From positions 1 through 64,000 of the IMG/VR virus record IMGVR_UViG_3300029288_000001: DNA of 64,000 nucleotides; one strand, 5' to 3'. This DNA comes from a virus. Taxonomy: Duplodnaviria; Caudoviricetes. A program made the position numbers and the translations under genes. Positions 1 to 64,000 of this stretch are shown here, piece by piece. Below the pieces are notes generated by a model. That model was not told where the DNA came from. It saw only the letters and a program-made list of their open reading frames with translations, and ran no database searches. How positions within the stretch are numbered: position 1 is the stretch's first letter; each line of letters begins with the position of its first letter.

Positions 1-2
1 AT

Positions 3-1421
3 AGAAACAAGATCACTAACAACACCGTCACAGCGAACGATTCCAACACTGCGAACCCCCAAGGTGGCGTGTATATCGACGCGGACAGCGATTATAACAT
101 AGTATCCTCTAATTCTATCACAAATAACAACAACATTGGCATAGGAAGCACTTATGGAGTCTATATCGCAAACGCGAACTGCGGCAATAATGTTATTTCT
201 GATAATGTAAGTACGGGAAACGACTATACATATCTAGACTTGGGAACTCAAACTGATATCGTATATTATTGCTCAACTATAACTGATATTTCCGACGCAA
301 TAACCTCTATAGGCGCAAACGCGGGAAAGATTATTATAGAAATAGGTAATTATACTTTATCTTCAATATTCACGATTGCTGGAGGGGGAAGCTACGATAT
401 AGAAGGTCAGGGCGAAGGAACTGTATTAATATCAGGAGACTATGGAGCGTTCTCTATCACAAGCGCAAGCTTTTGTAGCATTAAGAACTTAAAGATAGAT
501 GGAAGTGGAACAACTACTGCTGCTAGGAACATAATATCAGTTAGTGAAGGAGCTGATAGCCCTGTATATATTAATAGAGTTCATGTTATTGGAGGTTCCA
601 CAAAAGGAAGGTGTATTTATATATCTTCTAATAGTACGGAAGTTAGTAATTGTATTCTTGCAGAAGCTGTATATGGAATATATATAGATACGGCAGATAA
701 TTGCAAAATTCAAACAAATAATATTTCAGCAATTGATTCATTTGGAATATTTGTAACTGGTTCTTCAACTAAAACAATAATTAATAGTAATGATCTAACT
801 GATTGTGGAACTTATGGAATCCATATTGATACTGGTTGCACAAATACTGTTATAAGTAATAATAAAATATTATCATGTGTTTATGGAACATATTTTAATC
901 TGAATTCTACTGGGTGTCTTGTTACAGGAAATGTTTTTGGATCAAACACAACTACGGGTATATATTTAGCTACAGCAGGAAATATTTGTATGACGGGAAA
1001 TAATTTTTATAACAATAACACTGGAATATATGTATCTGATGGTTCGTATGTTATCTCTGGAAATGTATTCCAAATGAATATAAGTGGTGTTGTTACTAAT
1101 ACATTTGGCATACAAATAGCTATAGGATGCGGAACAATTAGTGGTAATTATATTATGTTTGATGGTGATCCTGTTAGCGCTGACGATTTATATGGAATCA
1201 AAATAGATGGAGGAATTCTAAATACTGTATCAGGTAATGTTATTTATAGTATTTCAAATACTGGTGTAGGTACAGGATATGGCGTGCGTATCACTGGTGG
1301 TTCTCTGGCAACTGTAGTTGGAAATACAATGTATGACTGTGATACAGAATTTAGCGACGCTGGAGCAAATACGCTTTATAAAACAGCATCACATAACGAT
1401 CCATATAATAATATTGCGTAA
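3..1421 (+). CDS. Right-handed parallel beta-helix (NosD/pectate-lyase-like) protein, 5'-truncated by the window; putative virion spike or adhesin
   Basis: The frame is open from base 3 (RNKITNNTVTANDSNTANPQGGVYI). Repeating GIYI...N.ISNN/ISGN beta-helix turns throughout. Confidence 0.85.
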   Translation, partial: RNKITNNTVTANDSNTANPQGGVYIDADSDYNIVSSNSITNNNNIGIGSTYGVYIANANCGNNVISDNVSTGNDYTYLDLGTQTDIVYYCSTITDISDAITSIGANAGKIIIEIGNYTLSSIFTIAGGGSYDIEGQGEGTVLISGDYGAFSITSASFCSIKNLKIDGSGTTTAARNIISVSEGADSPVYINRVHVIGGSTKGRCIYISSNSTEVSNCILAEAVYGIYIDTADNCKIQTNNISAIDSFGIFVTGSSTKTIINSNDLTDCGTYGIHIDTGCTNTVISNNKILSCVYGTYFNLNSTGCLVTGNVFGSNTTTGIYLATAGNICMTGNNFYNNNTGIYVSDGSYVISGNVFQMNISGVVTNTFGIQIAIGCGTISGNYIMFDGDPVSADDLYGIKIDGGILNTVSGNVIYSISNTGVGTGYGVRITGGSLATVVGNTMYDCDTEFSDAGANTLYKTASHNDPYNNIA

Positions 1422-1431
1422 AGGTAAAAAT

Positions 1432-1710
1432 ATGGTTGAAATAGAAGAAATAAGACGACAATTACGAGACTTATGTATTATCTCGTTAGAAGCGCTTCCA
1501 TCTCAAGCACAGCGAAGATTAGACATAGTAATGAAAGACGATACGAATTGTGATGTAATTAAAGAATACGCAGACGACCTTTCCCATCAGATTAACACGA
1601 TTCAATCCGTCTGTAAAGATGTTATTGACAATAAACAAGTTGACGAAACGCTCCATGTAGTTAAAACCATAAAAAAAGATATTTATCTCTATTGTAAAGA
1701 CGAAGAATAA
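1432..1710 (+). CDS. Hypothetical helical protein
   Basis: ATG at 1432 follows AAGGT, just behind the previous stop (MVEIEEIRRQL). Confidence 0.6.
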   Translation: MVEIEEIRRQLRDLCIISLEALPSQAQRRLDIVMKDDTNCDVIKEYADDLSHQINTIQSVCKDVIDNKQVDETLHVVKTIKKDIYLYCKDEE

Positions 1711-1711
1711 C

Positions 1712-1975
1712 TTATGTTTCGTTCTCTTTTTTATTTCTTTCTTTTATATCCACGATCACATAGAGGATCATGAAAACTAACATTAAAGGTATAAAGATTA
1801 ATTCCACGAACTGCTCGTTATATTTAAAATACCGCATGCAATAGATCCCGTGCATCGTAGACGCGTAGAACGCAATGTAAATCTGGTATGTTAATATTGC
1901 CCAGCCCACAACGGCAACGGAATAGAAATACCACCGTAGAATAACCTTTAACGCTTTTTTTCTTTCTTCGTTCAT
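1712..1975 (-). CDS. Small two-TM membrane protein
   Basis: Two hydrophobic stretches; ATGA overlap with the upstream gene. Confidence 0.65.
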   Translation of the reverse strand: MNEERKKALKVILRWYFYSVAVVGWAILTYQIYIAFYASTMHGIYCMRYFKYNEQFVELIFIPLMLVFMILYVIVDIKERNKKENET

Positions 1976-2274
1976 AGTTCGTAGAGTCTAGTTTCTTCTC
2001 CTCTTTTAGATCGTGCTTCTTTTACTAATTTATAATATTTAGTATAGAGTATTGCGTCTTCTAGTAAACATATTTCGTCTCTAAATATACTTAATAGATC
2101 TTCTAGTTCGTCTATGGCAACGGGAATGTAATCGCCGTTCCAGGTAATGACCACCTCTCCTATAGTAACTTGCGCACCGTCTTTCGTTCCGATCGTGGTC
2201 ACTAAGAGTTCTTTCTTCGAGCGCACGCGGATATCGTAGGCGTCTACGTCCGTTTTCCATACTTCTTCTCCCAT
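1972..2274 (-). CDS. Hypothetical protein
   Basis: Part of a tightly coupled minus-strand operon. Confidence 0.6.
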   Translation of the reverse strand: MGEEVWKTDVDAYDIRVRSKKELLVTTIGTKDGAQVTIGEVVITWNGDYIPVAIDELEDLLSIFRDEICLLEDAILYTKYYKLVKEARSKRGEETRLYEL

Positions 2275-2651
2275 CGTTTAAAATCCTCCTCTCTCTTTAA
2301 TAGATCGCGATATTCCCTTCGTTTTCTTCTCTCGTAGGTTCTTCCCCGATTCTCCGCTCTTAGTTCGATTAGCCGCACGAACGGTAGCGCGAACACGCTT
2401 CTTCCATGGATGTAGAAATTCTTTATAGTAATATGATCTTTTGTAACCGTTATTGCCGCATTATTGTTTTTCTTATATAATTGTAGTCCTACGCTTTTTC
2501 TCTTTCGAAAGTTAAACTCGAACCGTCTTCCGTCGAGCGTCAATCCTTTTCCATCTAGAGAGCGAAACATAATAATCTCCTCTAGCGGCATGCGTGGGTG
2601 TAATACCACGCCGTATTCTTCCAACAATTTTTCTTTTTTCTCTTCTTTCAT
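2244..2651 (-). CDS. Hypothetical basic protein
   Basis: ATGA overlap with 2648..3127. Confidence 0.6.
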   Translation of the reverse strand: MKEEKKEKLLEEYGVVLHPRMPLEEIIMFRSLDGKGLTLDGRRFEFNFRKRKSVGLQLYKKNNNAAITVTKDHITIKNFYIHGRSVFALPFVRLIELRAENRGRTYERRKRREYRDLLKREEDFKRWEKKYGKRT

Positions 2652-3127
2652 GTTTCAAACACCTCAAATAAAGGACCAACATCTATTTTCTCAACCTCGG
2701 AAGCCTCAAAAGTAGTGTGATCTAAATACATATCGGTCTTTATCTTCTCGTAGTCTTGTAGTTGGGGTATTACAAACGCTTTCCAATAGTCTTTGTGGCG
2801 GGACTCGTCCATAGTAGGATCTAATATGAAAAGTCCTATTCTACATAGGAAATTGATCTGGAAGCCCATCATGTCCTCTTTTGCCATATCGAGCATGTAC
2901 CAATAATTGTTTTCGCCGTCTCGTTCTTCGAGAGAAAGGCAATCGTAAAAATCGTAGCAATTGTCGCTCTCGAAGAGAATATGCGCGGGAGCGTTGTATA
3001 CTACTTCTGCGGGGATCTCCATTAAGGATCTCTCTCCTCGTTTCAAACACAATGTATTGTTCTTATCGGTATTGATAGCACAATACCATCCTCTAAACCG
3101 CATTGATTTCTTTTTTTCTTCTTTCAT
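2648..3127 (-). CDS. Hypothetical protein
   Basis: GAGGT SD before the ATG; operon packing. Confidence 0.6.
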   Translation of the reverse strand: MKEEKKKSMRFRGWYCAINTDKNNTLCLKRGERSLMEIPAEVVYNAPAHILFESDNCYDFYDCLSLEERDGENNYWYMLDMAKEDMMGFQINFLCRIGLFILDPTMDESRHKDYWKAFVIPQLQDYEKIKTDMYLDHTTFEASEVEKIDVGPLFEVFET

Positions 3128-3130
3128 TTT

Positions 3131-3655
3131 TTACCTCTCATTTTCCTTTCTCTCTCGAAACTGTGGATCGTCTGTGGGAGTATTAGGAAATTCTTTACTA
3201 AGAACGGTATTCATCATAAATTTACAAAACTTAGAATTACAAACAATCCCATTTCCAGACGAGAAATTACGGATTAGATTACCAGATATTAAAGTATTAT
3301 TTGCACCTACAAATATACCTCGCCCACTGTTTCCATTGAGAGCACAGTTTATGATTGAAATATATGCATCATAATATGTGTTATCTAGAATATTTATGAG
3401 CGTTTTTGTGTAATTAACTTGGGGATTTACTGTAATTACTAGCTCTTGTAGTTGGCAATATCTAACATCAGATCCTATTATAATTGCATTAATATCGCTA
3501 TTTATGATTATTTTTCCACTTAGATTAATAAAATCTTGTTCGATCATAATAGGCTTAGATAGAGAAACATCTTCTATTTCTATATATTTCCATTTACTTC
3601 CAATGATCTGGTGTAACTGATCTTCGTTTTCTACAACTATTGTATCTTCTTTCAT
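3131..3655 (-). CDS. Short beta-helix protein
   Basis: GRGIFVGANNTLISGNLIRN...GNGIVC repeats. Start placed at the ATGA overlap at 3655. Confidence 0.65.
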   Translation of the reverse strand: MKEDTIVVENEDQLHQIIGSKWKYIEIEDVSLSKPIMIEQDFINLSGKIIINSDINAIIIGSDVRYCQLQELVITVNPQVNYTKTLINILDNTYYDAYISIINCALNGNSGRGIFVGANNTLISGNLIRNFSSGNGIVCNSKFCKFMMNTVLSKEFPNTPTDDPQFRERKENER

Positions 3656-3846
3656 TCTTTCCACTTCGCGTTATATAACAAATTCTTAGCTCTTTTCCTT
3701 AGATTACCGATATACTCTTCGCTCCTCTCGATATCGAACTCAATAGAGGTAGAGTATTCTTGGATCATACCTCGTTTTAGATCTCGTATCTCGTCGATCA
3801 GATCGAACATGAACTCCTTTAAATCCTCTCTATATTCTTCTCTCAT
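3652..3846 (-). CDS. Hypothetical small protein
   Basis: ATGA overlaps at both ends. Confidence 0.6.
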   Translation of the reverse strand: MREEYREDLKEFMFDLIDEIRDLKRGMIQEYSTSIEFDIERSEEYIGNLRKRAKNLLYNAKWKE

Positions 3847-4028
3847 ATATCCATTATTCTATTTTCTGATTTATAAAAACGTAAAAGGCGCTGGATCTTT
3901 TCGTCATAACATTCTAATTTAGATGTACCAGGTAATTTCCTTAACATTTCGCGCGTTGTGCTCGTTATGGTTATGCTTACCTTACGGACTTCCTCGCGTG
4001 GATGTTTAAGACGCTTATCTTTGTTCAT
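3843..4028 (-). CDS. Ribbon-helix-helix DNA-binding protein
   Basis: VSITITSTTREMLRKL...YDEKIQRLL fits the RHH strand-helix-helix pattern; first gene of the operon. Confidence 0.65.
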   Translation of the reverse strand: MNKDKRLKHPREEVRKVSITITSTTREMLRKLPGTSKLECYDEKIQRLLRFYKSENRIMDI

Positions 4029-4180
4029 ATATATATATTGAATACGCTTTGATATATATAAACATACCGCTTTTGGATTAATCCTTAAATATATCGTATA
4101 TGTTATTATTATTTAATATAAAATTATATCTTAAATAAAAATATTAAATATTAAATAAAAAAGGTGAATGAATTATAATT
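4029..4180. promoter_or_regulatory. Divergent AT-rich promoter region with archaeal TATA-like boxes
   Basis: Minus-strand TTTATATA lies about 27-34 nt before ATG 4028, a leaderless geometry. On the plus strand, TTAAATA boxes and a GGTGA SD precede 4181. Confidence 0.6.
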
Positions 4181-4699
4181 TTGTACATTGACGATCGGCG
4201 CGTATATAAATTCCGTCCTGGTCAGAACATCAAGGTTAACGAGAGGTTCTACAGGATACGGGATTTGGAACGCATGAAATACTGGGAGTCGCTTGGCTCT
4301 GTCGCGGCAGGTGCTACGGGAACGAAAGAGTTCAATCCCACGCTACAGCCACGAGACGATTATTTGTATTTCATAGAAGACTGGGGCATCGACGGGAACT
4401 GCCAATTCAGGTTGGAATTCCCTCTCGGACAGCCCCACATGTTTCCGAGAAGCGCCGACGAGTATATAGACTTCGATCTAGCGAATAAGCTAATGCCCAT
4501 GTATTTCCCCGTGATCGTGAAAAAGCCAGATTACCCTGCGGTAAGGCTCTATAACCCTACCGGCGCGGCTAACACGTCCATCATGTGGATCTTTGGACAG
4601 AAGTTCTATGTGGACGACATTACGAGAACACCACCCCCAGTAAACGAATATATCGAAATGACCGACTTCCCCAAGGCTGGAAACCTGGGGACAGCGTAG
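4181..4699 (+). CDS. Beta-rich putative virion protein, possibly single jelly-roll capsid-like
   Basis: First gene of the plus-strand block; TTG start after GGTGA; alternating beta-strand pattern. The fold is inference only. Confidence 0.45.
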   Translation: MYIDDRRVYKFRPGQNIKVNERFYRIRDLERMKYWESLGSVAAGATGTKEFNPTLQPRDDYLYFIEDWGIDGNCQFRLEFPLGQPHMFPRSADEYIDFDLANKLMPMYFPVIVKKPDYPAVRLYNPTGAANTSIMWIFGQKFYVDDITRTPPPVNEYIEMTDFPKAGNLGTA

Positions 4700-4712
4700 A
4701 GGTGCTTAGAAC

Positions 4713-5201
4713 ATGACAGACGATGTAATGAGAATGAAGTTTTGGATGGAGAAATGTCAAGGCGCAGGTGGTTTCCTCGTCAACGCGGTTAATAATTTAG
4801 TGTCGGCGTCGAAATACTACGAGCAGACCGCGTGTTATAACACCGCAGGAGACGCGAACGCGAACGGCACGAGTCTTGGCACGATCACGATCGAAATCGA
4901 CGAAATTTGTATAGGCGTGGAGTTTATGGGCGCCGCAAACGTCCCAAGTCTCATACGAGTGGGAACGGGCGCATTAGCGACTCCCCCTACCGACTACGAT
5001 TGGATCGCAGTAAATACGACCATTACGGGCAAAATGTCCGATGGAAGCACCCCCCTCTTTATCATAAACAATGTGGGTGGTGGTGCGGCTCTGACTCTAC
5101 GCGCATATGCTCCGCGACTTCAATATGTAGCAGTGGTAAACAACCCAATAACTAGTTATTTCTACATGAAACTAGGAGTGTTGAATATTCCAATAGTATA
5201 A
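4713..5201 (+). CDS. Beta-rich putative virion protein
   Basis: GAGGTG SD; Gly/Ala/Thr-rich beta composition. Confidence 0.5.
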   Translation: MTDDVMRMKFWMEKCQGAGGFLVNAVNNLVSASKYYEQTACYNTAGDANANGTSLGTITIEIDEICIGVEFMGAANVPSLIRVGTGALATPPTDYDWIAVNTTITGKMSDGSTPLFIINNVGGGAALTLRAYAPRLQYVAVVNNPITSYFYMKLGVLNIPIV

Positions 5202-5205
5202 TAAA

Positions 5206-5622
5206 ATGGAGGAAAAAAATATGACTGAAGAAAAAACAGTTCAAGAAAAAATAGAAGAGAAGAAGGAAGAGTTGAAATCAAAACGCTCTCCAAAGTCGAA
5301 GAAAGAAGAAAAGGAAGCTGAGCCTGAGAAAAAGGACGCGACTCCAAGCGAGATCACGCCCCAAGCGGTTATAGCTAACGGAGCTCAGAAACAACCCGTT
5401 GCTCCCGTCGATCCCAACAAAGTAGCTCAGCTATTCCAAGCTATGTCGAACGAGATCGGCAATCTAAAAACCTTCTTGGCGAATTTACAGCTCGACATGA
5501 AAGCGTTAAACAAAGACAACGAAAACATTGAAAAACGATTTGGACTCGTAGATAAGCAGTTCGAACTAGTAGAACGAGAAGTCAAGGTAAATCAGAAAAT
5601 CATAGACCAGCTCTTAAAGTAG
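5206..5622 (+). CDS. Charged N-terminus plus C-terminal coiled-coil protein
   Basis: K/E-rich head and heptad-like tail. The start may be ATG 5221, after GGAGG. Confidence 0.6.
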   Translation: MEEKNMTEEKTVQEKIEEKKEELKSKRSPKSKKEEKEAEPEKKDATPSEITPQAVIANGAQKQPVAPVDPNKVAQLFQAMSNEIGNLKTFLANLQLDMKALNKDNENIEKRFGLVDKQFELVEREVKVNQKIIDQLLK

Positions 5623-5638
5623 GGAGGTAATGATCTAA

Positions 5639-8600
5639 ATGACATTATATGGATCGTTATCACCGGATCTAAGACAAGAGACCCAAGAGAGCATACGCAT
5701 TCTCGATATGGTCGATCTAGACCTATCACACTACTTCGATATCAATGTTGACGAAGACGCTACTTACACTTTGTTCTCTCCCAAAATCGGAGATATAAGA
5801 ATGCAAGATCCAGACGACTCAGGCAATACCGATTACATTCAATTCACGATGGATGTCGCCGCAGGAGCTATATTACATAATACTTCAATGATAACGGACG
5901 GTAATGTTCATAGAATCCTTGCAAGCGGCACCTTCAACGGAACCGCCGCCACTCGATCGGTAAACTACTTAGAACTCGATCTAGATGGTATTACTGTAAA
6001 CGACGCTGCTGCAAACGCAGTTACTCTAAAAGGAATGAATGTGGACTTTAACGGTCTTACCGCAACTGCTGTAGGATTATCAAGCATTTATGGTCTTAGC
6101 GTAGAGCTCCCAACCATCATGTCCACTTGGGCAGGAGGTTACGGAGTTCGAGTCGCAGAGAACACCAACGACATGGTCGCCGAGTTAGTAAACCACTCTG
6201 GCTACGGTTTATATCTATACGGAGATACTTCTAATAGCGGAAGAACTTGGATGAATGTTACTCCTTCCACACAGACTATTACTGCCGATGTAAACAATAA
6301 ATACCTTAACATTTCAATGGCGAACCTCACCATAAACGACGGTGCTAACACGCCCGAGTTTTACGGTATTGACGCGAACATGACCGCGGGTACTCAGACC
6401 GCCGTAGATGGCACAATTCTTTATGGTGCGCGGTTCTTAATGCCCGATATTTCCGCGTATGGAAGCGGTGCAGGTTTACAGATCACGGAAAACACGACCG
6501 ATTCGATCGTAGAAATTGTCAATAAAGCGAACAACGCGATCAAGATTTACGGCGCGAATGTAGAAGCGCGAGATTGGTTCTTAATACAACCATCGGCTTC
6601 GACTATTATCGCAAGTAATACGATCAATTATGGTCTTATTTCAAACGCGAATATAACCATAAACGATGGTGCGAACACACCTACAATTCGAGGTTTATAT
6701 TTAGACTTAGATGGTGAAACCCAAACCGCCGTAGATGGAACAACTTTTAATGGTCTACAGATCGATGTGAAGAACTTAGTTGGGTATAGTGCGGCTGCCG
6801 CGTTACAAGTAAACGAGAACACAAACGACACCGTTGTGGAAATAGTGAACAAAGCGTACAACGCGTTAAAGATCGTAGGAGACAAAGTAGATGTCTCTCG
6901 TAATTGGGTTGTAGTACAACCGAGCACGTCTACGATAAATTCTACCGTTTCACATAACTTCATTACCGTTGATCTCGACAACTTAGTGATCGACGATGGT
7001 GCTACCACCCCCACGATACGAGGATTCTACGGATATTTCGACGAACCCACCTCTACGGGAGTAGATGGCACGACCTTCCTAGGTATGGACTTAGTAATGC
7101 CTCGTTCAGGTGCGTATTTATTGGAAAGAGGTCTTCAGATCGTAGCGGATAAAACGACTGCTAACAACGCAAACACTATTTTTGCTTCAAGAGACATTAA
7201 CGGCACGGTTGCGGGAGCGGTAGCTCTTACTAACTACGCCAACGCGTTAAGTCAAGTAGTTAACCACACTGGTGGAGACTTTATCGTCACCCAAACGGCA
7301 GCAACTGCGGGTACTCTCAATGTAGAGCTAGCACACACATTAAATACTGGCGCGGCAACCGCGGGAGCAGACGTATTCGCTTCTACCGCGTTAAATATTG
7401 ATGTTGACGCGACCGTTGCGGGAAATGCGGGCTCACAATTAACCACAACTGCACGCGCGTTAGATATATCGTATGCTCTCACGGAAACATTAGGTGTCAT
7501 GTTATTAGGAGGTACTGATGTTGCTCGAATTGCCATGACGCTTCCTACGGGAGTAGCGGCAACAGGAGCAGTCCAAGTCGATATATTGGAACTCAACGCC
7601 GATGCAGTTACTCTTAACGACGCGAATTACACGTTTAATGTTCTTAACATTGACGCTTCCGACTTAACTAACACTTCGAGTACAGCGGCAAGATTGATCA
7701 ATTTAACCATGCCCGACGATTCCAACGCTACGGTTGCGTTAAACATCGTAGCAGATACTACTACAGCAAATAGTCAACGAACCATTTTAACTTCAAGAGA
7801 CATTAACGGAACCGTTGCAGGAGCCGTTGCGCTCACTAACTACGCAAATGTGCTTGGACAAGCGGTTACTCACTCTGGAGGAGACTTCGTAGTCACGCAA
7901 ACCGCAGATACTGCGGGAATCATGCAATTAAACTTAGAACACAATCTTACTATTGATACGGCAGCGGCAGATGTATGTAGTTCAACCGCGTTAGACATTA
8001 ATGTTACTCCTACGTGCAATCACGCTACGGGAGAGTTAAATGTCGGAGCGCGTGCGTTAGATATAAATTATCTGATCACGAACACAGCAGGAACTACGAC
8101 TTTATTAGCCGATGTAGATGTTGCGAGAATCGTATTAGACTCCGCAGGAACCGATTGGGCGTGCGGTGCAGTTAGTTGGGATATATTAGAGCTAAACGCG
8201 AACAGTTTCATTGCAAACGACGCTGACTTCACTTTACGAGGGTTAAATCTCGATTTTACAACGATAACCTTAACTGCGTTTGCAGCGTTCTACGGAGAAC
8301 AGATTTCCGTTCCTACTTTAACAGGTGCCTCTTCTGGATTACATGTGATCGAAAACACAAACGATAGAACCGTAGATTTAATAACACCTGCTACTTCAAT
8401 TTTACTAGGTGGAGATACCATAGAATCCGGTAGTTGGTTGTCTATAGTTCCTTCTGCGGCAACGATCAACGCGGGCAATACGATCAATTTAGTCAATATT
8501 GATACCGATGCGTGGATCATCAACGACGCGGCAACAAGTCCGATCATACGGGCTATTTACGCGAACCTAGACGACATGACCGAGACCGATGTGAACGGAA

Positions 8601-10393
8601 CGACCTTATACGGTCTACGATTAGATATCCCAAACATTACGGGATATGTCGCAGGCTCGGCGGGTTTATCCGTGAACAACACCGCGGGCGGCAAGTTTGA
8701 AGTATTACCTCAGACGGGAGAAGTGTGCTACATAACCCCAAGTGGAAATGTGGACGCTCTTGAGATCGATTTAACTAACAACGCGTGGACTTCTGCAAGC
8801 GCAATTGATATTAACATAGGCGATTGGATCGGAGGTTCTAACATAATCGATATTTCCGCAACTCAAGCGGGCACGGTTGCGACTAACGCGGCAATGCAAA
8901 AGATCGACATGGGAACGAATGTCACCTTTACCGATGGCGGAGCAGCAACCCAATTCTACTACGGTCTTAATATTCAAGCGGCTGCCATAACAGCGGCACA
9001 CGCGAACTTCGCGGGATTAGCGGGTATTAACATCGCCATGCCTGCGAATGGACACGCTGCGTGGGGCGGAAACAAGACATCGGCAATTCACGCTACGGGA
9101 AACGGAAACACCTTCGACGCTTTACTCGGAGACGGTATTAAATTAACCATGACCGAAGCAGCTTCTATTGGTGTGGATTTGATCTCCGACGCATCTAATT
9201 TAGCGAACGCGATGCAAACGATAGTATCTTCGAGAGATATCACGGGCGCGTTAACTGCCGATCGAGCTATGACGGTATATTCCGTTGCTCATAGTATTAA
9301 TAACGTAAACACAACCGCGGGAGACTTCGATTTATCGTTCGCTTCTGGTGGAGTTCAAAGCATTACCATGTCGCAAACTTGCTCAACCGATCAAGACAAG
9401 ACACATCCCGACACTTTTGCGGGTACAGCGTTATTAATCGATGTAGATGCGGTCACGAACACCAACGCGAACGCGGAATTAGATTGTACTGCGAGAGCGT
9501 TAGACATATCATACGCTTTAACCGAAACTCTTGGAACATTACGCTTAGGTACAACTGATGTAGTTAGAGTGCAATCCACGCTTCCCAACCTTCTTTCGAG
9601 CGCAGGAGCGTTCAATTACAACTTGGTTAATATTGACGCGAACGACACTCTTAACGACATTAACATGACTTACGCGTTGTTAAACTTAGACGCTAGCGGA
9701 TTGACTTACACTTCTGCGGCTGCGTCGTATTGCGAATACATTAATTCGCGCACGGGCATGACCGCAGGGTTATATGTGAAATGTCAAGCCGTGACCGACC
9801 CAGCTATTACTACCGACGGAGAGATCGTTGCGGGAAACTTAGCGGCAACGCAATACATGCCGTTCCAAGGGCTTGAAACATCCGACGAAGTTACCGTTAC
9901 GGTCACTACTCAAATAGATAGTTCCGTAGGAACAGCAGGTGCAGGCGTAGCGAACACAAGACATCAAGTCGTGAAAGTTTTAGCTACCGCAGGCGCACCA
10001 GATACGGTTAAGGTATGGTTCCAATACGAAGTTCCAGCAGATTACAAGAACTCGTTAGACGATGGTGATATTTACGGGTGTATTGCTGGTTACGACGCAG
10101 TAGGAGGTCCAGCAGTCATAGGAACAGTAGCAGTCAACGTCTACACCGAGGCACAAGCAGGTCCCGAGAACACGGGAGGAGGAACTGCGTGTAACATCAC
10201 GGGAGGAGCCGCAGCAACCAATTGGGCACTTATCTCTGCGTTATCGACTCCACAAGATCATATTCCCACCGCAAACGCCGCGCACTTCGTTCCAGGCACG
10301 AAAGTTATGGTTGAATACACCGTATCCATAACCACGATCAACGACTACATGGAATTTACCATCCCACGAATAAAATACGCTAGAATTAGTTAA
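5639..10393 (+). CDS. 1584-aa repetitive beta-rich fibre/adhesin-like virion protein
   Basis: GGAGGT SD. Two internal repeat classes: INDGANTP-type about 110 aa, and SRDINGTVAGAVALTNYAN / ARALDISY-type about 200 aa. Rich in Thr, Ala, Asn and Asp. Confidence 0.75.
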   Translation: MTLYGSLSPDLRQETQESIRILDMVDLDLSHYFDINVDEDATYTLFSPKIGDIRMQDPDDSGNTDYIQFTMDVAAGAILHNTSMITDGNVHRILASGTFNGTAATRSVNYLELDLDGITVNDAAANAVTLKGMNVDFNGLTATAVGLSSIYGLSVELPTIMSTWAGGYGVRVAENTNDMVAELVNHSGYGLYLYGDTSNSGRTWMNVTPSTQTITADVNNKYLNISMANLTINDGANTPEFYGIDANMTAGTQTAVDGTILYGARFLMPDISAYGSGAGLQITENTTDSIVEIVNKANNAIKIYGANVEARDWFLIQPSASTIIASNTINYGLISNANITINDGANTPTIRGLYLDLDGETQTAVDGTTFNGLQIDVKNLVGYSAAAALQVNENTNDTVVEIVNKAYNALKIVGDKVDVSRNWVVVQPSTSTINSTVSHNFITVDLDNLVIDDGATTPTIRGFYGYFDEPTSTGVDGTTFLGMDLVMPRSGAYLLERGLQIVADKTTANNANTIFASRDINGTVAGAVALTNYANALSQVVNHTGGDFIVTQTAATAGTLNVELAHTLNTGAATAGADVFASTALNIDVDATVAGNAGSQLTTTARALDISYALTETLGVMLLGGTDVARIAMTLPTGVAATGAVQVDILELNADAVTLNDANYTFNVLNIDASDLTNTSSTAARLINLTMPDDSNATVALNIVADTTTANSQRTILTSRDINGTVAGAVALTNYANVLGQAVTHSGGDFVVTQTADTAGIMQLNLEHNLTIDTAAADVCSSTALDINVTPTCNHATGELNVGARALDINYLITNTAGTTTLLADVDVARIVLDSAGTDWACGAVSWDILELNANSFIANDADFTLRGLNLDFTTITLTAFAAFYGEQISVPTLTGASSGLHVIENTNDRTVDLITPATSILLGGDTIESGSWLSIVPSAATINAGNTINLVNIDTDAWIINDAATSPIIRAIYANLDDMTETDVNGTTLYGLRLDIPNITGYVAGSAGLSVNNTAGGKFEVLPQTGEVCYITPSGNVDALEIDLTNNAWTSASAIDINIGDWIGGSNIIDISATQAGTVATNAAMQKIDMGTNVTFTDGGAATQFYYGLNIQAAAITAAHANFAGLAGINIAMPANGHAAWGGNKTSAIHATGNGNTFDALLGDGIKLTMTEAASIGVDLISDASNLANAMQTIVSSRDITGALTADRAMTVYSVAHSINNVNTTAGDFDLSFASGGVQSITMSQTCSTDQDKTHPDTFAGTALLIDVDAVTNTNANAELDCTARALDISYALTETLGTLRLGTTDVVRVQSTLPNLLSSAGAFNYNLVNIDANDTLNDINMTYALLNLDASGLTYTSAAASYCEYINSRTGMTAGLYVKCQAVTDPAITTDGEIVAGNLAATQYMPFQGLETSDEVTVTVTTQIDSSVGTAGAGVANTRHQVVKVLATAGAPDTVKVWFQYEVPADYKNSLDDGDIYGCIAGYDAVGGPAVIGTVAVNVYTEAQAGPENTGGGTACNITGGAAATNWALISALSTPQDHIPTANAAHFVPGTKVMVEYTVSITTINDYMEFTIPRIKYARIS

Positions 10394-10417
10394 TTGATTA
10401 ATATCCTTAACTCTTTT

Positions 10418-11437
10418 TTATTTTCTATTTTTATTTATAAACATTTCTAATTTTACTTGTTTCATTCTATTAACTTTGCATAGTTCTTTGTTCTTTTCTT
10501 TCCAATTCTCTGGTATCTTATTATTCTTTAATGCAATAGAATTTTCTATTAATATTTCTTTATAGTATTCATTTTTCATCTTATTTTGCATTTTACCGTG
10601 GTTTTTATTATTTATAAAACCAACATTACAATATAAATCGCCTATAATAAAATGAGCATCGTTAGATTTGTCAAAATTAAAATGATGTAAATGGGCATTT
10701 TCTTCTAATGGACTTCCATCGAAAATATCACAGTAATATTGAAACTCTTTTATTTTTTCTCTAAAATCTATATCATAATTAAATCTTAATGTATAATTTC
10801 TTTTACTTATTTTATCCCGATCTGGATTCCATTCAGGATGATTCTTCCCCCTTATATATTTACTACGCCATTTATGGTAGCATTCGTTGGTGCAGAAGGC
10901 GTGGTAGTTGTTATCTTTATATCTAGAAGGTCTTATTTCTACTTCTTTAGAACACCAATTACAAGGAACCTTGGTAAAACCTCCTTTCCATTGCGGATGT
11001 TTATCGCCAGCATGTTGTCCTTTCTTGAAGGTCCCATCGTTTAAATGATCTTTGCCATAGTGATAGTAACATTCTTTGGAGCAAAAATTATGTTCGTTCG
11101 CTTCAATTCTATAAAGAAACACCATTATATCTTTATTACAATACGCACATTTTGTTTTTATTTTTGTTATTTTATGATATTTATTTCCTTTACTACGAAT
11201 ACTTACTTCGTTTCTATTGTTATCTTGTCTTTGTTTAATGGTTAGATCGTTATTCTTCTTACACCAGAACCTATGAGCATTTAACGCGCCTATACCGTTG
11301 AGTTTCTTACCACAGAGAGCGCATTCTACTTGTTTTAACATTCTCTCTTTAAACTGATTAGAGTGCCACCTATGATGGTTAGTAAACGATTGTTTCTTAG
11401 CGAATTCCTTTCCACAAACATCGCACTTAAACATCAA
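10418..11437 (-). CDS. Zinc-finger HNH-type homing endonuclease-like protein
   Basis: Two C2H2 fingers (CDVC..HHRWH, CALC..HRFWC), two CxxC...FCS/TxEC repeats with HPQWKGG/NHPEWN, and a C-terminal HLHHFNFDKSND...NHGK. AT-rich and inverted relative to its neighbours. Confidence 0.75.
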   Translation of the reverse strand: MMFKCDVCGKEFAKKQSFTNHHRWHSNQFKERMLKQVECALCGKKLNGIGALNAHRFWCKKNNDLTIKQRQDNNRNEVSIRSKGNKYHKITKIKTKCAYCNKDIMVFLYRIEANEHNFCSKECYYHYGKDHLNDGTFKKGQHAGDKHPQWKGGFTKVPCNWCSKEVEIRPSRYKDNNYHAFCTNECYHKWRSKYIRGKNHPEWNPDRDKISKRNYTLRFNYDIDFREKIKEFQYYCDIFDGSPLEENAHLHHFNFDKSNDAHFIIGDLYCNVGFINNKNHGKMQNKMKNEYYKEILIENSIALKNNKIPENWKEKNKELCKVNRMKQVKLEMFINKNRK

Positions 11438-11579
11438 TACTTTTCTCGCGCTCTAGTTTTTTCTCCAATAAATTCCGCACAGTTTGGCTAATCTTAAAGC
11501 CCCGTTCTTGTAGTTGTCTCACTATATTCTCGTCTAGCGTTAGATTATAATGTTTTAACGAGTTATTTTTTTCTTTCAT
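11427..11579 (-). CDS. Small RHH protein (50 aa), not in the ORF track
   Basis: MKEKNNSLKHYNLTLDENIVRQLQERGFKISQTVRNLLEKKLEREKSIDV. TTTATATG lies about 25 nt upstream; the gene overlaps the HNH start. Confidence 0.7.
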   Translation of the reverse strand: MKEKNNSLKHYNLTLDENIVRQLQERGFKISQTVRNLLEKKLEREKSIDV

Positions 11580-11748
11580 AAGTATAGGAGTGTATCAATA
11601 CATATAAATGTTCTTATACGAGTAAAACAATATTATACTTTATGATCAAGGAAGAAAAGAAACGGACGGGGTGAGCGACATCTCGTTCATAAAATTTAAT
11701 TTTTCTTTTTTTTATTTCAATTTCACGATAATTAGAGGTTGATCCATC

Positions 11749-12924
11749 ATTACCACTTACTTAATCCACAAAGAACCCATCGGACGCGACGAGCTAGGCA
11801 TGACCATCGGCGAAGGTCGGGCGTACACGAAAGTCCTTTACGTGTCCAAGAACGGTTCTAATACCGATGGAAGTAATTGGAATTTAGCGTATACTACTTT
11901 TGCGGGCGCGTATGCGGCAGCGTCAGCGTCGGCAAACGAACTTACTTGTATTATGATCGGTCCTGGCACTTACGATCTCGACACCGCGGGCGATCCTACT
12001 TACACGAAAAACATTGTGATCCGAGGAGGACACCGCAATAAAACCACGATCACGAACACGAATGTAGGGGCGACTTCTATTATGAAGTTCACGGGGTTTG
12101 CCGCGTTGTATTACCTTACTTTCGATGTAGGCGCAACGGGCATTAACGGAGTTATATTTTCTGGCGCAAGCGCATCGGGATCAAGAGTATTTAATTGTTA
12201 TTTCGAGTGCGAGAACGCAATGGGGGCACAAACCGCGTTATATGTAGGAGACACTATAGAATATATAAAATGTAGAGATGTGATCGTCCACGGCGCGGTT
12301 GCGAACACGAAATCGTTGCGGTTAAACGGTTGCACAAACAGTTGGTTCGAACAATTTAAAATATTTCATAGCTTAGTTGGAGTTCATTTAGATACTACAA
12401 ACGACGAGAACAACGTGTTCGAAGACACTTACATTTACAGTAGCGCAACGGGGTTATTAATTGACGCGGGAGCGGATTATAACAGTTTCGAAACTTTAAA
12501 ACTCCGAGGAAACACGTTAAATATCAACGATTCTGGCACGGGCACGATCTATAAAGATGTGGATTACACGGCACGAGCGTCCGTAGCTCCAGACGATCTA
12601 ACGGGCGTAGAAGCAACCGCAAATGGAGCAGCAAATACTTGGGGAGTCGCGGCGGCGTTACGAGCGGCAAGCGCAACTCCTTACGAAGTCACGGGAATAG
12701 TATTTGAGCCAAACACGCAAGAAAGGTATGGGTTAAAACTATCGTCCGACGGAGGATCTACCAATTTATGGCAAGGAGTGGTAGAAGGAAGGCAAAATCA
12801 AGTCGATAGAATATTGTTTGACGAACCCGTGTGGTGCAACCAAGGCACCGCGATTACCGCGTATATCAAAAGCGAAACTGGCGGTAAGAAACAAATATTA
12901 TGGGTTAAAATAAAAACGGTTTAA
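11749..12924 (+). CDS. Beta-helix virion protein; probable ATT start at 11749 (first ATG at 11800)
   Basis: VLYVSKNGSNTDGSNW..AYTT and IMIGPGTY are typical beta-helix N-terminal motifs. GAGGTTGA lies 6 nt before ATT, the same spacing as AGGTTGA before ATG 21512. Confidence 0.7.
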   Translation: MTTYLIHKEPIGRDELGMTIGEGRAYTKVLYVSKNGSNTDGSNWNLAYTTFAGAYAAASASANELTCIMIGPGTYDLDTAGDPTYTKNIVIRGGHRNKTTITNTNVGATSIMKFTGFAALYYLTFDVGATGINGVIFSGASASGSRVFNCYFECENAMGAQTALYVGDTIEYIKCRDVIVHGAVANTKSLRLNGCTNSWFEQFKIFHSLVGVHLDTTNDENNVFEDTYIYSSATGLLIDAGADYNSFETLKLRGNTLNINDSGTGTIYKDVDYTARASVAPDDLTGVEATANGAANTWGVAAALRAASATPYEVTGIVFEPNTQERYGLKLSSDGGSTNLWQGVVEGRQNQVDRILFDEPVWCNQGTAITAYIKSETGGKKQILWVKIKTV

Positions 12925-12982
12925 ACTTAAAAAATAAATAGATATAAACTAATAGTAAAGGTAATAAAAAAAGGAAAAAAAT

Positions 12983-13765
12983 ATGACGACAGTAATTTCG
13001 CATAGTATAGCAGGAACGGGACATTATAAGAGTCCACACGGGTTCGAGAACGACGCAAACGCCGCCGATCCGTATGGATGGACTACCACCGAAGTCTTGG
13101 GAACAATTGCAGTAGGTGCGTCTTACACAACTCATAATAAAGTAGTAGATCAGAGTCGTACTGCTACAGGCGGAGGAAATATTAGTTTAATAAATACATT
13201 CGTTTCAGCACAAGGATATGGTACTATAGAATGTTGGTTTGCAACTACCGATGTTACAAAAATTAATGTATTGGTTGTAAAAGGAGGTAGTGACAATGCT
13301 ATAATTATAGAACAAAGTGGAAGTAATTTTTACGCGTATAATGGCAATGGTATAGGAGGTGGAGCATACTCAGCAGCATTAGTTGCCGCCGCAAACGCAA
13401 CATGGTATCGTATACGAATCGATTTTGAATGTACAGCGGGTGGATATCTAGGCATGGGACAATATAAATGGAGTTTATGGATAAACGGTACAGAATATGA
13501 TAACGCAGGAGCGCATTGGGGTTTTACAAATAATCAGGCAACATTAACCACATTTTATACTCAATTAGCTTCTAATAACGCATATCATAGTTATATGGAT
13601 GGTGTTGGGTATTCATGGGATTCTGGTTACGCTCTTGGAGATAACAATACAGAGTACACTTCAGTTCCATACAAACGCGCTCTCGCTAGACGAGGTACGC
13701 ACGAGAGCCACCACGATTTTAGCTCATTTGACATTACTAAAATGAGCTTTCCACAACAATTATGA
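12983..13765 (+). CDS. ConA/LamG-like domain paralogue 1 of 5, with conserved termini
   Basis: MTTVISHSIAGTG head, GTIE-W, WYRIRIDF, and tail RRGTHESHHDFSSFDITKMSFPQQL. Confidence 0.75.
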   Translation: MTTVISHSIAGTGHYKSPHGFENDANAADPYGWTTTEVLGTIAVGASYTTHNKVVDQSRTATGGGNISLINTFVSAQGYGTIECWFATTDVTKINVLVVKGGSDNAIIIEQSGSNFYAYNGNGIGGGAYSAALVAAANATWYRIRIDFECTAGGYLGMGQYKWSLWINGTEYDNAGAHWGFTNNQATLTTFYTQLASNNAYHSYMDGVGYSWDSGYALGDNNTEYTSVPYKRALARRGTHESHHDFSSFDITKMSFPQQL

Positions 13766-13778
13766 GGAGATTATAAAA

Positions 13779-14531
13779 ATGACAACCGTAATTTCACATA
13801 GTATAGCGGGAACGGGTATATATAAAACTCCCATTGGTTTCGCGAACGACGCCAACGCCGCTTTTCCTTACAGGTGGACAAATCAGAGTACAGCAACTTC
13901 GACGACAACTGTTATAGCAAGCGCGGGCACGCATAATAAAGTGTTAGAATTATACGACGCTACGAATTTAACACGAGCGCAATGTTATTTCACTCTTTCG
14001 GCGGATGTAGTATCGGGAACAATCGAATGGTATTGGTCAATAAGCGCAATAAACAAGTTTAATTGCATTTGGCTAAAAGATTCGGCTGCGGCAGAAATGC
14101 TCTATTTAGAGAATCAAACTGGAACTTCGGTATATAGATGTTTAAGCTCGGGCGCTGTGTGGACAACGTTAATCAATCCCATCGTTGCAGCACAATGGTA
14201 TCATTTTAGAGTTGATTATGTCGTAGCAACTCATAAATGTAATGTGTATGTCGATGGCGTTCTAAAGGCAGATAATGTCGATTTCACAAACAACGGTGCG
14301 CTTGGTTTTTATAAATTTCATACAGATACTGCAAACACACCAAACGCATTCTACGTGTATTTCGATGCTATAGGAGTTACGGGCGTAAACGGTTACGCAA
14401 TTGGCGATAATCTAAATGCGTATACTTCCGTGGTCTACAAACGCGCTCTCGCTAGAAGGGGTACTCACGAGTCCCACCACGACTTCAGCGCGTTTGATAT
14501 TACCAAAATGAGCTTTCCACAACAAATATGA
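13779..14531 (+). CDS. ConA/LamG-like paralogue 2 of 5
   Basis: Same head and tail; WYHFRVDY...VYVDG. Confidence 0.75.
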   Translation: MTTVISHSIAGTGIYKTPIGFANDANAAFPYRWTNQSTATSTTTVIASAGTHNKVLELYDATNLTRAQCYFTLSADVVSGTIEWYWSISAINKFNCIWLKDSAAAEMLYLENQTGTSVYRCLSSGAVWTTLINPIVAAQWYHFRVDYVVATHKCNVYVDGVLKADNVDFTNNGALGFYKFHTDTANTPNAFYVYFDAIGVTGVNGYAIGDNLNAYTSVVYKRALARRGTHESHHDFSAFDITKMSFPQQI

Positions 14532-14543
14532 GGAGATAATTAT

Positions 14544-15299
14544 ATGACAACAGTAAAAGCGTATAGTATTGCGGGCACGGGATATTATAAAAGTAATACA
14601 TGGGGGTTCGAGAACGATGCGAACGCAGCATTGCCTTACCGTTGGACATCCGCATATGCAGGTACAAATTCAATACAAACAATCAATGCGAGCCAAACTA
14701 CGCATAATAAAATTTTTCAGTTAAAATGTGGAGACGGGGGTGCGTCTCATTGGTCTGGAATACAACTTACTATTAATATTAATAGTACTTTTGATGTTGA
14801 AATGTGGTGGTATCAAGACGCTGTTGCGGCGAATTGTTGGATTGGCTTTACCGATGAAGGTACTAACATTCTCGGATTAGGAGCTATTAGTAGTTTATGG
14901 AAAATGTTACACGGTGGATGGGATACAATTGGCACGGGAACGGCACCATTATTAAATACTTGGCAACATATAAGCATACGGAATATTAATTTTGATACGA
15001 ATACATACGATATTTATATTGATGGCGCTACTCTAGCAGGTGGTTCTACAGGGCTTCCGTTCGGAAATGCGGCTACTAAACTTACTAATGTTGTTATTAT
15101 ATCAGGCACTGATCTCAAATCACTTTATATAGATGGTCTTGCTTTTACTTGTTATGGCAATTACACGCGAGGCGACAACATAAACGCTTACGATACGGTA
15201 GTTTATCGTAACACCAAAGCCCGTAGAGGAACCCACGAAAGCCACCACGACTTTAGCGCGTTCGATATCACCAAAATGAGTTTTCCAAGCCAAATATAA
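14544..15299 (+). CDS. ConA/LamG-like paralogue 3 of 5
   Basis: Same tail; NTWQHISI...YDIYIDG...LYIDG. Confidence 0.75.
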   Translation: MTTVKAYSIAGTGYYKSNTWGFENDANAALPYRWTSAYAGTNSIQTINASQTTHNKIFQLKCGDGGASHWSGIQLTININSTFDVEMWWYQDAVAANCWIGFTDEGTNILGLGAISSLWKMLHGGWDTIGTGTAPLLNTWQHISIRNINFDTNTYDIYIDGATLAGGSTGLPFGNAATKLTNVVIISGTDLKSLYIDGLAFTCYGNYTRGDNINAYDTVVYRNTKARRGTHESHHDFSAFDITKMSFPSQI

Positions 15300-15313
15300 G
15301 AGGTAAATAAAAA

Positions 15314-16096
15314 ATGACAACTGTAATTTCACATAGTATAGCGGGAACAGGGCACTATAAATCGAACCACGGTTTCGTGAACGACGCGAACGGTGCCGAT
15401 CCGTATAGATGGACTGTATCAGAGGCAGGTGGAACAGTGGGTATAATTGCGTCTTCTACTACTCATAATAAAGTGTTAGAATTACACGATACGAGCGGAG
15501 CTGCGTTAGTATCGGCAAAAACCCCCGATTTTGATCAAGGATATGGCACCATAGAATATTGGTATAAAACATCTAAAATAGCAGATACACATAATTTTCT
15601 ATACGCGTATAGCGAAGACGATACTATGTTACTTAGATTATCTACGCTTAGTACAGGCGGAATTACAGGTTGGTATTATTATAACGGAGGAGGAAATGTT
15701 AAAATCACGGGATTTCCCGATCCAGCCGTTGATACGTGGTATCGCGTTCGAATAGACTTTGAATGTACCGCGGGAGGTTACTTAGGACTTGCACAATATA
15801 CGTGGAAGCTAACGGTTGATGGAACCGCTCAAACTTCCGCGGATCAAGGATTTTTAGCAAATAAACCAGAGTTTCATTACCTTACTTTCGAAACACATGC
15901 CGCACATAACACTTATTACGACTATATAGAAGCGCTAGGATTTTCATGGGATGGAAATTACACGATAGGCGATAACGCAACCGAGTATACTTCCGTGGTG
16001 TACAAACACGCCAAGGCAAGACGCGGAACCCACGAAAGCCACCACGATTTTAGCGCGTTTGATATCACCAAAATGTCTTTTCCGAGCCAAATATGA
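15314..16096 (+). CDS. ConA/LamG-like paralogue 4 of 5
   Basis: Same head and tail; WYRVRIDFECTAGGYLG. Confidence 0.75.
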   Translation: MTTVISHSIAGTGHYKSNHGFVNDANGADPYRWTVSEAGGTVGIIASSTTHNKVLELHDTSGAALVSAKTPDFDQGYGTIEYWYKTSKIADTHNFLYAYSEDDTMLLRLSTLSTGGITGWYYYNGGGNVKITGFPDPAVDTWYRVRIDFECTAGGYLGLAQYTWKLTVDGTAQTSADQGFLANKPEFHYLTFETHAAHNTYYDYIEALGFSWDGNYTIGDNATEYTSVVYKHAKARRGTHESHHDFSAFDITKMSFPSQI

Positions 16097-16108
16097 GGAG
16101 ATAATTAA

Positions 16109-16876
16109 ATGACATCAGTTATATCACATTCCATTGCGGGAACAGGTCATTATAAAGATCCGTATAGTTTTAAGAACGATGCAAATGCAGTAGCTCCGTA
16201 TTACGACGGTTGGACATTTACATTATCGGCTAGTTGCACGGCACAAATGATCGCCTCGGCGGGCACACATAATAAAGTGTTAGAACTCTACGATAATAAC
16301 GCTGCGGGAAACGCAGTAGCTAAATTTAGGATTGGTACTCAAACCAGCGGAACCATAGAATATTGGATCATGGTATCAAATTCTGATGTTATTATTCTTA
16401 TGCAAATGGACTCGGGTGACGCTTCAAATGGACCTAATTTACGGTTTAATGCCGACGCAACCATAGAATATAGAAATGCGGCTGCTGTATGGACAGACAT
16501 TGTAGGTTACGCCGCAAATACGTGGTATCGTATAAGAATTGATTTTGAATGTGGAGCAGGGGGATACGAAGGATTAGCGGCAGATCACATGCATGTTTAT
16601 ATTAATGACACGAAATATTCAGATCTTGAGTTTTATAAAGCAAAAGACAATTTAACTCGGTTATATATATCGTCAAATAATGTAGCGGTGGGAACCTATA
16701 CTTATATAGATGCAACTGGTTTTGTGGGTTTAAATGGATATATACTTGGCGATAATGCGACCCAATACACGACGATTCCCTATAAACATGTCAAAGCTAA
16801 ACGAGGTGCACACGAGAGCCACCACGACTTTTCGAGCTTCGATATCACTAAAATGAGCTTTCCGAGCCAGATATGA
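16109..16876 (+). CDS. ConA/LamG-like paralogue 5 of 5
   Basis: Same head and tail; WYRIRIDFECGAGGY. Confidence 0.75.
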   Translation: MTSVISHSIAGTGHYKDPYSFKNDANAVAPYYDGWTFTLSASCTAQMIASAGTHNKVLELYDNNAAGNAVAKFRIGTQTSGTIEYWIMVSNSDVIILMQMDSGDASNGPNLRFNADATIEYRNAAAVWTDIVGYAANTWYRIRIDFECGAGGYEGLAADHMHVYINDTKYSDLEFYKAKDNLTRLYISSNNVAVGTYTYIDATGFVGLNGYILGDNATQYTTIPYKHVKAKRGAHESHHDFSSFDITKMSFPSQI

Positions 16877-17037
16877 AACGAAGATTAGAGGTAGTAGTTA
16901 AGGACGAGACGGGTAAAGAATACATTGCCCATGGCGATCAATGTTATATCAAGACTAAAACCTTAAAGACTAGGTTGGGTATAGAAGAAATGAAAGAAAC
17001 GATCACATGCAAGAGGATTGACATTGACAAACGATAA
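16873..17037 (+). CDS. Small hypothetical protein (54 aa), not in the ORF track
   Basis: ATGA overlap with paralogue 5; MKRRLEVVVKDETGKEYIAHGDQC. Confidence 0.55.
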   Translation: MKRRLEVVVKDETGKEYIAHGDQCYIKTKTLKTRLGIEEMKETITCKRIDIDKR

Positions 17038-17533
17038 AGAGAAACTCGTAGAAACCGCTAAGCTCGTATTTGGCACCACGGACTCGTGCGAACGCGCAGG
17101 GTTCATACTTCCAGACGGTTCTATGCTCGATTTTGGTAATCCTGACAACAAGAACGAGAAACAACGCTATATGGACCACTCCGATATATGGCAGGTGTTT
17201 GACGACGACTACGCGGCGAAGAAGAAACGGATAGATAATTTAGTAGCAGACTTCGTAGACAACGCGGAGGCGGTAAGAGTTCTTAGTTCGAGAGGGATTT
17301 ATGCGTTAGAACTCCCGTGGACGAATGTTACCAAAGAACAATGGGAGAAAATAGAAGATTGTTCGTGTAGACCTGCGGTAAAGAAAATCGAGTTCGATAC
17401 CTGGTATAACGATGGTAGTCGATGGAGCGGACGCGCAGATGACGATAATTGTATAGATCGCGTGGAAGAAGTCAAGCGTTACTATGCGCAGAGGGAGCAC
17501 CTATTAAGATGGAAAGAAAAAGAAAACGAATAA
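17018..17533 (+). CDS. Hypothetical protein with an AGFILPDGSMLDF...DHSDI motif
   Basis: The motif resembles a domain I recall from phage polyvalent proteins. TTG start after GAGGA. Confidence 0.5.
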   Translation: MTLTNDKEKLVETAKLVFGTTDSCERAGFILPDGSMLDFGNPDNKNEKQRYMDHSDIWQVFDDDYAAKKKRIDNLVADFVDNAEAVRVLSSRGIYALELPWTNVTKEQWEKIEDCSCRPAVKKIEFDTWYNDGSRWSGRADDDNCIDRVEEVKRYYAQREHLLRWKEKENE

Positions 17534-17534
17534 A

Positions 17535-17550
17535 CTAAACCTTTATTAAC
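17535..17550 (+). promoter_or_regulatory. BRE/TATA-like element CTAAA(C/A)CTTTATTAA, repeated at 18222-18236
   Basis: Two near-identical copies, each at the upstream edge of an intergenic gap, before 17602 and 18299. Confidence 0.5.
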
Positions 17551-17601
17551 TAAAAGGGGTCTCTATAAAGTAAAAGAAGTTAAAACATTGAGTTGAAAAA
17601 A

Positions 17602-17814
17602 ATGGCAAAACATCAAGATATGTGTCGTCGCGCGAAGAACGGGGCTCTTACTTCTATTGGAATACTCGCGGCAAGTAGCGTGTTAGTAGCTAAGCCCACA
17701 ACAATAGGTGTAGTAAACGAGAACGGAGTCCGCGCAATTGGTATAGGAGGGCTCGTTCTTGGAGCGTATCTAACCTATAAGAGCGCGAAACATATAAAAA
17801 AGAAATGTTATTAA
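17602..17814 (+). CDS. Small membrane protein
   Basis: Two Gly-rich hydrophobic segments with basic ends. Confidence 0.6.
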   Translation: MAKHQDMCRRAKNGALTSIGILAASSVLVAKPTTIGVVNENGVRAIGIGGLVLGAYLTYKSAKHIKKKCY

Positions 17815-17829
17815 AAGGCGTCAATTGTT

Positions 17830-18225
17830 GTGGTTGAAAAGGAAGAAGACATTAAACGATATCAAGACAAGAAGTATTACTTAAAACTCTCCCAAGAGAT
17901 CATCGATAAGATCAAAACTACATGGGGAGGAGGCGATCTGAGCACCGAGGAGTTGATGTCAAAGCTAGGAAGTCTTTCCCTTTCTACCGAGTGCCACGAT
18001 CTATTAGATCAGGTTGACGCTAGTATAGTATATACCAAGGAGGTCGTGGACGACTTAGAGGAGTGCTGGCACGATTTAAATAAAGAAAACACTTGTGGAC
18101 ACCAACTGAACGCGATCTACGATGCAGTAGAGGAACTAAAGGATCATTACAAAGACCTCGTGAAATGCGCGATCCAAACCGAATTTTATTTAGAAAAAGA
18201 AAAACGAAAAAAAGAACCTTACTAA
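17830..18225 (+). CDS. Acidic helical hypothetical protein
   Basis: ORF track; GTG start. Confidence 0.6.
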   Translation: MVEKEEDIKRYQDKKYYLKLSQEIIDKIKTTWGGGDLSTEELMSKLGSLSLSTECHDLLDQVDASIVYTKEVVDDLEECWHDLNKENTCGHQLNAIYDAVEELKDHYKDLVKCAIQTEFYLEKEKRKKEPY

Positions 18226-18298
18226 AACTTTATTAAGTTAAATGCTAATAAAATAGAATAATGAACGAATTTTTATAAATAATAGAGATTGAAAAAAT

Positions 18299-18685
18299 AT
18301 GACTTGGTCAAAAATAAAAACTACGGAGTTTCCGTGGCAGAAATATAAAAGGTTAGAAGAGGAAAACGCGCGTCTTAGCGCAGAGGTCGCCAAGATGAAA
18401 GTAGAGAATGTGCAAGCTAAAAACATTATTAACATCATAAACGGCAACACGATCGTAGATAAAAACACCATGGATCTCGTGGAAAAAGGTATTGTGGACG
18501 CCAAAAGGCGAAGATCGTCGTATCAGAAAGTAATGGACGGTCATTTTCAATCGCGCTTTACCAATCCTACTTATTTTACGAATGTAGGATTACGAGACGG
18601 CGAAGAAAATACATTCAATCAGTTAAAAACCGTATTGTCTCAGCTACAAAAGGACTACAATACGAAATACGGGTGGATGGGATAA
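18299..18685 (+). CDS. EFPWQ coiled-coil family member 1
   Basis: TEFPWQKYKRLEEEN head; N..VD...DY..KY tail. Confidence 0.7.
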   Translation: MTWSKIKTTEFPWQKYKRLEEENARLSAEVAKMKVENVQAKNIINIINGNTIVDKNTMDLVEKGIVDAKRRRSSYQKVMDGHFQSRFTNPTYFTNVGLRDGEENTFNQLKTVLSQLQKDYNTKYGWMG

Positions 18686-18689
18686 AGAA

Positions 18690-18839
18690 ATGCCATTAAT
18701 AGATCAGAATATAGAAGAACGGATAAATATATGTGATAGGAGAGGTTCTATTGATGAATCTATATCGTGTAAATTAAATATAGTTATTAATCTATTAGCA
18801 CATATGGATAAAGAATTAGAGAAAATCAAGAGGCATTAA
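18690..18839 (+). CDS. Small hypothetical protein (49 aa), not in the ORF track
   Basis: MPLIDQNIEERINIC...KIKRH fills the gap between two family members exactly. Confidence 0.5.
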   Translation: MPLIDQNIEERINICDRRGSIDESISCKLNIVINLLAHMDKELEKIKRH

Positions 18840-18841
18840 AA

Positions 18842-19441
18842 ATGACAGAAAAAACAGGTTGGATGCAAGTAAAAGTTCCCGAGTTTCCGTGGCAGCGTCT
18901 CAAGCGGTTGGAAGAGAACAACGCCGCGATCCAAGAAGAAAACATCCAGTTAAAACAACAAGTGCAAGCGTTAACGGAACAGAACCGCGCGATCGCGAAC
19001 GAGAACTATTCTTTCCAACAACAAGTAGCCGCGTTAACGAAGCGACAGGAGCAGCTCGTGGGTTCGAACCAAGAACTAGGCGCCGCGAACGCCGCCTTAC
19101 AAAACGAAAACATTACTCTAAGGAAGCAGCTTAGCTTACCTTCCAACATCGAAAACAACAAGAGAATCGACTACTACGAAGTATTATCTTTATATAGCAT
19201 TGCTGATAGCTACGATCACACGATTGAAGAAATGAAGAGTAATATCGAAAGAGGAAAAGTAGACCTCAACGCGCCAGTTCCAGCAGGAGCAAAGATAGGA
19301 GAGGTGATCGACATGCAATTCAGACTCCTATTAAGAGGATCAAAGGATTTTAAAGCATCCGCCGCACGGTTCGAAAAGGACTTCTCCCAGAAATACAGCG
19401 GGGACACCACCACGGCGTATAGAAACACGCACAACGTGTAA
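18842..19441 (+). CDS. EFPWQ coiled-coil family member 2
   Basis: PEFPWQRLKRLEENN head, heptads, NKRIDYYE...DFSQKY tail. Confidence 0.7.
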   Translation: MTEKTGWMQVKVPEFPWQRLKRLEENNAAIQEENIQLKQQVQALTEQNRAIANENYSFQQQVAALTKRQEQLVGSNQELGAANAALQNENITLRKQLSLPSNIENNKRIDYYEVLSLYSIADSYDHTIEEMKSNIERGKVDLNAPVPAGAKIGEVIDMQFRLLLRGSKDFKASAARFEKDFSQKYSGDTTTAYRNTHNV

Positions 19442-19456
19442 GAGGTTCTAAGTTAA

Positions 19457-19711
19457 ATGGTAGATAAATTAATAGATTTCCGCAAAGTAGAAGAAACATC
19501 AAAACAACTAAACCAACTCCTTTTAACTGGTTTAAGAATAATTGATGACCACGCATATTACAAAGAGAAATGTGCAATCTTTAATCATATGTCAGAAGAT
19601 GAAAAGCGCTACGCTGGATCAGATTCAGAAGCGTGTAAAAAAGAAGATGATCTCTACACTAAATATAGAAACTTTTTGGTAAAATTAAAAGAGGTTGATG
19701 ATGCGTTTTGA
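19457..19711 (+). CDS. Hypothetical protein
   Basis: GAGGT SD; operon packing. Confidence 0.55.
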   Translation: MVDKLIDFRKVEETSKQLNQLLLTGLRIIDDHAYYKEKCAIFNHMSEDEKRYAGSDSEACKKEDDLYTKYRNFLVKLKEVDDAF

Positions 19712-20145
19712 CGATACTAAATCAAACGAAAGTAGCCGAGCTTTATAGCTCTGCGTTACCCAGCGCCGACGCTGCCGTTGACGCGGAAGTCGCCGCGTAT
19801 GTTCCATCGAAGAGGTGTCCGTATTGCCAGAGCTACGACATGCACTATAAATTCCAAGGCAATTACGGCGTGTGCATTCATTGCGAAACGCATAATATCT
19901 TCGGGCACATCTTTCCGTATCTAAAGGGAAAGAAATACGCGAACCAAGAACTTACTAAGGACCAGATCGCCCAAGCGTGGCTCGACGCGAATGGAAGTCT
20001 GATCGCCGCCGATAAGGTCGCAGGGAAGTTCTATTATCTGATCGGGAAGTTAACGCTAAGGACCGACACCAAGACCGTCGCAGTTATAGCCGCGGAGGCA
20101 GAGGCAGTAAAGATGGCAGAAGCAGTAGCAGAGGAGAAATTATAA
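19708..20145 (+). CDS. Zinc-ribbon-containing hypothetical protein
   Basis: CPYC...CIHC; TTG start in a TTGA overlap. Confidence 0.6.
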   Translation: MTILNQTKVAELYSSALPSADAAVDAEVAAYVPSKRCPYCQSYDMHYKFQGNYGVCIHCETHNIFGHIFPYLKGKKYANQELTKDQIAQAWLDANGSLIAADKVAGKFYYLIGKLTLRTDTKTVAVIAAEAEAVKMAEAVAEEKL

Positions 20146-20202
20146 AATAAAAAAATAATTTTATTTAATACCATCATATTAATAAATATAAAAGGGTAAT
20201 TA

Positions 20203-20523
20203 ATGAGTATGAACGAAACTTTTGAAAACGGATCAACGGCAAACGCGAACGCGTTGGAGAACCAGAACAAGGCGCTACGATCTAAGCTAAGAAAGAACGA
20301 AGTCATCGATCGGAACGAGGTTAAAGGGTTAACGCAGCACATCAACCATTCTATTAGTAAGGAACGCGAATACGAGGCGAAAGCGAAAGCGTCCTACGCG
20401 GCGCGTTACACCAACAACGACTATTACCTCTACCTCGCGTTGTTAGAAGCCCAGAAGAACACCACGAGGCTGGTAGAATCGATCCAGTCCCGGTTAGAAT
20501 CCGATTTTAGAATGAAATATTAA
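20203..20523 (+). CDS. Coiled-coil family member 3 (tail domain, short stalk)
   Basis: LRKNEVIDRNE...DFRMKY. Confidence 0.65.
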   Translation: MSMNETFENGSTANANALENQNKALRSKLRKNEVIDRNEVKGLTQHINHSISKEREYEAKAKASYAARYTNNDYYLYLALLEAQKNTTRLVESIQSRLESDFRMKY

Positions 20524-20544
20524 GAAAGAAAGGAGTAAATAATT

Positions 20545-21495
20545 ATGAGTAATGTTAATGTATGGAAAGAAAAATTGTTAGATAAGAACATCTATACCCC
20601 AAAGGATGTCGTGAAATTAAAGACAGACATGTCTAACGCGCAGATCGCGAACCAGAAGCTGAGCGGGGATGTGTCCGTGTTACAAACTCAGAACGCGCAG
20701 TTACGGTCCGATGTATCGTTATTGAACAACGAGAACGCCAATCTAAAGGCGATCGTGCAAGAACTCCAAGCGGAAAACACCAATTTAAAGTCCGCGGTGT
20801 CCGTTGCGGAATACGAGACTCGGAAAATACACGCTACTGCGGTTAACGCTCAAGACCAAGTCAATACCTTGACTGCTACGGTTAACGCCTTAGAGCAGGA
20901 CAAGTTAAATCTCATTGGAAATATTAAAGTCTACCAAGCCGAGAACGCGCGATTAAGAGCCAATCTCGGTGCAAGTAGAGAAGAAGTGGCGGGATTAAAA
21001 GGAAACTTACAGTCCCTCCAATCCGATAACCTAGGCTTAAGGCAAGTAGTTTCAAGCTTACAAAACGATAACGGCAAGCTACGACAGGACGTGTCTCAGT
21101 TAGTCTTAGATAACTCCATGTTAAAAGATGTGATTACCAAATCAACTGGCGAGAACGACTCGTTAAAGGCGACCTTAGATAGTTTGAAAGCCGAGAACGA
21201 TTCCCTCCGAGCGCAGTTCGATGGGGCGAAAACCCAAAACGCTACGTTCGTTAACGCGCTTAGAAACAACGGCACGATCGATAGAGCCGAGATCAACGCG
21301 TGCGAGACGGCAATAAAAGCGTCGAGGGAGAGAGAAGCAGCGTTCAAGAGAGACCGCGACTTCGCTCAGACTAGAGATCCTATGAAGTTTAGTATGATTA
21401 ACGCCCAATGGGAAGGACAGAAAGGAGTAGCTGCCGCGTATGCTCATATCAGAAACATGCTCGCCGCAGATTTTCCCAAGAAGTATAGTTCGTAA
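20545..21495 (+). CDS. Coiled-coil family member 4 (long stalk)
   Basis: About 200 aa of EN..L heptads, then LRNNGTIDRAE...DFPKKY. Confidence 0.75.
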   Translation: MSNVNVWKEKLLDKNIYTPKDVVKLKTDMSNAQIANQKLSGDVSVLQTQNAQLRSDVSLLNNENANLKAIVQELQAENTNLKSAVSVAEYETRKIHATAVNAQDQVNTLTATVNALEQDKLNLIGNIKVYQAENARLRANLGASREEVAGLKGNLQSLQSDNLGLRQVVSSLQNDNGKLRQDVSQLVLDNSMLKDVITKSTGENDSLKATLDSLKAENDSLRAQFDGAKTQNATFVNALRNNGTIDRAEINACETAIKASREREAAFKRDRDFAQTRDPMKFSMINAQWEGQKGVAAAYAHIRNMLAADFPKKYSS

Positions 21496-21511
21496 AGTAG
21501 GTTGATCTTAA

Positions 21512-21982
21512 ATGCCCAAGAAGAAATACGAAGATACATTGGAAGCTATGGAGGATAGGCTCCGTCAGAGAACGATGGAAAAGATTAGAGGGCTAGTTAA
21601 TGTTACGGAAGAAAAGCTCCACGAGCGCTGTTTGGACAAGAAAGAACTTAAAAAATTGTGTAAGCTAGGAGCTAAATCTTATAAGGGAGTTGTAAAAGAA
21701 CATGGGCAACAGATCGTAGAACTCTTACCACGAACATTAACTGATTTCTCGCCAGAAGACATCTATGAATTTATGATAGGACATTTAGCTGATATTAAGA
21801 AAACGGAGAAGATATTAATAGACAATTGCACTAATTATGTCTCCGATGAAATATCAGAAATGATAACTGAGACTGCCCAACTCGATCATATTATTAAGCA
21901 AGTAGAGTTTGATTTAGAGCAAAAGGATGTGCTACAGAAATCAGATGTTAAAGAAATGAGAAAGAATTATGGAATTAAATAA
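21512..21982 (+). CDS. Hypothetical helical protein
   Basis: AGGTTGA SD 6 nt before the ATG. Confidence 0.6.
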   Translation: MPKKKYEDTLEAMEDRLRQRTMEKIRGLVNVTEEKLHERCLDKKELKKLCKLGAKSYKGVVKEHGQQIVELLPRTLTDFSPEDIYEFMIGHLADIKKTEKILIDNCTNYVSDEISEMITETAQLDHIIKQVEFDLEQKDVLQKSDVKEMRKNYGIK

Positions 21983-22007
21983 AAATATGTGAGTAGAGAA
22001 CATAATT

Positions 22008-22265
22008 ATGGCAGAAAAGAGAATAGAAGTAGAGCCTATAATCGGATACGAAGAAGAAGGATGGCATGGTATAACTAATGTTCATTGCGAAAAAGGCGAC
22101 GATGGAAAGTTTATGTGTTATACAGTATTTAACATGATGGTTGCACGTATACCTGATGTAGAGGTCATAGACATCGAGCCAAAATTTCAAGAAATGAACT
22201 GTGGGCGTTACGAATTTGAAGGTAAACGCCATTTTCGATGTTACGATAAATCTAAACAAGAATAA
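22008..22265 (+). CDS. Small Cys-containing hypothetical protein
   Basis: ORF track; operon packing. Confidence 0.55.
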   Translation: MAEKRIEVEPIIGYEEEGWHGITNVHCEKGDDGKFMCYTVFNMMVARIPDVEVIDIEPKFQEMNCGRYEFEGKRHFRCYDKSKQE

Positions 22266-22278
22266 AAAGGAATAAAAT

Positions 22279-22812
22279 ATGGGAGAAATATTAGAAAAAA
22301 TAAAAGCCGTGAAAAGCCCCGAGTTTCCGTGGCAGAAGTTAAAGCGGTTAGAAGAAGAGAACAAGAACTTAAACGCGAATGTAAATCTGCTCCAGAACGA
22401 CCTCCAGCTCTCGCAGCTAGAACGATCTAATTTACAGAGCGACTATACCAAGGTTAAACAAGAAGCGGATATGTATTACAACGAAAACCTGGCGTTAAAA
22501 CAACAACGAGACGAAGCCTACGCTTCAATAAACGGGTTAAAGAAAAGGAACGCCGAGTTAGAACAAGCGTTAGAGAGGTTTACTATGATCCTTAAAACGA
22601 ACTCGGATATCGATAAAAGAGAGATTGATAACCTCCATAAAATAGCGGCGGCGTCCCAGAACCAAGAGAATGTATATAGGAGTTCCACAAACATTCCAAA
22701 TATTACGGGTATAATTTTTAGATCGCGGTTCGAGGTCCAGCACACGATGACCACTACGATTCAAGGACTTGAAAATAGGACCATAGAGGTCTATAAAAAG
22801 AAATATACTTAA
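22279..22812 (+). CDS. EFPWQ coiled-coil family member 5
   Basis: PEFPWQKLKRLEEEN head; LKTNSDIDKRE...YKKKY tail. Confidence 0.7.
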   Translation: MGEILEKIKAVKSPEFPWQKLKRLEEENKNLNANVNLLQNDLQLSQLERSNLQSDYTKVKQEADMYYNENLALKQQRDEAYASINGLKKRNAELEQALERFTMILKTNSDIDKREIDNLHKIAAASQNQENVYRSSTNIPNITGIIFRSRFEVQHTMTTTIQGLENRTIEVYKKKYT

Positions 22813-22824
22813 AGGATAATAATA

Positions 22825-23577
22825 ATGGAATATCTAAAGAATTGGAAGGATAAAGTTGCCAATAAGGCTACCGATGTAACGAGTATTGTTCCCGACCTTA
22901 GCCAGTTGGATAAATATAATATTATAAAGAGACTTGGTATCTTAGAAGACCGCCTTAACAACACGAGCGATCAGTTAATGAAAGATTTAACTTATGTACA
23001 AATGTCCGCGCAGAACCTCGCTTCAACAATTGCGGCAGGTACATTAGAAATATCTACTTCTGTGCAGAATATCGCTAAGGTGTTAGGAGCAACGAGCATG
23101 GATATCGCAACGAGCGCCGCCAGTCTTGGTACAGAGTTTCTCAACTCCGCAACACGCATCAATAATCCCGCGAGTTATATAAAAGAACAAATGGAATCCA
23201 TGGCAAACGATGTTAGCGATATGAGAGGAGATATAAGACGAGGTATATCGAAATACTGGGACGCATTACAGCACGCCGCAAGTGCGATAAATAACGCAAA
23301 GGATGGTTTATCGGTAATGACCTACAGCGGCGACCACGGGGGTCCGTTATTTGTACAATTGACTACTTCGTTTAACAAAATAAGCGGTGCCGCGTTTCAA
23401 TTAAAAAGATCCTACGATAACTTTGCGGGTCAAAACAAAAGCACTATATCGAAGGAAGCGGACGACATTCAAAAAGCCGCGAACGGGATCGTAGCCGCTA
23501 TTAATAAATTTTCTAAGAGTTTTACTAACATCTTTACTAACCTAGCGAATAACATTAAAGGATTAACGAAACAGTAG
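22825..23577 (+). CDS. Ala/Ser-rich amphipathic helical protein; last gene of the plus-strand block
   Basis: Long amphipathic helices; WKDK near the N-terminus resembles WKEK in 20545. Confidence 0.6.
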   Translation: MEYLKNWKDKVANKATDVTSIVPDLSQLDKYNIIKRLGILEDRLNNTSDQLMKDLTYVQMSAQNLASTIAAGTLEISTSVQNIAKVLGATSMDIATSAASLGTEFLNSATRINNPASYIKEQMESMANDVSDMRGDIRRGISKYWDALQHAASAINNAKDGLSVMTYSGDHGGPLFVQLTTSFNKISGAAFQLKRSYDNFAGQNKSTISKEADDIQKAANGIVAAINKFSKSFTNIFTNLANNIKGLTKQ

Positions 23578-23580
23578 TTT

Positions 23581-24147
23581 TTATCTTTTTCTTTCTTTTT
23601 TTAAAGGTTGATCGTCGTATCGAAGATTTCGCTTAACCCATTTATAATCTGGCTTTAATTTCTCTATTTTCTCTCGGTCGTAGTTATCGGGAAGCTCTTT
23701 TTCATGGATAGGGCGACCTACGCGGTTCTCGTTCCAGTTCCGCTCTATTTTTTCGCTATGATAGTCTTTACCGTAGGGTTTCGATCTTAATAAATAGAGG
23801 AAATTATCCTTACCGTTGGGAATGATTACTCCCACTTGGGTGTAGCTTCCTTCCATGTTACCCCACCTACACTTCTTAACGAAGTCCACGCGCGGTGTTC
23901 GAGGGTAGAGTATATACGACAATTCGCACCGCATTAAGTTCCAAATAGCTTGATACAAGACCGCTTGAAACCCTTTTAATTTCGCCTCTACTGCAATAAA
24001 AATATCTTTTTTTTTAATAAGAATATCTATATACCCTTCGCTATGGTAAGAACCTCTTCTTACTTCGCGTTTATACTCGCACCCTTGTTTATCTAAGAAC
24101 TTACAATAGTCGTCTATAAGCTCTATTTCTTTTTTATAATGCGTCAT
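23581..24147 (-). CDS. PD-(D/E)xK nuclease-family protein
   Basis: REV...GYIDILIK...IAVEAKL...QA motif. Confidence 0.7.
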   Translation of the reverse strand: MTHYKKEIELIDDYCKFLDKQGCEYKREVRRGSYHSEGYIDILIKKKDIFIAVEAKLKGFQAVLYQAIWNLMRCELSYILYPRTPRVDFVKKCRWGNMEGSYTQVGVIIPNGKDNFLYLLRSKPYGKDYHSEKIERNWNENRVGRPIHEKELPDNYDREKIEKLKPDYKWVKRNLRYDDQPLKKERKR

Positions 24148-24148
24148 A

Positions 24149-24340
24149 TTATTTTCGATCGTTATATAAGAAAAAATCGAGATTATTTCGTTTTTTACTA
24201 GGTTCTTTCGATCGTTTTCTGTAAGGGCAGGTCTCGTAGCACGCGGGAAAACCCGTGTCGTTGCCTTCCCAGCTAAAGTCCTTGTAAGGACAGTCCAGAC
24301 AGAGCATTACTCCTTTTTCGCTTTTTTGTGGTTCTCCCAT
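24149..24340 (-). CDS. Small Cys-rich protein with a PIP-like tail
   Basis: CLDCPY...CYETCPY; C-terminal NNLDFFL. Confidence 0.55.
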   Translation of the reverse strand: MGEPQKSEKGVMLCLDCPYKDFSWEGNDTGFPACYETCPYRKRSKEPSKKRNNLDFFLYNDRK

Positions 24341-24972
24341 TGTTTATAACTACTGTCTAGTTCTGCTAATTCTGGTATAACTTCTGGCTCTACACCGTTC
24401 GTTTCGAACTCGGGTCGTATCTCTCGCGCGTCGCGGACTAACGCCGATTCGTTGGTATTGTAGGCGTAGGTGAAGTCTCTTCCAATGTAATACAAGAGCG
24501 GATATACCTTACCCTTGATGGGCGTGTCCTCGCTGTTGTAGATCTCGATCGAAGGATACATTAACGGATTTTCCGATCTTATGTGCGTGATATCGAAGTA
24601 ATAACCGCCTATGTTGCCCGCGTTAAATATAGCGCCCGCGATCGTAGAGTAAGGACACCCTTGTGGCATTTCTATTTGGTAGTAGCCGTTATTTCCAACA
24701 TCTATATCAGAATAGATGCCAAGATACACATAAAGGACTTGGTAATCCTCGTTGTGTCTTAGCGAGTATTCGTAATGCATTCCCGACTTAGAATAGACTT
24801 CAACATTAACAATCTTACCAAAATCGCGAGGATCGGCAGGGTAATACATACAACACACTTCGCGGAGAGATCTCGACTTAGCGGTCTCTTTTGTTAACGC
24901 GCGTATCTTCTCTAAATACCGCACGATCGTCGCGTAGAGGTTGTAATGGTCTCGAATTAAAAAATCTAACAT
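24307..24972 (-). CDS. Divergent paralogue of the 4181 beta-rich protein
   Basis: Collinear motifs: YQIEMPQGCP/FRLEFPLGQP, YPSIEIYN/YPAVRLYN, YYIGRDF/WIFGQKF. Confidence 0.55.
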   Translation of the reverse strand: MLDFLIRDHYNLYATIVRYLEKIRALTKETAKSRSLREVCCMYYPADPRDFGKIVNVEVYSKSGMHYEYSLRHNEDYQVLYVYLGIYSDIDVGNNGYYQIEMPQGCPYSTIAGAIFNAGNIGGYYFDITHIRSENPLMYPSIEIYNSEDTPIKGKVYPLLYYIGRDFTYAYNTNESALVRDAREIRPEFETNGVEPEVIPELAELDSSYKQWENHKKAKKE

Positions 24973-25036
24973 TTCTTCTTTCTCTCTTTTTTAATAGTAT
25001 TATTAATTACGATCAAAAAAATAAAAAAAATAAGGT

Positions 25037-26026
25037 TTATGGTTCTGTAGAATTGCTTACATCCAGAAATATATTGGGCGTGTTGCTACAGATGATTAAA
25101 TACGCGCTATCGTGGTGCTCGATCGCTTGAATCCATAGATAGGTTAATAGTTGGGTCGAGTTAAACCCTAGTTGCTCCGCTAAATGAAACAACGATTCTG
25201 CCTGTGCGGTAAAGGTAATATTAAGCACTTGGGCGGTAGCTTGGGCTTCGATGATCGAAATGTTGTATTGTGCTTGTGCTTCGATAATGAGCGTGCTCGC
25301 TCGTATCGTCGCGGCTTGTTGTTGATATTCTGCTATCTTTATTTCTTGTTTAGCGACTTCTACTAACTCGATCGCATTTTCAAAACTATCGGGTAAGTTG
25401 ATCTCTCTAAGTTGGAATTCTCCGATCTCTACAAACATCACATCTTCTTTATCGATTAACGCTTGTTTTATTTCGGAATCGATCTGCGAACGGTTATAAA
25501 AGAACTCTAACGCGTCGTATTTCGAACTTACATCTCGAATAACTCCTCGCGCGATCCTTAGTATTGCATCGGAATAATCCAAAGTGTAAGCGGAATACAA
25601 ATCCTTTACTGTATCTTTGTTTAGCTTGTATTGGAACGATAAGTCTATCGATAAGTCTAGTCCATCTTCCGTTCGAGAGCTTACAGGTATATCCTTGCCG
25701 TATCCCTGCTCTTCTAAGGGTAAGTCGGTGTCCGTATTCGCAGATTTATCGTCTTCCGTTTTCTTATTTTCGTCCTTGTCCGATGGTATGAATTCGATCG
25801 TCTGCCATGTAGATGGGAATCGTATCATATCGTATTGGATTCCAACCCAGTATAGTCCTGCTTCGTATACTTCGTCGTCGATCTCTTTTGTAAGCACATT
25901 TTGTTTTAGCGCGTAGCAATTATAATCCACTTGCTCTAACCCTCCAAGTCCAAAAGTTAGCCCAAGGACGGTTCCAACAATAACTCCGATGAGTATAATT
26001 GCCTTTATATGATAATTTCTTACCAT
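25037..26026 (-). CDS. SPFH / prohibitin (band 7) family membrane protein
   Basis: N-terminal TM; SRTEDGLDLSIDLSFQYKL; IRDVSSKYDALEFFYNRSQI; FQLREINLPDSFENAIE; C-terminal coiled coil. Confidence 0.9.
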   Translation of the reverse strand: MVRNYHIKAIILIGVIVGTVLGLTFGLGGLEQVDYNCYALKQNVLTKEIDDEVYEAGLYWVGIQYDMIRFPSTWQTIEFIPSDKDENKKTEDDKSANTDTDLPLEEQGYGKDIPVSSRTEDGLDLSIDLSFQYKLNKDTVKDLYSAYTLDYSDAILRIARGVIRDVSSKYDALEFFYNRSQIDSEIKQALIDKEDVMFVEIGEFQLREINLPDSFENAIELVEVAKQEIKIAEYQQQAATIRASTLIIEAQAQYNISIIEAQATAQVLNITFTAQAESLFHLAEQLGFNSTQLLTYLWIQAIEHHDSAYLIICSNTPNIFLDVSNSTEP

Positions 26027-26087
26027 GTTTTATTTTCCTCCATACTCGTTTCGAATTGAAACCAGTTTTCCGTGGAAAAAATAGTAG

Positions 26088-26516
26088 TTATAATCCTTTT
26101 TTTTCTTTTTCCTTTTCTAACTTCTTTATAAGAGCTATTACATTGTGGTATTCTTTCCCAATCCTTAGAGCGATCTCGTGGTTCTTCTCTTCCGTAGACT
26201 TATCAGAAGTCATAATCTTTATAACATCGTAGAGAGGTGCGCCTATCCTCGTATATTTCAACCGATCTATTTCAAGACCCTTCATTACTAAATCTTGACA
26301 GACCATTTCCCGTATCATCGGACCAGAAAGAAAGCTAGGATTTGCCGAGATCAGTTTTCTAGTAAGACTCTGGGCTATATTCGTTGCTAGTGGATTAGAC
26401 ATCTTCGTTTCTACGACCAGAGAGTCGCGGATCCTTATGGGATCGAACGGCTCTAGGTCACCTTTGGAAGTATATACAAGCGGCAATAACTTCTCGATGA
26501 TCTTTCCATTGTCCAT
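26088..26516 (-). CDS. Stand-alone ATP-cone domain protein
   Basis: VYTSKGDLEPFDPIRIRDSLVVET...SGPMIREMVC...YTRIGAPLYDV resembles the N-terminus of archaeal anaerobic ribonucleotide reductase. Confidence 0.8.
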   Translation of the reverse strand: MDNGKIIEKLLPLVYTSKGDLEPFDPIRIRDSLVVETKMSNPLATNIAQSLTRKLISANPSFLSGPMIREMVCQDLVMKGLEIDRLKYTRIGAPLYDVIKIMTSDKSTEEKNHEIALRIGKEYHNVIALIKKLEKEKEKKGL

Positions 26517-27047
26517 GACCTTACCCCATAGAATAGTAGTATTCCTCTTCGTAGAAGATTAACCCGTAAGGGTCGTCGGTAAGGACATAGATCGTGCATT
26601 CGTCGTTTTCCATTTTATTTCCTCTCTTTTACAAGAGCGTTATCGTTTATTTCTATTTCTGGAGAAGGTAAGGGTATTATTCCAGAGTTACTACACTCTA
26701 TTCGTATATTATCATTGATCGTGATCTGGATAATATCTTTCTCGTAGACTCCTTCTACTACTATAGAAGGGGGTTTCTTCGCTAATATTTTCAACTCTCC
26801 TATCTTTAGAGCTAATTCGTAAGGTTCTTCAAAGATCATTTTTTCTTTTCCCTCATTTATTTCTTTTTCATTAGAATTAAATTGTAATTAACGGCATCTC
26901 TTGGAACCGTAAAATTATGAACATGAATCGTGGAATCGCTCCCACAATATGGACATAAATTGGTAAAGGGTTCGTCTTCGTAGGGTTTTAAATGATCTTC
27001 CATAACCGTGTTACAACACATGCAATACCACATTGATTTCTCCTCCA

Positions 27048-28199
27048 TCATTTCTTTTTCTTAGATGGTTTAGGGTTTATTTTTTCTTGAAGAACCTTAA
27101 ACGATTTTAACGCGTGGAAGATCGTGTCGGTAAATGGCGATCCTTTCTGGTTCTTTGACGAGATCGTGTCGTTATCTACGCTTAAGATCTCTATATGGCT
27201 CGCTCCTCGTCTCCATACCGACCCTACGGTAAACTTCTGTAAGCATTCCGCTCTTACGAACTTCGCGGCGTGCTCGCACGGTTTATCCAACACTAACCGT
27301 ATCTCCTTTAACTCCTTATTGTCCACATCGGCGTCTTCTGCCTCGCTCACGACCTCTTCGTGTGTGGTAGACAGATTGCAATACTTACACTCTATTTCGT
27401 CGTCGTCGGTAATGTAGGTTAAGTCAGTAGGATCGATGATCTTGTCTAACTCGTTCGCTCTATAGGCTTTAGAGATCGCGATCTTTCGTTTTATGCCCGC
27501 CTCGATCTTAGTCCAGTTGGATTCGTCGTATTTCACGATCTTGTAAAACATCTTCATGTTGGATTTGTTTATGAAGATCATCGGAATAGACGATACGCCC
27601 GTCGCTTTCATATAGAAGGTCATCTGGGCGATGTATTGCCACGAGGCTCCTTTCTTGTAATACTTCCAAAACAACGACCTATCGGCGGATTTTACATCCC
27701 ATACGGCGATCCACTTCGCGTCGGGGTGTTTAAAAAGAACTTCCCCTTCCACATTTCGAAATTTAACTTTTTTTTTAACGAAGCCGGGCTCCGTGACCAA
27801 ACACATGTCTACCGGAGAGATCATTAGTAACCGATCTTCTTCGCCTTCTTTTTCTCCTTTAAACACGAACTCGTGCGTCACGTAGATTTCTTCGCCGTAG
27901 ATAATACCAGGGTGGGCTTGTTTAAACTCGTCCGAGGTGTAATACTCGTAGAGAGGAGCGCGAAACACCTTGTGCCACGTATCTCCTACATCCATTCCCC
28001 CCGTTTCTCCCTTCACGCCTTCTAACGGAGGTAGCTTCACACCGCTCATCTTGGCTCCTTCTCGGACATTACAGCCTCCACACCTACTTCCCCCGCTTTG
28101 TCCATCGGGGTGCATGTGGAATTGAGAATCTTGTTTCCTCTGCGCGCGGTAAATGCGGTCGTGATCCGCGATCGGATCGATTATTGGCTTAGCTTCCAT
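27048..28199 (-). CDS. Cas4-like / PD-(D/E)xK exonuclease
   Basis: HPDG..C, G..WH, SPVD, WDVKS, Q..FYM, C-terminal CKYC...C. No CRISPR context. Confidence 0.7.
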   Translation of the reverse strand: MEAKPIIDPIADHDRIYRAQRKQDSQFHMHPDGQSGGSRCGGCNVREGAKMSGVKLPPLEGVKGETGGMDVGDTWHKVFRAPLYEYYTSDEFKQAHPGIIYGEEIYVTHEFVFKGEKEGEEDRLLMISPVDMCLVTEPGFVKKKVKFRNVEGEVLFKHPDAKWIAVWDVKSADRSLFWKYYKKGASWQYIAQMTFYMKATGVSSIPMIFINKSNMKMFYKIVKYDESNWTKIEAGIKRKIAISKAYRANELDKIIDPTDLTYITDDDEIECKYCNLSTTHEEVVSEAEDADVDNKELKEIRLVLDKPCEHAAKFVRAECLQKFTVGSVWRRGASHIEILSVDNDTISSKNQKGSPFTDTIFHALKSFKVLQEKINPKPSKKKK

Positions 28200-28649
28200 T
28201 TACGACACCTCCACGATTATCCACCATTTAAACAAGGGTGGTAACTTTCCCCAGTCCGTGGACTTCTTGTAGAGTAAGTCGTTCCACTCGCTATATTTAA
28301 GCTCGGGTATATCGAACGATGCGTCTACGCCATCGAACGGAGTCTCGTGGTAAGTCTCGGCAATATAAAGGTAAGTGTCGTGCTCGCCGTAGTTAGCTAT
28401 GTTACTAATCCTCAGCGGTTTTTTCGTTTGTTCCCATTTTTTGTTGATCTCGTCGAAGATTCTAAGCCTTCCCCACTTCTGGAAGAGATAGTCCGATCCC
28501 GAGATATAGTCCTTTTGTACCTCATCGTATCCTTTATAGAAGTTGGGCACAAATGGCGATTCTTTTTCGATAATATACAACATCTCTTCCTTCGTAGGTT
28601 CTTCCAATTTCATTCCATACAATACGAACGCTTGGTAATCGGTTCCCAT
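28200..28649 (-). CDS. Hypothetical protein
   Basis: MGTDYQAFVLYGMKL; abuts the next gene. Confidence 0.6.
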   Translation of the reverse strand: MGTDYQAFVLYGMKLEEPTKEEMLYIIEKESPFVPNFYKGYDEVQKDYISGSDYLFQKWGRLRIFDEINKKWEQTKKPLRISNIANYGEHDTYLYIAETYHETPFDGVDASFDIPELKYSEWNDLLYKKSTDWGKLPPLFKWWIIVEVS

Positions 28650-28848
28650 GTTTATTTCTCCTCTTTCTTTTCTAACCTTTTTTCGATCTCGTTAAAGATT
28701 TCGTTCATAAACGCTATATAAAGCTTCTTGTTGAGTTTGGCTTGTTCCATAAAATAGTAGACTTGTTCTCTTAGAAGAGCCATCATTTTTTTATTGGAAC
28801 TCTTTAACACATCTTGTAACGATTCATTATCCCATTCTTCTTCCATAT

Positions 28849-29097
28849 TTATTTTTCCTCTATACCATATTTGTTTTTCCCATACCAGCGGGATGTTTTC
28901 TGCCAATCTACCGTGTGGTAAAAAGGCATGATCTCGTCCTTAACGGTTTCGATTATTCCTTCCTTCGTTAACGCGGTAAGGTGCTTGATCGTTTTCTTCT
29001 TGCGCCACCCTAGAAAACCTGCGTAGCCTTCCATCGTGCAGTTGGGATGGATGCTTATCGATTCGTAGAGCCTCCATTCCTTTTCAAAATCCGTCGT
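28849..29097 (-). CDS. Hypothetical protein, ACG start (MTDFEKEWRLY)
   Basis: GAGGGA-CTTTAA-ACG directly after the upstream stop; extends the track ORF by 21 codons. Confidence 0.6.
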   Translation of the reverse strand, partial: TTDFEKEWRLYESISIHPNCTMEGYAGFLGWRKKKTIKHLTALTKEGIIETVKDEIMPFYHTVDWQKTSRWYGKNKYGIEEK

Positions 29098-29378
29098 TTA
29101 AAGTCCCTCTTTCGATTTAATATACAACGACAAGTACGCTAACGCGATATCTAATTTGGTATCGCCCATATTGTCTACTCTACCCTCCACTAACTCAAGC
29201 ACTTGGAGCGGCGTCCATTCCTTCGCCATGCGTTCCTCCCAATGATCGGGGCAGAGCGGTATACTCTCGTTCTTTTCTTGGTCTCTAAACCAGAGTAGCT
29301 CGTCCTCTCCTTTATCGTAGTCGTATTTCATTAATACATCTAGGACTTTTCCACATTTCGCGCATTTTTCCTTCTCTA

Positions 29379-29822
29379 TCATTTCTTTTCCTCCTTATTT
29401 AAGGATTTTTCCAATTTCCATTGTAATTCTAAAGTGCTCGTCATAAACCCGCATTTTGGACACTCGCGCGGATATTCGTTGTGCATGAAACAACCGTCCT
29501 CGTGGTTTTGATAGAACTTATGGTTACACAATGGGCATTTCATTTTATGGGTAGTACGGCTTACTCCTCCAGGGTGGAACGAGGGATCGGGAAAGCCGTA
29601 GTCGATCGTTTCAAGTCGCTTTTTATTAACTTCTTTTAATAAATCTAATAATTCTTGTCGAGTAAAAGTAGTGCCACAACGCTTACAATACGCCATCGAG
29701 TTGTTTTCGTAAAGGATTAACTCGTTAGAAGCGCATTTGGGACACACTTCGTATCTCTTGTCTCTTTCGTAGACTTCGTCCGTATTTCTCAATAAAAAAA
29801 GGTCGTCTCCAAATCCAAACAT
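29379..29822 (-). CDS. Double zinc-ribbon protein
   Basis: CPKC..CKRC and CPLC..CPKC. Confidence 0.65.
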   Translation of the reverse strand: MFGFGDDLFLLRNTDEVYERDKRYEVCPKCASNELILYENNSMAYCKRCGTTFTRQELLDLLKEVNKKRLETIDYGFPDPSFHPGGVSRTTHKMKCPLCNHKFYQNHEDGCFMHNEYPRECPKCGFMTSTLELQWKLEKSLNKEEKK

Positions 29823-30516
29823 TATTTAACCCCCTTCTTTTTGATCGTGTTCCACGACATGCCCGCGCTATCGCCTATGAGGTCGTTCGACAGCGCTTCG
29901 ATGTAGCCGTTGGTCGATTCTTCGTTCCTCTCGTCGAATACGTAATACGAGTGCGTGTGCGTCGTGGAAATTATATTCGCGTTACTGTCTAGCTGCTCCA
30001 CGATCAAGGTATAAGGCTTTTCCCAGTCTGGCTGGATAATAATCCTCTTGTTCTCGTAGAGCATGTCGATGATCTTCTCGAACGCTTTTCGTAGCCGCTC
30101 TAACTTTACCTTCTCTTCCATTTTATTTACCATAAATCGTGCCACAACTCCTTTAGCTCTTCTGTGAGGCGTTGTCGTTTCTTGTTGTCGAAAATAGCGA
30201 GGTCTATATTACCATCCGTTTGGGTGTCCAGTAAGATCATCGTATAATCCTCTTTTTCGTAGGTCCATTTCGTTTGATTGGTATAAGTAAATACTTCCGA
30301 GTCGAAGATGTCCATTCCATATTCTATGGATTCCTCCGTGATTGGACCGTGACTATACCCCACTCTATCGTCGCCATCGATTAGATCCCATACATACTCG
30401 CGATAGTCTACTACCGCGAAAGTCCTCCAACCCTCGCGATATCCAAAATAATCGTAGACTTCTTGGAGTATGTTGAAATACTTATCTATTAGATCGGTCA
30501 TCGGATCGGATCTCCT

Positions 30517-31254
30517 CTACGATTGAAACAGATTCCCTACGTTGATCGCGCCAAGCCTCATCTTGAGGTAGATCTCTTGAATACGATACGGAATGTTTTC
30601 TAGGGGCGTGTATTCTTCTTTTTTAAGCCCCATGTTGTTGTAGATTATGTTGATCTTAGGGCTACCGTCGGCTCCAGGGTTGACGAAACAATAAAATCCC
30701 TTGTATCCCTCCAACTCCAGCGACCTCATCTTAGCTAACTGCTGCGGCGTGAAGTTACGCTGGTAATAGTTTCCTTGCACGGTTTTTTCCGCTTTCTTCA
30801 TCGGCTCGTCCACGATCTCTAGTTGGTATTGTTTAAACATCGTCCACGCGTATTTCTTTCCCTCTTCAATGTTCCCGTCACCCATGCGATAAAAAGTAGC
30901 TTCCCCAAGAAAACTATTGCACCACTTCTCGAAGAACGGCTTAACCTCGCGCGGGGGAGAATCGTCTTCCTCGGTAGCGCGAATCTGGTCTCTTAGTTTA
31001 ACGATCGCCTCCCAATTGAGAACTAAGTAGTCTCCGTTGTTCTTGAGGTCGATCACGCGATCCTTGGTCACGGCGTTACTATGAAGGTATAACAGGTATT
31101 TTAAATGGGCGAGCGCGGTCTGTTGTTTCTTGTCCAGCACGCCCGTCATGTTAGTCATCATCTTCACGATGTCGCACGCCTTCACGCCCGAGATCTCTTC
31201 CAAGAGCTGGCGTTTCGATTTCTTCTTATTCAATATTTCTTGATTCTTACTCAT
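30517..31254 (-). CDS. Hypothetical protein, first gene after an AT-rich gap
   Basis: 245-aa ORF; no family recognised. Confidence 0.6.
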   Translation of the reverse strand: MSKNQEILNKKKSKRQLLEEISGVKACDIVKMMTNMTGVLDKKQQTALAHLKYLLYLHSNAVTKDRVIDLKNNGDYLVLNWEAIVKLRDQIRATEEDDSPPREVKPFFEKWCNSFLGEATFYRMGDGNIEEGKKYAWTMFKQYQLEIVDEPMKKAEKTVQGNYYQRNFTPQQLAKMRSLELEGYKGFYCFVNPGADGSPKINIIYNNMGLKKEEYTPLENIPYRIQEIYLKMRLGAINVGNLFQS

Positions 31255-31617
31255 ATATTATGATCTAAATGTATTTTTTATTTTAATATTATTATTATTC
31301 GTTTAATGTTTTATCTTCTTTTTCTTTATAGAACCTTCCGTGGCGAGGGCTAGACCACGACGATCTCCACCTATACCCACAGAAATGGCAACAAGACTCG
31401 TAATAGTGATCGAATTCCAGATCGTAGTCGCTGGAACTCTCCATAGTTCGGTTATTACATTCTGGACAGTCCGATAAGTTCCTTAACCCATAGTCCATCT
31501 GGATTTCCTTAACTCTATCTTTATCGTCGTTCATACTATTTTCTTATTCTTTCTTTTATTTTAAACTATTTATTATTCTATTAATTATAAAAAAAAATAA
31601 TTGTTTTTATTATTTGT

Positions 31618-32397
31618 CTATTCCATTTTCTTTAACAACCACTTCTCGATAATGAAACTCTGAGCCTCCTTCTTGTTCGCGTCGAACTGAGAGTGGATTT
31701 TACTCTTGGGAAGCCACACATCCTTACCGTTGTACGATACTTTGATCGCTTTATCGGTAGAGCCGTTGATCGCAGCTTTAATTACCGCTGTGTCCTCGAG
31801 AGCGGGTTCGTCGTGCACATTGTCGCTCGAGTCGTGTAATAGCTCGGTGTCTGGTGCGGAATCTAACCCTAGATCGGCAAGATCAGTGTCGCTTGGCACG
31901 GGTTCGTCTTCGTTAAGAGTTGGCTCTACGACTTCCTCGTGCGCGAGTTCCTCTGCCTTTCCTTCGCTTATCTTGGGTTGTTGGTCTGACACGGTTGATT
32001 GAGCGATCTTCTCTTCGTAGCAGTGGTTAAACAGATCGTAACATACTTGGATCTGGTAATGCGTTAAATAGATCTTATACCCTCCTACGTTAAACCATAC
32101 GATGTCCGTTTTCTTTTCGCCTTTATCGGCGCCCCACGATACATTGATCGGGGTTTTCTTTTCCTTATACGCGTGCACGGTCTTGAACTCCTTCGCTCCT
32201 TTTCCGAGCACTTCGTTTATGGCGGCGATCTCTTCGAGACCTATCTTTACCACCAATCCCTCTTTGTTCGAGGGCTTCTCCCATCCACCGTCCTGTTTCT
32301 TCTTCAAAAAAGTTAGATTCATGAACGGCTCGGTGGCGTTCGATCGGATAAGCATACCCGTCGATTTTATGAAAAACCTATAGTTGTGACTGTTCGT
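31618..32397 (-). CDS. Putative nucleic-acid-binding protein with an acidic linker; ACG start (MNSHNYRFFIKSTGMLI)
   Basis: KKKQDGGWEKPSNKEG...LEEI, and C-terminal TDKAIKV..WLPKSKI..IEKWLL. Resembles proteins I recall from Lokiarchaeia (unverified). ACG lies 1 nt after the upstream TAA. Confidence 0.55.
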   Translation of the reverse strand, partial: TNSHNYRFFIKSTGMLIRSNATEPFMNLTFLKKKQDGGWEKPSNKEGLVVKIGLEEIAAINEVLGKGAKEFKTVHAYKEKKTPINVSWGADKGEKKTDIVWFNVGGYKIYLTHYQIQVCYDLFNHCYEEKIAQSTVSDQQPKISEGKAEELAHEEVVEPTLNEDEPVPSDTDLADLGLDSAPDTELLHDSSDNVHDEPALEDTAVIKAAINGSTDKAIKVSYNGKDVWLPKSKIHSQFDANKKEAQSFIIEKWLLKKME

Positions 32398-32670
32398 ATT
32401 ACTTCATATCCTCCTTAATTTTTGATTTTATATCTTCAATAATAAAGTCTATTTTAACTCCTTTTTCGTAGCGGAACGATTGGATCATACTATACCTATA
32501 GAGTAAATACGCGGTAAAGCCTCCGTCCATTCTAAGATAATGGTGGATTTGATACCCGTTCCCGAGCTGGATATATTCCTTCCTAGGACCCGTTACGGCA
32601 CGCCTACTTATAGGTCGGTTGAGCCTCGTCATTTCGCTTTTAAACCGCTTCGATTCTATTTTTTTTCGCG

Positions 32671-33048
32671 TTATATCTCATCACTATTATTGTTGTTATT
32701 TTTTAGATAATTATCTAAATTACTAGGTTTTTTCGTTGATACATAAATCGTTGATATATAAAAAAAATGAATTTTATAGTTCGCATAGTCTACGTATTGT
32801 GTGTTAACTTGATAATAAACCTTAATATCATTATGTAATGTACGATATTCTATGTAATCAATGATAGGAGACTGTTGATTTTTTAGATCGAGTTTCCACT
32901 TCTTATCGTCGGGCACATAGAGCTCGTCCATGACCATATCCTTAGGGTCGATCTCGTAGTAGTCCCCTCTTCCTCCGTGCTCGATCCTTACATGGTCTCT
33001 AGCGATCATTACACCGCTTTCCTTATCGTAAAGAGGTTTTTCTACCAT
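32671..33048 (-). CDS. Hypothetical phage-type protein
   Basis: RIEHGGRGDYYEI...YIEYRT..IKVYYQ..VDYANYK motif. Confidence 0.6.
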   Translation of the reverse strand: MVEKPLYDKESGVMIARDHVRIEHGGRGDYYEIDPKDMVMDELYVPDDKKWKLDLKNQQSPIIDYIEYRTLHNDIKVYYQVNTQYVDYANYKIHFFYISTIYVSTKKPSNLDNYLKNNNNNSDEI

Positions 33049-33457
33049 GCGTCGTCCTCGTCCTCCTCCTCGTCGTCAGGGTCGTAGGAACTTTCGTGGT
33101 CTTCGTATTCGTGCCCTCGGATCTTCGTCAACTCCTTCTTGACCTCCTCGTAGGTGACTTCTTTATCCTTCCCAAAAACCTTCTGTAATTGATCGTATTC
33201 TTCCTTTTTCATATACCACTTACAGATCTTGTCCGATCTCGTGGAATGGTAGAACTTGGGAAACTTCGCGGGCATCGCCTCGTTCGAGCAGTAGCCTTTC
33301 CAGATCCAGAAACTAAAACATCCCAGCTCTTCGTCGTAGGCGTATTCCTCTTCGGTCCAAAAGACCGTAGGAAAGAAAAACACGCAGCTCTGGCACGCTT
33401 TCACCACTCTATTACAGTGCGCGTCCCAATCGATCGATTTCTTCTCGGACTCGTTAC

Positions 33458-34093
33458 TCATATGTCCACCTCGCGAATTAACTTCGCTTTTTCCCATTTA
33501 CTTTTCCAATGAATGTCGGTCTGAACGTGATTAGCTCTTACGCACTTCGCGATGTTATCGTTAAACTCGGACACTGGAAACGCAGCTTTATTCCTTACTA
33601 CATACCCTTCGCAGACGCTTCCGTAGAGACTCTCTCTTGGAATATGCATTTCGTATCTACTATCAATATCTCCGAGAGTAATAATCGGTGCCGTGTAGAG
33701 CTTGAGCTCGTTGGTTATATCGTACATCTCGTCCGTAGATACGAACACATCGCCTCGCCGTATCGCGAACACGTAGAAGTAAGAAGTTAGCTTCTCGTAG
33801 GTGATCGAGTGGATGGCATACATATTTTCCCCGTAAATGATCATATCGTCAGGGAGGTCGTATTGGAACTTCTCTGCCATTTTGATTATATAAGTCTGCC
33901 ACGGTTTTCCATAGGCGGCAGCGTTATCCGACCGCGCGTGAATATAGTTCTTTGCGATTGCGGTATTCTCTCCGTCGAGTTTTTCCGTGAAGACAAGAGA
34001 TTTATCCTCGAAACATTTTACATTTTCCTTCCGTTTATCGTCGCGGCTTAACTGCTGAGACCACGGCAGGTGCTCTATGCTTGGGAACTTCAT
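33458..34093 (-). CDS. RNA ligase-family nucleotidyltransferase (short, Rnl2-like adenylation domain)
   Basis: KFPSIEHLPWS, TEKLDGEN (motif I), GENMYAIHSITY, EGYVVR, AKCVRANHVQTD. Confidence 0.9.
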   Translation of the reverse strand: MKFPSIEHLPWSQQLSRDDKRKENVKCFEDKSLVFTEKLDGENTAIAKNYIHARSDNAAAYGKPWQTYIIKMAEKFQYDLPDDMIIYGENMYAIHSITYEKLTSYFYVFAIRRGDVFVSTDEMYDITNELKLYTAPIITLGDIDSRYEMHIPRESLYGSVCEGYVVRNKAAFPVSEFNDNIAKCVRANHVQTDIHWKSKWEKAKLIREVDI

Positions 34094-34314
34094 TTAATAT
34101 CATCTTTTTCTTTTAGTTTAATTAAATAATCTAAATACCACTTCGCTTTCTTCAAATCCTCTAGTTCTCTTCCTTTAAACTTAGCGCGGAGAATATACGT
34201 TACTACATTGCCTTCGTAGAATCCTAGCTTATACGCGTTTATAACATCCACGGCTTCTATCCCTCCTTGGTTGTAGTGCGAGGGGTGGTTAACATTATCG
34301 TTCTTTTCGCTCAT
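34090..34314 (-). CDS. DUF3310-family protein
   Basis: DNVNHPSHY..GGIEAVD...GNVVTYILRA..KG..LEDLKKAKWYL. Confidence 0.9.
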   Translation of the reverse strand: MSEKNDNVNHPSHYNQGGIEAVDVINAYKLGFYEGNVVTYILRAKFKGRELEDLKKAKWYLDYLIKLKEKDDIK

Positions 34315-34912
34315 GGATACAATCTCCTACTCGTTATTATGTGAAAACACTCCAAACAAAGAAGATCGTTGAACATCTCGTCTCTTATCAAATCTACGCC
34401 TTCGACGCCTTCTTTACCACATCGTTGGCATTTTAATTTATTCTTTTCGCTCATCCAAAACATCCCCTTTTGTGCTTTTTAGTAAACATCGCTTTCTTAT
34501 TGATCTCTGGATCGCTCTTACCGATTATATTTAACACGTCCTGCTGGCGCTTTTTATCGCGTTTAAAATTCTCTAACTCCTCTTCGATTAATTCTCCTAT
34601 ACTTTTCTTCTCGGTCATTCTTTCACTCACTTTTTCTTAGTTCTTTAATTTTTATTCCCGCTTCTATTTCCTTCTTAATATATTCGTCTAACACGCCAGA
34701 AGCACGCGAGATAACAGTATCGAACCCGTCGCGCACGCTTCCCAAATAAGTTTTTAAATGGTTGTAATGCTCTTCCGTAGTAGGTTCGTGGCTATCGTAA
34801 TTCTCTAACGCGTTAAATGCGATGCACTTTCCTACGATAATTCCTTTTCTCTTACCTTTCTTATAAATTTTCATTTCTTTTTGGAATTTCTCCCATTCTT
34901 CGCTTCTATTTT

Positions 34913-35083
34913 TCATTTCCTTACCTCCTCCATCCACTTTTCGTATTGGTCCTTTCCCGTAGTGCACAATTGGTCGTAAGTCATATATTCTAAGTGGTGC
35001 TCTTGGACATTGTTGTTATTCTCGATGATCTCTCGGTCGTCAAACATAAAAATCGTTTTATCTTTCAGTTTTATAATCTTCGT
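34913..35083 (-). CDS. Small hypothetical protein, probable ACG start (MKIIKLKDK)
   Basis: AAGGCGATAAGA-ACG. Avoids a 119-nt overlap with the upstream Cys-rich gene. Confidence 0.45.
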   Translation of the reverse strand, partial: TKIIKLKDKTIFMFDDREIIENNNNVQEHHLEYMTYDQLCTTGKDQYEKWMEEVRK

Positions 35084-35549
35084 TCTTATCGCCTTTTTTA
35101 TAATGTAGTTCGCACGGTTTATGATAATAAGGACAGGTATCGCAGGTTTCGTGCTCGTTGCAAGTCCATTTCCCATACTTACCGATCAATTCCAACATTT
35201 CGTCTAGAACATCCTTATTTCTCTTCCTTCCATCTTCAATACTATCCCTCTCTATGATTCTTTTAACGGAATTAAATGCCGCGATTTTTCCTTTCACGAA
35301 TTCTCGCTCTAAATCCTTCGTATCGAATAGTTCTATAAATCCATCGATGAGAGAGAGTAAGTTTTTCTTAAATAGTTGTAAGCTCATTCTTACTCGTCTC
35401 GTTTTCTTTTATAGGTTGGAATCCATAATATTTCAACATTACATTAAACATATCTATTAATTCTGCGCGGGTTTTATCCTCGAAAAGCGTGCAGTCTGTA
35501 TCGTCCTTTTTTTTAGTGTGAAGACAGCCCTTGCACATGTTTTTATCGT

Positions 35550-36617
35550 TCATAGCTCTTGTTCCTCTCTCTTTTCCATTTTGGGTAAGTTCTCCTTTAC
35601 TCGTTTCGTGATGTAGTTGTCTAATCTATCCCATCTTTTGTCTATCGTGAGGAAAACACCGCTCTTGTGCGTTAAGTCCGTGCGTGCGGCGATCTCTTTT
35701 CTTGGAACACCTTGCACCTTCTTACATTCCTCTAAAACAGCCGTGCGAGTGTCGAAATATGCTTTCTCTAAATATGCTACCATTTCTCTAAGCTCGGTGC
35801 AGAACTCCTCGGGAATCGTGAGTATTAGTTCTTCGTCCACTTTCCCATCTTTCATACTTCCACATAAATTCTTGTAGGTAAGGTTCGCTAATAACTTCGC
35901 CACTTCGAAATATCTCTTTGATTTAAACTTTACTCGTTCTCCTCCCTTATAGAGCGCTACGAACCCTTCTTGGTCGAGCTCGCGGTGCGTTTCTTGCCAT
36001 TCGAACATCTGCTCGGGCGTAATAGTAAATTCCTTGACTAGCTCCATTTTAAGGTCCTGGTTAATTTTCTCTACTAACTTACGCGGGAGCTCTCCTACGG
36101 ACTTATCGAAGATCGCGAGTAGGACGAACTTCTCTTCCTTACCGTAATCGATCACGATTCTATTCTCGGGATATATGATCTCGGCTAAGATCGTGTAGTC
36201 GTGTGGAACCATCGAAAGATCGTGCTTCTTTAACATCTCCGTCGCTTTAATAGACTGCTCAGACGCGAACGACCCGCGCGTGTTAACTCTCCACTTCCCG
36301 TCGTACCAATAGATTATTCCTAGAGAGCCATCGACCTTCTCGGTAATCGATACTGGCTTCGCGGCAAGAAACCTCTTCTGTTCCTCGGGAGAGAACTCGC
36401 TTAGATTGAAGAATTTCGAGAACGGTCTCGCGACGAGATCGCCAGTATGCGCGTCGTATATGTGCCCTCTCGAATTGATCGTGATGTCGTTCCATATTTT
36501 ATCGAACTGGCACTTGTCTGAGTAGTTAAAGAGCACCAGCTTGCCGTCGTCGGAAAATTTCCGCATGAGGTAGCCTTGGTCGATCAACTCGTCTATGCGT
36601 TTATCCTTTATGTCCAT
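35550..36617 (-). CDS. T4 Rnl1-like RNA ligase
   Basis: LFNYS, SRGHI, VARPFSKFFN, TEKVDGSLGI, TRGSFASEQ, EIIYPENRIVIDY, EGFV, RVKFK. Confidence 0.92.
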   Translation of the reverse strand: MDIKDKRIDELIDQGYLMRKFSDDGKLVLFNYSDKCQFDKIWNDITINSRGHIYDAHTGDLVARPFSKFFNLSEFSPEEQKRFLAAKPVSITEKVDGSLGIIYWYDGKWRVNTRGSFASEQSIKATEMLKKHDLSMVPHDYTILAEIIYPENRIVIDYGKEEKFVLLAIFDKSVGELPRKLVEKINQDLKMELVKEFTITPEQMFEWQETHRELDQEGFVALYKGGERVKFKSKRYFEVAKLLANLTYKNLCGSMKDGKVDEELILTIPEEFCTELREMVAYLEKAYFDTRTAVLEECKKVQGVPRKEIAARTDLTHKSGVFLTIDKRWDRLDNYITKRVKENLPKMEKREEQEL

Positions 36618-37171
36618 AATAACTACACATCCATTTTATAAAACATTTTATCTTTTTAAACATATTTATCTTACCTCGTCTCATATTATCGAACTCTTTT
36701 AACATTTTCTTAAACTGGCGTTTACTAAGATCGCCGTTCTCGTATATGTGGAGAGGTATCACGCTCCATGCGCCCGTGCGGTCGGAGCCTATTGGATTAT
36801 AGGTAATGTATTTAAACGGATCGTTGTCGTCTGCCATTCCATTACCACTCGCTGTATTCTAATTGTATTTCTCTCCAATCGATTTCGATTTCCTTATAAT
36901 TCTTCTCTCTTAACTCGTCCAAATGATACTCGTCGGTGATCTCGATCGTGCATTTACCGTGCTCGCGAATGTAGTCAAGAATGCCATACATCACGAACGG
37001 ATTAAGTAGTACTTCCCCCCACTTACACACATCGGGATAGAAATATTCCTTCCTCGTGTGGTTTACGATCACGGCTAGAGTTCCCATTTACATCACATCT
37101 TTTCTTAATTGCGGGACTCCCGCGACCAGAGTTAATCGCGATGGATGTCGGTGGTGAAGGAGCCTTTCCGC

Positions 37172-37777
37172 TTATTTTTTTACTTCCAGAAAATCTTCTG
37201 GGCAAGTTTTTTCTTTATCGGACTCTTTCTTCTCTTCTACCTTCTTTACATCGGTATTAGAAAGGATATTATCCGTAGGGCTGTATATTGTAGGTGTGTT
37301 TGTGGATGTTGTATCGGTAACGCCATTCATATCTATATTGATTCCTCGAACCGTAGGAGGAGGAACGAATTGAATGTAATCCGTCTCGGAAGCGTCGGCG
37401 TCCAGCATTCTTAGGTTCCCTATAGTAGGATAAAACCACGATCCCCTCGTATCGGATTGTATTACCTCTTTGTAGTCGTGGACTTGTTGTAGTTGTTCCA
37501 ACTGTCGCCGCGTATTCTCTACAATAGTTTGTGATGTTAAATTCTCGTTGTTCTTTATTGCGTGCGCTTCCTTGATTGTCTCTGATAACTCGTCCGTGCG
37601 TGTGAGTAATATTATGATACCAAATACAACTACCGTTATAAGCATTCGCACGGGTAAATACCACGACTCGTTCTTTTCCGTAGGAACTCCAAAGATTAAA
37701 TCGGGTAAACAATAGCTACCTGTGACTAATATCGCTACTACTATTGTTTTTACGATCGCGCTAGTCCGTTCCTTCAT
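37172..37777 (-). CDS. Two-TM membrane protein with C-terminal EKTCPEDFLEV motif
   Basis: Two hydrophobic helices, a coiled coil and a Thr-rich linker. Confidence 0.65.
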   Translation of the reverse strand: MKERTSAIVKTIVVAILVTGSYCLPDLIFGVPTEKNESWYLPVRMLITVVVFGIIILLTRTDELSETIKEAHAIKNNENLTSQTIVENTRRQLEQLQQVHDYKEVIQSDTRGSWFYPTIGNLRMLDADASETDYIQFVPPPTVRGINIDMNGVTDTTSTNTPTIYSPTDNILSNTDVKKVEEKKESDKEKTCPEDFLEVKK

Positions 37778-37961
37778 TTACTCCTCTCCTTCGTTATTGC
37801 CTCGTCGCACTCGGTACAGATTACTCTTTTCTTGAATTTTTCCACCAATTCCTCGTAGTTCTTCCATTTCGCGTCCCACTCGGCTTGGGGTAGGTTCTCC
37901 GCGTTATACCCGTCCGCCAAATGCATGATCAGTTTACCGCACCTCGAACAATGGATGTAGG

Positions 37962-38225
37962 TCATTCGATCAGCTCTTTTATATGTTTCTCGAAGTTTTC
38001 TACGATCGCTTTTTGTGTGGGACGAACCATCTTACCTTTCTTATCGTAAAGACTACGGAATATGGCACTATTCTTCATTGAAGTCCACTCGTCTAGTAAA
38101 TACTCCGCTTTTATTTTTAATTTGATCGATTCTAACGACTTGGAGTCCGTTCTGGGAGGTCTCGGCTCGCGTGGTTCTTTTTTCGCTTTCTTCTCTTTAA
38201 ACTCAGGCGGCTTAAATAGACTCGT
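37962..38225 (-). CDS. Basic hypothetical protein (87 aa), ACG start, not in the ORF track
   Basis: GGAGG + 9 nt + ACG AGT CTA TTT (MSLFKPPEF), with an in-frame TAA immediately before. Ends in an ATGA overlap with 37965. Confidence 0.7.
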   Translation of the reverse strand, partial: TSLFKPPEFKEKKAKKEPREPRPPRTDSKSLESIKLKIKAEYLLDEWTSMKNSAIFRSLYDKKGKMVRPTQKAIVENFEKHIKELIE

Positions 38226-38514
38226 TTAACTGCGCCTCCAGATCCGCTAATCCATCCTTTGTTAAGTGTTGATTTAATATTTCAACGAAGCTATTAAACT
38301 TACTCTCGGTATTGAAGTATGTGTCTTTAATCGCGTTTAAGAATTGTATAAGTCCTTTTATTGTTTTTTTATCGTATACGGTGGTAGTATACGATGTGTC
38401 CGATGGTATACCATTGCCTCGATGGAGTTTAATGAAATCTTCCCACTTCGCCTTCTCCGAGGGTGGAACTTTCACTTGAAGGTTTACCAGAGTTTCCTTA
38501 AATAGCTTCTTCGT
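38212..38514 (-). CDS. RHH-like protein, probable ACG start (MKKLFKETLVNLQVKV)
   Basis: GAGGC + 9 nt + ACG. TATA-like TTTAAATA at 38571-38578. Confidence 0.5.
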   Translation of the reverse strand, partial: TKKLFKETLVNLQVKVPPSEKAKWEDFIKLHRGNGIPSDTSYTTTVYDKKTIKGLIQFLNAIKDTYFNTESKFNSFVEILNQHLTKDGLADLEAQLNESI

Positions 38515-38573
38515 TGTTTTATAGCCTCTTATTCTTTGTGGTATACTATGATCTATGTATAGTATACGATTAT

Positions 38574-38858
38574 TTAAAGGTTATTATTAACCTCTTGCTC
38601 GTCGATCTCGTAGTATAAATAGTTAATATTGTGATAAGGAATGGACACGATCTTTTCTACTTCGTCTTTAATGATCTTATTCCTATACTCTTGTTTAAAG
38701 CGCACTACCGCTTGACCCATGCCCAAGTATATCTCTTGAAGATATATGCTATATCCATACGCATTTGGGTGAAATATAAATTGACATTCGTGAGATACTC
38801 CAGTCTTCGTGTCTAGATTTATTTTCTTTATTTTTACCCATTCTCCTACGTAGCTCGT
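38574..38858 (-). CDS. Paralogue of 42969..43337 (94 aa), ACG start, not in the ORF track
   Basis: MSYVGEWVKIKKINLD...YLGMGQAVVRF...IPYHNI matches EEWKEASFINI...YFGSGQAALKI...FPFHEI. In-frame TAA two codons before the ACG. Confidence 0.7.
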   Translation of the reverse strand, partial: TSYVGEWVKIKKINLDTKTGVSHECQFIFHPNAYGYSIYLQEIYLGMGQAVVRFKQEYRNKIIKDEVEKIVSIPYHNINYLYYEIDEQEVNNNL

Positions 38859-41019
38859 TCTTTATCGCCTTCTCCTTTATTATATTCAATAGTCCATTTT
38901 CCGTTTTTATAAATATTCTTTCCTTTTATTTTCTTAGAGTAACGAGCAGAATCTTTATCGTTTGGAAATGGCTTCACTTGGCAAGTAATATAGATCTCTT
39001 CCGTAAAATCTTCGTCGTCGTAATCCTCTCGTTCTTTCTGGCAATATCCTTTATATTTCACGAATATGGTTTCTCTCGTTTTATAATCGATTCTCTTTTT
39101 AATCTCCCGATACGACCATCCACAGATATATTCTTTGTCGTGGTGGACGACCTCGTGGATATATTCTATGTGAACCATGATTTCTTCATCTCCCTCGCTC
39201 GATCCACCGAAACGGTTCTTTATTTAATTCTGGAATTATATATTTCTCGAACACTTCGTTCCAATCCACGCCTGCGAAATGGGAACACGAGTCGCACAAG
39301 GCAAAAGGACAACCACCAATGTCGCATTTGTCCGTTACATCAATGTCTATCATGGAAGCGAAGTTGAATTCTATTTTATTCACGATTCTACCGTTGATGT
39401 TTTGGAAGCTATAAATACGACTAAGAAACGATGGGAATTTACCATAAGTAGACCACACATCGTTTTCGTATTTCTTCTTATCGTAGGTCATAACTCGCGA
39501 TCCTCCATTTCTACATCGAAATTCTTGTTTCCTTTTTTCTTTAAATACTCGTAATACTCTCTCGTCTCGCACACGATCACGGGCTTAGTATGTCCTTGTA
39601 GAAACGCCATTGGTTGGGGCATCATATCGTCGTCGAACGAGTCCCCTTTCAACCGATAGATCGGAACTGTGTGTATGGCGTGCCATCCCCAAACCGTCCC
39701 TAGTAGCTCGTATTCCGCGTCACATTTTTGACATTGGGGAAAATAACACATGTAAATCGGATACACTACTTCGTACCCGCACTTCTTACACTTCCAGACC
39801 GCGTCAGTCACTTTACATCTCCTCCTTTTTCTTGACCAAACGCGATCTCGGGGTGCTCCTCGTAGCACTTCTGGCACATTCCAAAGATGCGGTAAGTGTC
39901 CACATCCAGCGGTAGTATGCCTCTCTTACAGACTTTACAGATCGGCTGCGCTATAAACCTCGTTCTATGGGTTTTCATTTTTTCTTCTCACTACTCCATT
40001 CCTTAAATTTATTATCTAATTCTTCTAACATACCTTTCTTATTAGCTTGATCTAGCACTTTCTGGCGTATATCAAGCGTGAGTAAGGTCATATTCGTGAT
40101 CATAGCGTTAAATTGATCTTTCAAAATCGTTTCTATTCTTTCGTTGTATTTCGCACAATCCTTACAATAATATAGTTCCTCGCGTCGCTTTCCGTTTCCG
40201 TAGTTATAACCGCGCTCGGATTCTATGTTGAAATCTAACATGATAACCCTACGATAGGAAATATGATCGTTCTCTGGGATATATTCCAAACAGTTCAAAC
40301 AACAATTCCTCTTGCATACGAAGCACTCTTCAGATAGGCTCCATATCTCTTGTCCGCAGCACTCGCACGCTTCTTTTTCGATCATTCTTTCTTATCCTCT
40401 TTATCGTATTTTAACGGACAATTCTTTTTATTACATCCTTTTATATCTAAACCATGTTTCATACCATAACGGCAAGTAGATCCACCCCATCTATCTCGAT
40501 GAGGGCAACAATTCTTGGGTAAAATTACATCCCAGTTTTCGCTCATTCGTTCTCGCCTCGCGGGGGTATTACTTTCCATCGTATGTTCGCTTCGAGCTCG
40601 TCGTTGATCGCTACGATATGGTGGATACCGTCGTCTCCGTTTTTCTGGAGCTCCGCTACATATTGTTCCATGGTTTCTATCCAGTCCTTACTTATGTAGT
40701 ATCCTTGGTAGTAGTCTCCTTCTCGCACGCCTTTCTTCATAACATAGATCCACGCGTGATACGAGGGACCTTCTATTTCAATACAGTAGATCCCTTTTAT
40801 TCTTTTTTTATTGTCTTTCTTTTCTCGATCTAATATATCCAACACTAACTCTTGTAGATTCATGTTTTTATCACTTCTCTTTTTTTAAGTTATTGGTAAG
40901 TATCTTCTTTACACCGTTAAGTAGCGTTTTTAATTTATCTATCTTCTCCTCGACCGACCACGAATCCTTATAGTATTGCACGGTATTATATAGATCTTTC
41001 AACTCTTTTCTTATATCGG

Positions 41020-41487
41020 TCATTCGCACGCCTCTTTCATTCTTTTATTAAAATAATGCTTGGGAAACTTTAATATAAAACCCTTCAAGTCCTTTTCGTT
41101 ATACTCCTTCATTAACTCGCGCCACGCCTCGATCTGACCGTAATTTAACGAGAGATCAAGTTTCTTGGGAATGAAGGTAATTTCCGACTCCAACTCCCGA
41201 TTACATTTTGGGCACACGACCGCGATCCATTTTAAATTCTTATGGTTATGATGTAAATGGAAATTCGGTGAGCCTATGGCTGGAACGGCGCATTTATAAC
41301 AAACCAAACGCGAGTCCTCGATTCTTGGCTCGTATTTCATGGATTCTACCTTTTTCCGTATGGAATTAATATAACTCGGCGTTCTCCCGTAGCGCTCTCC
41401 TATTTCCTTGTTAGAGCCTTTTCCTACGCAGATATCTTCCAAGATTTCGTTATATTGACTATTCGTCGCGGTTAGTTTCCCCTCCAT
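41020..41487 (-). CDS. HTH plus endonuclease VII/HNH-like zinc domain protein
   Basis: SNKEIGERYGRTPSYINSIR helix-turn-helix; CYKC...HLHHNH...VVCPKCN. Confidence 0.6.
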   Translation of the reverse strand: MEGKLTATNSQYNEILEDICVGKGSNKEIGERYGRTPSYINSIRKKVESMKYEPRIEDSRLVCYKCAVPAIGSPNFHLHHNHKNLKWIAVVCPKCNRELESEITFIPKKLDLSLNYGQIEAWRELMKEYNEKDLKGFILKFPKHYFNKRMKEACE

Positions 41488-41836
41488 CCCGATTGTTGTT
41501 GATATAATAACGCTTTTTTAAGCTCTTCGTCTATTTTCTTATTGTTTTCCTCTTGGTTCTCTCCTTTTTCGATCAACGCGCAGACCGTTCCTAGATAAGT
41601 AGTATGGCACTTCAGACACGAACAATACGCTCTATCGAATAGATAATAGTCTTGGTTGGTCTTTTCGCTCGCGACGATGTATCCTAGAAACGCGATCTCG
41701 CTCGCGTGGCACTCCGCGCATTTTAAAACGGTAGACCGATAGAGTACTCTATTCTTGTATTTATATTTCTCGTTGCCTATTCCTATCCACACGGTTGGGG
41801 TTATTACTTCCCAGTCGTATTCTTCTTTATCGTCGG

Positions 41837-42100
41837 TCATAATATTATATCACCATTTTTACTATTATATACCACATAAACTTCTTTTTCTATAATTCTA
41901 TCGAACGGAAGCTTATTGTATCTACCATTCCATTTCTTACTGCAACAATAATTAACCGCCTCTCCGTAGGTATAGAACACGAGAAAACGCCTTTTATGAA
42001 TGATAAGATACCATTTATCGAGATTTAATAACATTCCTATGGTATTTTCTATCGAGAATTGGGTCTCCCACTCGTTTACCTCTTCTCTAATTCTTATCGT
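41837..42100 (-). CDS. Hypothetical protein, probable ACG start (MIRIREEVNEW)
   Basis: AGGAG upstream; the extension closes the gap to 42115. Confidence 0.45.
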   Translation of the reverse strand, partial: TIRIREEVNEWETQFSIENTIGMLLNLDKWYLIIHKRRFLVFYTYGEAVNYCCSKKWNGRYNKLPFDRIIEKEVYVVYNSKNGDIIL

Positions 42101-42968
42101 ATGCGATCGCGCTCCTATTCAATAATTGGTTTAACCCAATCGGGTATAGGTTTATCGTTTAATAGAAACTCTACGGTTTCGTCCATTAAAACGCGAAGAT
42201 CGTAACTATAGAATTGGTGTTTAATTACTACGGGTATGTTACTCGTATATCTTGCTATTAATTCTTGGATCGTTCTCGGGTCGGGATTCATGGATTTCCA
42301 CACCAGCGTTGCCGGCATCTCGCATTTACTCACGCCGTGCTTCTTAACGGTTAAATAATCGTCCTTACTCGGTTCTTGTAACAACTCCCAACCCACCCAC
42401 CACGCTTGTTTTTCTATTTTCATGAAACAACCTCTATTATTTGTTTAATCTACAATTGTCTTCGTCGCACCCACAACCGCATAACCAGAGGTGGTGGTCT
42501 TCGAACTTGAATTTATCGTCTTGGTCGGCATAGAACTCTCTAATTACTAAATCGAGTATTTCCGTGCAAGATCCATTTCCTACGGGGCAGATCGTTAGAT
42601 CGGAGAGTAATTTTCCCAGTTTCTTCCCTTTCGGATAGTCCATGATCTTTTTTTCTATGTTACTCAAGAAACTCGCGTTTTTCTTCATACTTTTTTCCAC
42701 CCATTCTTTAAATATTCTTGTATGTGATCTTTAAACTCGTCTGTATCGTAGTAATCTTGGGCAATTCTATTATGACAAAAAGTGTCGTCGGGATTAAGTA
42801 AGATCATCACGGAACTATCGTAGTCTACATCCATGCGTTCTATTACTCCATCGGGAAGGTTAGATCCGAACGGGGGCACGAATGCCATGTCAACCTCGCG
42901 CCATATTCCTACATTATGTTTGTTGGGAGCGTTTAATCCAGAATACACCCATCTTTCTAATCGTATTT

Positions 42969-43337
42969 TCATTCTACATCGTCCTCGCGTTTTACGATCT
43001 CTATAGCGGTAATTTCGTGGAAGGGGAATATATATTCTACGAACGGTGCGTCTCTTTTATGATATTGTTTATGGCGGATCTTTAACGCCGCTTGTCCCGA
43101 TCCAAAGTATTTATCGATGTAATAAAGACAAGTCTTATGTCCATAATTATCGATACAAACAGCGTGGTTGTCTTGAAAAAAGAAAGGTTCCTTTGGTTTA
43201 ATCCACCCCGTGCCTCTTCCCGACCACGACTCGGTTTCTTCCTGCCCTGAGAGGAGCGCAGTTGGCATTTTATTTTCATTAAACGAGATATTGATAAAGC
43301 TCGCTTCTTTCCATTCTTCGTCCATTATTTTATCCAC
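42969..43337 (-). CDS. Hypothetical protein (paralogue of 38574..38858)
   Basis: Shared YxGxGQA motif. Confidence 0.6.
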   Translation of the reverse strand: MDKIMDEEWKEASFINISFNENKMPTALLSGQEETESWSGRGTGWIKPKEPFFFQDNHAVCIDNYGHKTCLYYIDKYFGSGQAALKIRHKQYHKRDAPFVEYIFPFHEITAIEIVKREDDVE

Positions 43338-43909
43338 TTCTCTAAATTGTTTTTTCTTGTATTTCTACACAGTAAACACACTAAATAAATTACATTCTCT
43401 GGTCTTACTTCCATGTCTTTAATACCGTTCTTTCTCATCGTAGAAAACACATTAATACACGCGTTCTCCATAGAACCTACTATTTGTTGGTGTTTAAGTT
43501 TAAGTCCCGAGCCGCAGCCTAGCACATAATCGGTCGAGGGAATCGTCGCGTTCTCGATCATAGTAGTAATCTTTTTCTTGACTGCCGCCTGCCAGTGTCT
43601 CGAATTCCCGAGCTGCTTATCGCTCCAGTCTGGGTGTTGGTCGCGTCGGAGTTCTTTATAAGTCTTGAAGTCGAACCGCGCGTAGATGAGGTAATACTCG
43701 TCGAACTTACCGCGTTGTTTTATCTCCTCGAAGGGGCGAATACCTAGCGTGCGGCACTTAAACCGATTGGGGCAACCGTCGGGATACCCTGGATATGGTC
43801 TCGCGCAGAGTTCTTTTATGTAATCGTAGTTTACGATGGAGTATTCTCGTATTTGTTTTACGCCGATGGATACTAGATCGTGGAAGTTGATTTTAGAGGC
43901 TGCCATCAT
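43325..43909 (-). CDS. DUF2284-like metal-binding protein
   Basis: LCARPYPGYPDGCPN...C, LGCGSG, SMENACINVFST. Confidence 0.6.
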   Translation of the reverse strand: MMAASKINFHDLVSIGVKQIREYSIVNYDYIKELCARPYPGYPDGCPNRFKCRTLGIRPFEEIKQRGKFDEYYLIYARFDFKTYKELRRDQHPDWSDKQLGNSRHWQAAVKKKITTMIENATIPSTDYVLGCGSGLKLKHQQIVGSMENACINVFSTMRKNGIKDMEVRPENVIYLVCLLCRNTRKNNLEKWIK

Positions 43910-44395
43910 TTCTCTTCTTTCTCCCTTTTTTCCACAATATAAAGAATACTATACTACCGTAAATAGCTCCTACGGAATATAGGACAAATTCGTTCGATCC
44001 AAAGAAGATAAGGTATATCATTCCAACTACGATGAAACCGAGCCAGATGATAAATCCTTCTATAAGTTCTTTCTTAAGGGTCGCCATCGCTGCTCTCTTC
44101 CTCCAACAATGGGCATTGACAATTTAACTCGTTTATTTTTCTCAACAATTCGTGGTACTCAGGAGGTTGTTTAAATACTGGTTGGTCTTTTGTTGTGATC
44201 TCGTTTAAATCCTTAATTAATTCGTTGAACTTTTTCTCGTGCATTGGCGAGTGAGGACAGTTGCAATGGGCTCCATACCCATCGTCTCCTCCATCAAAGA
44301 ATGGACACGCACACTCTACATGAAAGACGCCTCGACGATATATATCTTCTCCCGCGCTATAACTGATATCCATTCCCTGCATCCACGAAGGGAGT

Positions 44396-45181
44396 TTATT
44401 TAGCTTGAATTTCTTCTCGGTCACTTCCTTTTTCTACCTCGTTACCATTCATTCTACTCGTTATATAATTCCGATCGGTCGAAAAGATCGGTATTTCGTT
44501 GTCCACGACCCATTCTCCTCGTTCTACCAATCCCGTAAAGTATGGAGGTTTATCTACGTAGACGGAATTCTTGACCTTGATCACGCATCTCCCTCGCTTT
44601 AGCTTAGTCGGTAGCTTGTCCCAATTGTCTCCTTTTTCGTAGATCATGTCGTGCATTTTATGTCCATCGCACCCTTGGAGCTTCTTTTGGGAGTAATACT
44701 TCCGTGCGAGCATCTGTAAGGAATTCCGTTCCCAATCGCGCTGTCGAAAGATAAAGTAATTTACTACATCGAACTCGGGCACGGAAAACGCTCTACTATC
44801 GAAGCTAACGATCGTGTCTTTCTTTAGATCGTGTTGATGTTTCCAGAGCATGCAATACGCCGTCGCTAAGGACGCAGAGATCGTGGTTATCTTAACAACT
44901 TTATTGTCGAACCACGGATCGCTCTCGTAGCCGTTGTGGAGGAGGATGTTGATCTCGTCTGATTGTAGATACGCGAACCGTGCGCCAGAGATCACCTTGC
45001 ACAGCTCCACCGCTACGAACTCCATCATTTCTACGAATTTATTATCGAATGGCTTCTCTAACCCTCGCGTGAAGGTGTGGAACGCCCGTCCGTCAATTCT
45101 AACGATCACGGGTATGTTATACGGTAAGGTATACGAAAAACACTTCTCGTAGTCCTTCATTCTATCGTCTAGATCTTTCAT
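44396..45181 (-). CDS. thg1: tRNA(His) guanylyltransferase Thg1-like protein
   Basis: RMKDYE, VRIDGRAFHTFT, YLQSDEI, FDSRAF, YFIFRQRDWERNS, KRGR. Confidence 0.95.
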   Translation of the reverse strand: MKDLDDRMKDYEKCFSYTLPYNIPVIVRIDGRAFHTFTRGLEKPFDNKFVEMMEFVAVELCKVISGARFAYLQSDEINILLHNGYESDPWFDNKVVKITTISASLATAYCMLWKHQHDLKKDTIVSFDSRAFSVPEFDVVNYFIFRQRDWERNSLQMLARKYYSQKKLQGCDGHKMHDMIYEKGDNWDKLPTKLKRGRCVIKVKNSVYVDKPPYFTGLVERGEWVVDNEIPIFSTDRNYITSRMNGNEVEKGSDREEIQAK

Positions 45182-45968
45182 TTCTTTTCCCTTCTAAAAT
45201 ATAATACAATCGCGTATGCTACGCTAAAAATTGCCCCCCATACCATAACTATGCCAATGGGCACATCTTCTATATTCTTTATGTTTACCACCATTACTAT
45301 AAATGCCACCATAAAGTAACACATTACATACGCAAAGAACAATCCAACGGAGTATAGAGCTATAATAGCTAAAGATTTCATGATTCTTTTACCTTCTTTT
45401 TTTAAAAGAGTCTATAAGGAATTGTAAGAGCTTGGGATTAAGCTCTCCTTTCTTAACGCCTATTTTTAACAAGATACAATGATACACTTCGCCCATATGG
45501 TTGATTCCTTCTAAGAAGTCCTTGACCTGCCACCCTCTTCCTTCGTTCCACGCCTTAATACCTTCTAGGTCGGTTCCTTTCTTTAGTTCTCGTATGATTC
45601 CTTTTATCGCGTGGAGCCTATCTAAGTGGAATTGTCTGCGTTTTTTCCTATGTTTAGCGGTCTGTAGGTCGAGATGCCCTAGTGTGTAGAACTTTTCGTA
45701 GTTCTCCGTGGTATACGGCAAGGTAGGTTCGCCGTCGTAGTTTTTTATATGTCCACAGTTAACGCAAGTTAATTTATCAGACTTATTGGGATACGATTTT
45801 CTCCATTTTATCGTTTTATTAAGCGTATCTAATACGATCTTCTCGTTCTTGAAGATACTACGCTTTCGTTGGAATATATCTCTTATTAAGTAATATTCCT
45901 CGCATATTGGGCATACTACCATAGAGATTTCTTTAAAGTATTGTTGGTCTTTCATTAAAGAACCCTCT

Positions 45969-46184
45969 TTATTTAAATTCTTCTTGCACTTCTATTACGA
46001 ATGTATACACTCCTCTAGATAAACTCATGGTAGATATGTGCGTGGTAAGCTCCTCGAGCGTTTTAAAACTCATGTCAAAATGCACGGGTATGTCCATATA
46101 TTTGGAATCGTTCTTGTCATACGCCTGTTTTAACGGACTATTCAAGTTCGCGTTGTAAAATCCATATAATTTGTAATATGTCGT
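45969..46184 (-). CDS. Hypothetical protein (71 aa), ACG start, not in the ORF track
   Basis: GGAGAGGA-TTAATA-ACG ACA TAT TAC (MTYYKLYGFY), 2 nt after the upstream stop; fills the gap. Confidence 0.6.
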   Translation of the reverse strand, partial: TTYYKLYGFYNANLNSPLKQAYDKNDSKYMDIPVHFDMSFKTLEELTTHISTMSLSRGVYTFVIEVQEEFK

Positions 46185-46186
46185 TA

Positions 46187-46453
46187 TTAATCCTCTCCTT
46201 TCGCGATCGCTTCTTTATTGGCGATATATCTCGGGTAATCGGGTAGTTCGCTAACGATCTTTAACTTAGTTCTCCCATCGTGACCGTGTAGGATTCTTAC
46301 CGTTTCTAGACAATCTGCGATCGTGGTAGTGGCAATATCAGATAACCATCTATACGCCACTGTGCCATCGGAAAACACTATACCTTCCGCTATGATACCA
46401 GTGCCGCTAATTCCGCTTACATCTTCAAACCGTTCTAATATGAAATACTTCGT
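46187..46453 (-). CDS. Conserved phage-type protein (EDVSGxSGTG family), ACG start
   Basis: (M)KYFILERFEDVSGISGTGIIAEGIVFSDGTVAYRW...HGHDGRT. The conserved N-terminal half lies upstream of the first GTG; GAGGT SD. Confidence 0.8.
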   Translation of the reverse strand, partial: TKYFILERFEDVSGISGTGIIAEGIVFSDGTVAYRWLSDIATTTIADCLETVRILHGHDGRTKLKIVSELPDYPRYIANKEAIAKGED

Positions 46454-46799
46454 GATCTTATCTACCTCTTTCGTTTTTATACCTTTAAAAAAAATAATTA
46501 GATTAACTTACTAAGCCCATCTTTTAACGGCACGGAAATGTCGTCTGTTATAGGGGCTATTACTAATGGTTTATTGAAATAAATGTCGTCGTGGCATAAC
46601 CCACACGAATTATTGCGAGGAACGGCAAACCGATACGCGGACGAAAACACATAAGCTTTGTCTCCTTTTTCGTTCTCGAGACGCATTCCCACGAACATTA
46701 AGTCTCCCCCGTCGCATTTTGGACACCGCACGCGTGCAGAGGCGCGGTAATGCACGGGCTCGCTCTTGGTGTAAGTAATCCCGTTGATCGCGATGTCGG

Positions 46800-47186
46800 T
46801 CATACCACATTCTCTCCCTTATAAAGCTTTAATTTATTTAACCCAAGCTCTTTCGCTTGGTCGTCGTCGCACAAGATTCCGCACATAAGAATCTCCCCTT
46901 CCTCCACCTCGTAGAAGCCCGCGTCAGGTACGAACGCAGTACATAACTTCATATTCAACGCATGTTTGTTATACTCGTCTAATGTCGCAAGGTGGGGCAC
47001 GGATAAAATTATCTTCGTTTGAAAGTGATCTAATATCCAGCTATTGATCTTGCAACCCGATGAAGAGCCAAGGTATTTATACACTAACTCTGAGCCCACA
47101 TGGCTCGAATGGACGAGTAATTTCCCAACGGAGTAGCTCTTGTCCGTCCTTACCAATATATACAATTTTATTGCCATTAGAACCAC
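46800..47186 (-). CDS. pth2: Peptidyl-tRNA hydrolase, Pth2 type (archaeal/eukaryotic class), divergent
   Basis: KLYILVRTD..YSVGKLLVHSSH, W...QTKIILSV, V.DAGFYEVEEG, L.KLKLY. Confidence 0.8.
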   Translation of the reverse strand: MVLMAIKLYILVRTDKSYSVGKLLVHSSHVGSELVYKYLGSSSGCKINSWILDHFQTKIILSVPHLATLDEYNKHALNMKLCTAFVPDAGFYEVEEGEILMCGILCDDDQAKELGLNKLKLYKGENVV

Positions 47187-47474
47187 CCTATAAATGTGTT
47201 ATCCCATTCGTCTTCTAAGACTGGATAGTTAAGAGAAATGTAATTTTCAAGTTCCATTAATAGATCGTTTAATTTTTCTTTAAACCACCATATATCAGAG
47301 ATTTCCACTTCTTTCTTGAAATCATCGAACTCTATCTTCAATTTCGGCATATTAATCATCGCATTTCTCCTTTTCTAAGACATCGTGGACATAAATATTG
47401 ATCGTTATCAGACGGCTCGAACCGCGTGAAGCACCGAGTGCATCTTCGCGTCCATCGCCTTCCTTTTTTATTTT

Positions 47475-47654
47475 TTATAACCATTTATCCAATCCGACTC
47501 CTTCTTTCTTTTCTTTATCCTTTAACGGGCAATAATATTTTCTATTACACAGCTTCTTCATATCAACGATCAATGGATACGAGCAGTAGGCGTAGTTTCT
47601 TAATCCTCCGCACGATTCTATCGTTTCTATGTGCCGATACGGACAGTCGGGCGT
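47475..47654 (-). CDS. Small Cys-rich protein (59 aa), ACG start in a TAACG overlap, not in the ORF track
   Basis: MPDCPYRH...C...CSYP...C...CPL...GLDKWL; GGAGAAGGA upstream. Confidence 0.65.
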   Translation of the reverse strand, partial: TPDCPYRHIETIESCGGLRNYAYCSYPLIVDMKKLCNRKYYCPLKDKEKKEGVGLDKWL

Positions 47655-47934
47655 TATTTGTCCTTCTCCATGATAAACTGCTTTATGAACTTATACAACT
47701 CGACTTTTTGTTCGTAGGTCAGGTTGATCGCGCTGTGGTGACGCCAATGCTTCCATTTGGGAAACACTTCTACGATCAGGTCGCTGGTCTGTTTATCGTT
47801 GTCGGCTTTACCCCACTCGTAGTCCGAGAACTTCATTAAACCGCAGGTGTGGACACAATCGCACGAAAACACGATCGCCTTGTCAAATTCGTAGGGCGAT
47901 CCATACCGCGTAACTTCCTTTTTTTTAAACACCA

Positions 47935-48690
47935 TTATTTTATCTCCTCATCCGGTTCTTTTTCTTCTTTTTCTTCCAATTCGATCTCCTCTAACAAAGG
48001 AGGTCCGTTAAAACTATAATTGATCGTCTGGATAAACTTCTTGACGGATTCGTCTCCAAACTTCTCGATGTCTTTAAGCTCCTTCTCGGGAGCGTTTACC
48101 ATCTTCTTAAGCGTGTCGAACTTCTTTAACGCGTTCCTCGCTCCCGTTTCGATGATACGTAGACCAGACGCGAGCACCATGTTGACCGCGCGGTCTTCCG
48201 TCTTGACTTTAAGCGTGACGGGCTTAATGATTTTATCGTCGTAGCTCTTTTCAATAATTCTACTCGCTAAGTATACGGCGGCTTTCTTAGCTGGCATGGG
48301 AATACACGGTATTCTATACCGCCCGTTAATAGAACCTATTGCCCCCATGATCGCGTTTATGTTAATGTGCTCTTCTGCGGCAAGACTATCCCAACTGCCA
48401 TAGACGATGTAAAAGAACTTAATAGTTGGATTAAGGTGCATGTTATAAAGCTGGTTACGGAAGCGTTCTCCTCTATCTACCGTTAACGCGCTCCATAAAT
48501 CCTTGAAACTCTTTAACTCGATCACGACATCCTTGTATTGGATATCTCCTATTTCCAGTTTTTTCTTTTTCGCTAACGGAAAATACTGTAACACTAGATC
48601 GAGCGTGGGTTGATAGTCCTTCGTGCGAGCCTCGGGCTCGGAGGTGTCCACCCATACTTCGAATTCCTTTGGATCTACTTTTTTTACCGT
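47935..48690 (-). CDS. ERCC4/XPF-family nuclease with HhH; probable ACG start (MVKKVDPKEFEVWVDTSE)
   Basis: VDTSE, LEIGDI, VVIELKSFKDL..R..NQ, C-terminal HhH (ELKDIEKFG). The first beta-strand lies upstream of the GTG. Confidence 0.8.
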   Translation of the reverse strand, partial: TVKKVDPKEFEVWVDTSEPEARTKDYQPTLDLVLQYFPLAKKKKLEIGDIQYKDVVIELKSFKDLWSALTVDRGERFRNQLYNMHLNPTIKFFYIVYGSWDSLAAEEHININAIMGAIGSINGRYRIPCIPMPAKKAAVYLASRIIEKSYDDKIIKPVTLKVKTEDRAVNMVLASGLRIIETGARNALKKFDTLKKMVNAPEKELKDIEKFGDESVKKFIQTINYSFNGPPLLEEIELEEKEEKEPDEEIK

Positions 48691-48769
48691 TTTCCACGCA
48701 CCGTTTTAATTTGTTATTATAAAATACTAAAAAAAATTATTTAATTAATCTCTTTTAAAAGGTATTGAT

Positions 48770-49156
48770 TTATTCCTCCTCTTCTTCGCCTTCTCCTTCC
48801 TCTTCTTCCTCGTCCACTTCGTCTTCTCCTTCCTCTTCTTCTTCCGTTGCTGCGGGAGTTGTCGGAGTAGTCGCGTTCTGGACGGTCTCGGGGATAGTAA
48901 GCTGTTTCTTGCCTGGTAGTTCGAGCATCATGACCATGTCTTCGTCCTCGTAGAACATCTCGTCCGACCAGTCGCGTAGCTTGTGTAAGGACTTCTCTTC
49001 CTCGTAGGTAATCGAGATACCGTGCTTTCCTTTGAATAGGACTTTTCTAACCTCGACCACGCGAATTTCCTTGGTCTTTTTGTCCTTCATCTTCTTTTTC
49101 TTGTCCTGAATCCCTGCGAGTTTTAAGGTGAAGGTAAACTGTTTTTTTCCTGCCAT
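48770..49156 (-). CDS. Protein with a basic N-terminus and poly-Glu tail
   Basis: C-terminal EEEEEGEDEVDEEEEEGEGEEEEE. Confidence 0.65.
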   Translation of the reverse strand: MAGKKQFTFTLKLAGIQDKKKKMKDKKTKEIRVVEVRKVLFKGKHGISITYEEEKSLHKLRDWSDEMFYEDEDMVMMLELPGKKQLTIPETVQNATTPTTPAATEEEEEGEDEVDEEEEEGEGEEEEE

Positions 49157-49168
49157 ATTTTTTCCTTT

Positions 49169-49303
49169 TTATTTTTTTAAATATTCCTCGATCACTTTTC
49201 GAACGAGATAGGTGTTATTAACCAGTTCTTTGTCGGCATCTGGGTGGTTTTCTACCCATTTCTTAGTTAATTCGTCTAGTAACGAATGTTTTAATCGTAT
49301 CAT
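49169..49303 (-). CDS. Small RHH-like protein, not in the ORF track (possible ATT start at 49318)
   Basis: SEYTMIRLKHSLLDEL...NTYLVRKVIEEYLKK; TATA-like TTTATATA upstream. Confidence 0.55.
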   Translation of the reverse strand: MIRLKHSLLDELTKKWVENHPDADKELVNNTYLVRKVIEEYLKK

Positions 49304-50203
49304 CGTGTATTCTGAAATAATGAATCTTCTCGTTTTAAGTGATGTTATTATAATATAATATGATATACTATTATATAAACTTGCTATTAAATGAATATTA
49401 ATACATTATTAGTTCGTTGTTAACAACGATTTTTAACCTTCTCTACCATATACGATCTATGGAACCTATCATTTCGATCCATATAGGCAATTACATAAAA
49501 GACATTTTCGCCGCCGAGTTTAACAAAGAATATTGTTCGTATAACTCTTCCAACGAAGCCCAGTGCGTCAATTACCTAGACTTCGTGCGGAGAACTCGTG
49601 GGCATAACCGTTGCTACCTCTGTTATTTATGTAAGTATTTTAATATCGAGAAGTTACGGTTTAATGTGCCAAAAGAGTTAATTCGTCAGACGGAGCTAGA
49701 ACTTAATCAATCGCCGTAGAAGGATGTTTTGGACATGTGCACTGTTCTGTTGGAACTAGAGTTCTCCCTGTATAGCCAAATGGTATTTTCTCGATTGTGC
49801 ATCGTTCCACTTGATCGGCGAGCGTTCTAAAATCTTGGAACGGTTGGTCTGCAAGCGTGCGATCGGGATTATCTTCAACGAGTGCATCTACGGCTTTATC
49901 CCGCATTTTACACATAGACTCACATACGCTCTTGCAATGAGCCGCGGCTGGATAACACATATTACTGGTAGCATTATCCCTTTTTGGTATTCCTGAGATA
50001 ATATATCCTTCCGTTCTCCACGCCGTGGTGTTTGGACTCTTTCCTGCCATGCTTTCCAGCTCTTAACTCGTTTTAAGACTTTTATAATAAGTTATACTAT
50101 TATTATTGTTTTCTACTTATTTAAACTTTAATAAGAGTCGTTAAATTTTAACACTCTCTCTATTTTAAATCTAATTTTATCTTATAGTTATTTGTGATTT
50201 TTT

Positions 50204-50500
50204 ACGATCAAAGTTGAAGATGTAATTCTATATTTCGAAAAAAATGTGCTCGTTAAAAACGATCTTTTAAGAGAAAATAAAGACCTCGTTATCCACGCGA
50301 TTCGCGACGTCCACGAATATATCGTGCGGAACTTTGGTATGATGCCTCCTATACGGAGTATAATCGCTCTAGCGCTGTATAAATCCACGACCTTCGCTAA
50401 ATACGAGATCGCAGGTATGGTCGGAATCACCCTTACTACCTTTAATAAATACATACGAAAGCTCCCTATTTCTTTTTCCGACTCCTTGGAGACCGTTTAG
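50204..50500 (+). CDS. TFB/TFIIB C-terminal cyclin-repeat-like HTH protein; probable ACG start (MIKVEDVILY)
   Basis: P.IRSIIALALY....KYEIAGMVGITLTTFNKYIRKL resembles the TFB cyclin/HTH region. In-frame TGA TTT TTT ACG. Confidence 0.5.
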   Translation, partial: TIKVEDVILYFEKNVLVKNDLLRENKDLVIHAIRDVHEYIVRNFGMMPPIRSIIALALYKSTTFAKYEIAGMVGITLTTFNKYIRKLPISFSDSLETV

Positions 50501-50984
50501 ACGCTTTCTTGGGCTTCTCCTCTACTTTATCCACCGTAGGACGAGGACGGGCTACTTCCATAAAGTCCTCGGGACAAGTCTTCTCTATCGGAGGAATGGC
50601 TGCCGTTGGAGGCTCAGTCGTAATGTTGTTGTTCTCTAAAGGATTGCCAAAAGCGTCAACAGCAGGATTTATACCCGTTCTTATATATGTGATTGTGGGA
50701 AGTCCTGGAAGTCCTGTTCTTATTGTAGGCTCTGTCGCTACCACTGATGTTGGTGGCTCTCGCACTACTCTATAAACTGGTTCTGGCGGAGGTAGTATAA
50801 CGGGCTCTGGTTCGGGTTCTGGAGGAGGTGGCGGAGGCGGTGGTGGAGGTCGTATCGCTACTGGGTCGGGTAATGCTTCCATTAAAATATGATAGATGAC
50901 TTTAGCCGTGCCGTTAAGGGGAAGCTCGTGATATACTGCGATCTCGCGGTTGTTTAACACGCGAAACTCTCCTCGGCAGTGCAT
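50466..50984 (-). CDS. Proline-rich protein with EKTCPEDFMEV motif
   Basis: Poly-Pro tract and basic tail. Confidence 0.6.
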   Translation of the reverse strand: MHCRGEFRVLNNREIAVYHELPLNGTAKVIYHILMEALPDPVAIRPPPPPPPPPPEPEPEPVILPPPEPVYRVVREPPTSVVATEPTIRTGLPGLPTITYIRTGINPAVDAFGNPLENNNITTEPPTAAIPPIEKTCPEDFMEVARPRPTVDKVEEKPKKASKRSPRSRKKK

Positions 50985-51197
50985 CGATAGTTCCTTGTAA
51001 GGAGACCGTCTCTGTCGCAGCGGATTAACCTCTCTCCGTAGTATTTGTTCGTGCCTTGATAGCGAAGGCGTTGTCGTATTTCGATCAGTTCGATTGGGGC
51101 TCGGTCGTCCACATCGATCGCGTAGAACTCGTCTGGAATAACCAGCACATCTTCGCGCCTCGCCCCCGACACTAGGAAATCGATCTCGCTTGCGGTT

Positions 51198-51488
51198 TTA
51201 AGTACCATCTCTCTTTACCTCTATGAAGTCTTCGGGACAGGTTTTCTCCCGCTCTGGTTCTTTTTTCGTCTCTTCGACCGTCTCGTCTAGATCGAGCGAG
51301 GTTCTAAGTTTTTCGATAAACTCTTCCGCGAGACGCTTTCCAAAACCCTTCTTATCGTAGAACTCGAGTTCCTTCTCTATTTTATATCGTCTTGGAAAAT
51401 AGGCTTTCTTAAACTCGTCGAGACTGTGGAACTCGCGCACATCGTCGTTAATATCCATATAATTTCCCATATTTCTCTTCCATGACAT
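51198..51488 (-). CDS. Hypothetical protein with EKTCPEDFIEV motif
   Basis: ORF track. Confidence 0.6.
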   Translation of the reverse strand: MSWKRNMGNYMDINDDVREFHSLDEFKKAYFPRRYKIEKELEFYDKKGFGKRLAEEFIEKLRTSLDLDETVEETKKEPEREKTCPEDFIEVKRDGT

Positions 51489-53415
51489 AATAATGGTTCT
51501 TTCAAGTTTTTTAACTTTTTTATTTATTCCTTAGCGCTAAGATCTGATCTTTTAACGCTTGGTTCTCTTGTAATAACTGTATTTTATCTGAGATCGCAGT
51601 ATTTTGGTTTTTTATAATTTCGTCTAGGTTTTTCGATATTGTTTTATATTGTTCTACGGTTAATTTCAATTGCTCTGTAAGTTCTTGGTTCTCCTTTTTT
51701 AATTTAACGCACATATCTGCGGCGTTGGTCATATCCTTCGCGCATTTCTCTAGCCTTGCCACCAACGCCTCGTTCTCATCGTTGAGTTTCTTTATACGCC
51801 ATTCGCGAGAGTGGATCATTTCCTCGTAGTCCTGTTTAGTGTAATTCATTTAATCCTCCTCCGCTGTTATTCGCGCTTTACAAGCCTTACTCGATTTAAA
51901 CGGACACAAGGTTCCGTAGAAAGTTATTTGAGCGTTTCTACACTTCCCAGAAGGATCTATATGAACACAACCGTTCCCACGCGCAATTCTATATTTCGAT
52001 CTCATTTTATTTTTCCCTCTGTAACTCTTCAATTAACTCTTTTATATATTTCCATTTTACTTTCTCGTCGTCGTCCACGGGAAGTTCCATCAACCTTCGT
52101 ATGAAATCGCTCCGTTCGTTCTGTCCTTTAACTTCCTTAGATATTTCCTTAATCCACTCGTTTATCTCGTGGGGATTCATGTTTTACCTCCTCTTTTTCT
52201 AAATACTCTATGATCCGATCTAGTTTATCGTGGATCGGTTGTAATAGTTTACACGCGTCGCATACATACCCTACGCTGTTGGTCGGATATTCCGTTGGTA
52301 TTTCTCTCTTACACTTCTCGCACGTAGCGTAGTGCTGTAGAGAAACATCGCCGTAGTCTCCCGATGCAATGGCTTCGCCGTTCATGTAATGTATATTACT
52401 ATATCTATCTATATACGCTCCTTTCACGGTTTTTTCTCTCCTCCTCTCGCTTTAGAGCTACATTTTTTACAATAGGTCGTGTTTTTATCGATTTCCTTTG
52501 GGTTAACTCCGTTTTCAATGTGTCCAGATTCGATGTAGAGATCGTAGGATAACGATTGCCCGTGGTTAACGATCCTTTTCTTACAGCCAGGACATCGTTG
52601 CAAGCGGATTCTCTTTCTCATTTCTTAAGATCGCCTCCTACAATATTCTTTATTTCTTCCAAATATTCGCTGTCCGGTAATCGATCGTGGTGGAGGGATC
52701 GTTTAAACCCGCACTTAGTACAGAAGGAATACGCCTCGTTCCCTTCTTTTGGGTGCCATTCGTTGCAGTTTCCACACCATTGAGCGTTAGTTTTTATCTC
52801 CCCTCCGCAGTGTGGGCATACTTGGTCTTCCCACCACTTGATCACGTTCCTTACTTGATCTACGCTCATTTTTTACTCTCCTTTTTTTAAATGATCTTGT
52901 AAACATTGAAAAGAGCAGAAGTCAAATGGATCTTCGCGCATGACTCCTACGGAATTCTTTATAATTCCACGACCTAGTTCTAGGTTTCCTACGCGTAGCC
53001 ATCCTTCTTGGTGATAATTATCCGTTTCTTTTCCACAAACATCGCATCTATATTTCTTGATCTTTGTCATTTACTCTCACCTCTTTTAATTGTTTAATTA
53101 TATCATGTAATTCCACGCCTTCCTTGTGAAAATGTTCGTGAATCTCCGTGCTGAGGTCTCTCGTTAAATTAGATAAACGATCTATATGTTTCGCGAGTTG
53201 CATGAGTAGTGTCTTCATAATCTCTATTTCCGATTCGCTCACGGCGCGCCCTCCTCCTTAATACGAATCTCTTTTACGCCTAACCAATTCATGTGACGGA
53301 AGATCTCTGATTTGTAATACTCCATAAACTCGTCCGTGTTCTCTTGTTTAACTTCAATCGCTAACGAGAGGAGTTGTTCGTACATTTCTCTTAATTCGGT
53401 CATGGTTTGCTCTCG

Positions 53416-54111
53416 CCCCCGAGCTTCTCTAACCTTTCTTCCCGCTCTTTATAGGTCTCGATGGGGTTTCTCTCGATTATATATTTCAACCAACATTCGT
53501 AGCACAGTGATTTATTAAATAACTTCCATGGATCGTCTTTTTCTTTTATTTCTTTTCCACATTTATCACATTTGCTCACGGGTCGCCCGCCTCCTTCTTT
53601 TCTGCTAACAATCGAGCTATACCTATAATGAGAACCATAAGAAATAACCCGTGAGATACTCCACATAAATACCATAGAAATTCGTTAATGGTCACGGTCG
53701 TTTCTAGTCGCCCTCCTCGTCTTCTATATCTTCGTATTCAATACAATCTACGCATAAATATCCGTCGTCGCAGAGAGCATAACTTTCTTTTAGGATGTTT
53801 ATTACATCACCACATTCTACGCATTTCCGCTTTCCGTTAATAACCCAAGTAATTTTCTTTTTGGTCATTTAGTCGCCCCCTTCCACCATCTCTTTTTTAT
53901 CCATATTGCATTTTTATAGCTCACTCTGTTCACCCCCGAGCTTCTCTTGTATATGATCTAAATACATTCTCATAAATATCATAATATCCTGTAATAGATC
54001 ACAATGATCGCATCCAATCGCCTTTTCTAAATATCGATCTTCAAACGATTTCCATTTCAAGATAAAAAAAGAATCTTCTGGTTTCATTTCTGTTCGCCCC
54101 CGAGCTTCTCT
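53416..54111. repeat. Three copies of a 15-nt gene-junction repeat CCCCCGAGCTTCTCT
   Basis: At 53416-53430, 53933-53947 and 54097-54111; each encodes EKLGG near a gene end. Confidence 0.8.
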
Positions 54112-55646
54112 TTTAGTTTCTCGTAGAACTCGTTATAATCGTCGGAACGCGCAAGAACGAGCGAATCTAAGCGTTCGATGTCCTTAGCGACCTCCGCCTT
54201 CATTATGAAGTACTCGCAAGGTTCGCATAATTTACACGGAATATGATTACGATCTGCATTTCTAGGACATTTAGCGATCTTTTCTTCGAGAGAGGGTTCC
54301 GCAACGAAACACGAACATTTATTGTCGTTAACTGGCTTACAACCTTCGAACCGTTTCTTACATCCATTACAAATTTCGTGAGAGGGTTCCGCCGCCGCGC
54401 CCTTCTCTGCTTTCACTTTCTTACACGACTCACAATTACATAAGAGTCCGTGTGCCATGTAAGTCGCAACATCGTCAGAAGAGGGTTCCTTCGGTTTCGA
54501 GTCGGTCTCTTTCTCGTATTCACCACAATTCTTAGAATTAATTGTACTCCACGCGCTCCATGTGTAGGAACATCCGTTCCTTCTTCGACAAGTCAAGCAA
54601 GAGGTCTCGCTCGTGGGTTCCTTCGGTTTCGAGTCGTGTTTGCAACTATCTAAATTATAACACCATTCATCGTTCTCGATGTAAGCTTTATGGCACTCTT
54701 CACAAACCGATTTCTCGCCCGAAGTCTTTAAAAACGATCTAACCTCAAACGGCAATTTAACGCCCGCTTCTGCGCTTCGATCTACTAAACAGATCACGAA
54801 TTTCGGTTGTTTTCCTACTCGTTTGATACAGTCCTCTACGCTCTTTCCCGTAGTGATCACATCGTCGTAGATTATATAATCGCATCCTCTTAGATCAAAG
54901 TTCCAAGTGTCATCTTTAGGAGAATAATACCCATCAATACAGTCAGTTAAGGTGATTGGATGAATCGATTGGATTGCGAATAGTTTTAAACCGTTCCGTA
55001 ATTCTAATATTTTATTCGTTATAATACGAGCGTCCTTGTTTTCTGGCTTGTCTAATAGATCGAACTCGTATTTTCCGTTCAATTTAACTCCGTGCGTGGA
55101 TGTAAACTCTCCTGCTACGAAGTATTTTGAAAAATCAATTAGAGACGAAATTGGAATTGGCGGTTCCATATTCCACTCCGCGAGTCGTTCTACCGATTTC
55201 TCGCGCGAAGGCTCCTTCCCTTCGCAATGCTCTTTGTAATATTTAATAAAGTCTTGATTAACGGATTCGTGTTTATCTACGGTATCTCTGATGATAGAGA
55301 GCGCCCCGCGTAGAACCTTTATTTCTTTATCTTGTTTGTTAAGACGGTTAAATATGTTATCGTAATCTGCCTTAAAGATTAAGACTAAACGATTGTTCGA
55401 AGCACCAACGGGACAAAACCTTTTATTGGCAAGCTCGTCGGGAAGAGATTTAAGCTGGGCTTCCAGCTTCTCAATTGATTGAAACGCTTTTCCAAACGAA
55501 TCTATATAATTTTGCTCGATGGCTCGGATGTCTTTATTCTCTAATTCAGAGACCTTTTCCTCCAGCGCCTTGATACCTAATTGATCTCGGAACAATTCCG
55601 CGCTTTCCTTTTCGATGTAAAATGTGGTCTTCTTAGAATCATTCAT
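54084..55646 (-). CDS. Mosaic protein: coiled coil + orotate-PRTase-like domain + Cys-rich cassettes
   Basis: GEFTSTHG, YIIYDDVITTGKSV (PRPP-binding loop), CLVDRS; EPS/EPT-linked Cys/His modules. Confidence 0.75.
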   Translation of the reverse strand: MNDSKKTTFYIEKESAELFRDQLGIKALEEKVSELENKDIRAIEQNYIDSFGKAFQSIEKLEAQLKSLPDELANKRFCPVGASNNRLVLIFKADYDNIFNRLNKQDKEIKVLRGALSIIRDTVDKHESVNQDFIKYYKEHCEGKEPSREKSVERLAEWNMEPPIPISSLIDFSKYFVAGEFTSTHGVKLNGKYEFDLLDKPENKDARIITNKILELRNGLKLFAIQSIHPITLTDCIDGYYSPKDDTWNFDLRGCDYIIYDDVITTGKSVEDCIKRVGKQPKFVICLVDRSAEAGVKLPFEVRSFLKTSGEKSVCEECHKAYIENDEWCYNLDSCKHDSKPKEPTSETSCLTCRRRNGCSYTWSAWSTINSKNCGEYEKETDSKPKEPSSDDVATYMAHGLLCNCESCKKVKAEKGAAAEPSHEICNGCKKRFEGCKPVNDNKCSCFVAEPSLEEKIAKCPRNADRNHIPCKLCEPCEYFIMKAEVAKDIERLDSLVLARSDDYNEFYEKLKEKLGGEQK

Positions 55647-56724
55647 TTCTTTTTCGTCTCCTTTATTTTCTTTCTTTTAATCCTACACACCCAATCTTCG
55701 TCGCAGTAGCTCCTATATCCGCATCTATCGCACGGAATAAACAACGGAAATAAGTTCTTCTTAGCCCATTCCTGCCCGTGTGGCAGCGGTTCTTTCTTCT
55801 CGGTCATTTCTTCTTTTCCTCATCTTTATATAATTTTTTTCCTAATTCTCGATTAATTTTACTGTCAAAAATATCTAGGATCGGGTGTAGTTTCCCTTTC
55901 TGGCGCAGATCGTTAATATAATCGTCAATAACATCGTCTATATTAGGTTCTCCCGCTAATCTCCGTATTCTTCGCGCTCTTACTTCGTCGAACTCTTTTC
56001 CCAAGAACTTTTTACTCATTCCTTCTCGCCTACTCGTATTATGTATTTACAGATCGGACATTGATATAATCTAACTCCAAACCACATCTCTCCTTGATCG
56101 TCTCTTGACAATGGTATTAAGTCTTTATCGCATTTATGACAATATAATCCAATTGTAATAATCTTCTCGATCGAAAAGCTCATTCCTACCACTCCCAATC
56201 GTCAAATACTGATCGTTTTTTTGGAGGGTCATTAAACCCTTCCATATCTTGTATGATCTCATCTAGAATATCCTCAACGGTTGTCGCCTTCTTGCACTTA
56301 TCGCACCAATAGATCCATTTCTTTTCGTTATCTTTAAATCTTCCTCGATGCACTGTACCTCCGCAAGGACATGGTTTTTTTTGATCGAATAAATCGTTAT
56401 AATTCTCGGTCATTCCTTAACCTCCTCTCTCTAAGTCCATATCCGCCCAATCGGCTTCGCACTCGTAATAATCGTCCGTTTCCTTGAAATTCTTGCATTT
56501 AAACTTTCGCTTTACCATCCATAATGGCATGGTATACGCGCTGCACCAATCGGTGGAGTCTGGACCTTCTGCGTGGCTGCACCGCATGCATAACTGGGCG
56601 CTGTTGTGCCACCTACCGTAGGCTTCTTGCTCGTCTTCTTCATACCTCCTCTGGCATTCGCTACACCACTCGCCCGGCTTGTCCACTCCGTTCTTTCCGC
56701 AATTATCGCATTCAAAGGACATGT

Positions 56725-57024
56725 TCACACCTTCTCGTTTAATTTCCATATTTCTATGATGTTCTTCTTTTCGAACTGGACGCGATCTCCATAGTGTCCA
56801 TAATCGGAGGAGTTTATTGTTCTATTGGCTAACAATCCTTCTATCTTATCGCCGTTTATTTGTGCGACGCTTATCCATAGTCTCTCGCCGTATTTCCCGT
56901 CGTCGTCGGTAAGGATTATCTTAACGAGATCGGCTACTCTAACGGCGTCCTTTTCTTCCTTGGAAGGTATCCAGAAGGTATCTGGGTACTTCCTATGATT
57001 TTCTTCTTCATCTACTATTTTCGT
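56725..57024 (-). CDS. DUF2314/YegJ-like protein (99 aa), ACG start, not in the ORF track
   Basis: (M)KIVDEEENHRKYPDTFWIPSKEEK..VRVADLVKII...GERLWISV...IEGLLAN...GDRVQFEKKNIIEI. No canonical start until a late TTG; preceded by in-frame TAA TAA CCT. Confidence 0.8.
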   Translation of the reverse strand, partial: TKIVDEEENHRKYPDTFWIPSKEEKDAVRVADLVKIILTDDDGKYGERLWISVAQINGDKIEGLLANRTINSSDYGHYGDRVQFEKKNIIEIWKLNEKV

Positions 57025-57608
57025 AGGTTATTATCCCCCCAATAAAAGTTTTCTCATTTCTTCTGGCGTGAGCTCGTTACGAAAGATCTCCTCTCGAATT
57101 AGTCTTATCTCTTCTCTAAGATCGCGGATGATCGCGTTCGATTTGGCTAATTCTCCTTGTAAGCGTTCGTTCTCGAACTTTAATTTTTTATAGGCTAGTT
57201 CCAATTCTTGATATAATCGAATGTTGTTGGAATGGTATTGTTTTGGAGTCATTCGTTCCCCTCCAGATAATCGTCGTAGGTGTCGTTGGAACACTCGCTT
57301 TCGTGCGCGTCCCAACAATCGAAACATAGATCCGCGTCGCAATACTTACAATTATAAGATTTGGAGAGATCCTTTCCGCATTCCGCGCATTTTATAGGCG
57401 GATAATATTTGGTTTTCGCCATTATATTTCACCTCATTCTAAATATAACTTGGTGTAGTAGTCGTCTCCGTTAATACCGTGTTTCTCTAAGAGGTAAGTC
57501 TCTAAATCCAAGAGTATATCGTCTATCACATTGTGGATACCCTTCAAATCAGAAACTTCTTTCTCTTCTTTAAATTCTTCAAACTCTATTTTTATCTTTC
57601 TTACCATT

Positions 57609-57788
57609 CTATATCACTCTTAGTTTCTCTATAATAGTATATAACTTACCCGCTGTTAAATCGTCCACCTTGCCACAGTTTCTTTGGTGCGTGGCGATAA
57701 AGTCCTTAATCACGCATAGCGCGTCTAGCACCAGATCCTGTAGCGTTTCCGTTTTTTCGTTTAACTCGTCTAAACTTAATTCTACCGT
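57609..57788 (-). CDS. Small helical protein (59 aa), ACG start, not in the ORF track
   Basis: GAAGGGA-TAA-AAAA-ACG GTA GAA (MVELSLDEL); fills the gap. Confidence 0.6.
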   Translation of the reverse strand, partial: TVELSLDELNEKTETLQDLVLDALCVIKDFIATHQRNCGKVDDLTAGKLYTIIEKLRVI

Positions 57789-58034
57789 TTTTTTATCCCT
57801 TCTTTTTATAATAATCGTCTATAAAACTAAGAAAACCCTTTATTTTGTTTTTCCACGTCGGTCTTGAAAACACGAGCGCGGTCTTCTCGTCGCTAGGGTC
57901 GTATTCTATGTATTCGAGTTTTCTCCCTCCCGTCGAAGGATCGGTGGTAAGAGTAATAAACGAATCCGATTTTATTATTTCTATTTTTGGCGAGTAGTCT
58001 GGAATGGTATACTCGTTCTCTTTCTTCTCTTCGC

Positions 58035-58169
58035 TCATGCCTTCCACCTCGCTACTATCCACGCCATTAATAAAACTAATAGAAACGCCGCGAGCACGCC
58101 GCACATCGCTCCTATAAACATAACGATCACATCTTCCATGGTAAAACATTCTGTCGCTAGAACGATCGT
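58035..58169 (-). CDS. Small TM protein, probable ACG start
   Basis: GAGGTG + 7 nt + ACG ATC GTT, 1 nt after the upstream TAA; ends in an ATGA overlap. An ATG exists 10 codons in. Confidence 0.5.
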   Translation of the reverse strand, partial: TIVLATECFTMEDVIVMFIGAMCGVLAAFLLVLLMAWIVARWKA

Positions 58170-58629
58170 GTTATACCACCTCGAGCGCTATTAATATGCG
58201 GAGCGCTAACAGCCCGACTAAGAGAATCAAAATTCCTAGAAACATCCATAATCCATACTCTGGCTTACCCGCGCGATAGATCGCTGTGCTGAAATTGACC
58301 CATTGGTGGAGCTGGTCGTGAGTGATCTCCCCCCGCTCGGCTTTTCCTTGCATTTCCACGAACTCGGCGTAGAGCTCTTTTCTTCTCTTATGCATATTCT
58401 TTTCTCTCTTTTAAATTGTTATTTCTTTATTATAAGGTTTTGTTATAATTTGATCGCAGATAGCACATTTTATACTATGCATATTAAAAACCCAGATTTG
58501 TTTATGATTTAAAGATCGCGTTTTACCGCACTTACAAACAATATCGTACTTTCCCGTTTCTTTGTTAAAACATTTTTCTAAATACTCTTTTGTTTCTTGT
58601 TCTTCTTTCGTTAGAATTTGATCGGTCAT

Positions 58630-59370
58630 TTATTCCTCTTCTCCTCCGTTAATAATATCGTCCATTCCCATTTTCTTTAACCTCCATTTAATTAAGAACT
58701 TCTCGAACGGCACTGGGTCGGGCTTCTCGGGCAAGAAAGTATGAGTATACGCCTCGTTAAGCTTGTTCTTCAAGTCCCAGAGCTCTTCCTCCTTGGTAAT
58801 TTCCACCTTCTCGAACATGGGCTTCCCCCACACAAATACGTTGATTCCGAACTTTAACGATCGTCCGATGGTGTTAAGCTTCTTCTTATAAATTAACGAG
58901 TTTCTGTCGATCTCTCTCGTGGGAGCCTTTTCGCCTTTTCTTACCTTTCCCGTGCGCGAGCCCGTGCCAGTTATGAAGTGGTAGATGTTGTGCTCTGCCA
59001 TTCCATTGATCGAGTGAAAGCAGTTCTTCGCAATGGTCTTAATCGCGATCTCTCGTAGCTCGCGCAGCACGGAGCGATATTCGTTTACCACGATCGGAGA
59101 GGTGACCGCCCATAGATAATTTACATTACCCTTAAGGACTTCGCGCACACAGTTTCCTAGATCGCACGATTGCACGTCCGATTCTCGCTCTACGCCGTTG
59201 TAGGTCTCCTTACCCTTATATTCTCGGTTCCGCCTCGTCTGTTGGAGAAGGAAGTCCCTCGAGTCCATAATATAAACCTCGTTGATGTCCAGGTCTGAGG
59301 TCGGTTTTTCCATGCCCCACATATGACTGCCTGTTATAGTTCTAAACGCTAATAAATCGTTCTCTTTCGT
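58630..59370 (-). CDS. Pol-beta-superfamily nucleotidyltransferase (YcgL/Nuc-transf-like); non-AUG start (ACG 59370 or ATA 59373)
   Basis: The RTITGSHMWGMEKPTSDLD signature has its GSH upstream of the first ATG; KGNVNYLWAVTSP; in-frame stop just upstream. Confidence 0.85.
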   Translation of the reverse strand, partial: TKENDLLAFRTITGSHMWGMEKPTSDLDINEVYIMDSRDFLLQQTRRNREYKGKETYNGVERESDVQSCDLGNCVREVLKGNVNYLWAVTSPIVVNEYRSVLRELREIAIKTIAKNCFHSINGMAEHNIYHFITGTGSRTGKVRKGEKAPTREIDRNSLIYKKKLNTIGRSLKFGINVFVWGKPMFEKVEITKEEELWDLKNKLNEAYTHTFLPEKPDPVPFEKFLIKWRLKKMGMDDIINGGEEE

Positions 59371-59752
59371 TATTTTTTATCGCTCTCCTTTTTTTGTGAT
59401 ACCATACCCACGAGTAAGATCATGATACAGATCCAATACGCGTCTTCCGAGATGTTGGTAACTCCTACAGCTTTTAACACAATAAACATTATTTCTATTA
59501 TTAACAACACCCACGCGCCAGCTTCGCTCATTTTTTTTTCATTCTCCTTTCTTTATTCTGGAAACCCATAATAATGGGGTTTTTTCAACTCTATTTTTTC
59601 TAATATAATATAAGAACTAGGAGATGTCCACTCCACTTTCAATTTATACTTCCCGCATAATTGGCAGTATCTAACTTCCGTGCGATCGTCTGGGAACTCC
59701 ACCGCATCTATATTTCCTCCGCACAATGGACAGACATCTAACTCGTCTTCTT

Positions 59753-60193
59753 TCATTTTACTCCCATCAGCTCGTCTCTTACTTTCATTAACAGTTTTCC
59801 GAGCATGTCCTTTCCTTTAACCCCCCAGTATAGGTCCGTAGGCGAATTCTCGTGCAATCTCGCGGGATAGGTCGCGATTAGCTTCGCTTTAAGGTCGGGG
59901 TTCTGGGAAAACTTCGCTCTAAGTCCTTCTAACATCACGTCGTTTTTCATGGCGTCCCAGTTCTCTTTCATATCCTCTTTTCTAAGATTGTGTCCTACGA
60001 CCATCGCGTAGTAAGGAATAGGCGCATTCTTGAGCCACTCGCTAAGCTCTTTTTTATTGGTCTTCACGGATTGGTAAAACACCTCGTTGCAACTATACTC
60101 TTCGTCGCCAATCTTTTGGATCGCGCGTTCGAAGTTAGAAAAACATCCGTTCTTTTCTTTCCTTAAGTAAAAATATACATCTTCTTCTACCAT
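59753..60193 (-). CDS. NADAR family protein
   Basis: GCFSNF, EVFYQSVK, W...KNDVMLEGLRAKFSQNPDLKAKLIAT, ENSPTDLYWG, LGKLLMKVRDEL. Confidence 0.92.
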   Translation of the reverse strand: MVEEDVYFYLRKEKNGCFSNFERAIQKIGDEEYSCNEVFYQSVKTNKKELSEWLKNAPIPYYAMVVGHNLRKEDMKENWDAMKNDVMLEGLRAKFSQNPDLKAKLIATYPARLHENSPTDLYWGVKGKDMLGKLLMKVRDELMGVK

Positions 60194-60601
60194 TTTTTAT
60201 TCCTCCTTATTTTTTAAGTATAACGAATAATGATCCCGCATAGATCGCTTCCTGAGCGTCTTCCACTTCGCGATCACTTTCTTTAACCGTTCTACTTTAT
60301 CGTTGTAAGTGCCCTCTGTCGCCCAGTCTAAGTCTCCTACTATATCGGCGATCACGGACGCGACGAAGCCTTTCCTGTCCGAGTCCTTATACTCTTTAGT
60401 AATGTCTTTGTAATTATACGACCACTCGGTATTGGAGGGGTGTAGACAAGGTTTTATGGTATTACCCTTGATCGTGTGATTAGATGTTTCTAAGCTATAT
60501 TTCTTCCACGGCATTTTTACTCCTCGTCTTTTTTAAGTATGTTTTTTATTATTTAAATAATTTGATTAATAGAATAATATAAAAAAAAATTGAGTTAAGA
60601 G

Positions 60602-61021
60602 TTATGTTTTATACGGTAGTTGTAAATCGGCGCTGGTAATCAATTTACTGAGGTCGATCGTCTCGCGCACGGATTTTATCTGTCCATCGGGTAGTTTTAT
60701 CAACAGCTCGGTAAGGAACTCCTCTTCGATCGTGCGAATGCCAAAGTCTACGCTGGTAAATCGTGCTTTAAGATAATACAGTAACGCGCGGTAAAGCTGT
60801 TGTTTGTAGTTCTCTTGGGTCGGTAGCTTGAATTGTAGTCGGAACCCTCGTTCCACGCCGTTGATCTCTAAGATAAACTCGATCACGCCAGTCTCCGTGT
60901 ATTCCGTAGTCCGTATTCCTTTAAGGTTGTATTTCTGTAAGAACTTGCGGATTTCGCCCTGCGTGTTCGCTACGTCTACTTTAGACCTGTAATACGGTAG
61001 CTCGGAAAACTTCTTCGTCGT
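60602..61021 (-). CDS. Conserved phage-type hypothetical protein, ACG start (MTKKFSELPYY)
   Basis: A 45-codon open extension (SKVDVANTQGEIRKFLQKY) upstream of the GTG, with no canonical start; GAGGCGA SD. Confidence 0.7.
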   Translation of the reverse strand, partial: TTKKFSELPYYRSKVDVANTQGEIRKFLQKYNLKGIRTTEYTETGVIEFILEINGVERGFRLQFKLPTQENYKQQLYRALLYYLKARFTSVDFGIRTIEEEFLTELLIKLPDGQIKSVRETIDLSKLITSADLQLPYKT

Positions 61022-61031
61022 TTCTATCGCC

Positions 61032-61577
61032 TCATATAAGGGTTTCGTCTAAACCTAGGTCTTCCTTCGGTGGTTGTGGTGGTGTAGGATCCGCGCTTGG
61101 TTGGGGAGGAGGCATGTTCATCATAGATTCGAGTAGAGTCCTCATAGCGTCTACGTCGCGTCTCAATGCGGCGAGCTCGGAGAGGATTAGTTCGAAGTAT
61201 CCTTTCGTGGTCTGGGGTGAGCTCGTAGTAGGCGTCACGAAGGTAGGAGTTCCAGGGGGTGCTCCTTTGGGAGGAGGGGGTAAGTTCTTAGATTGTGCCG
61301 AGCCTCCAAACTCTGCGGGAATAGGCGTAGGAATAGGTTTTGTGTCGTTGTATTTGTTCTTGTATCTTTCGTAGTCCTTCTCTGGACCCCATTTTACCGT
61401 AGCGTTATCCGCTATTCGAAAGATCACGGTCTGGAGCTTTTCGTAGTTCTTTGGGAAGGCGTCTAAGATGTCATTAGTTTGTATCCACGCCATTTGTCCT
61501 TTCCCGTCTCCAATTCCTACGACGCTTTTTCCGTTTGGTTTTATCCAGATCGCGATCCCTCGTTCTAGTTTAACCAT
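61032..61577 (-). CDS. Hypothetical protein with Pro-rich linkers
   Basis: ORF track. Confidence 0.6.
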   Translation of the reverse strand: MVKLERGIAIWIKPNGKSVVGIGDGKGQMAWIQTNDILDAFPKNYEKLQTVIFRIADNATVKWGPEKDYERYKNKYNDTKPIPTPIPAEFGGSAQSKNLPPPPKGAPPGTPTFVTPTTSSPQTTKGYFELILSELAALRRDVDAMRTLLESMMNMPPPQPSADPTPPQPPKEDLGLDETLI

Positions 61578-62357
61578 TTTTCTTATCTCCTTCTATTTGT
61601 TCTAAGTCCTTGATCATTGCGCGGTATTTTATCATTACAGCTTTTAGTTGCGAACTCGTGTGGTCTAAGCCTAGCGATATTTCTTTAAAATATTGTTGTC
61701 CAGAAACGGACAGCGAAAACAGCTTTACAAACGGACAGGTTTCAAGTTGTTTGAAAAGTTTCTCTAAGTATTCTAACTCGTCCCTTGCCGTATTGATGAG
61801 GGTCGTTGCGTCTTCTTCTGCTTGGTAGATGGTAATTTTATTCATTACTTCTTCTTTTTTATCTTCCATTGTGTTGATCTTCCTCCAATTTAAGAATTCG
61901 CTTGATCAGTTCTCTGATAAGTTCGTCCTTCGCTCCTTTATCTAGGTAGCTCCAATCGGCTCCTTCGTCGATCACTAGTTTAAGCAAGTCTTTGGGTCGT
62001 TCCATCATTTTCTACTACGCCTCTTTCTTTCTTCTTTTAATTGCCTACGCGCTCGCGCTAGCTCTACATCAAGCTCGGTTATTCTTCTTCTCTTGAAAGA
62101 CATAGATTTTAGAACCATCGACCTATACCTCGATCGCTAACAGTTGTTTGATTAGTTCCTCGAAGCACGGCACGCACATGGGCTCGTTTCCGATACCGTA
62201 GCGCACCATCTTGTTGTAAGGTGCTTCATCGGCTGGTAAGAGCCCGTGCTCGCACCGTCGGCACCTGTACGGGTTCCTTACTTTCTCTACTGTATACGAA
62301 AACCGTATCTTGATAATTTCGATTTTCTTTACCAATTCCAATATTTCTTTCATTTCC

Positions 62358-63649
62358 ATTATTTCTTCTCCTCCTTGATATAAAAACTATTAAAATGTCG
62401 CACGATGTCGCGGATGTGTCCTTCTACGGATTCGTTGGATGGTCCTTTAAATGGATCTTCGCAGCTAATGATGTCGCAGTCCTCCGAGGTCGGATTATAA
62501 TATTCGCATTTGGGACAGATCACTTCTTCTCCTTGTGCTAACCTTCGCTTTAACTCTTCGTAGTCCATTATTCTTTCTTGCCCTCCAGTTTTAGTTTCTC
62601 TTCCTTGTCCTTGATTACATCTTCGACAATATCGCTGGCTTTTTCGAAGGTCAAGGCAAAGAGAAATCCCCATGCAAAGAAAATCCAACTTTCTTCTGGG
62701 ATGACGATCATCATCATAATAAATATAGCGATCGTTACCGCAGTCAGTATGGACACTACTACGAGTCTAAGTTTCCATAACATTATTTCTCTTCCGCCTC
62801 CAATTTCTTTAACTTTTCTACTTGGTCGGGGTCTCCGTATTCGCATATAATATCTTTAATAGTATCGAGAAGGAGATCATCCAAGACATCTTCCGCTAAA
62901 TGTCTGATCTGTGATTGAATGTCTAGTTCGTAGTCCATAATTAGTCTACCTCGTAGCCTTGTTTTTCCAGCCATTCCGCGAACATTTTCGTTGGTTTTCC
63001 CTGTCGCACCGCGATCCTATTGGTGTTCTCTCGGGAGAACGCGTTGATAAGACCTTGGTATTCGTCTGAGCTTATAGGAGGTAGTTTCTTTAATATCTTC
63101 GTCTCGCCGTTCTTTTCCGCGATTTCTACGAGCTTGTCTTCTAAGTTTTCTTCTTTCTTCGTCGCTTTCAAGATTTCGCCTTTACTATATTCCACTTCTT
63201 CTGGATGTTCTTCCATGTAGAGAACCATACGGTCTAAGTCGCTATCGGGTATCGTGCGCGAGGTGTCGATCGTGCAAGTCGTGTCGGTGCAGTTCGTCTT
63301 GTTATCGTATATAACCGTGTCCGTGTTCGCGTCGTTAATGGTGTAGTTAAAGTCCGTGGTCGTAGTCGCGTTGATCGCCTTCTTCCCTTTCTTTTTAGTC
63401 AACCATTTCTTGAGTCCCATATTATTTCTTCTCCTCCTTCCTTTCTTTAAGTTGTTGCATAATGTCTTTGTGGATGGCGGCGTCTAAGAGTTTTTTAATT
63501 TTCTCTCGACTCTTTGGGTCAGTAAGGTAAACCCATTCTAAGATACGATAAAAGAACTCGTCGCATTCCTGAACGGTGGACCCATTCCACGCATCGTCAA
63601 TGGTGACCTCCTTTTCAAATTCGAACATAGGCATTATTTCTTCTCCTCC
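62358..63649. repeat. Three copies of a 17-nt gene-junction repeat (mRNA sense GGAGGAGAAGAAATAAT)
   Basis: At 62358-62374, 63421-63437 and 63633-63649; each carries the SD and the EEKK-stop just before the next start. Confidence 0.8.
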
Positions 63650-63813
63650 GTATCGTGTAACATCCTTCCTAGCGTGTGATTACTTCCCAGAGTGATTAAG
63701 AATTTAAAAGTAGCTACGTCGGTTTTTAACCCTTCGTGTTTCTTAATTTCTTCAAATGTTTCTACGAACTCTTGATCTAACTCTATTTGATATTTGTGTT
63801 TAAAATGTGTCAT
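63634..63813 (-). CDS. Small RHH-like protein, first gene of an operon; not in the ORF track
   Basis: KYQIELDQEFVETFEEIKKHEGLKTDVATFKFLI; TTTAAATA about 28 nt upstream, a leaderless geometry. Confidence 0.55.
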   Translation of the reverse strand: MTHFKHKYQIELDQEFVETFEEIKKHEGLKTDVATFKFLITLGSNHTLGRMLHDTEEKK

Positions 63814-64000
63814 GATGTAATACTTATTCGTGTGTTGTAATATTTAAATATTTATATCAATAAATAAATAATTAGAGATCGAGAAATTTAGATTCTTTTC
63901 TTTTCTTCGTATACGCCTTGCGCATTACAAAGTTCCACGACTTGTTACGGTCTATAAACAACCACATTACATCCCACAACCAGTCTAGAACCTTTAAAAC

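Follow-up and report, generated by a model that had tools for sequence, protein, structure and literature searches.

A complete viral genome of 225 kb appears to use ACG as a regular initiation codon. ACG starts were assigned to about 30–40 of its ~450 genes, roughly one in twelve (~8%), and the reading favoured here, to which we give a probability of about 0.6, is that these ACGs are the real starts of small packed genes and are explained by a TG-to-CG drive together with a tolerant host. This supports the core inference of an earlier sequence-only reading of the window (the whole analysed stretch of 64,000 nucleotides), namely that ACG is a regular initiator; translation from ACG is itself inferred, in the absence of RNA or protein data. 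The candidates in the window are the following, the next canonical codon being counted downstream from the ACG.

28849..29097, minus strand: 82-aa gene; ACG 29097 in a tandem ACG ACG, SD AGAGGG, in-frame TAA directly 5', gap to the upstream stop 0 nt, next ATG at +21 codons.
31618..32397, minus strand: 259-aa gene; ACG 32397, SD AAGGAGG (dG -10), gap 1 nt, next ATG at +14 codons.
32399..32671, minus strand: 90-aa gene, absent from the earlier list of 17; ACG 32671, TAACG stop-start overlap with the upstream gene, PWM score 4.4, next ATG at +13 codons.
34913..35083, minus strand: 56-aa ORF, weak candidate; ACG 35083, SD-like motif AAGGCGAT; against it, an in-frame ATG upstream at 35176, an ATG at +12 codons and a position outside the gene set used.
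37962..38225, minus strand: 87-aa gene; ACG 38225, GGAGG-9 nt-ACG, in-frame TAA directly 5', 14-nt overlap with the upstream gene, next ATG at +49 codons, leader log-odds +10.2.
38212..38514, minus strand: 100-aa gene, moderate candidate; ACG 38514, SD AGAGGC, gap 59 nt, next GTG at +13 codons, without SD.
38574..38858, minus strand: 94-aa gene; ACG 38858, SD GGAGAAGGCGAT, first canonical codon a TTG at +44 codons, leader log-odds +9.8.
41837..42100, minus strand: 87-aa gene; ACG 42100, SD TAGGAGCGCGAT (dG -13), gap 14 nt, next ATG at +22 codons.
45969..46184, minus strand: 71-aa gene; ACG 46184, SD AAGGAGAGG (dG -11.6), gap 2 nt, next TTG at +13 codons.
46187..46453, minus strand: 88-aa gene; ACG 46453, GAGGT-10 nt-ACG, next GTG at +25 codons, leader log-odds +6.2.
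47475..47654, minus strand: 59-aa gene; ACG 47654, TAACG overlap with the upstream stop, SD GGAGAAGG, next TTG at +27 codons.
47935..48690, minus strand: 251-aa ERCC4-domain gene, moderate or weak candidate; ACG 48690, GGTG ~12 nt 5', GTG at +13 codons.
50204..50500, plus strand: 98-aa gene, moderate or weak candidate and the lone plus-strand gene; ACG 50204, only GTGAT 5', GTG at +14 codons.
56725..57024, minus strand: 99-aa DUF2314 gene; ACG 57024, ORF opening one codon 5' of the ACG, SD GGGGGGAT.
57609..57788, minus strand: 59-aa gene; ACG 57788, PWM score 7.8 (top of the set), gap 4 nt, next GTG at +19 codons.
58035..58169, minus strand: 44-aa membrane protein gene; ACG 58169, GAGGTG-7 nt-ACG, gap 1 nt.
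58630..59370, minus strand: 246-aa RlaP-like nucleotidyltransferase gene; ACG 59370, TAACG overlap with the upstream stop.
60602..61021, minus strand: 139-aa gene; ACG 61021 in a tandem ACG ACG, SD GAGGCGAT.

At all 17 positions proposed by the sequence-only reading an ACG is present on the strand given, and the SD spacings quoted for 38225, 58169 and 46453 are exact. An SD motif upstream combined with a real gene downstream was observed at 15 or 16 of the 17 ACGs, and a codon-usage gene model independently chose 15 of the 17 ORFs. In 16 of these ORFs the stretch from the opening stop to the ACG holds no in-frame ATG, GTG or TTG; from the ACG to the first canonical codon there are 10–63 codons, a segment whose coding log-odds is positive in nearly all cases. 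The claim of tight packing also held, the distance from the ACG to the stop of the upstream gene being -26 to +79 nt with a median of ~2, so that with ACG as start the junction distances match those of the ATG genes (median 12, quartiles 0–84). Canonical starts alone would give mostly 31–195 nt (10 nt at 35083), gaps that shrink to about 0–14 nt with ACG, and the downstream canonical codons are mostly without SD.

ORF structure alone excludes a canonical start for 13 genes beyond those at 57024, 59370 and 61021, and fails to do so for 35083. For 35083, 48690, 50204 and perhaps 38514, hence three or four of the 17 candidates, a canonical codon located 12–14 codons downstream, or upstream, could replace the ACG. 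The Pfam ERCC4 match of the 48690 gene begins at residue 42 and hence does not discriminate between the ACG and GTG starts, while the ORF at 50204 has a coding log-odds of +12.9, versus -0.96 for the overlapping minus-strand ORF. The gene at 58169, doubtful at first look, stands as a gene: its product is hydrophobic, its ORF end coincides exactly with the ATG of the next gene (58038), and the overlapping frame becomes coding only from 58038.

The preference for ACG was quantified using a matrix of start sites derived from 212 ATG genes, with a score of at least 4 as the cut-off. Genome-wide, 18 of 1389 ACGs reached this score, against 7 of 3160 ACA, ACC and ACT triplets taken together (odds ratio 5.9, p=2e-5), and no enrichment at RBS sites was seen for GTG (2/890) or TTG (2/981). 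In leaders, at least eight codons 5' of the first canonical start, a good RBS was observed at 27 of 100 ACGs compared with ~7% of other codons, and among the long-leader genes the best RBS position fell on ACG in 18, the runner-up codon accounting for 9. An enrichment of ACG at SD spacing over background, the lack of which would have spoken against the sequence-only reading, is thus present.

Conserved N-termini lying 5' of every canonical start were observed in the RlaP-like and DUF2314 genes. In the former, the conserved N-terminal motif LxLFxTxxGSHMW falls 5' of the first ATG (59322), the Pfam match begins at residue 7, and in the family alignment 17 homologues have their Met 0–10 residues ahead of this motif, which in the viral gene comes after ACG 59370. 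In the 57024 gene, Pfam DUF2314 covers residues 16–91, and the first canonical codon (TTG) appears only at codon 64. The initiator Met of homologues maps onto the ACG, or within 1–2 codons of it, in the 139-aa gene, where six homologues start in this way at the pair 61021/61018 and the 45 residues preceding the first canonical GTG (60886) hold many invariant columns. A further gene, at genome position 140664, has homologues aligning from residue 2, and its public call begins at residue 47. That standard gene finders truncate ACG-started proteins, as had been predicted, is seen in the public calls P0001 and P0147, which retain 230 of 246 and 94 of 139 residues, respectively.

A relative of the virus, L011, recovered from a different run and sample, carries an RlaP-like orthologue that is 75% identical in protein and also ACG-headed, the ACG following an in-frame TGA and having a GGTGA SD; a second ACG-headed ORF is present in the same relative. 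Between the two RlaP-like genes dN/dS is 0.095 at a dS of ~1.7, which is the purifying selection expected if the sequence-only reading was correct.

The reason for ACG specifically, which that reading had missed, is apparently a genome-wide TpG-to-CpG shift. The dinucleotide rho of the genome is 1.43 for CpG (an excess) and 0.75 for TpG/CpA (a deficit), and TGA/TCA is the rarest and most depleted triplet (0.63). At codon junctions NNT/GAN occurs at 0.34 and NNC/GAN at 1.56 of expectation, and intergenic DNA behaves likewise (CpG 1.57, TpG 0.69). The same composition shift is found in L011, and it is absent from distant relatives (GC 0.29) and from Asgard genomes. An A follows the start codon in 23 of 31 ACG starts versus 94 of 212 ATG starts (p=0.002), and GCGA is found in the RBS of 7/31 ACG genes versus 7/212 ATG genes (p=5e-4). 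Both the change of ATG to ACG and that of the SD from GGTGA to GGCGA fit a genome-wide TG-to-CG drive, since the CpG excess and TpG/CpA deficit extend to intergenic DNA. In E. coli, the Dcm/Vsr system performs very-short-patch repair of T:G mismatches that is biased to C:G in methylated contexts. The viral shift resembles its effect in that TG/CA words are lost and CG words gained on both strands, non-coding DNA included; it differs in affecting CpG as a whole, TGA/TCA being preferred, without a tie to one methylation site, and in that neither a C5 methyltransferase (PF00145) nor Vsr (PF03852) was found in the virus, host enzymes being outside the search. The cause of the TG-to-CG pressure is at most inferred and remains unidentified.

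The full-length viral MCM is 55–57% identical to the MCMs of Promethearchaeota, Hermod-, Hod- and Thorarchaeota, and on this similarity only the virus is Asgard-associated, its host species being unidentified. As part of the best explanation, and without a direct host link, the host lineage would be Asgard (Promethearchaeota, Loki-type) archaea. In six AT-rich Loki-type genomes the aligned start of A-ATPase subunit C (AtpC) is observed to be ACG, with an in-frame stop upstream in three of the six that leaves no canonical alternative, and subunit D (AtpD) starts with ATA, ATT or ATC in five of the six. The Asgard genomes with ACG, ATA or ATT starts have a GC content of 0.23–0.26 and, unlike the virus, no CpG excess. 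The AtpC and AtpD starts suggest that the host lineage tolerates near-cognate starts, an argument that is comparative and not biochemical, made for a virus whose own host species has not been identified. Among the mechanisms put forward in the sequence-only reading, relaxed host initiation fidelity gains support from them.

Under the favoured reading, SD pairing 5–10 nt upstream would position the small ribosomal subunit of the host, and the ordinary initiator Met-tRNA (anticodon CAU) would decode the near-cognate ACG despite mispairing at its second position, the protein output probably being below that from ATG. A lineage-wide pressure from TpG to CpG, and from CpA to CpG on the other strand, strongest at TGA/TCA, would have turned ~8% of ATG starts into ACG, with ATG-A preferred, and may also have changed some RBS motifs from GGTGA to GGCGA. 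The presence of ACG rather than another near-cognate codon would thus be due to this pressure, and the persistence of the changes to the tolerance of the host lineage. As many ACG starts adjoin an upstream stop, the tolerance of ACG could lie in reinitiation by terminating ribosomes and not in free initiation guided by the SD. Initiation at ACG, the identity of the first residue, decoding by Met-tRNAi and an output below ATG are all inferred, with no transcript, ribosome-footprint or peptide evidence.

The composition shift would also account for the change from ATG to ACG without any function, and the ACGs could then be decayed ATG starts, with shortened proteins made from downstream canonical codons or the genes being lost altogether. 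Most ACG genes are indeed small ORFans, and a few have a canonical codon 10–14 codons downstream. We nevertheless consider decay unlikely: four genes keep conserved N-terminal residues 5' of every canonical codon, the ORFs remain open with positive coding scores in their leaders, and SD motifs are mostly missing at the downstream canonical codons. Furthermore, the low dN/dS (0.095) and the retention of ACG in both lineages despite a dS of ~1.7 are not those of a gene being lost, and an essential host gene, that of ATPase subunit C, is arranged alike. A misreading of the sequence, in which a modified T (or the A opposite) in TG/CA context is read as C/G and the true codons are ATG, would yield a surplus of CpG matched by a shortage of TpG/CpA, and DNA-modification genes are numerous in the virus and its relatives. 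It is very improbable all the same, for, where ten Asgard MCMs all share a residue, the viral protein retains Cys at 4/4, His at 2/2 and Val at 10/10 columns, with no W-to-R, C-to-R or M-to-T change; ATG is still read in ~350 genes, TGA in 99 stops and TTCA in the T-loops of tRNAs. TG and CA are thus read correctly wherever function needs them, and the independent assembly of the diverged L011 gives the same picture.

A dedicated mechanism appears decidedly unlikely as well, whether C-to-U editing of mRNA, a CGU-anticodon initiator tRNA or relaxation of start selection by a viral factor. Plant organelles create AUG from ACG by C-to-U RNA editing, and the likeness lies in a genomic ACG at the initiator Met position of homologues; some viral SD motifs also have C in place of the pairing U (GGCGAT instead of GGTGAT), so that editing of C before G would restore SD and start codon alike. 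In contrast to plant organelles, DYW (PF14432) and CDA (PF00383) deaminases were not found in the viral genome at E<=1, host enzymes being outside the search, and PPR-type specificity factors are not known from archaea. Editing guided by CG context only would produce stop codons, as CGA is frequent in frame (555 copies). The initiator tRNA, initiation-factor homologues and deaminases suggested by the sequence-only reading to lie outside the window did not turn up across the complete 225-kb genome: its eight tRNAs include none with a CGU anticodon, low-threshold matches to such a tRNA were junk, and SUI1, eIF-1A, aIF2-beta and a translational GTPase were not found. An exact pattern for a CGU anticodon arm matched none of 61 Asgard genomes, where a control pattern matched only 19 of the 61, so that this absence says little about the Loki-type clade. 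Furthermore, ACG-started host genes occur in genomes without this virus.

In eukaryotes and their viruses, AAV VP2 and Sendai virus C' being examples, the usual initiator Met-tRNA reads ACG across a mismatched middle base, in a good context and as a weaker start. There the ACG is reached by scanning with Kozak context and is an alternative start yielding an extra isoform, whereas in this virus it would depend on SD pairing in operon-like arrays and would be the sole start of ~8% of genes. The archaeal and eukaryotic start-selection machineries (e/aIF1, 1A, 2) have a common core (PMC6412873). Ribosome profiling in Haloferax volcanii placed ~30% of the putative alternative starts at near-cognate codons, a parallel in that it shows archaeal ribosomes to be capable of using them; these starts were left out of account as potentially false positives, and the main text makes no mention of ACG (PMC7261190). 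The H. volcanii sites are alternative or internal, whereas the viral ACGs would be the only start of conserved genes (PMC7261190). The tape-measure gene of mycobacteriophage Corndog is without a canonical start and has ACG where relatives have ATG; peptides map 5' of any canonical codon, and its authors left ribosome bypass open (PMC4351075). In Corndog, a phage of bacteria, only one gene is concerned, whereas in the present virus dozens of genes are involved, with an apparently compositional cause (PMC4351075).

All 17 ACG codons that the sequence-only reading had proposed as start codons in the window, 16 on the minus strand and one on the plus strand (50204), were found at the claimed coordinates and strands, and the Shine-Dalgarno (SD) spacings quoted there proved exact. 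A gene model based on codon usage only, and blind to start codons, called 460 genes, which together occupy 90% of the genome, and recovered 15 of the 17 ORFs headed by ACG. For 16 of the 17, the region from the ORF-opening stop to the ACG contains no ATG, GTG or TTG in frame; a canonical codon first appears 10–63 codons 3′ of the ACG, and the stretch between scores as coding. If translation begins at the ACG, the genes start −26 to +79 nt (median ~2) from the stop of the preceding gene, the same distance for ATG genes having a median of 12 nt (quartiles 0–84). When only canonical starts are admitted, the gaps at these genes are mostly 31–195 nt (10 nt at 35083). Several of the ACG genes begin at a TAACG stop-start junction, the ACG counterpart of the familiar TAATG overlap. 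Genes starting with ACG are not significantly shorter than those starting with ATG (median 94 vs 118 aa, p = 0.12), so that a confinement of ACG to a special gene class is not supported. The start assignment remains uncertain at three or four of the 17, and a further ACG, at 19711 on the plus strand, was rejected as a start because of a TTG in frame immediately upstream. The first ~40 codons of the 125-codon ORF listed at 57793–58170 on the minus strand score as non-coding; this ORF is probably not one gene, and the region contains the following gene:

58038, minus strand: ATG start of an 81-aa gene with GAGGTGG upstream, directly following the gene for a 44-aa membrane protein headed by ACG in another frame.

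A start-site matrix trained on 212 unambiguous ATG genes was used to scan all open frames. It matched 18 of 1389 ACG codons, as against 7 of 3160 ACA, ACC and ACT codons taken together (odds ratio 5.9, p = 2e-5), while neither GTG (2/890) nor TTG (2/981) was enriched, so that the start codons of the virus are essentially ATG and ACG. Matches to ATA (14/2167) exceeded those to ATC (3/1846) and ATT (4/1919); in the gene-level leader test, ATA showed no enrichment (9/118). Of 100 leader ACGs that precede the first canonical codon by 8 codons or more, 27 possess a good ribosome-binding site (RBS), the corresponding value being ~7% for every other codon. The leader-test calls, the list for the window and the junction cases amount to about 30–40 ACG-started genes among ~450, scattered genome-wide. 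A scan of anti-SD duplex energies over all leader codons did not discriminate and was dropped; it is uninformative because coding DNA is purine-rich, and its place was taken by the position matrix and the gene-level tests.

The main inference from the sequence alone, that this virus uses ACG as a regular initiator, holds on comparative evidence, without direct RNA or protein evidence. The RlaP-like family, represented by the gene starting at ACG 59370, is characterized by the near-invariant N-terminal motif LxLFxTxxGSHMW (alignment A1), and the first ATG of this gene in the window encodes the methionine within that motif. The ORF begins 2 codons ahead of the ACG, the Pfam match starts at residue 7, and the public gene call is a shortened 230-aa form. 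For the 139-aa protein starting at ACG 61021, six homologues (46–64% identity) have their methionine no more than 1–2 codons from a tandem ACG ACG, and many invariant columns are present among the 45 residues ahead of the first canonical GTG (alignment A3). The DUF2314 domain encoded by the gene at 57024 spans residues 16–91, the first canonical codon being at residue 64; for a gene outside the window (genome position 140664), homologues align from residue 2, and the public call begins at residue 47. The public protein calls for this virus lose 16–46 N-terminal residues, conserved motifs included, or omit whole genes.

Close relatives were found neither by megablast against phages, nor in single-protein IMG/VR scans with the RlaP-like gene and the MCM helicase, nor in a JGI metagenome scan with a 520-aa neighbour protein. 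The sole close relative, obtained by protein search, is the RlaP-like protein P0002 encoded on L011, a Logan contig of 1.7 kb originating from a different run; P0002 shares 75% identity with the protein of the window and is truncated at the same internal methionine. In the L011 DNA, GGTGA is followed by TGA ATT AAA ACG and no canonical start is usable, and a second ORF on this contig is likewise headed by ACG. Between the two orthologues dS is ~1.7 and dN/dS 0.095, indicating that the RlaP-like gene has long been under purifying selection while headed by ACG; this argues against pseudogenes and a one-off assembly error. No ACG-start candidates were seen in 20 kb of each of two distant viral relatives of GC 0.29 (L012 and L014), so that the trait is not general to the viral group. 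These contigs, of 88 and 116 kb, belong to large related viruses with a similar early-gene array including RlaP, Thg1, RNA ligase, several DNA methylases, a TAGT-family protein and primases.

The virus record is complete, with 224,826 bp and direct terminal repeats, the window being its first 64 kb. The full-length viral MCM helicase shares 55–57% identity with its counterparts in Promethearchaeota (Asgard) MAGs, among them Loki-, Hermod-, Hod- and Thorarchaeota, and the genome carries tRNAs with introns; because of these two features the virus is treated here as a jumbo virus putatively infecting an Asgard archaeon, whose species is unidentified. A cyanobacterial host, considered because of GCGATCGC (HIP1) in one leader, was rejected, since only 15 HIP1 copies are present and the MCM and the introns indicate archaea. 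A tRNA cluster outside the window (genome positions 144516–145502, minus strand) comprises Pro, Ile(TAT), Ser(GGA) with a 55-nt intron, Cys, and Leu(TAA) with a 499-nt intron. Also outside the window, at 170868–170944 on the plus strand, aragorn called a tRNA-Met(CAT) with an acceptor stem of 8 bp and an odd D arm, which scores below the gathering threshold of the Rfam tRNA model and may be a degenerate or atypical tRNA.

The presence of GGCGAT in place of a GGTGAT SD sequence, noticed in leaders, led to an analysis of composition. Over the whole genome rho is 1.43 for CpG and 0.75 for TpG/CpA, TGA/TCA being the most depleted triplet even with dinucleotides allowed for (0.63). At codon boundaries, denoted here by a hyphen, NNT-GAN was observed 847 times vs 2472 expected (0.34) and NNC-GAN 3663 times vs 2346 expected (1.56); the ratios are ~0.6 for xAT-G, xCT-G and xGT-G and 1.4–1.65 for xAC-G and xGC-G, and C-A boundaries are avoided too. 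Since the shift is equal or stronger in intergenic DNA (CpG 1.57, TpG 0.69) and uniform across the genome, it is a property of the DNA and not of codon choice. It is common to this virus and L011 (CpG 1.32, TpG 0.74), and is absent in the distant viral relatives and in every Asgard locus examined. As ATG contains TpG, the same force converts ATG to ACG. The start codon is followed by A in 23 of 31 ACG starts vs 94 of 212 ATG starts (p = 0.002), an excess that fits the TGA preference of the shift, and GCGA occurs in the RBS region of 7/31 ACG genes vs 7/212 ATG genes (p = 5e-4). At neutral sites before G, C makes up ~68% of pyrimidines, whereas ACG accounts for only ~8–10% of starts; selection therefore still favours ATG, although not absolutely. 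Neither a C5 methyltransferase nor Vsr is found in the viral genome, and these thus offer no explanation of the drift; the drift may stem from biased repair, from DNA modification, or from avoiding a host nuclease or deaminase that prefers TCA/TGA. An altered host anti-SD matching GGCGAT was rejected: ATG genes have the ordinary GGAGGTGA motif, GGCGA is unenriched there (1.17x), and the 16S rRNA of MK-D1 ends at the 3′ side with GGATCACCTCCA.

The ACGs are not a base-calling artefact, since TG and CA are read correctly wherever function demands. Where ten Asgard MCMs have invariant columns, Cys is kept in 4/4, His in 2/2 and Val in 10/10 cases by the viral MCM, without any W-to-R, C-to-R or M-to-T pattern; TGA stops are read in 99 genes, and TTCA is kept in the tRNA T-loops. 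A shift filtered by selection in this way is expected from real evolution. The dedicated mechanisms suggested from the sequence alone, namely an initiator tRNA or viral factor encoded outside the window and RNA editing, found no counterpart in the complete viral genome. Among its 8 tRNAs none has the anticodon CGU, and the ‘tRNA-Thr(CGT)’ calls made by aragorn at low threshold were discarded, having ‘introns’ of 280–915 nt and mismatched stems and being located in coding DNA. SUI1/aIF1, eIF-1A, aIF2-beta and a translational GTPase (GTP_EFTU) are all absent from the complete genome, the search for aIF2-beta yielding only zinc-ribbon matches below threshold. Deaminases of the CDA and DYW types are both absent from it as well, and C-to-U editing guided by context only is implausible because CGA is common as an in-frame codon. 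An exact-pattern search of Asgard genomes for a CGU initiator arm was uninformative in the Loki-type clade, where the CAU control pattern also failed.

Near-cognate starts were found in the presumed host lineage, where ATP-synthase start codons were tested in 61 genomes of the Asgard phylum, and in a Loki-like element:

L187–L192 and L128, L131–L135 (loci in Asgard genomes G013, G024, G035, G045, G054 and G062): ACG start of ATPase subunit C in six; ATA, ATT or ATC start of subunit D behind GGTG(A) in five.
L147:11645–12574, minus strand (resolvase-bearing Loki-like element, GC 0.28): 309-codon ORF with an ATA start right after the upstream stop and GAGGTG 7 nt upstream.

All six Loki-type genomes have ACG followed by AGY at the aligned start of A-type ATPase subunit C, and in three of them an in-frame stop lies upstream and a canonical alternative is absent, e.g. 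GGTGACAAATAA-ACG. In the AT-rich Loki-type clade (GC 0.23–0.26), the start of subunit D is ATG in a single genome and TTG in MK-D1, five others having ATA, ATT or ATC at the aligned start; two of these five genes have an in-frame stop 2 codons upstream and GGTG at SD distance. No ACG start of AtpD was seen in 50 Asgard genomes, the near-cognates being only ATA, ATT and ATC, in the Loki-type clade. The gene caller retained only the last 166 aa of the 309-codon ORF, missing the ATA start. These cases indicate that SD-led near-cognate initiation belongs to the host lineage itself and depends neither on the virus nor on CpG content.

Most likely, an ordinary initiator tRNA would start at an SD-positioned ACG as a near-cognate codon, in a host lineage whose start selection is relaxed, and ACG would have been made frequent in this virus by the genome-wide TpG-to-CpG drive, the cause of which is unidentified. 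A probability of about one half is assigned to the reading that Asgard archaea and their viruses employ ACG throughout the lineage as a bona fide start, served by the normal initiator tRNA under eukaryote-like relaxed proofreading, and that the present virus marks the extent of this tolerance, the drive, perhaps a biased repair or a means of evading a host enzyme attacking TCA/TGA, having replaced ~1/12 of its starts without gene loss. If so, ACG belongs in the start set for Asgard archaea and their viruses, and non-AUG initiation is older than eukaryotes. To our knowledge, ACG is a start in no prokaryotic genetic-code table and gene finders never try it; truncated or missed ACG genes probably occur across Asgard genomes and viruses too. 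Given the SD-led ACG and AUH starts of the Asgard lineage, it becomes possible to test how relaxed start selection originated, and the CpG gain and TpG loss represent a mutational or selective force able to rewrite start codons and RBSs, the cause of which may disclose a new virus-host interaction. No description of ACG starts in archaea or their viruses was found in the literature searched. The nearest published cases are the tape-measure gene of Corndog, with an ACG-or-bypass start supported by peptides (PMC4351075), the near-cognate sites among the alternative initiation sites of Haloferax (PMC7261190), and the start-selection core common to archaea and eukaryotes (PMC6412873).

Outside the window, a 778-aa ORF at genome positions 65985–68321 on the minus strand combines an N6/N4 DNA methylase, a segment resembling a LAGLIDADG homing endonuclease, which is possibly an intein, and an Mrr-type restriction endonuclease domain. 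Over the whole genome, GGCC (0 copies vs 475 expected) and GTCGAC (0 vs 27) are missing, and ACGT (0.15 of expectation), CCGG (0.16), GTAC (0.28) and GCGCGC (0.15) are rare; this strong avoidance of short palindromes resembles an escape from several restriction systems. CGATCG (5.4x), CGCG (3x) and GATC (1.9x) are commoner than expected.

Follow-up and report, generated by a model that had tools for sequence, protein, structure and literature searches.

The window, that is the whole stretch of 64,000 nucleotides analysed here, corresponds to the first 64 kb of a virus record from a landfill metagenome, which is complete at 224,826 bp and carries direct terminal repeats. On its minus strand, between an upstream gene with no assigned function and a downstream Cys-rich gene, lies a small gene of the DUF2314/Imm34 family (Table 1). 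A 99-codon DUF2314-like frame had been proposed at this place in a preliminary description, and it is indeed present, on the minus strand, which that description left unstated. From stop to stop the frame extends from 57027 to 56725 and contains 100 sense codons followed by TGA (56727-56725). The leader GGA TAA TAA CCT ACG AAA ATA was found on the minus strand exactly as it had been quoted, and so were the three motifs cited for the frame. Scanning revealed no in-frame ATG, the sole GTG is the last sense codon, and the first TTG corresponds to codon 64 of 99 counted from the ACG, in keeping with its announced location about two-thirds of the way in. The upstream gene terminates with GGG GGA TAA, and the ACG is situated 6 nt past this stop, a coupling distance. 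The Shine-Dalgarno-like (SD) segment GGGGGGA forms a duplex of -10.9 kcal/mol with the anti-SD, which places it in the top quartile of ATG genes by strength. The predicted RNA structure of the leader shows nothing unusual (z -0.6). At the locus no substitution or indel is seen in the Logan assembly made from the run that is probably the source; this assembly derives from the same sample, is not independent and tests the assembly only. Another contig of the same run, 4,077 bp in size, matches 35 nt of the window (56994-57028) with two differences, and this match may stem from a CRISPR spacer or a related element, or may be due to chance.

Table 1. Position of the genes and start-related features in the window.
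Feature	Coordinates	Strand	Supporting observations
DUF2314/Imm34-family gene, putative ACG start to TGA, 99 codons	56725..57024	-	Pfam PF10077; P0002, 68% identity; AlphaFold; fold matches
Tandem in-frame stops TAA TAA	57028..57033	-	First TAA (57033-57031) terminates the upstream gene; second is 57030-57028
SD-like GGGGGGA, 9 nt before the ACG, within the 3'-terminal codons of the upstream gene	57034..57040	-	Anti-SD duplex
ACG, inferred start codon	57022..57024	-	Base-for-base alignment with the ATG of L001:674; start-context score 3.3
First in-frame TTG (listed as Leu65), rejected start	56833..56835	-	Context score 0.8; 23.6 vs 111 bits
Upstream gene, ATG start, no assigned function	57031..57252	-	Sister-virus orthologue directly abuts the downstream gene
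Downstream Cys-rich gene	56417..56722	-	ATG 2 nt past the DUF2314 stop; SD-like AAGGTG within the DUF2314 3' end
RlaP nucleotidyltransferase gene, putative ACG start at 59370	58630..59370	-	ACG also in sister virus L014

The translation of the frame matched the Pfam DUF2314 profile (PF10077) over residues 17-92 with 26.9 bits, for a cut-off of 22 (E 5.6e-6). The family pattern was said to be recognisable from the first residues, and 994 relatives at E<=0.001, mostly matching from query residues 1-9, bear this out. In an alignment of 86 sequences all nine invariant or near-invariant residues of the family are kept in the window protein, eight of them upstream of the TTG, and E48, R49 and W51 are near-invariant across these homologues. 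The ExxW motif of the family corresponds to E48-R-L-W51 and its C-terminal Asp to D81. AlphaFold predicts with a pLDDT of 93.6 a five-stranded SH3/Tudor-like beta-barrel with N-terminal helices, and the TM scores between this model and Atlas DUF2314 clusters are 0.86-0.88. Matches to Tudor/SH3-like folds were obtained with Z values of 5-7.4 and rmsd of 2-3 A across 53-72 residues, which is weak evidence on its own as the fold is a common one. The N-terminal two thirds of the protein, encoded upstream of the TTG, is needed for the barrel as predicted. A start at the TTG (56835; score 0.8) was rejected because its 36-aa product, which reaches 23.6 bits with the family HMM, would be without most of the barrel.

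A single close homologue was found, P0002, on contig L001 of a sister virus, which is represented in SRR12486999. In L001 the two genes that flank the DUF2314 gene in the window are directly adjacent, and the DUF2314 gene is found at another location, among other small ORFs; it is therefore a movable, independent gene rather than the tail of a read-through product. A fusion with the upstream gene by read-through was rejected on account of the tandem stops and of this separate placement. The double stop had been taken to exclude read-through and thereby to impose near-cognate initiation: the first part stands, since read-through is very unlikely, whereas the second goes too far, the stops alone not being sufficient to force it, and other starts were tested for that reason. 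Comparison of the window gene with the L001 gene gave a dN/dS of 0.26 for the whole gene and of 0.28 upstream of the TTG (bootstrap 0.10-0.63), both indicative of purifying selection, although such pairwise values average over both lineages; 32 of the 62 differences fall at third positions. With a family HMM built without either viral copy, the window protein scored 111 bits and the ATG-bearing sister 103.5 bits, the members of the HMM having been picked by likeness to the window copy, which biases the comparison toward it. A lack of homology upstream of the TTG, or decay relative to homologues, would have spoken against an intact gene. Homology spans the entire region upstream, and neither dN/dS nor the HMM scores reveal decay.

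In the alignment of the N-termini, the ATG of the L001 gene falls exactly on the window ACG, and the two leaders have GGATAA in common. The start-context score is 3.3 at the ACG; the TTG scores 0.8, an ATG at 57011, which is out of frame, -0.9 and an in-frame ATA at 57018 -1.7 (the median of ATG starts is 4.3 and the random 95th percentile 3.0). Initiation at this ATA, a codon that serves as a start in the host order described below, or at the ATG, located 13 nt downstream of the ACG and ahead of a purine-rich run in which a -1 frameshift would restore the frame, is very unlikely, as both score poorly and lie too far from the SD, and as the match of the homologue in the DUF2314 frame begins already at codon 2, before the ATG is reached. 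With the ACG placed on the ATG of the homologue, a strong SD and no decay, near-cognate initiation at the ACG is the best reading, as had been proposed, and these sequence comparisons indicate that the gene is intact and very probably translated from position 57024. The ACG allele is present in one genome only. Because the only close homologue has an ATG, the DUF2314 gene alone leaves room for a recent start loss, in which an ATG-to-ACG change would have silenced a movable accessory gene too recently for decay to be seen; the change is a single transition in the same direction as the CpG bias of the virus.

Start codons across the viral genome were investigated at gene junctions, in genes chosen by codon usage alone and in a segment from -20 to +40 nt around each upstream stop. 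An in-frame ACG was present at 32 of the 54 junctions without ATG, versus 40 of the 198 with ATG (odds ratio 5.7, p=1e-7). GTG, TTG, CTG, ATA, ATT, ATC, ACA, ACC, GCG, TCG and CCG showed no enrichment at ATG-less junctions; ACT was enriched nominally only (p=0.018), and ACG alone survived correction. The excess amounts to about 27 genes (approximately 25-30), or some 10% of the testable viral genes. The best ribosome-binding position, picked blind to the codon, landed on ACG at 16 of the 54 ATG-less junctions. The ACGs of these junctions have leader scores (median 4.0) similar to those of ATG leaders (median 4.3, p=0.71), and internal ACGs, with a median context score of -0.3, differ from the start-like ones at p=2e-5. 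Two of the ACG-start genes match a PHROG profile from profile position 2 at residue 2. A model-free count of the triplets following SD 5-mers showed enrichment of ATG only and no ACG signal, anchors inside genes having diluted ACG. The DUF2314 gene is outside the tested junctions and is therefore independent of the junction statistic. Single candidate ATA, CTG and TTG starts were also seen behind good SDs (G000 127976-128170, 160307-160678 and 147219-147452, respectively). In the sister virus, L001:2516-2725 is an uncalled Cys-rich gene with an ACG behind GGGAGTGG, and an unrelated ATG gene of the window follows a leader nearly identical to this GGGAGTGG leader.

As judged from its homologues, the RlaP gene of the window is the second and stronger case of a putative ACG start. 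The ACG is found both in the window and in L014, at 75% identity and behind a different leader, and ATG takes its place in three distant relatives, L018, L020 and L021. The RlaP protein as called is truncated in both viruses. The preliminary description had presented the DUF2314 gene as the cleanest single test case for ACG initiation, which was overstated: RlaP, with ACG in two viruses, and the host gene atpC described below, with ACG in 15-16 genomes, are cleaner. The DUF2314 gene is nevertheless a good test case and reporter candidate.

Where internal ACG codons were aligned with homologues (66 columns), the homologous residue is Thr in 26 and Met in none, and ATG aligns with Met 44 times, so that the code is not reassigned. 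The idea that ACG stands for Met throughout, or that the ACG is an assembly error, can be discarded with near certainty: reassignment, in favour of which the abundance of the codon might be invoked (ACG is the commonest Thr codon of the virus), is refuted by these columns, and an assembly error, for which one apparent 1-bp error elsewhere in the window (50970) offers a precedent, is opposed by the agreement of the re-assembly at the DUF2314 locus and by the fact that errors would not target start positions.

The virus shows a marked dinucleotide bias, with an observed/expected ratio of 1.43 for CG and 0.75 for TG; the sister virus also has an excess of CG and a deficit of TG. The CpG excess and TpG/CpA deficit are seen in G000, L001 and L014, also at synonymous sites, where the frequency of C is 0.69 before G versus 0.41 otherwise, and that of G is 0.62 after C versus 0.37 otherwise. 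Distant, CG-poor contigs bearing RlaP use ATG at 75 of 81 junctions and have no ACG start (among these contigs, L018 and L038 may be one virus). We propose that the bias from TG/CA to CG supplies ATG-to-ACG changes in the virus and that the host machinery tolerates them, which is the simplest account of the data. The dominance of ACG over ATT or ATA in the virus is probably due to this general bias. At the tetranucleotide level ACGT (0.15), CCGG (0.16) and GTAC (0.28) are strongly avoided in G000, L001 and L014, and GATC is in excess (1.53). T never follows the ACG among 25 well-scored ACG starts. Vsr and C5 methylase were sought in the virus, with no match over cut-off.

The virus encodes MCM, a Cdc6-like AAA protein and RadA, and one of its tRNAs has a position-37 intron; it is therefore archaeal. 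The viral RadA has its named top matches exclusively in Asgard archaea, mostly in Promethearchaeota/Lokiarchaeia, with identities of 70-75%. Because of these matches, and thus from gene similarity alone, the virus probably infects Asgard archaea, with Promethearchaeota as the likely host group. Host genes were sampled from the order of a Promethearchaeota genome reached via RadA (L050-L080, 31 genomes; L191-L220). The gene for the A-type ATP synthase subunit C (atpC, PF01992) starts at ACG in 15 of 29 genomes, at ATG in 12 and at TTG and ATT in one each; a 16th genome has the ACG at the same place plus an ATG four codons upstream. The start is always exactly ACG, never ACA, ACT or ACC, in DNA of about 25% GC. 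It follows GGTG or GGTGA, and the sequence further upstream is unconserved and often contains stops. The ACG persists among proteins separated by several tenths of a change per site. At the same position the start switches to ATG or TTG, and two near-identical proteins differ by ACG versus ATG; a tree of the starts implies three changes and, having no outgroup, does not give their order. Other genes of the order also depart from ATG. ATP synthase subunit K starts at ACG in 3 of 30 cases and uS4 at ATA or ATC in 6 of 24. The starts of aIF1/SUI1 (n=30) are ATT in 19, ATC in two, ATA in four, TTG in two, GTG in one and ATG in only two, and in 20 of these genes a canonical alternative is precluded by an in-frame stop located just upstream. 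The junction test applied to 400 kb of the host genome G006 gave no ACG signal, and GTG and TTG were seen; 18 junctions were ATG-less, which provides low power. On the whole, the virus appears to use ACG starts far more often than the sampled host core genes do.

These observations make a recent loss of the DUF2314 start distinctly unlikely. Such a loss would leave unexplained the approximately 27 excess ACG cases with intact SDs, the RlaP ACG kept across 25% protein divergence and the ACG of the essential host atpC. If the host reads ACG, moreover, the mutation would not be silencing, and no decay was seen.

We propose the following model for initiation at the DUF2314 ACG. The small subunit would pair with the SD, probably re-initiating after the stop of the upstream gene. 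The ordinary Met-tRNAi (anticodon CAU) would be accepted on ACG with a C:A mismatch at the middle position, and this would be tolerated because the proofreading of the start codon by aIF1/aIF2 is permissive in Promethearchaeota. The product would start with Met, its output being probably below that from AUG, and neither recoding nor a viral factor would be required. In E. coli, ACG belongs to a group of codons initiating at 0.1-1% of the AUG level (bioRxiv 10.1101/063800). In Sulfolobus and Pyrococcus aIF1 is the fidelity factor (PMC6237735, PMC4705826), and in Sulfolobus it discriminates against AUU (PMC4705826). An efficient use of ACG would therefore need an unusual permissiveness. The use of ACG in atpC suggests an efficiency well above the 0.1-1% level of E. 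coli.

The virus itself might relax start choice during infection, through an altered initiator-like tRNA-Met or an unrecognised factor acting on aIF1. Searches with ARAGORN and Rfam identified viral tRNAs for His, Glu, Pro, Ile, Ser, Cys, Leu and Met(CAU) only; besides the tRNA-Met(CAU), G000 carries a tRNA-Ile(UAU) and an intron-bearing tRNA-Ser. The tRNA-Met(CAU) (G000 170868-170944; L007:6868-6944) is initiator-like, with a T-arm and an A1:U72 pair similar to those of the host initiator, and its anticodon arm is altered, with two rather than three G-C pairs beside the loop and G37/C38. This tRNA, together with the apparent excess of viral ACG starts over those of the sampled host core genes, would fit an effect of the virus, but the anticodon remains CAU. 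No credible tRNA with a CGU anticodon was found by the same two programs, CGU appearing only in relaxed-threshold matches with implausible long introns. The complete virus record holds no homologue of aIF1 or aIF1A and no match to aIF2-beta over cut-off. As host genes use ACG without the virus, and as the CpG bias explains the viral excess more simply, a viral relaxation of start choice is unlikely; the tRNA-Met could contribute to ACG initiation without being required.

The host aIF1 genes recall the autoregulation of infC and eIF1, in which a start-fidelity factor has a weak start. The ACG gene of the window differs from these in that it encodes a DUF2314 protein and not a start-fidelity factor. 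One may imagine that ACG starts form a regulated class, the stringency of Promethearchaeota being set by aIF1, the gene of which starts mostly at AUU, AUC or AUA, and being lowered by the virus (through the variant tRNA or by depletion of aIF1), which would raise the expression of about 10% of its genes including DUF2314. We consider this extension rather improbable.

C-to-U editing of the mRNA would turn ACG into AUG, and ACG, the substrate of such editing, is the only codon enriched in the virus. We nevertheless regard editing as highly improbable, since PF00383 (dCMP/cytidine deaminase family) was not found in the complete virus record and since the ATT, ATC and ATA starts of the host order are beyond repair by a C-to-U change. 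One permissive ribosome, by comparison, would explain all the cases.

As a member of its family, the DUF2314 protein is unremarkable. DUF2314 corresponds to Imm34, a family predicted to confer immunity in polymorphic toxin systems and characterised by a mostly-beta fold, an ExxW motif and a C-terminal Asp (Zhang et al., PMC3482391), and the N-domain of P. aeruginosa PA2504, which is of DUF2314 type, has been modelled as Tudor-like (PMC8466066). The window protein resembles these in its score over the Pfam cut-off, its ExxW motif and C-terminal Asp and its mostly-beta Tudor/SH3-like predicted fold. Unlike Imm34 of polymorphic toxin systems, it is a stand-alone protein of an archaeal virus, encoded among small unknown ORFs, with no Imm33 fusion and outside a polyimmunity locus. 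No toxin partner or polyimmunity locus was seen around the window gene, the immediate neighbours having no Pfam family above cut-off; NADAR and RlaP are encoded nearby. Stand-alone DUF2314 relatives are also found in bacterial phages. The most likely role, suggested here only tentatively, would be that of a small protein-binding module of immunity or counter-defence.

A few other features of the genome were recorded. At window position 50970, a Logan contig has one extra base which probably joins the frames 50954-51214 and 50466-51197, so that the window likely contains a 1-bp assembly error there. A short dispersed repeat with a GAAGATTTCAT core is present at gene ends and leaders (window 50466-51255; G000 ~86980, 87850 and 207543), and the segment 51215-51255 of the window is duplicated exactly at another place in the genome. 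Positions 12968-16876 of the window, in a structural-looking region of the plus strand, encode five paralogues arranged in tandem, each about 255-265 aa long and nearly identical to the others at the N-terminus. Long arrays of a GCGAGCCA-containing repeat at G000 ~69900-70600 and 94400-96800 are a source of spurious open frames.

Gene callers miss or truncate proteins with ACG starts: the DUF2314 protein of the window is absent from a set of 5.8 billion proteins, and RlaP is truncated in both viruses. Relatives of the DUF2314 protein, and of RlaP and Thg1 as single proteins, were sought in IMG/VR and JGI metagenomes, where no related loci were found. The interest of the case comes from the lineage-wide habit rather than from the DUF2314 protein. 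Routine initiation at a codon ignored by gene finders seems to be a property of the ribosomes of Asgard archaea, which among prokaryotes are the closest relatives of eukaryotes, and this bears on the evolution of strict AUG selection.

ACG initiation is known in eukaryotic viruses, with VP2 of AAV and C' of Sendai virus as examples. The situation inferred for the present virus is similar in that a normal Met-tRNAi would occupy ACG in the P site. It differs in that the ACG appears, from the sequence, to be positioned by an SD and not reached by leaky scanning, and in that, rather than giving rise to a minor isoform, it would serve as the only start for about 10% of the viral genes and for essential host genes. 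In a yeast CYC7 test, GUG, ACG, AUU and UUG were the strongest non-AUG starts, at 0.4-0.5% (PMC4705826), and the initiation core formed by e/aIF1, e/aIF1A and e/aIF2 is common to archaea and eukaryotes (PMC6412873). The usual archaeal starts are AUG, GUG and UUG, and ACG is not among them (PMC4705826); in E. coli low-level initiation occurs from most codons (bioRxiv 10.1101/063800). The viral starts resemble prokaryotic alternative starts in being non-AUG and SD-dependent and, probably, in giving mostly an N-terminal Met. GUG and UUG are the general alternative starts of prokaryotes, and bacterial infC starts at AUU. The viral starts depart from these by a mismatch at the second position and by the enrichment of ACG, and not of GTG or TTG, at ATG-less junctions. 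In plant organelles, C-to-U editing turns ACG into an AUG start. The likeness lies in a genomic ACG where the homologue has ATG, the difference in the absence of a PF00383 deaminase from the virus and in the use of ATT, ATC and ATA by the host order. A literature search, from which most subscription journals were out of reach, returned no description of such an ACG-start habit. The phenomenon is known in kind from eukaryotes, their viruses and a few bacterial genes; what distinguishes the present case is an SD-positioned start with a second-position mismatch, which serves as the sole start and is common.
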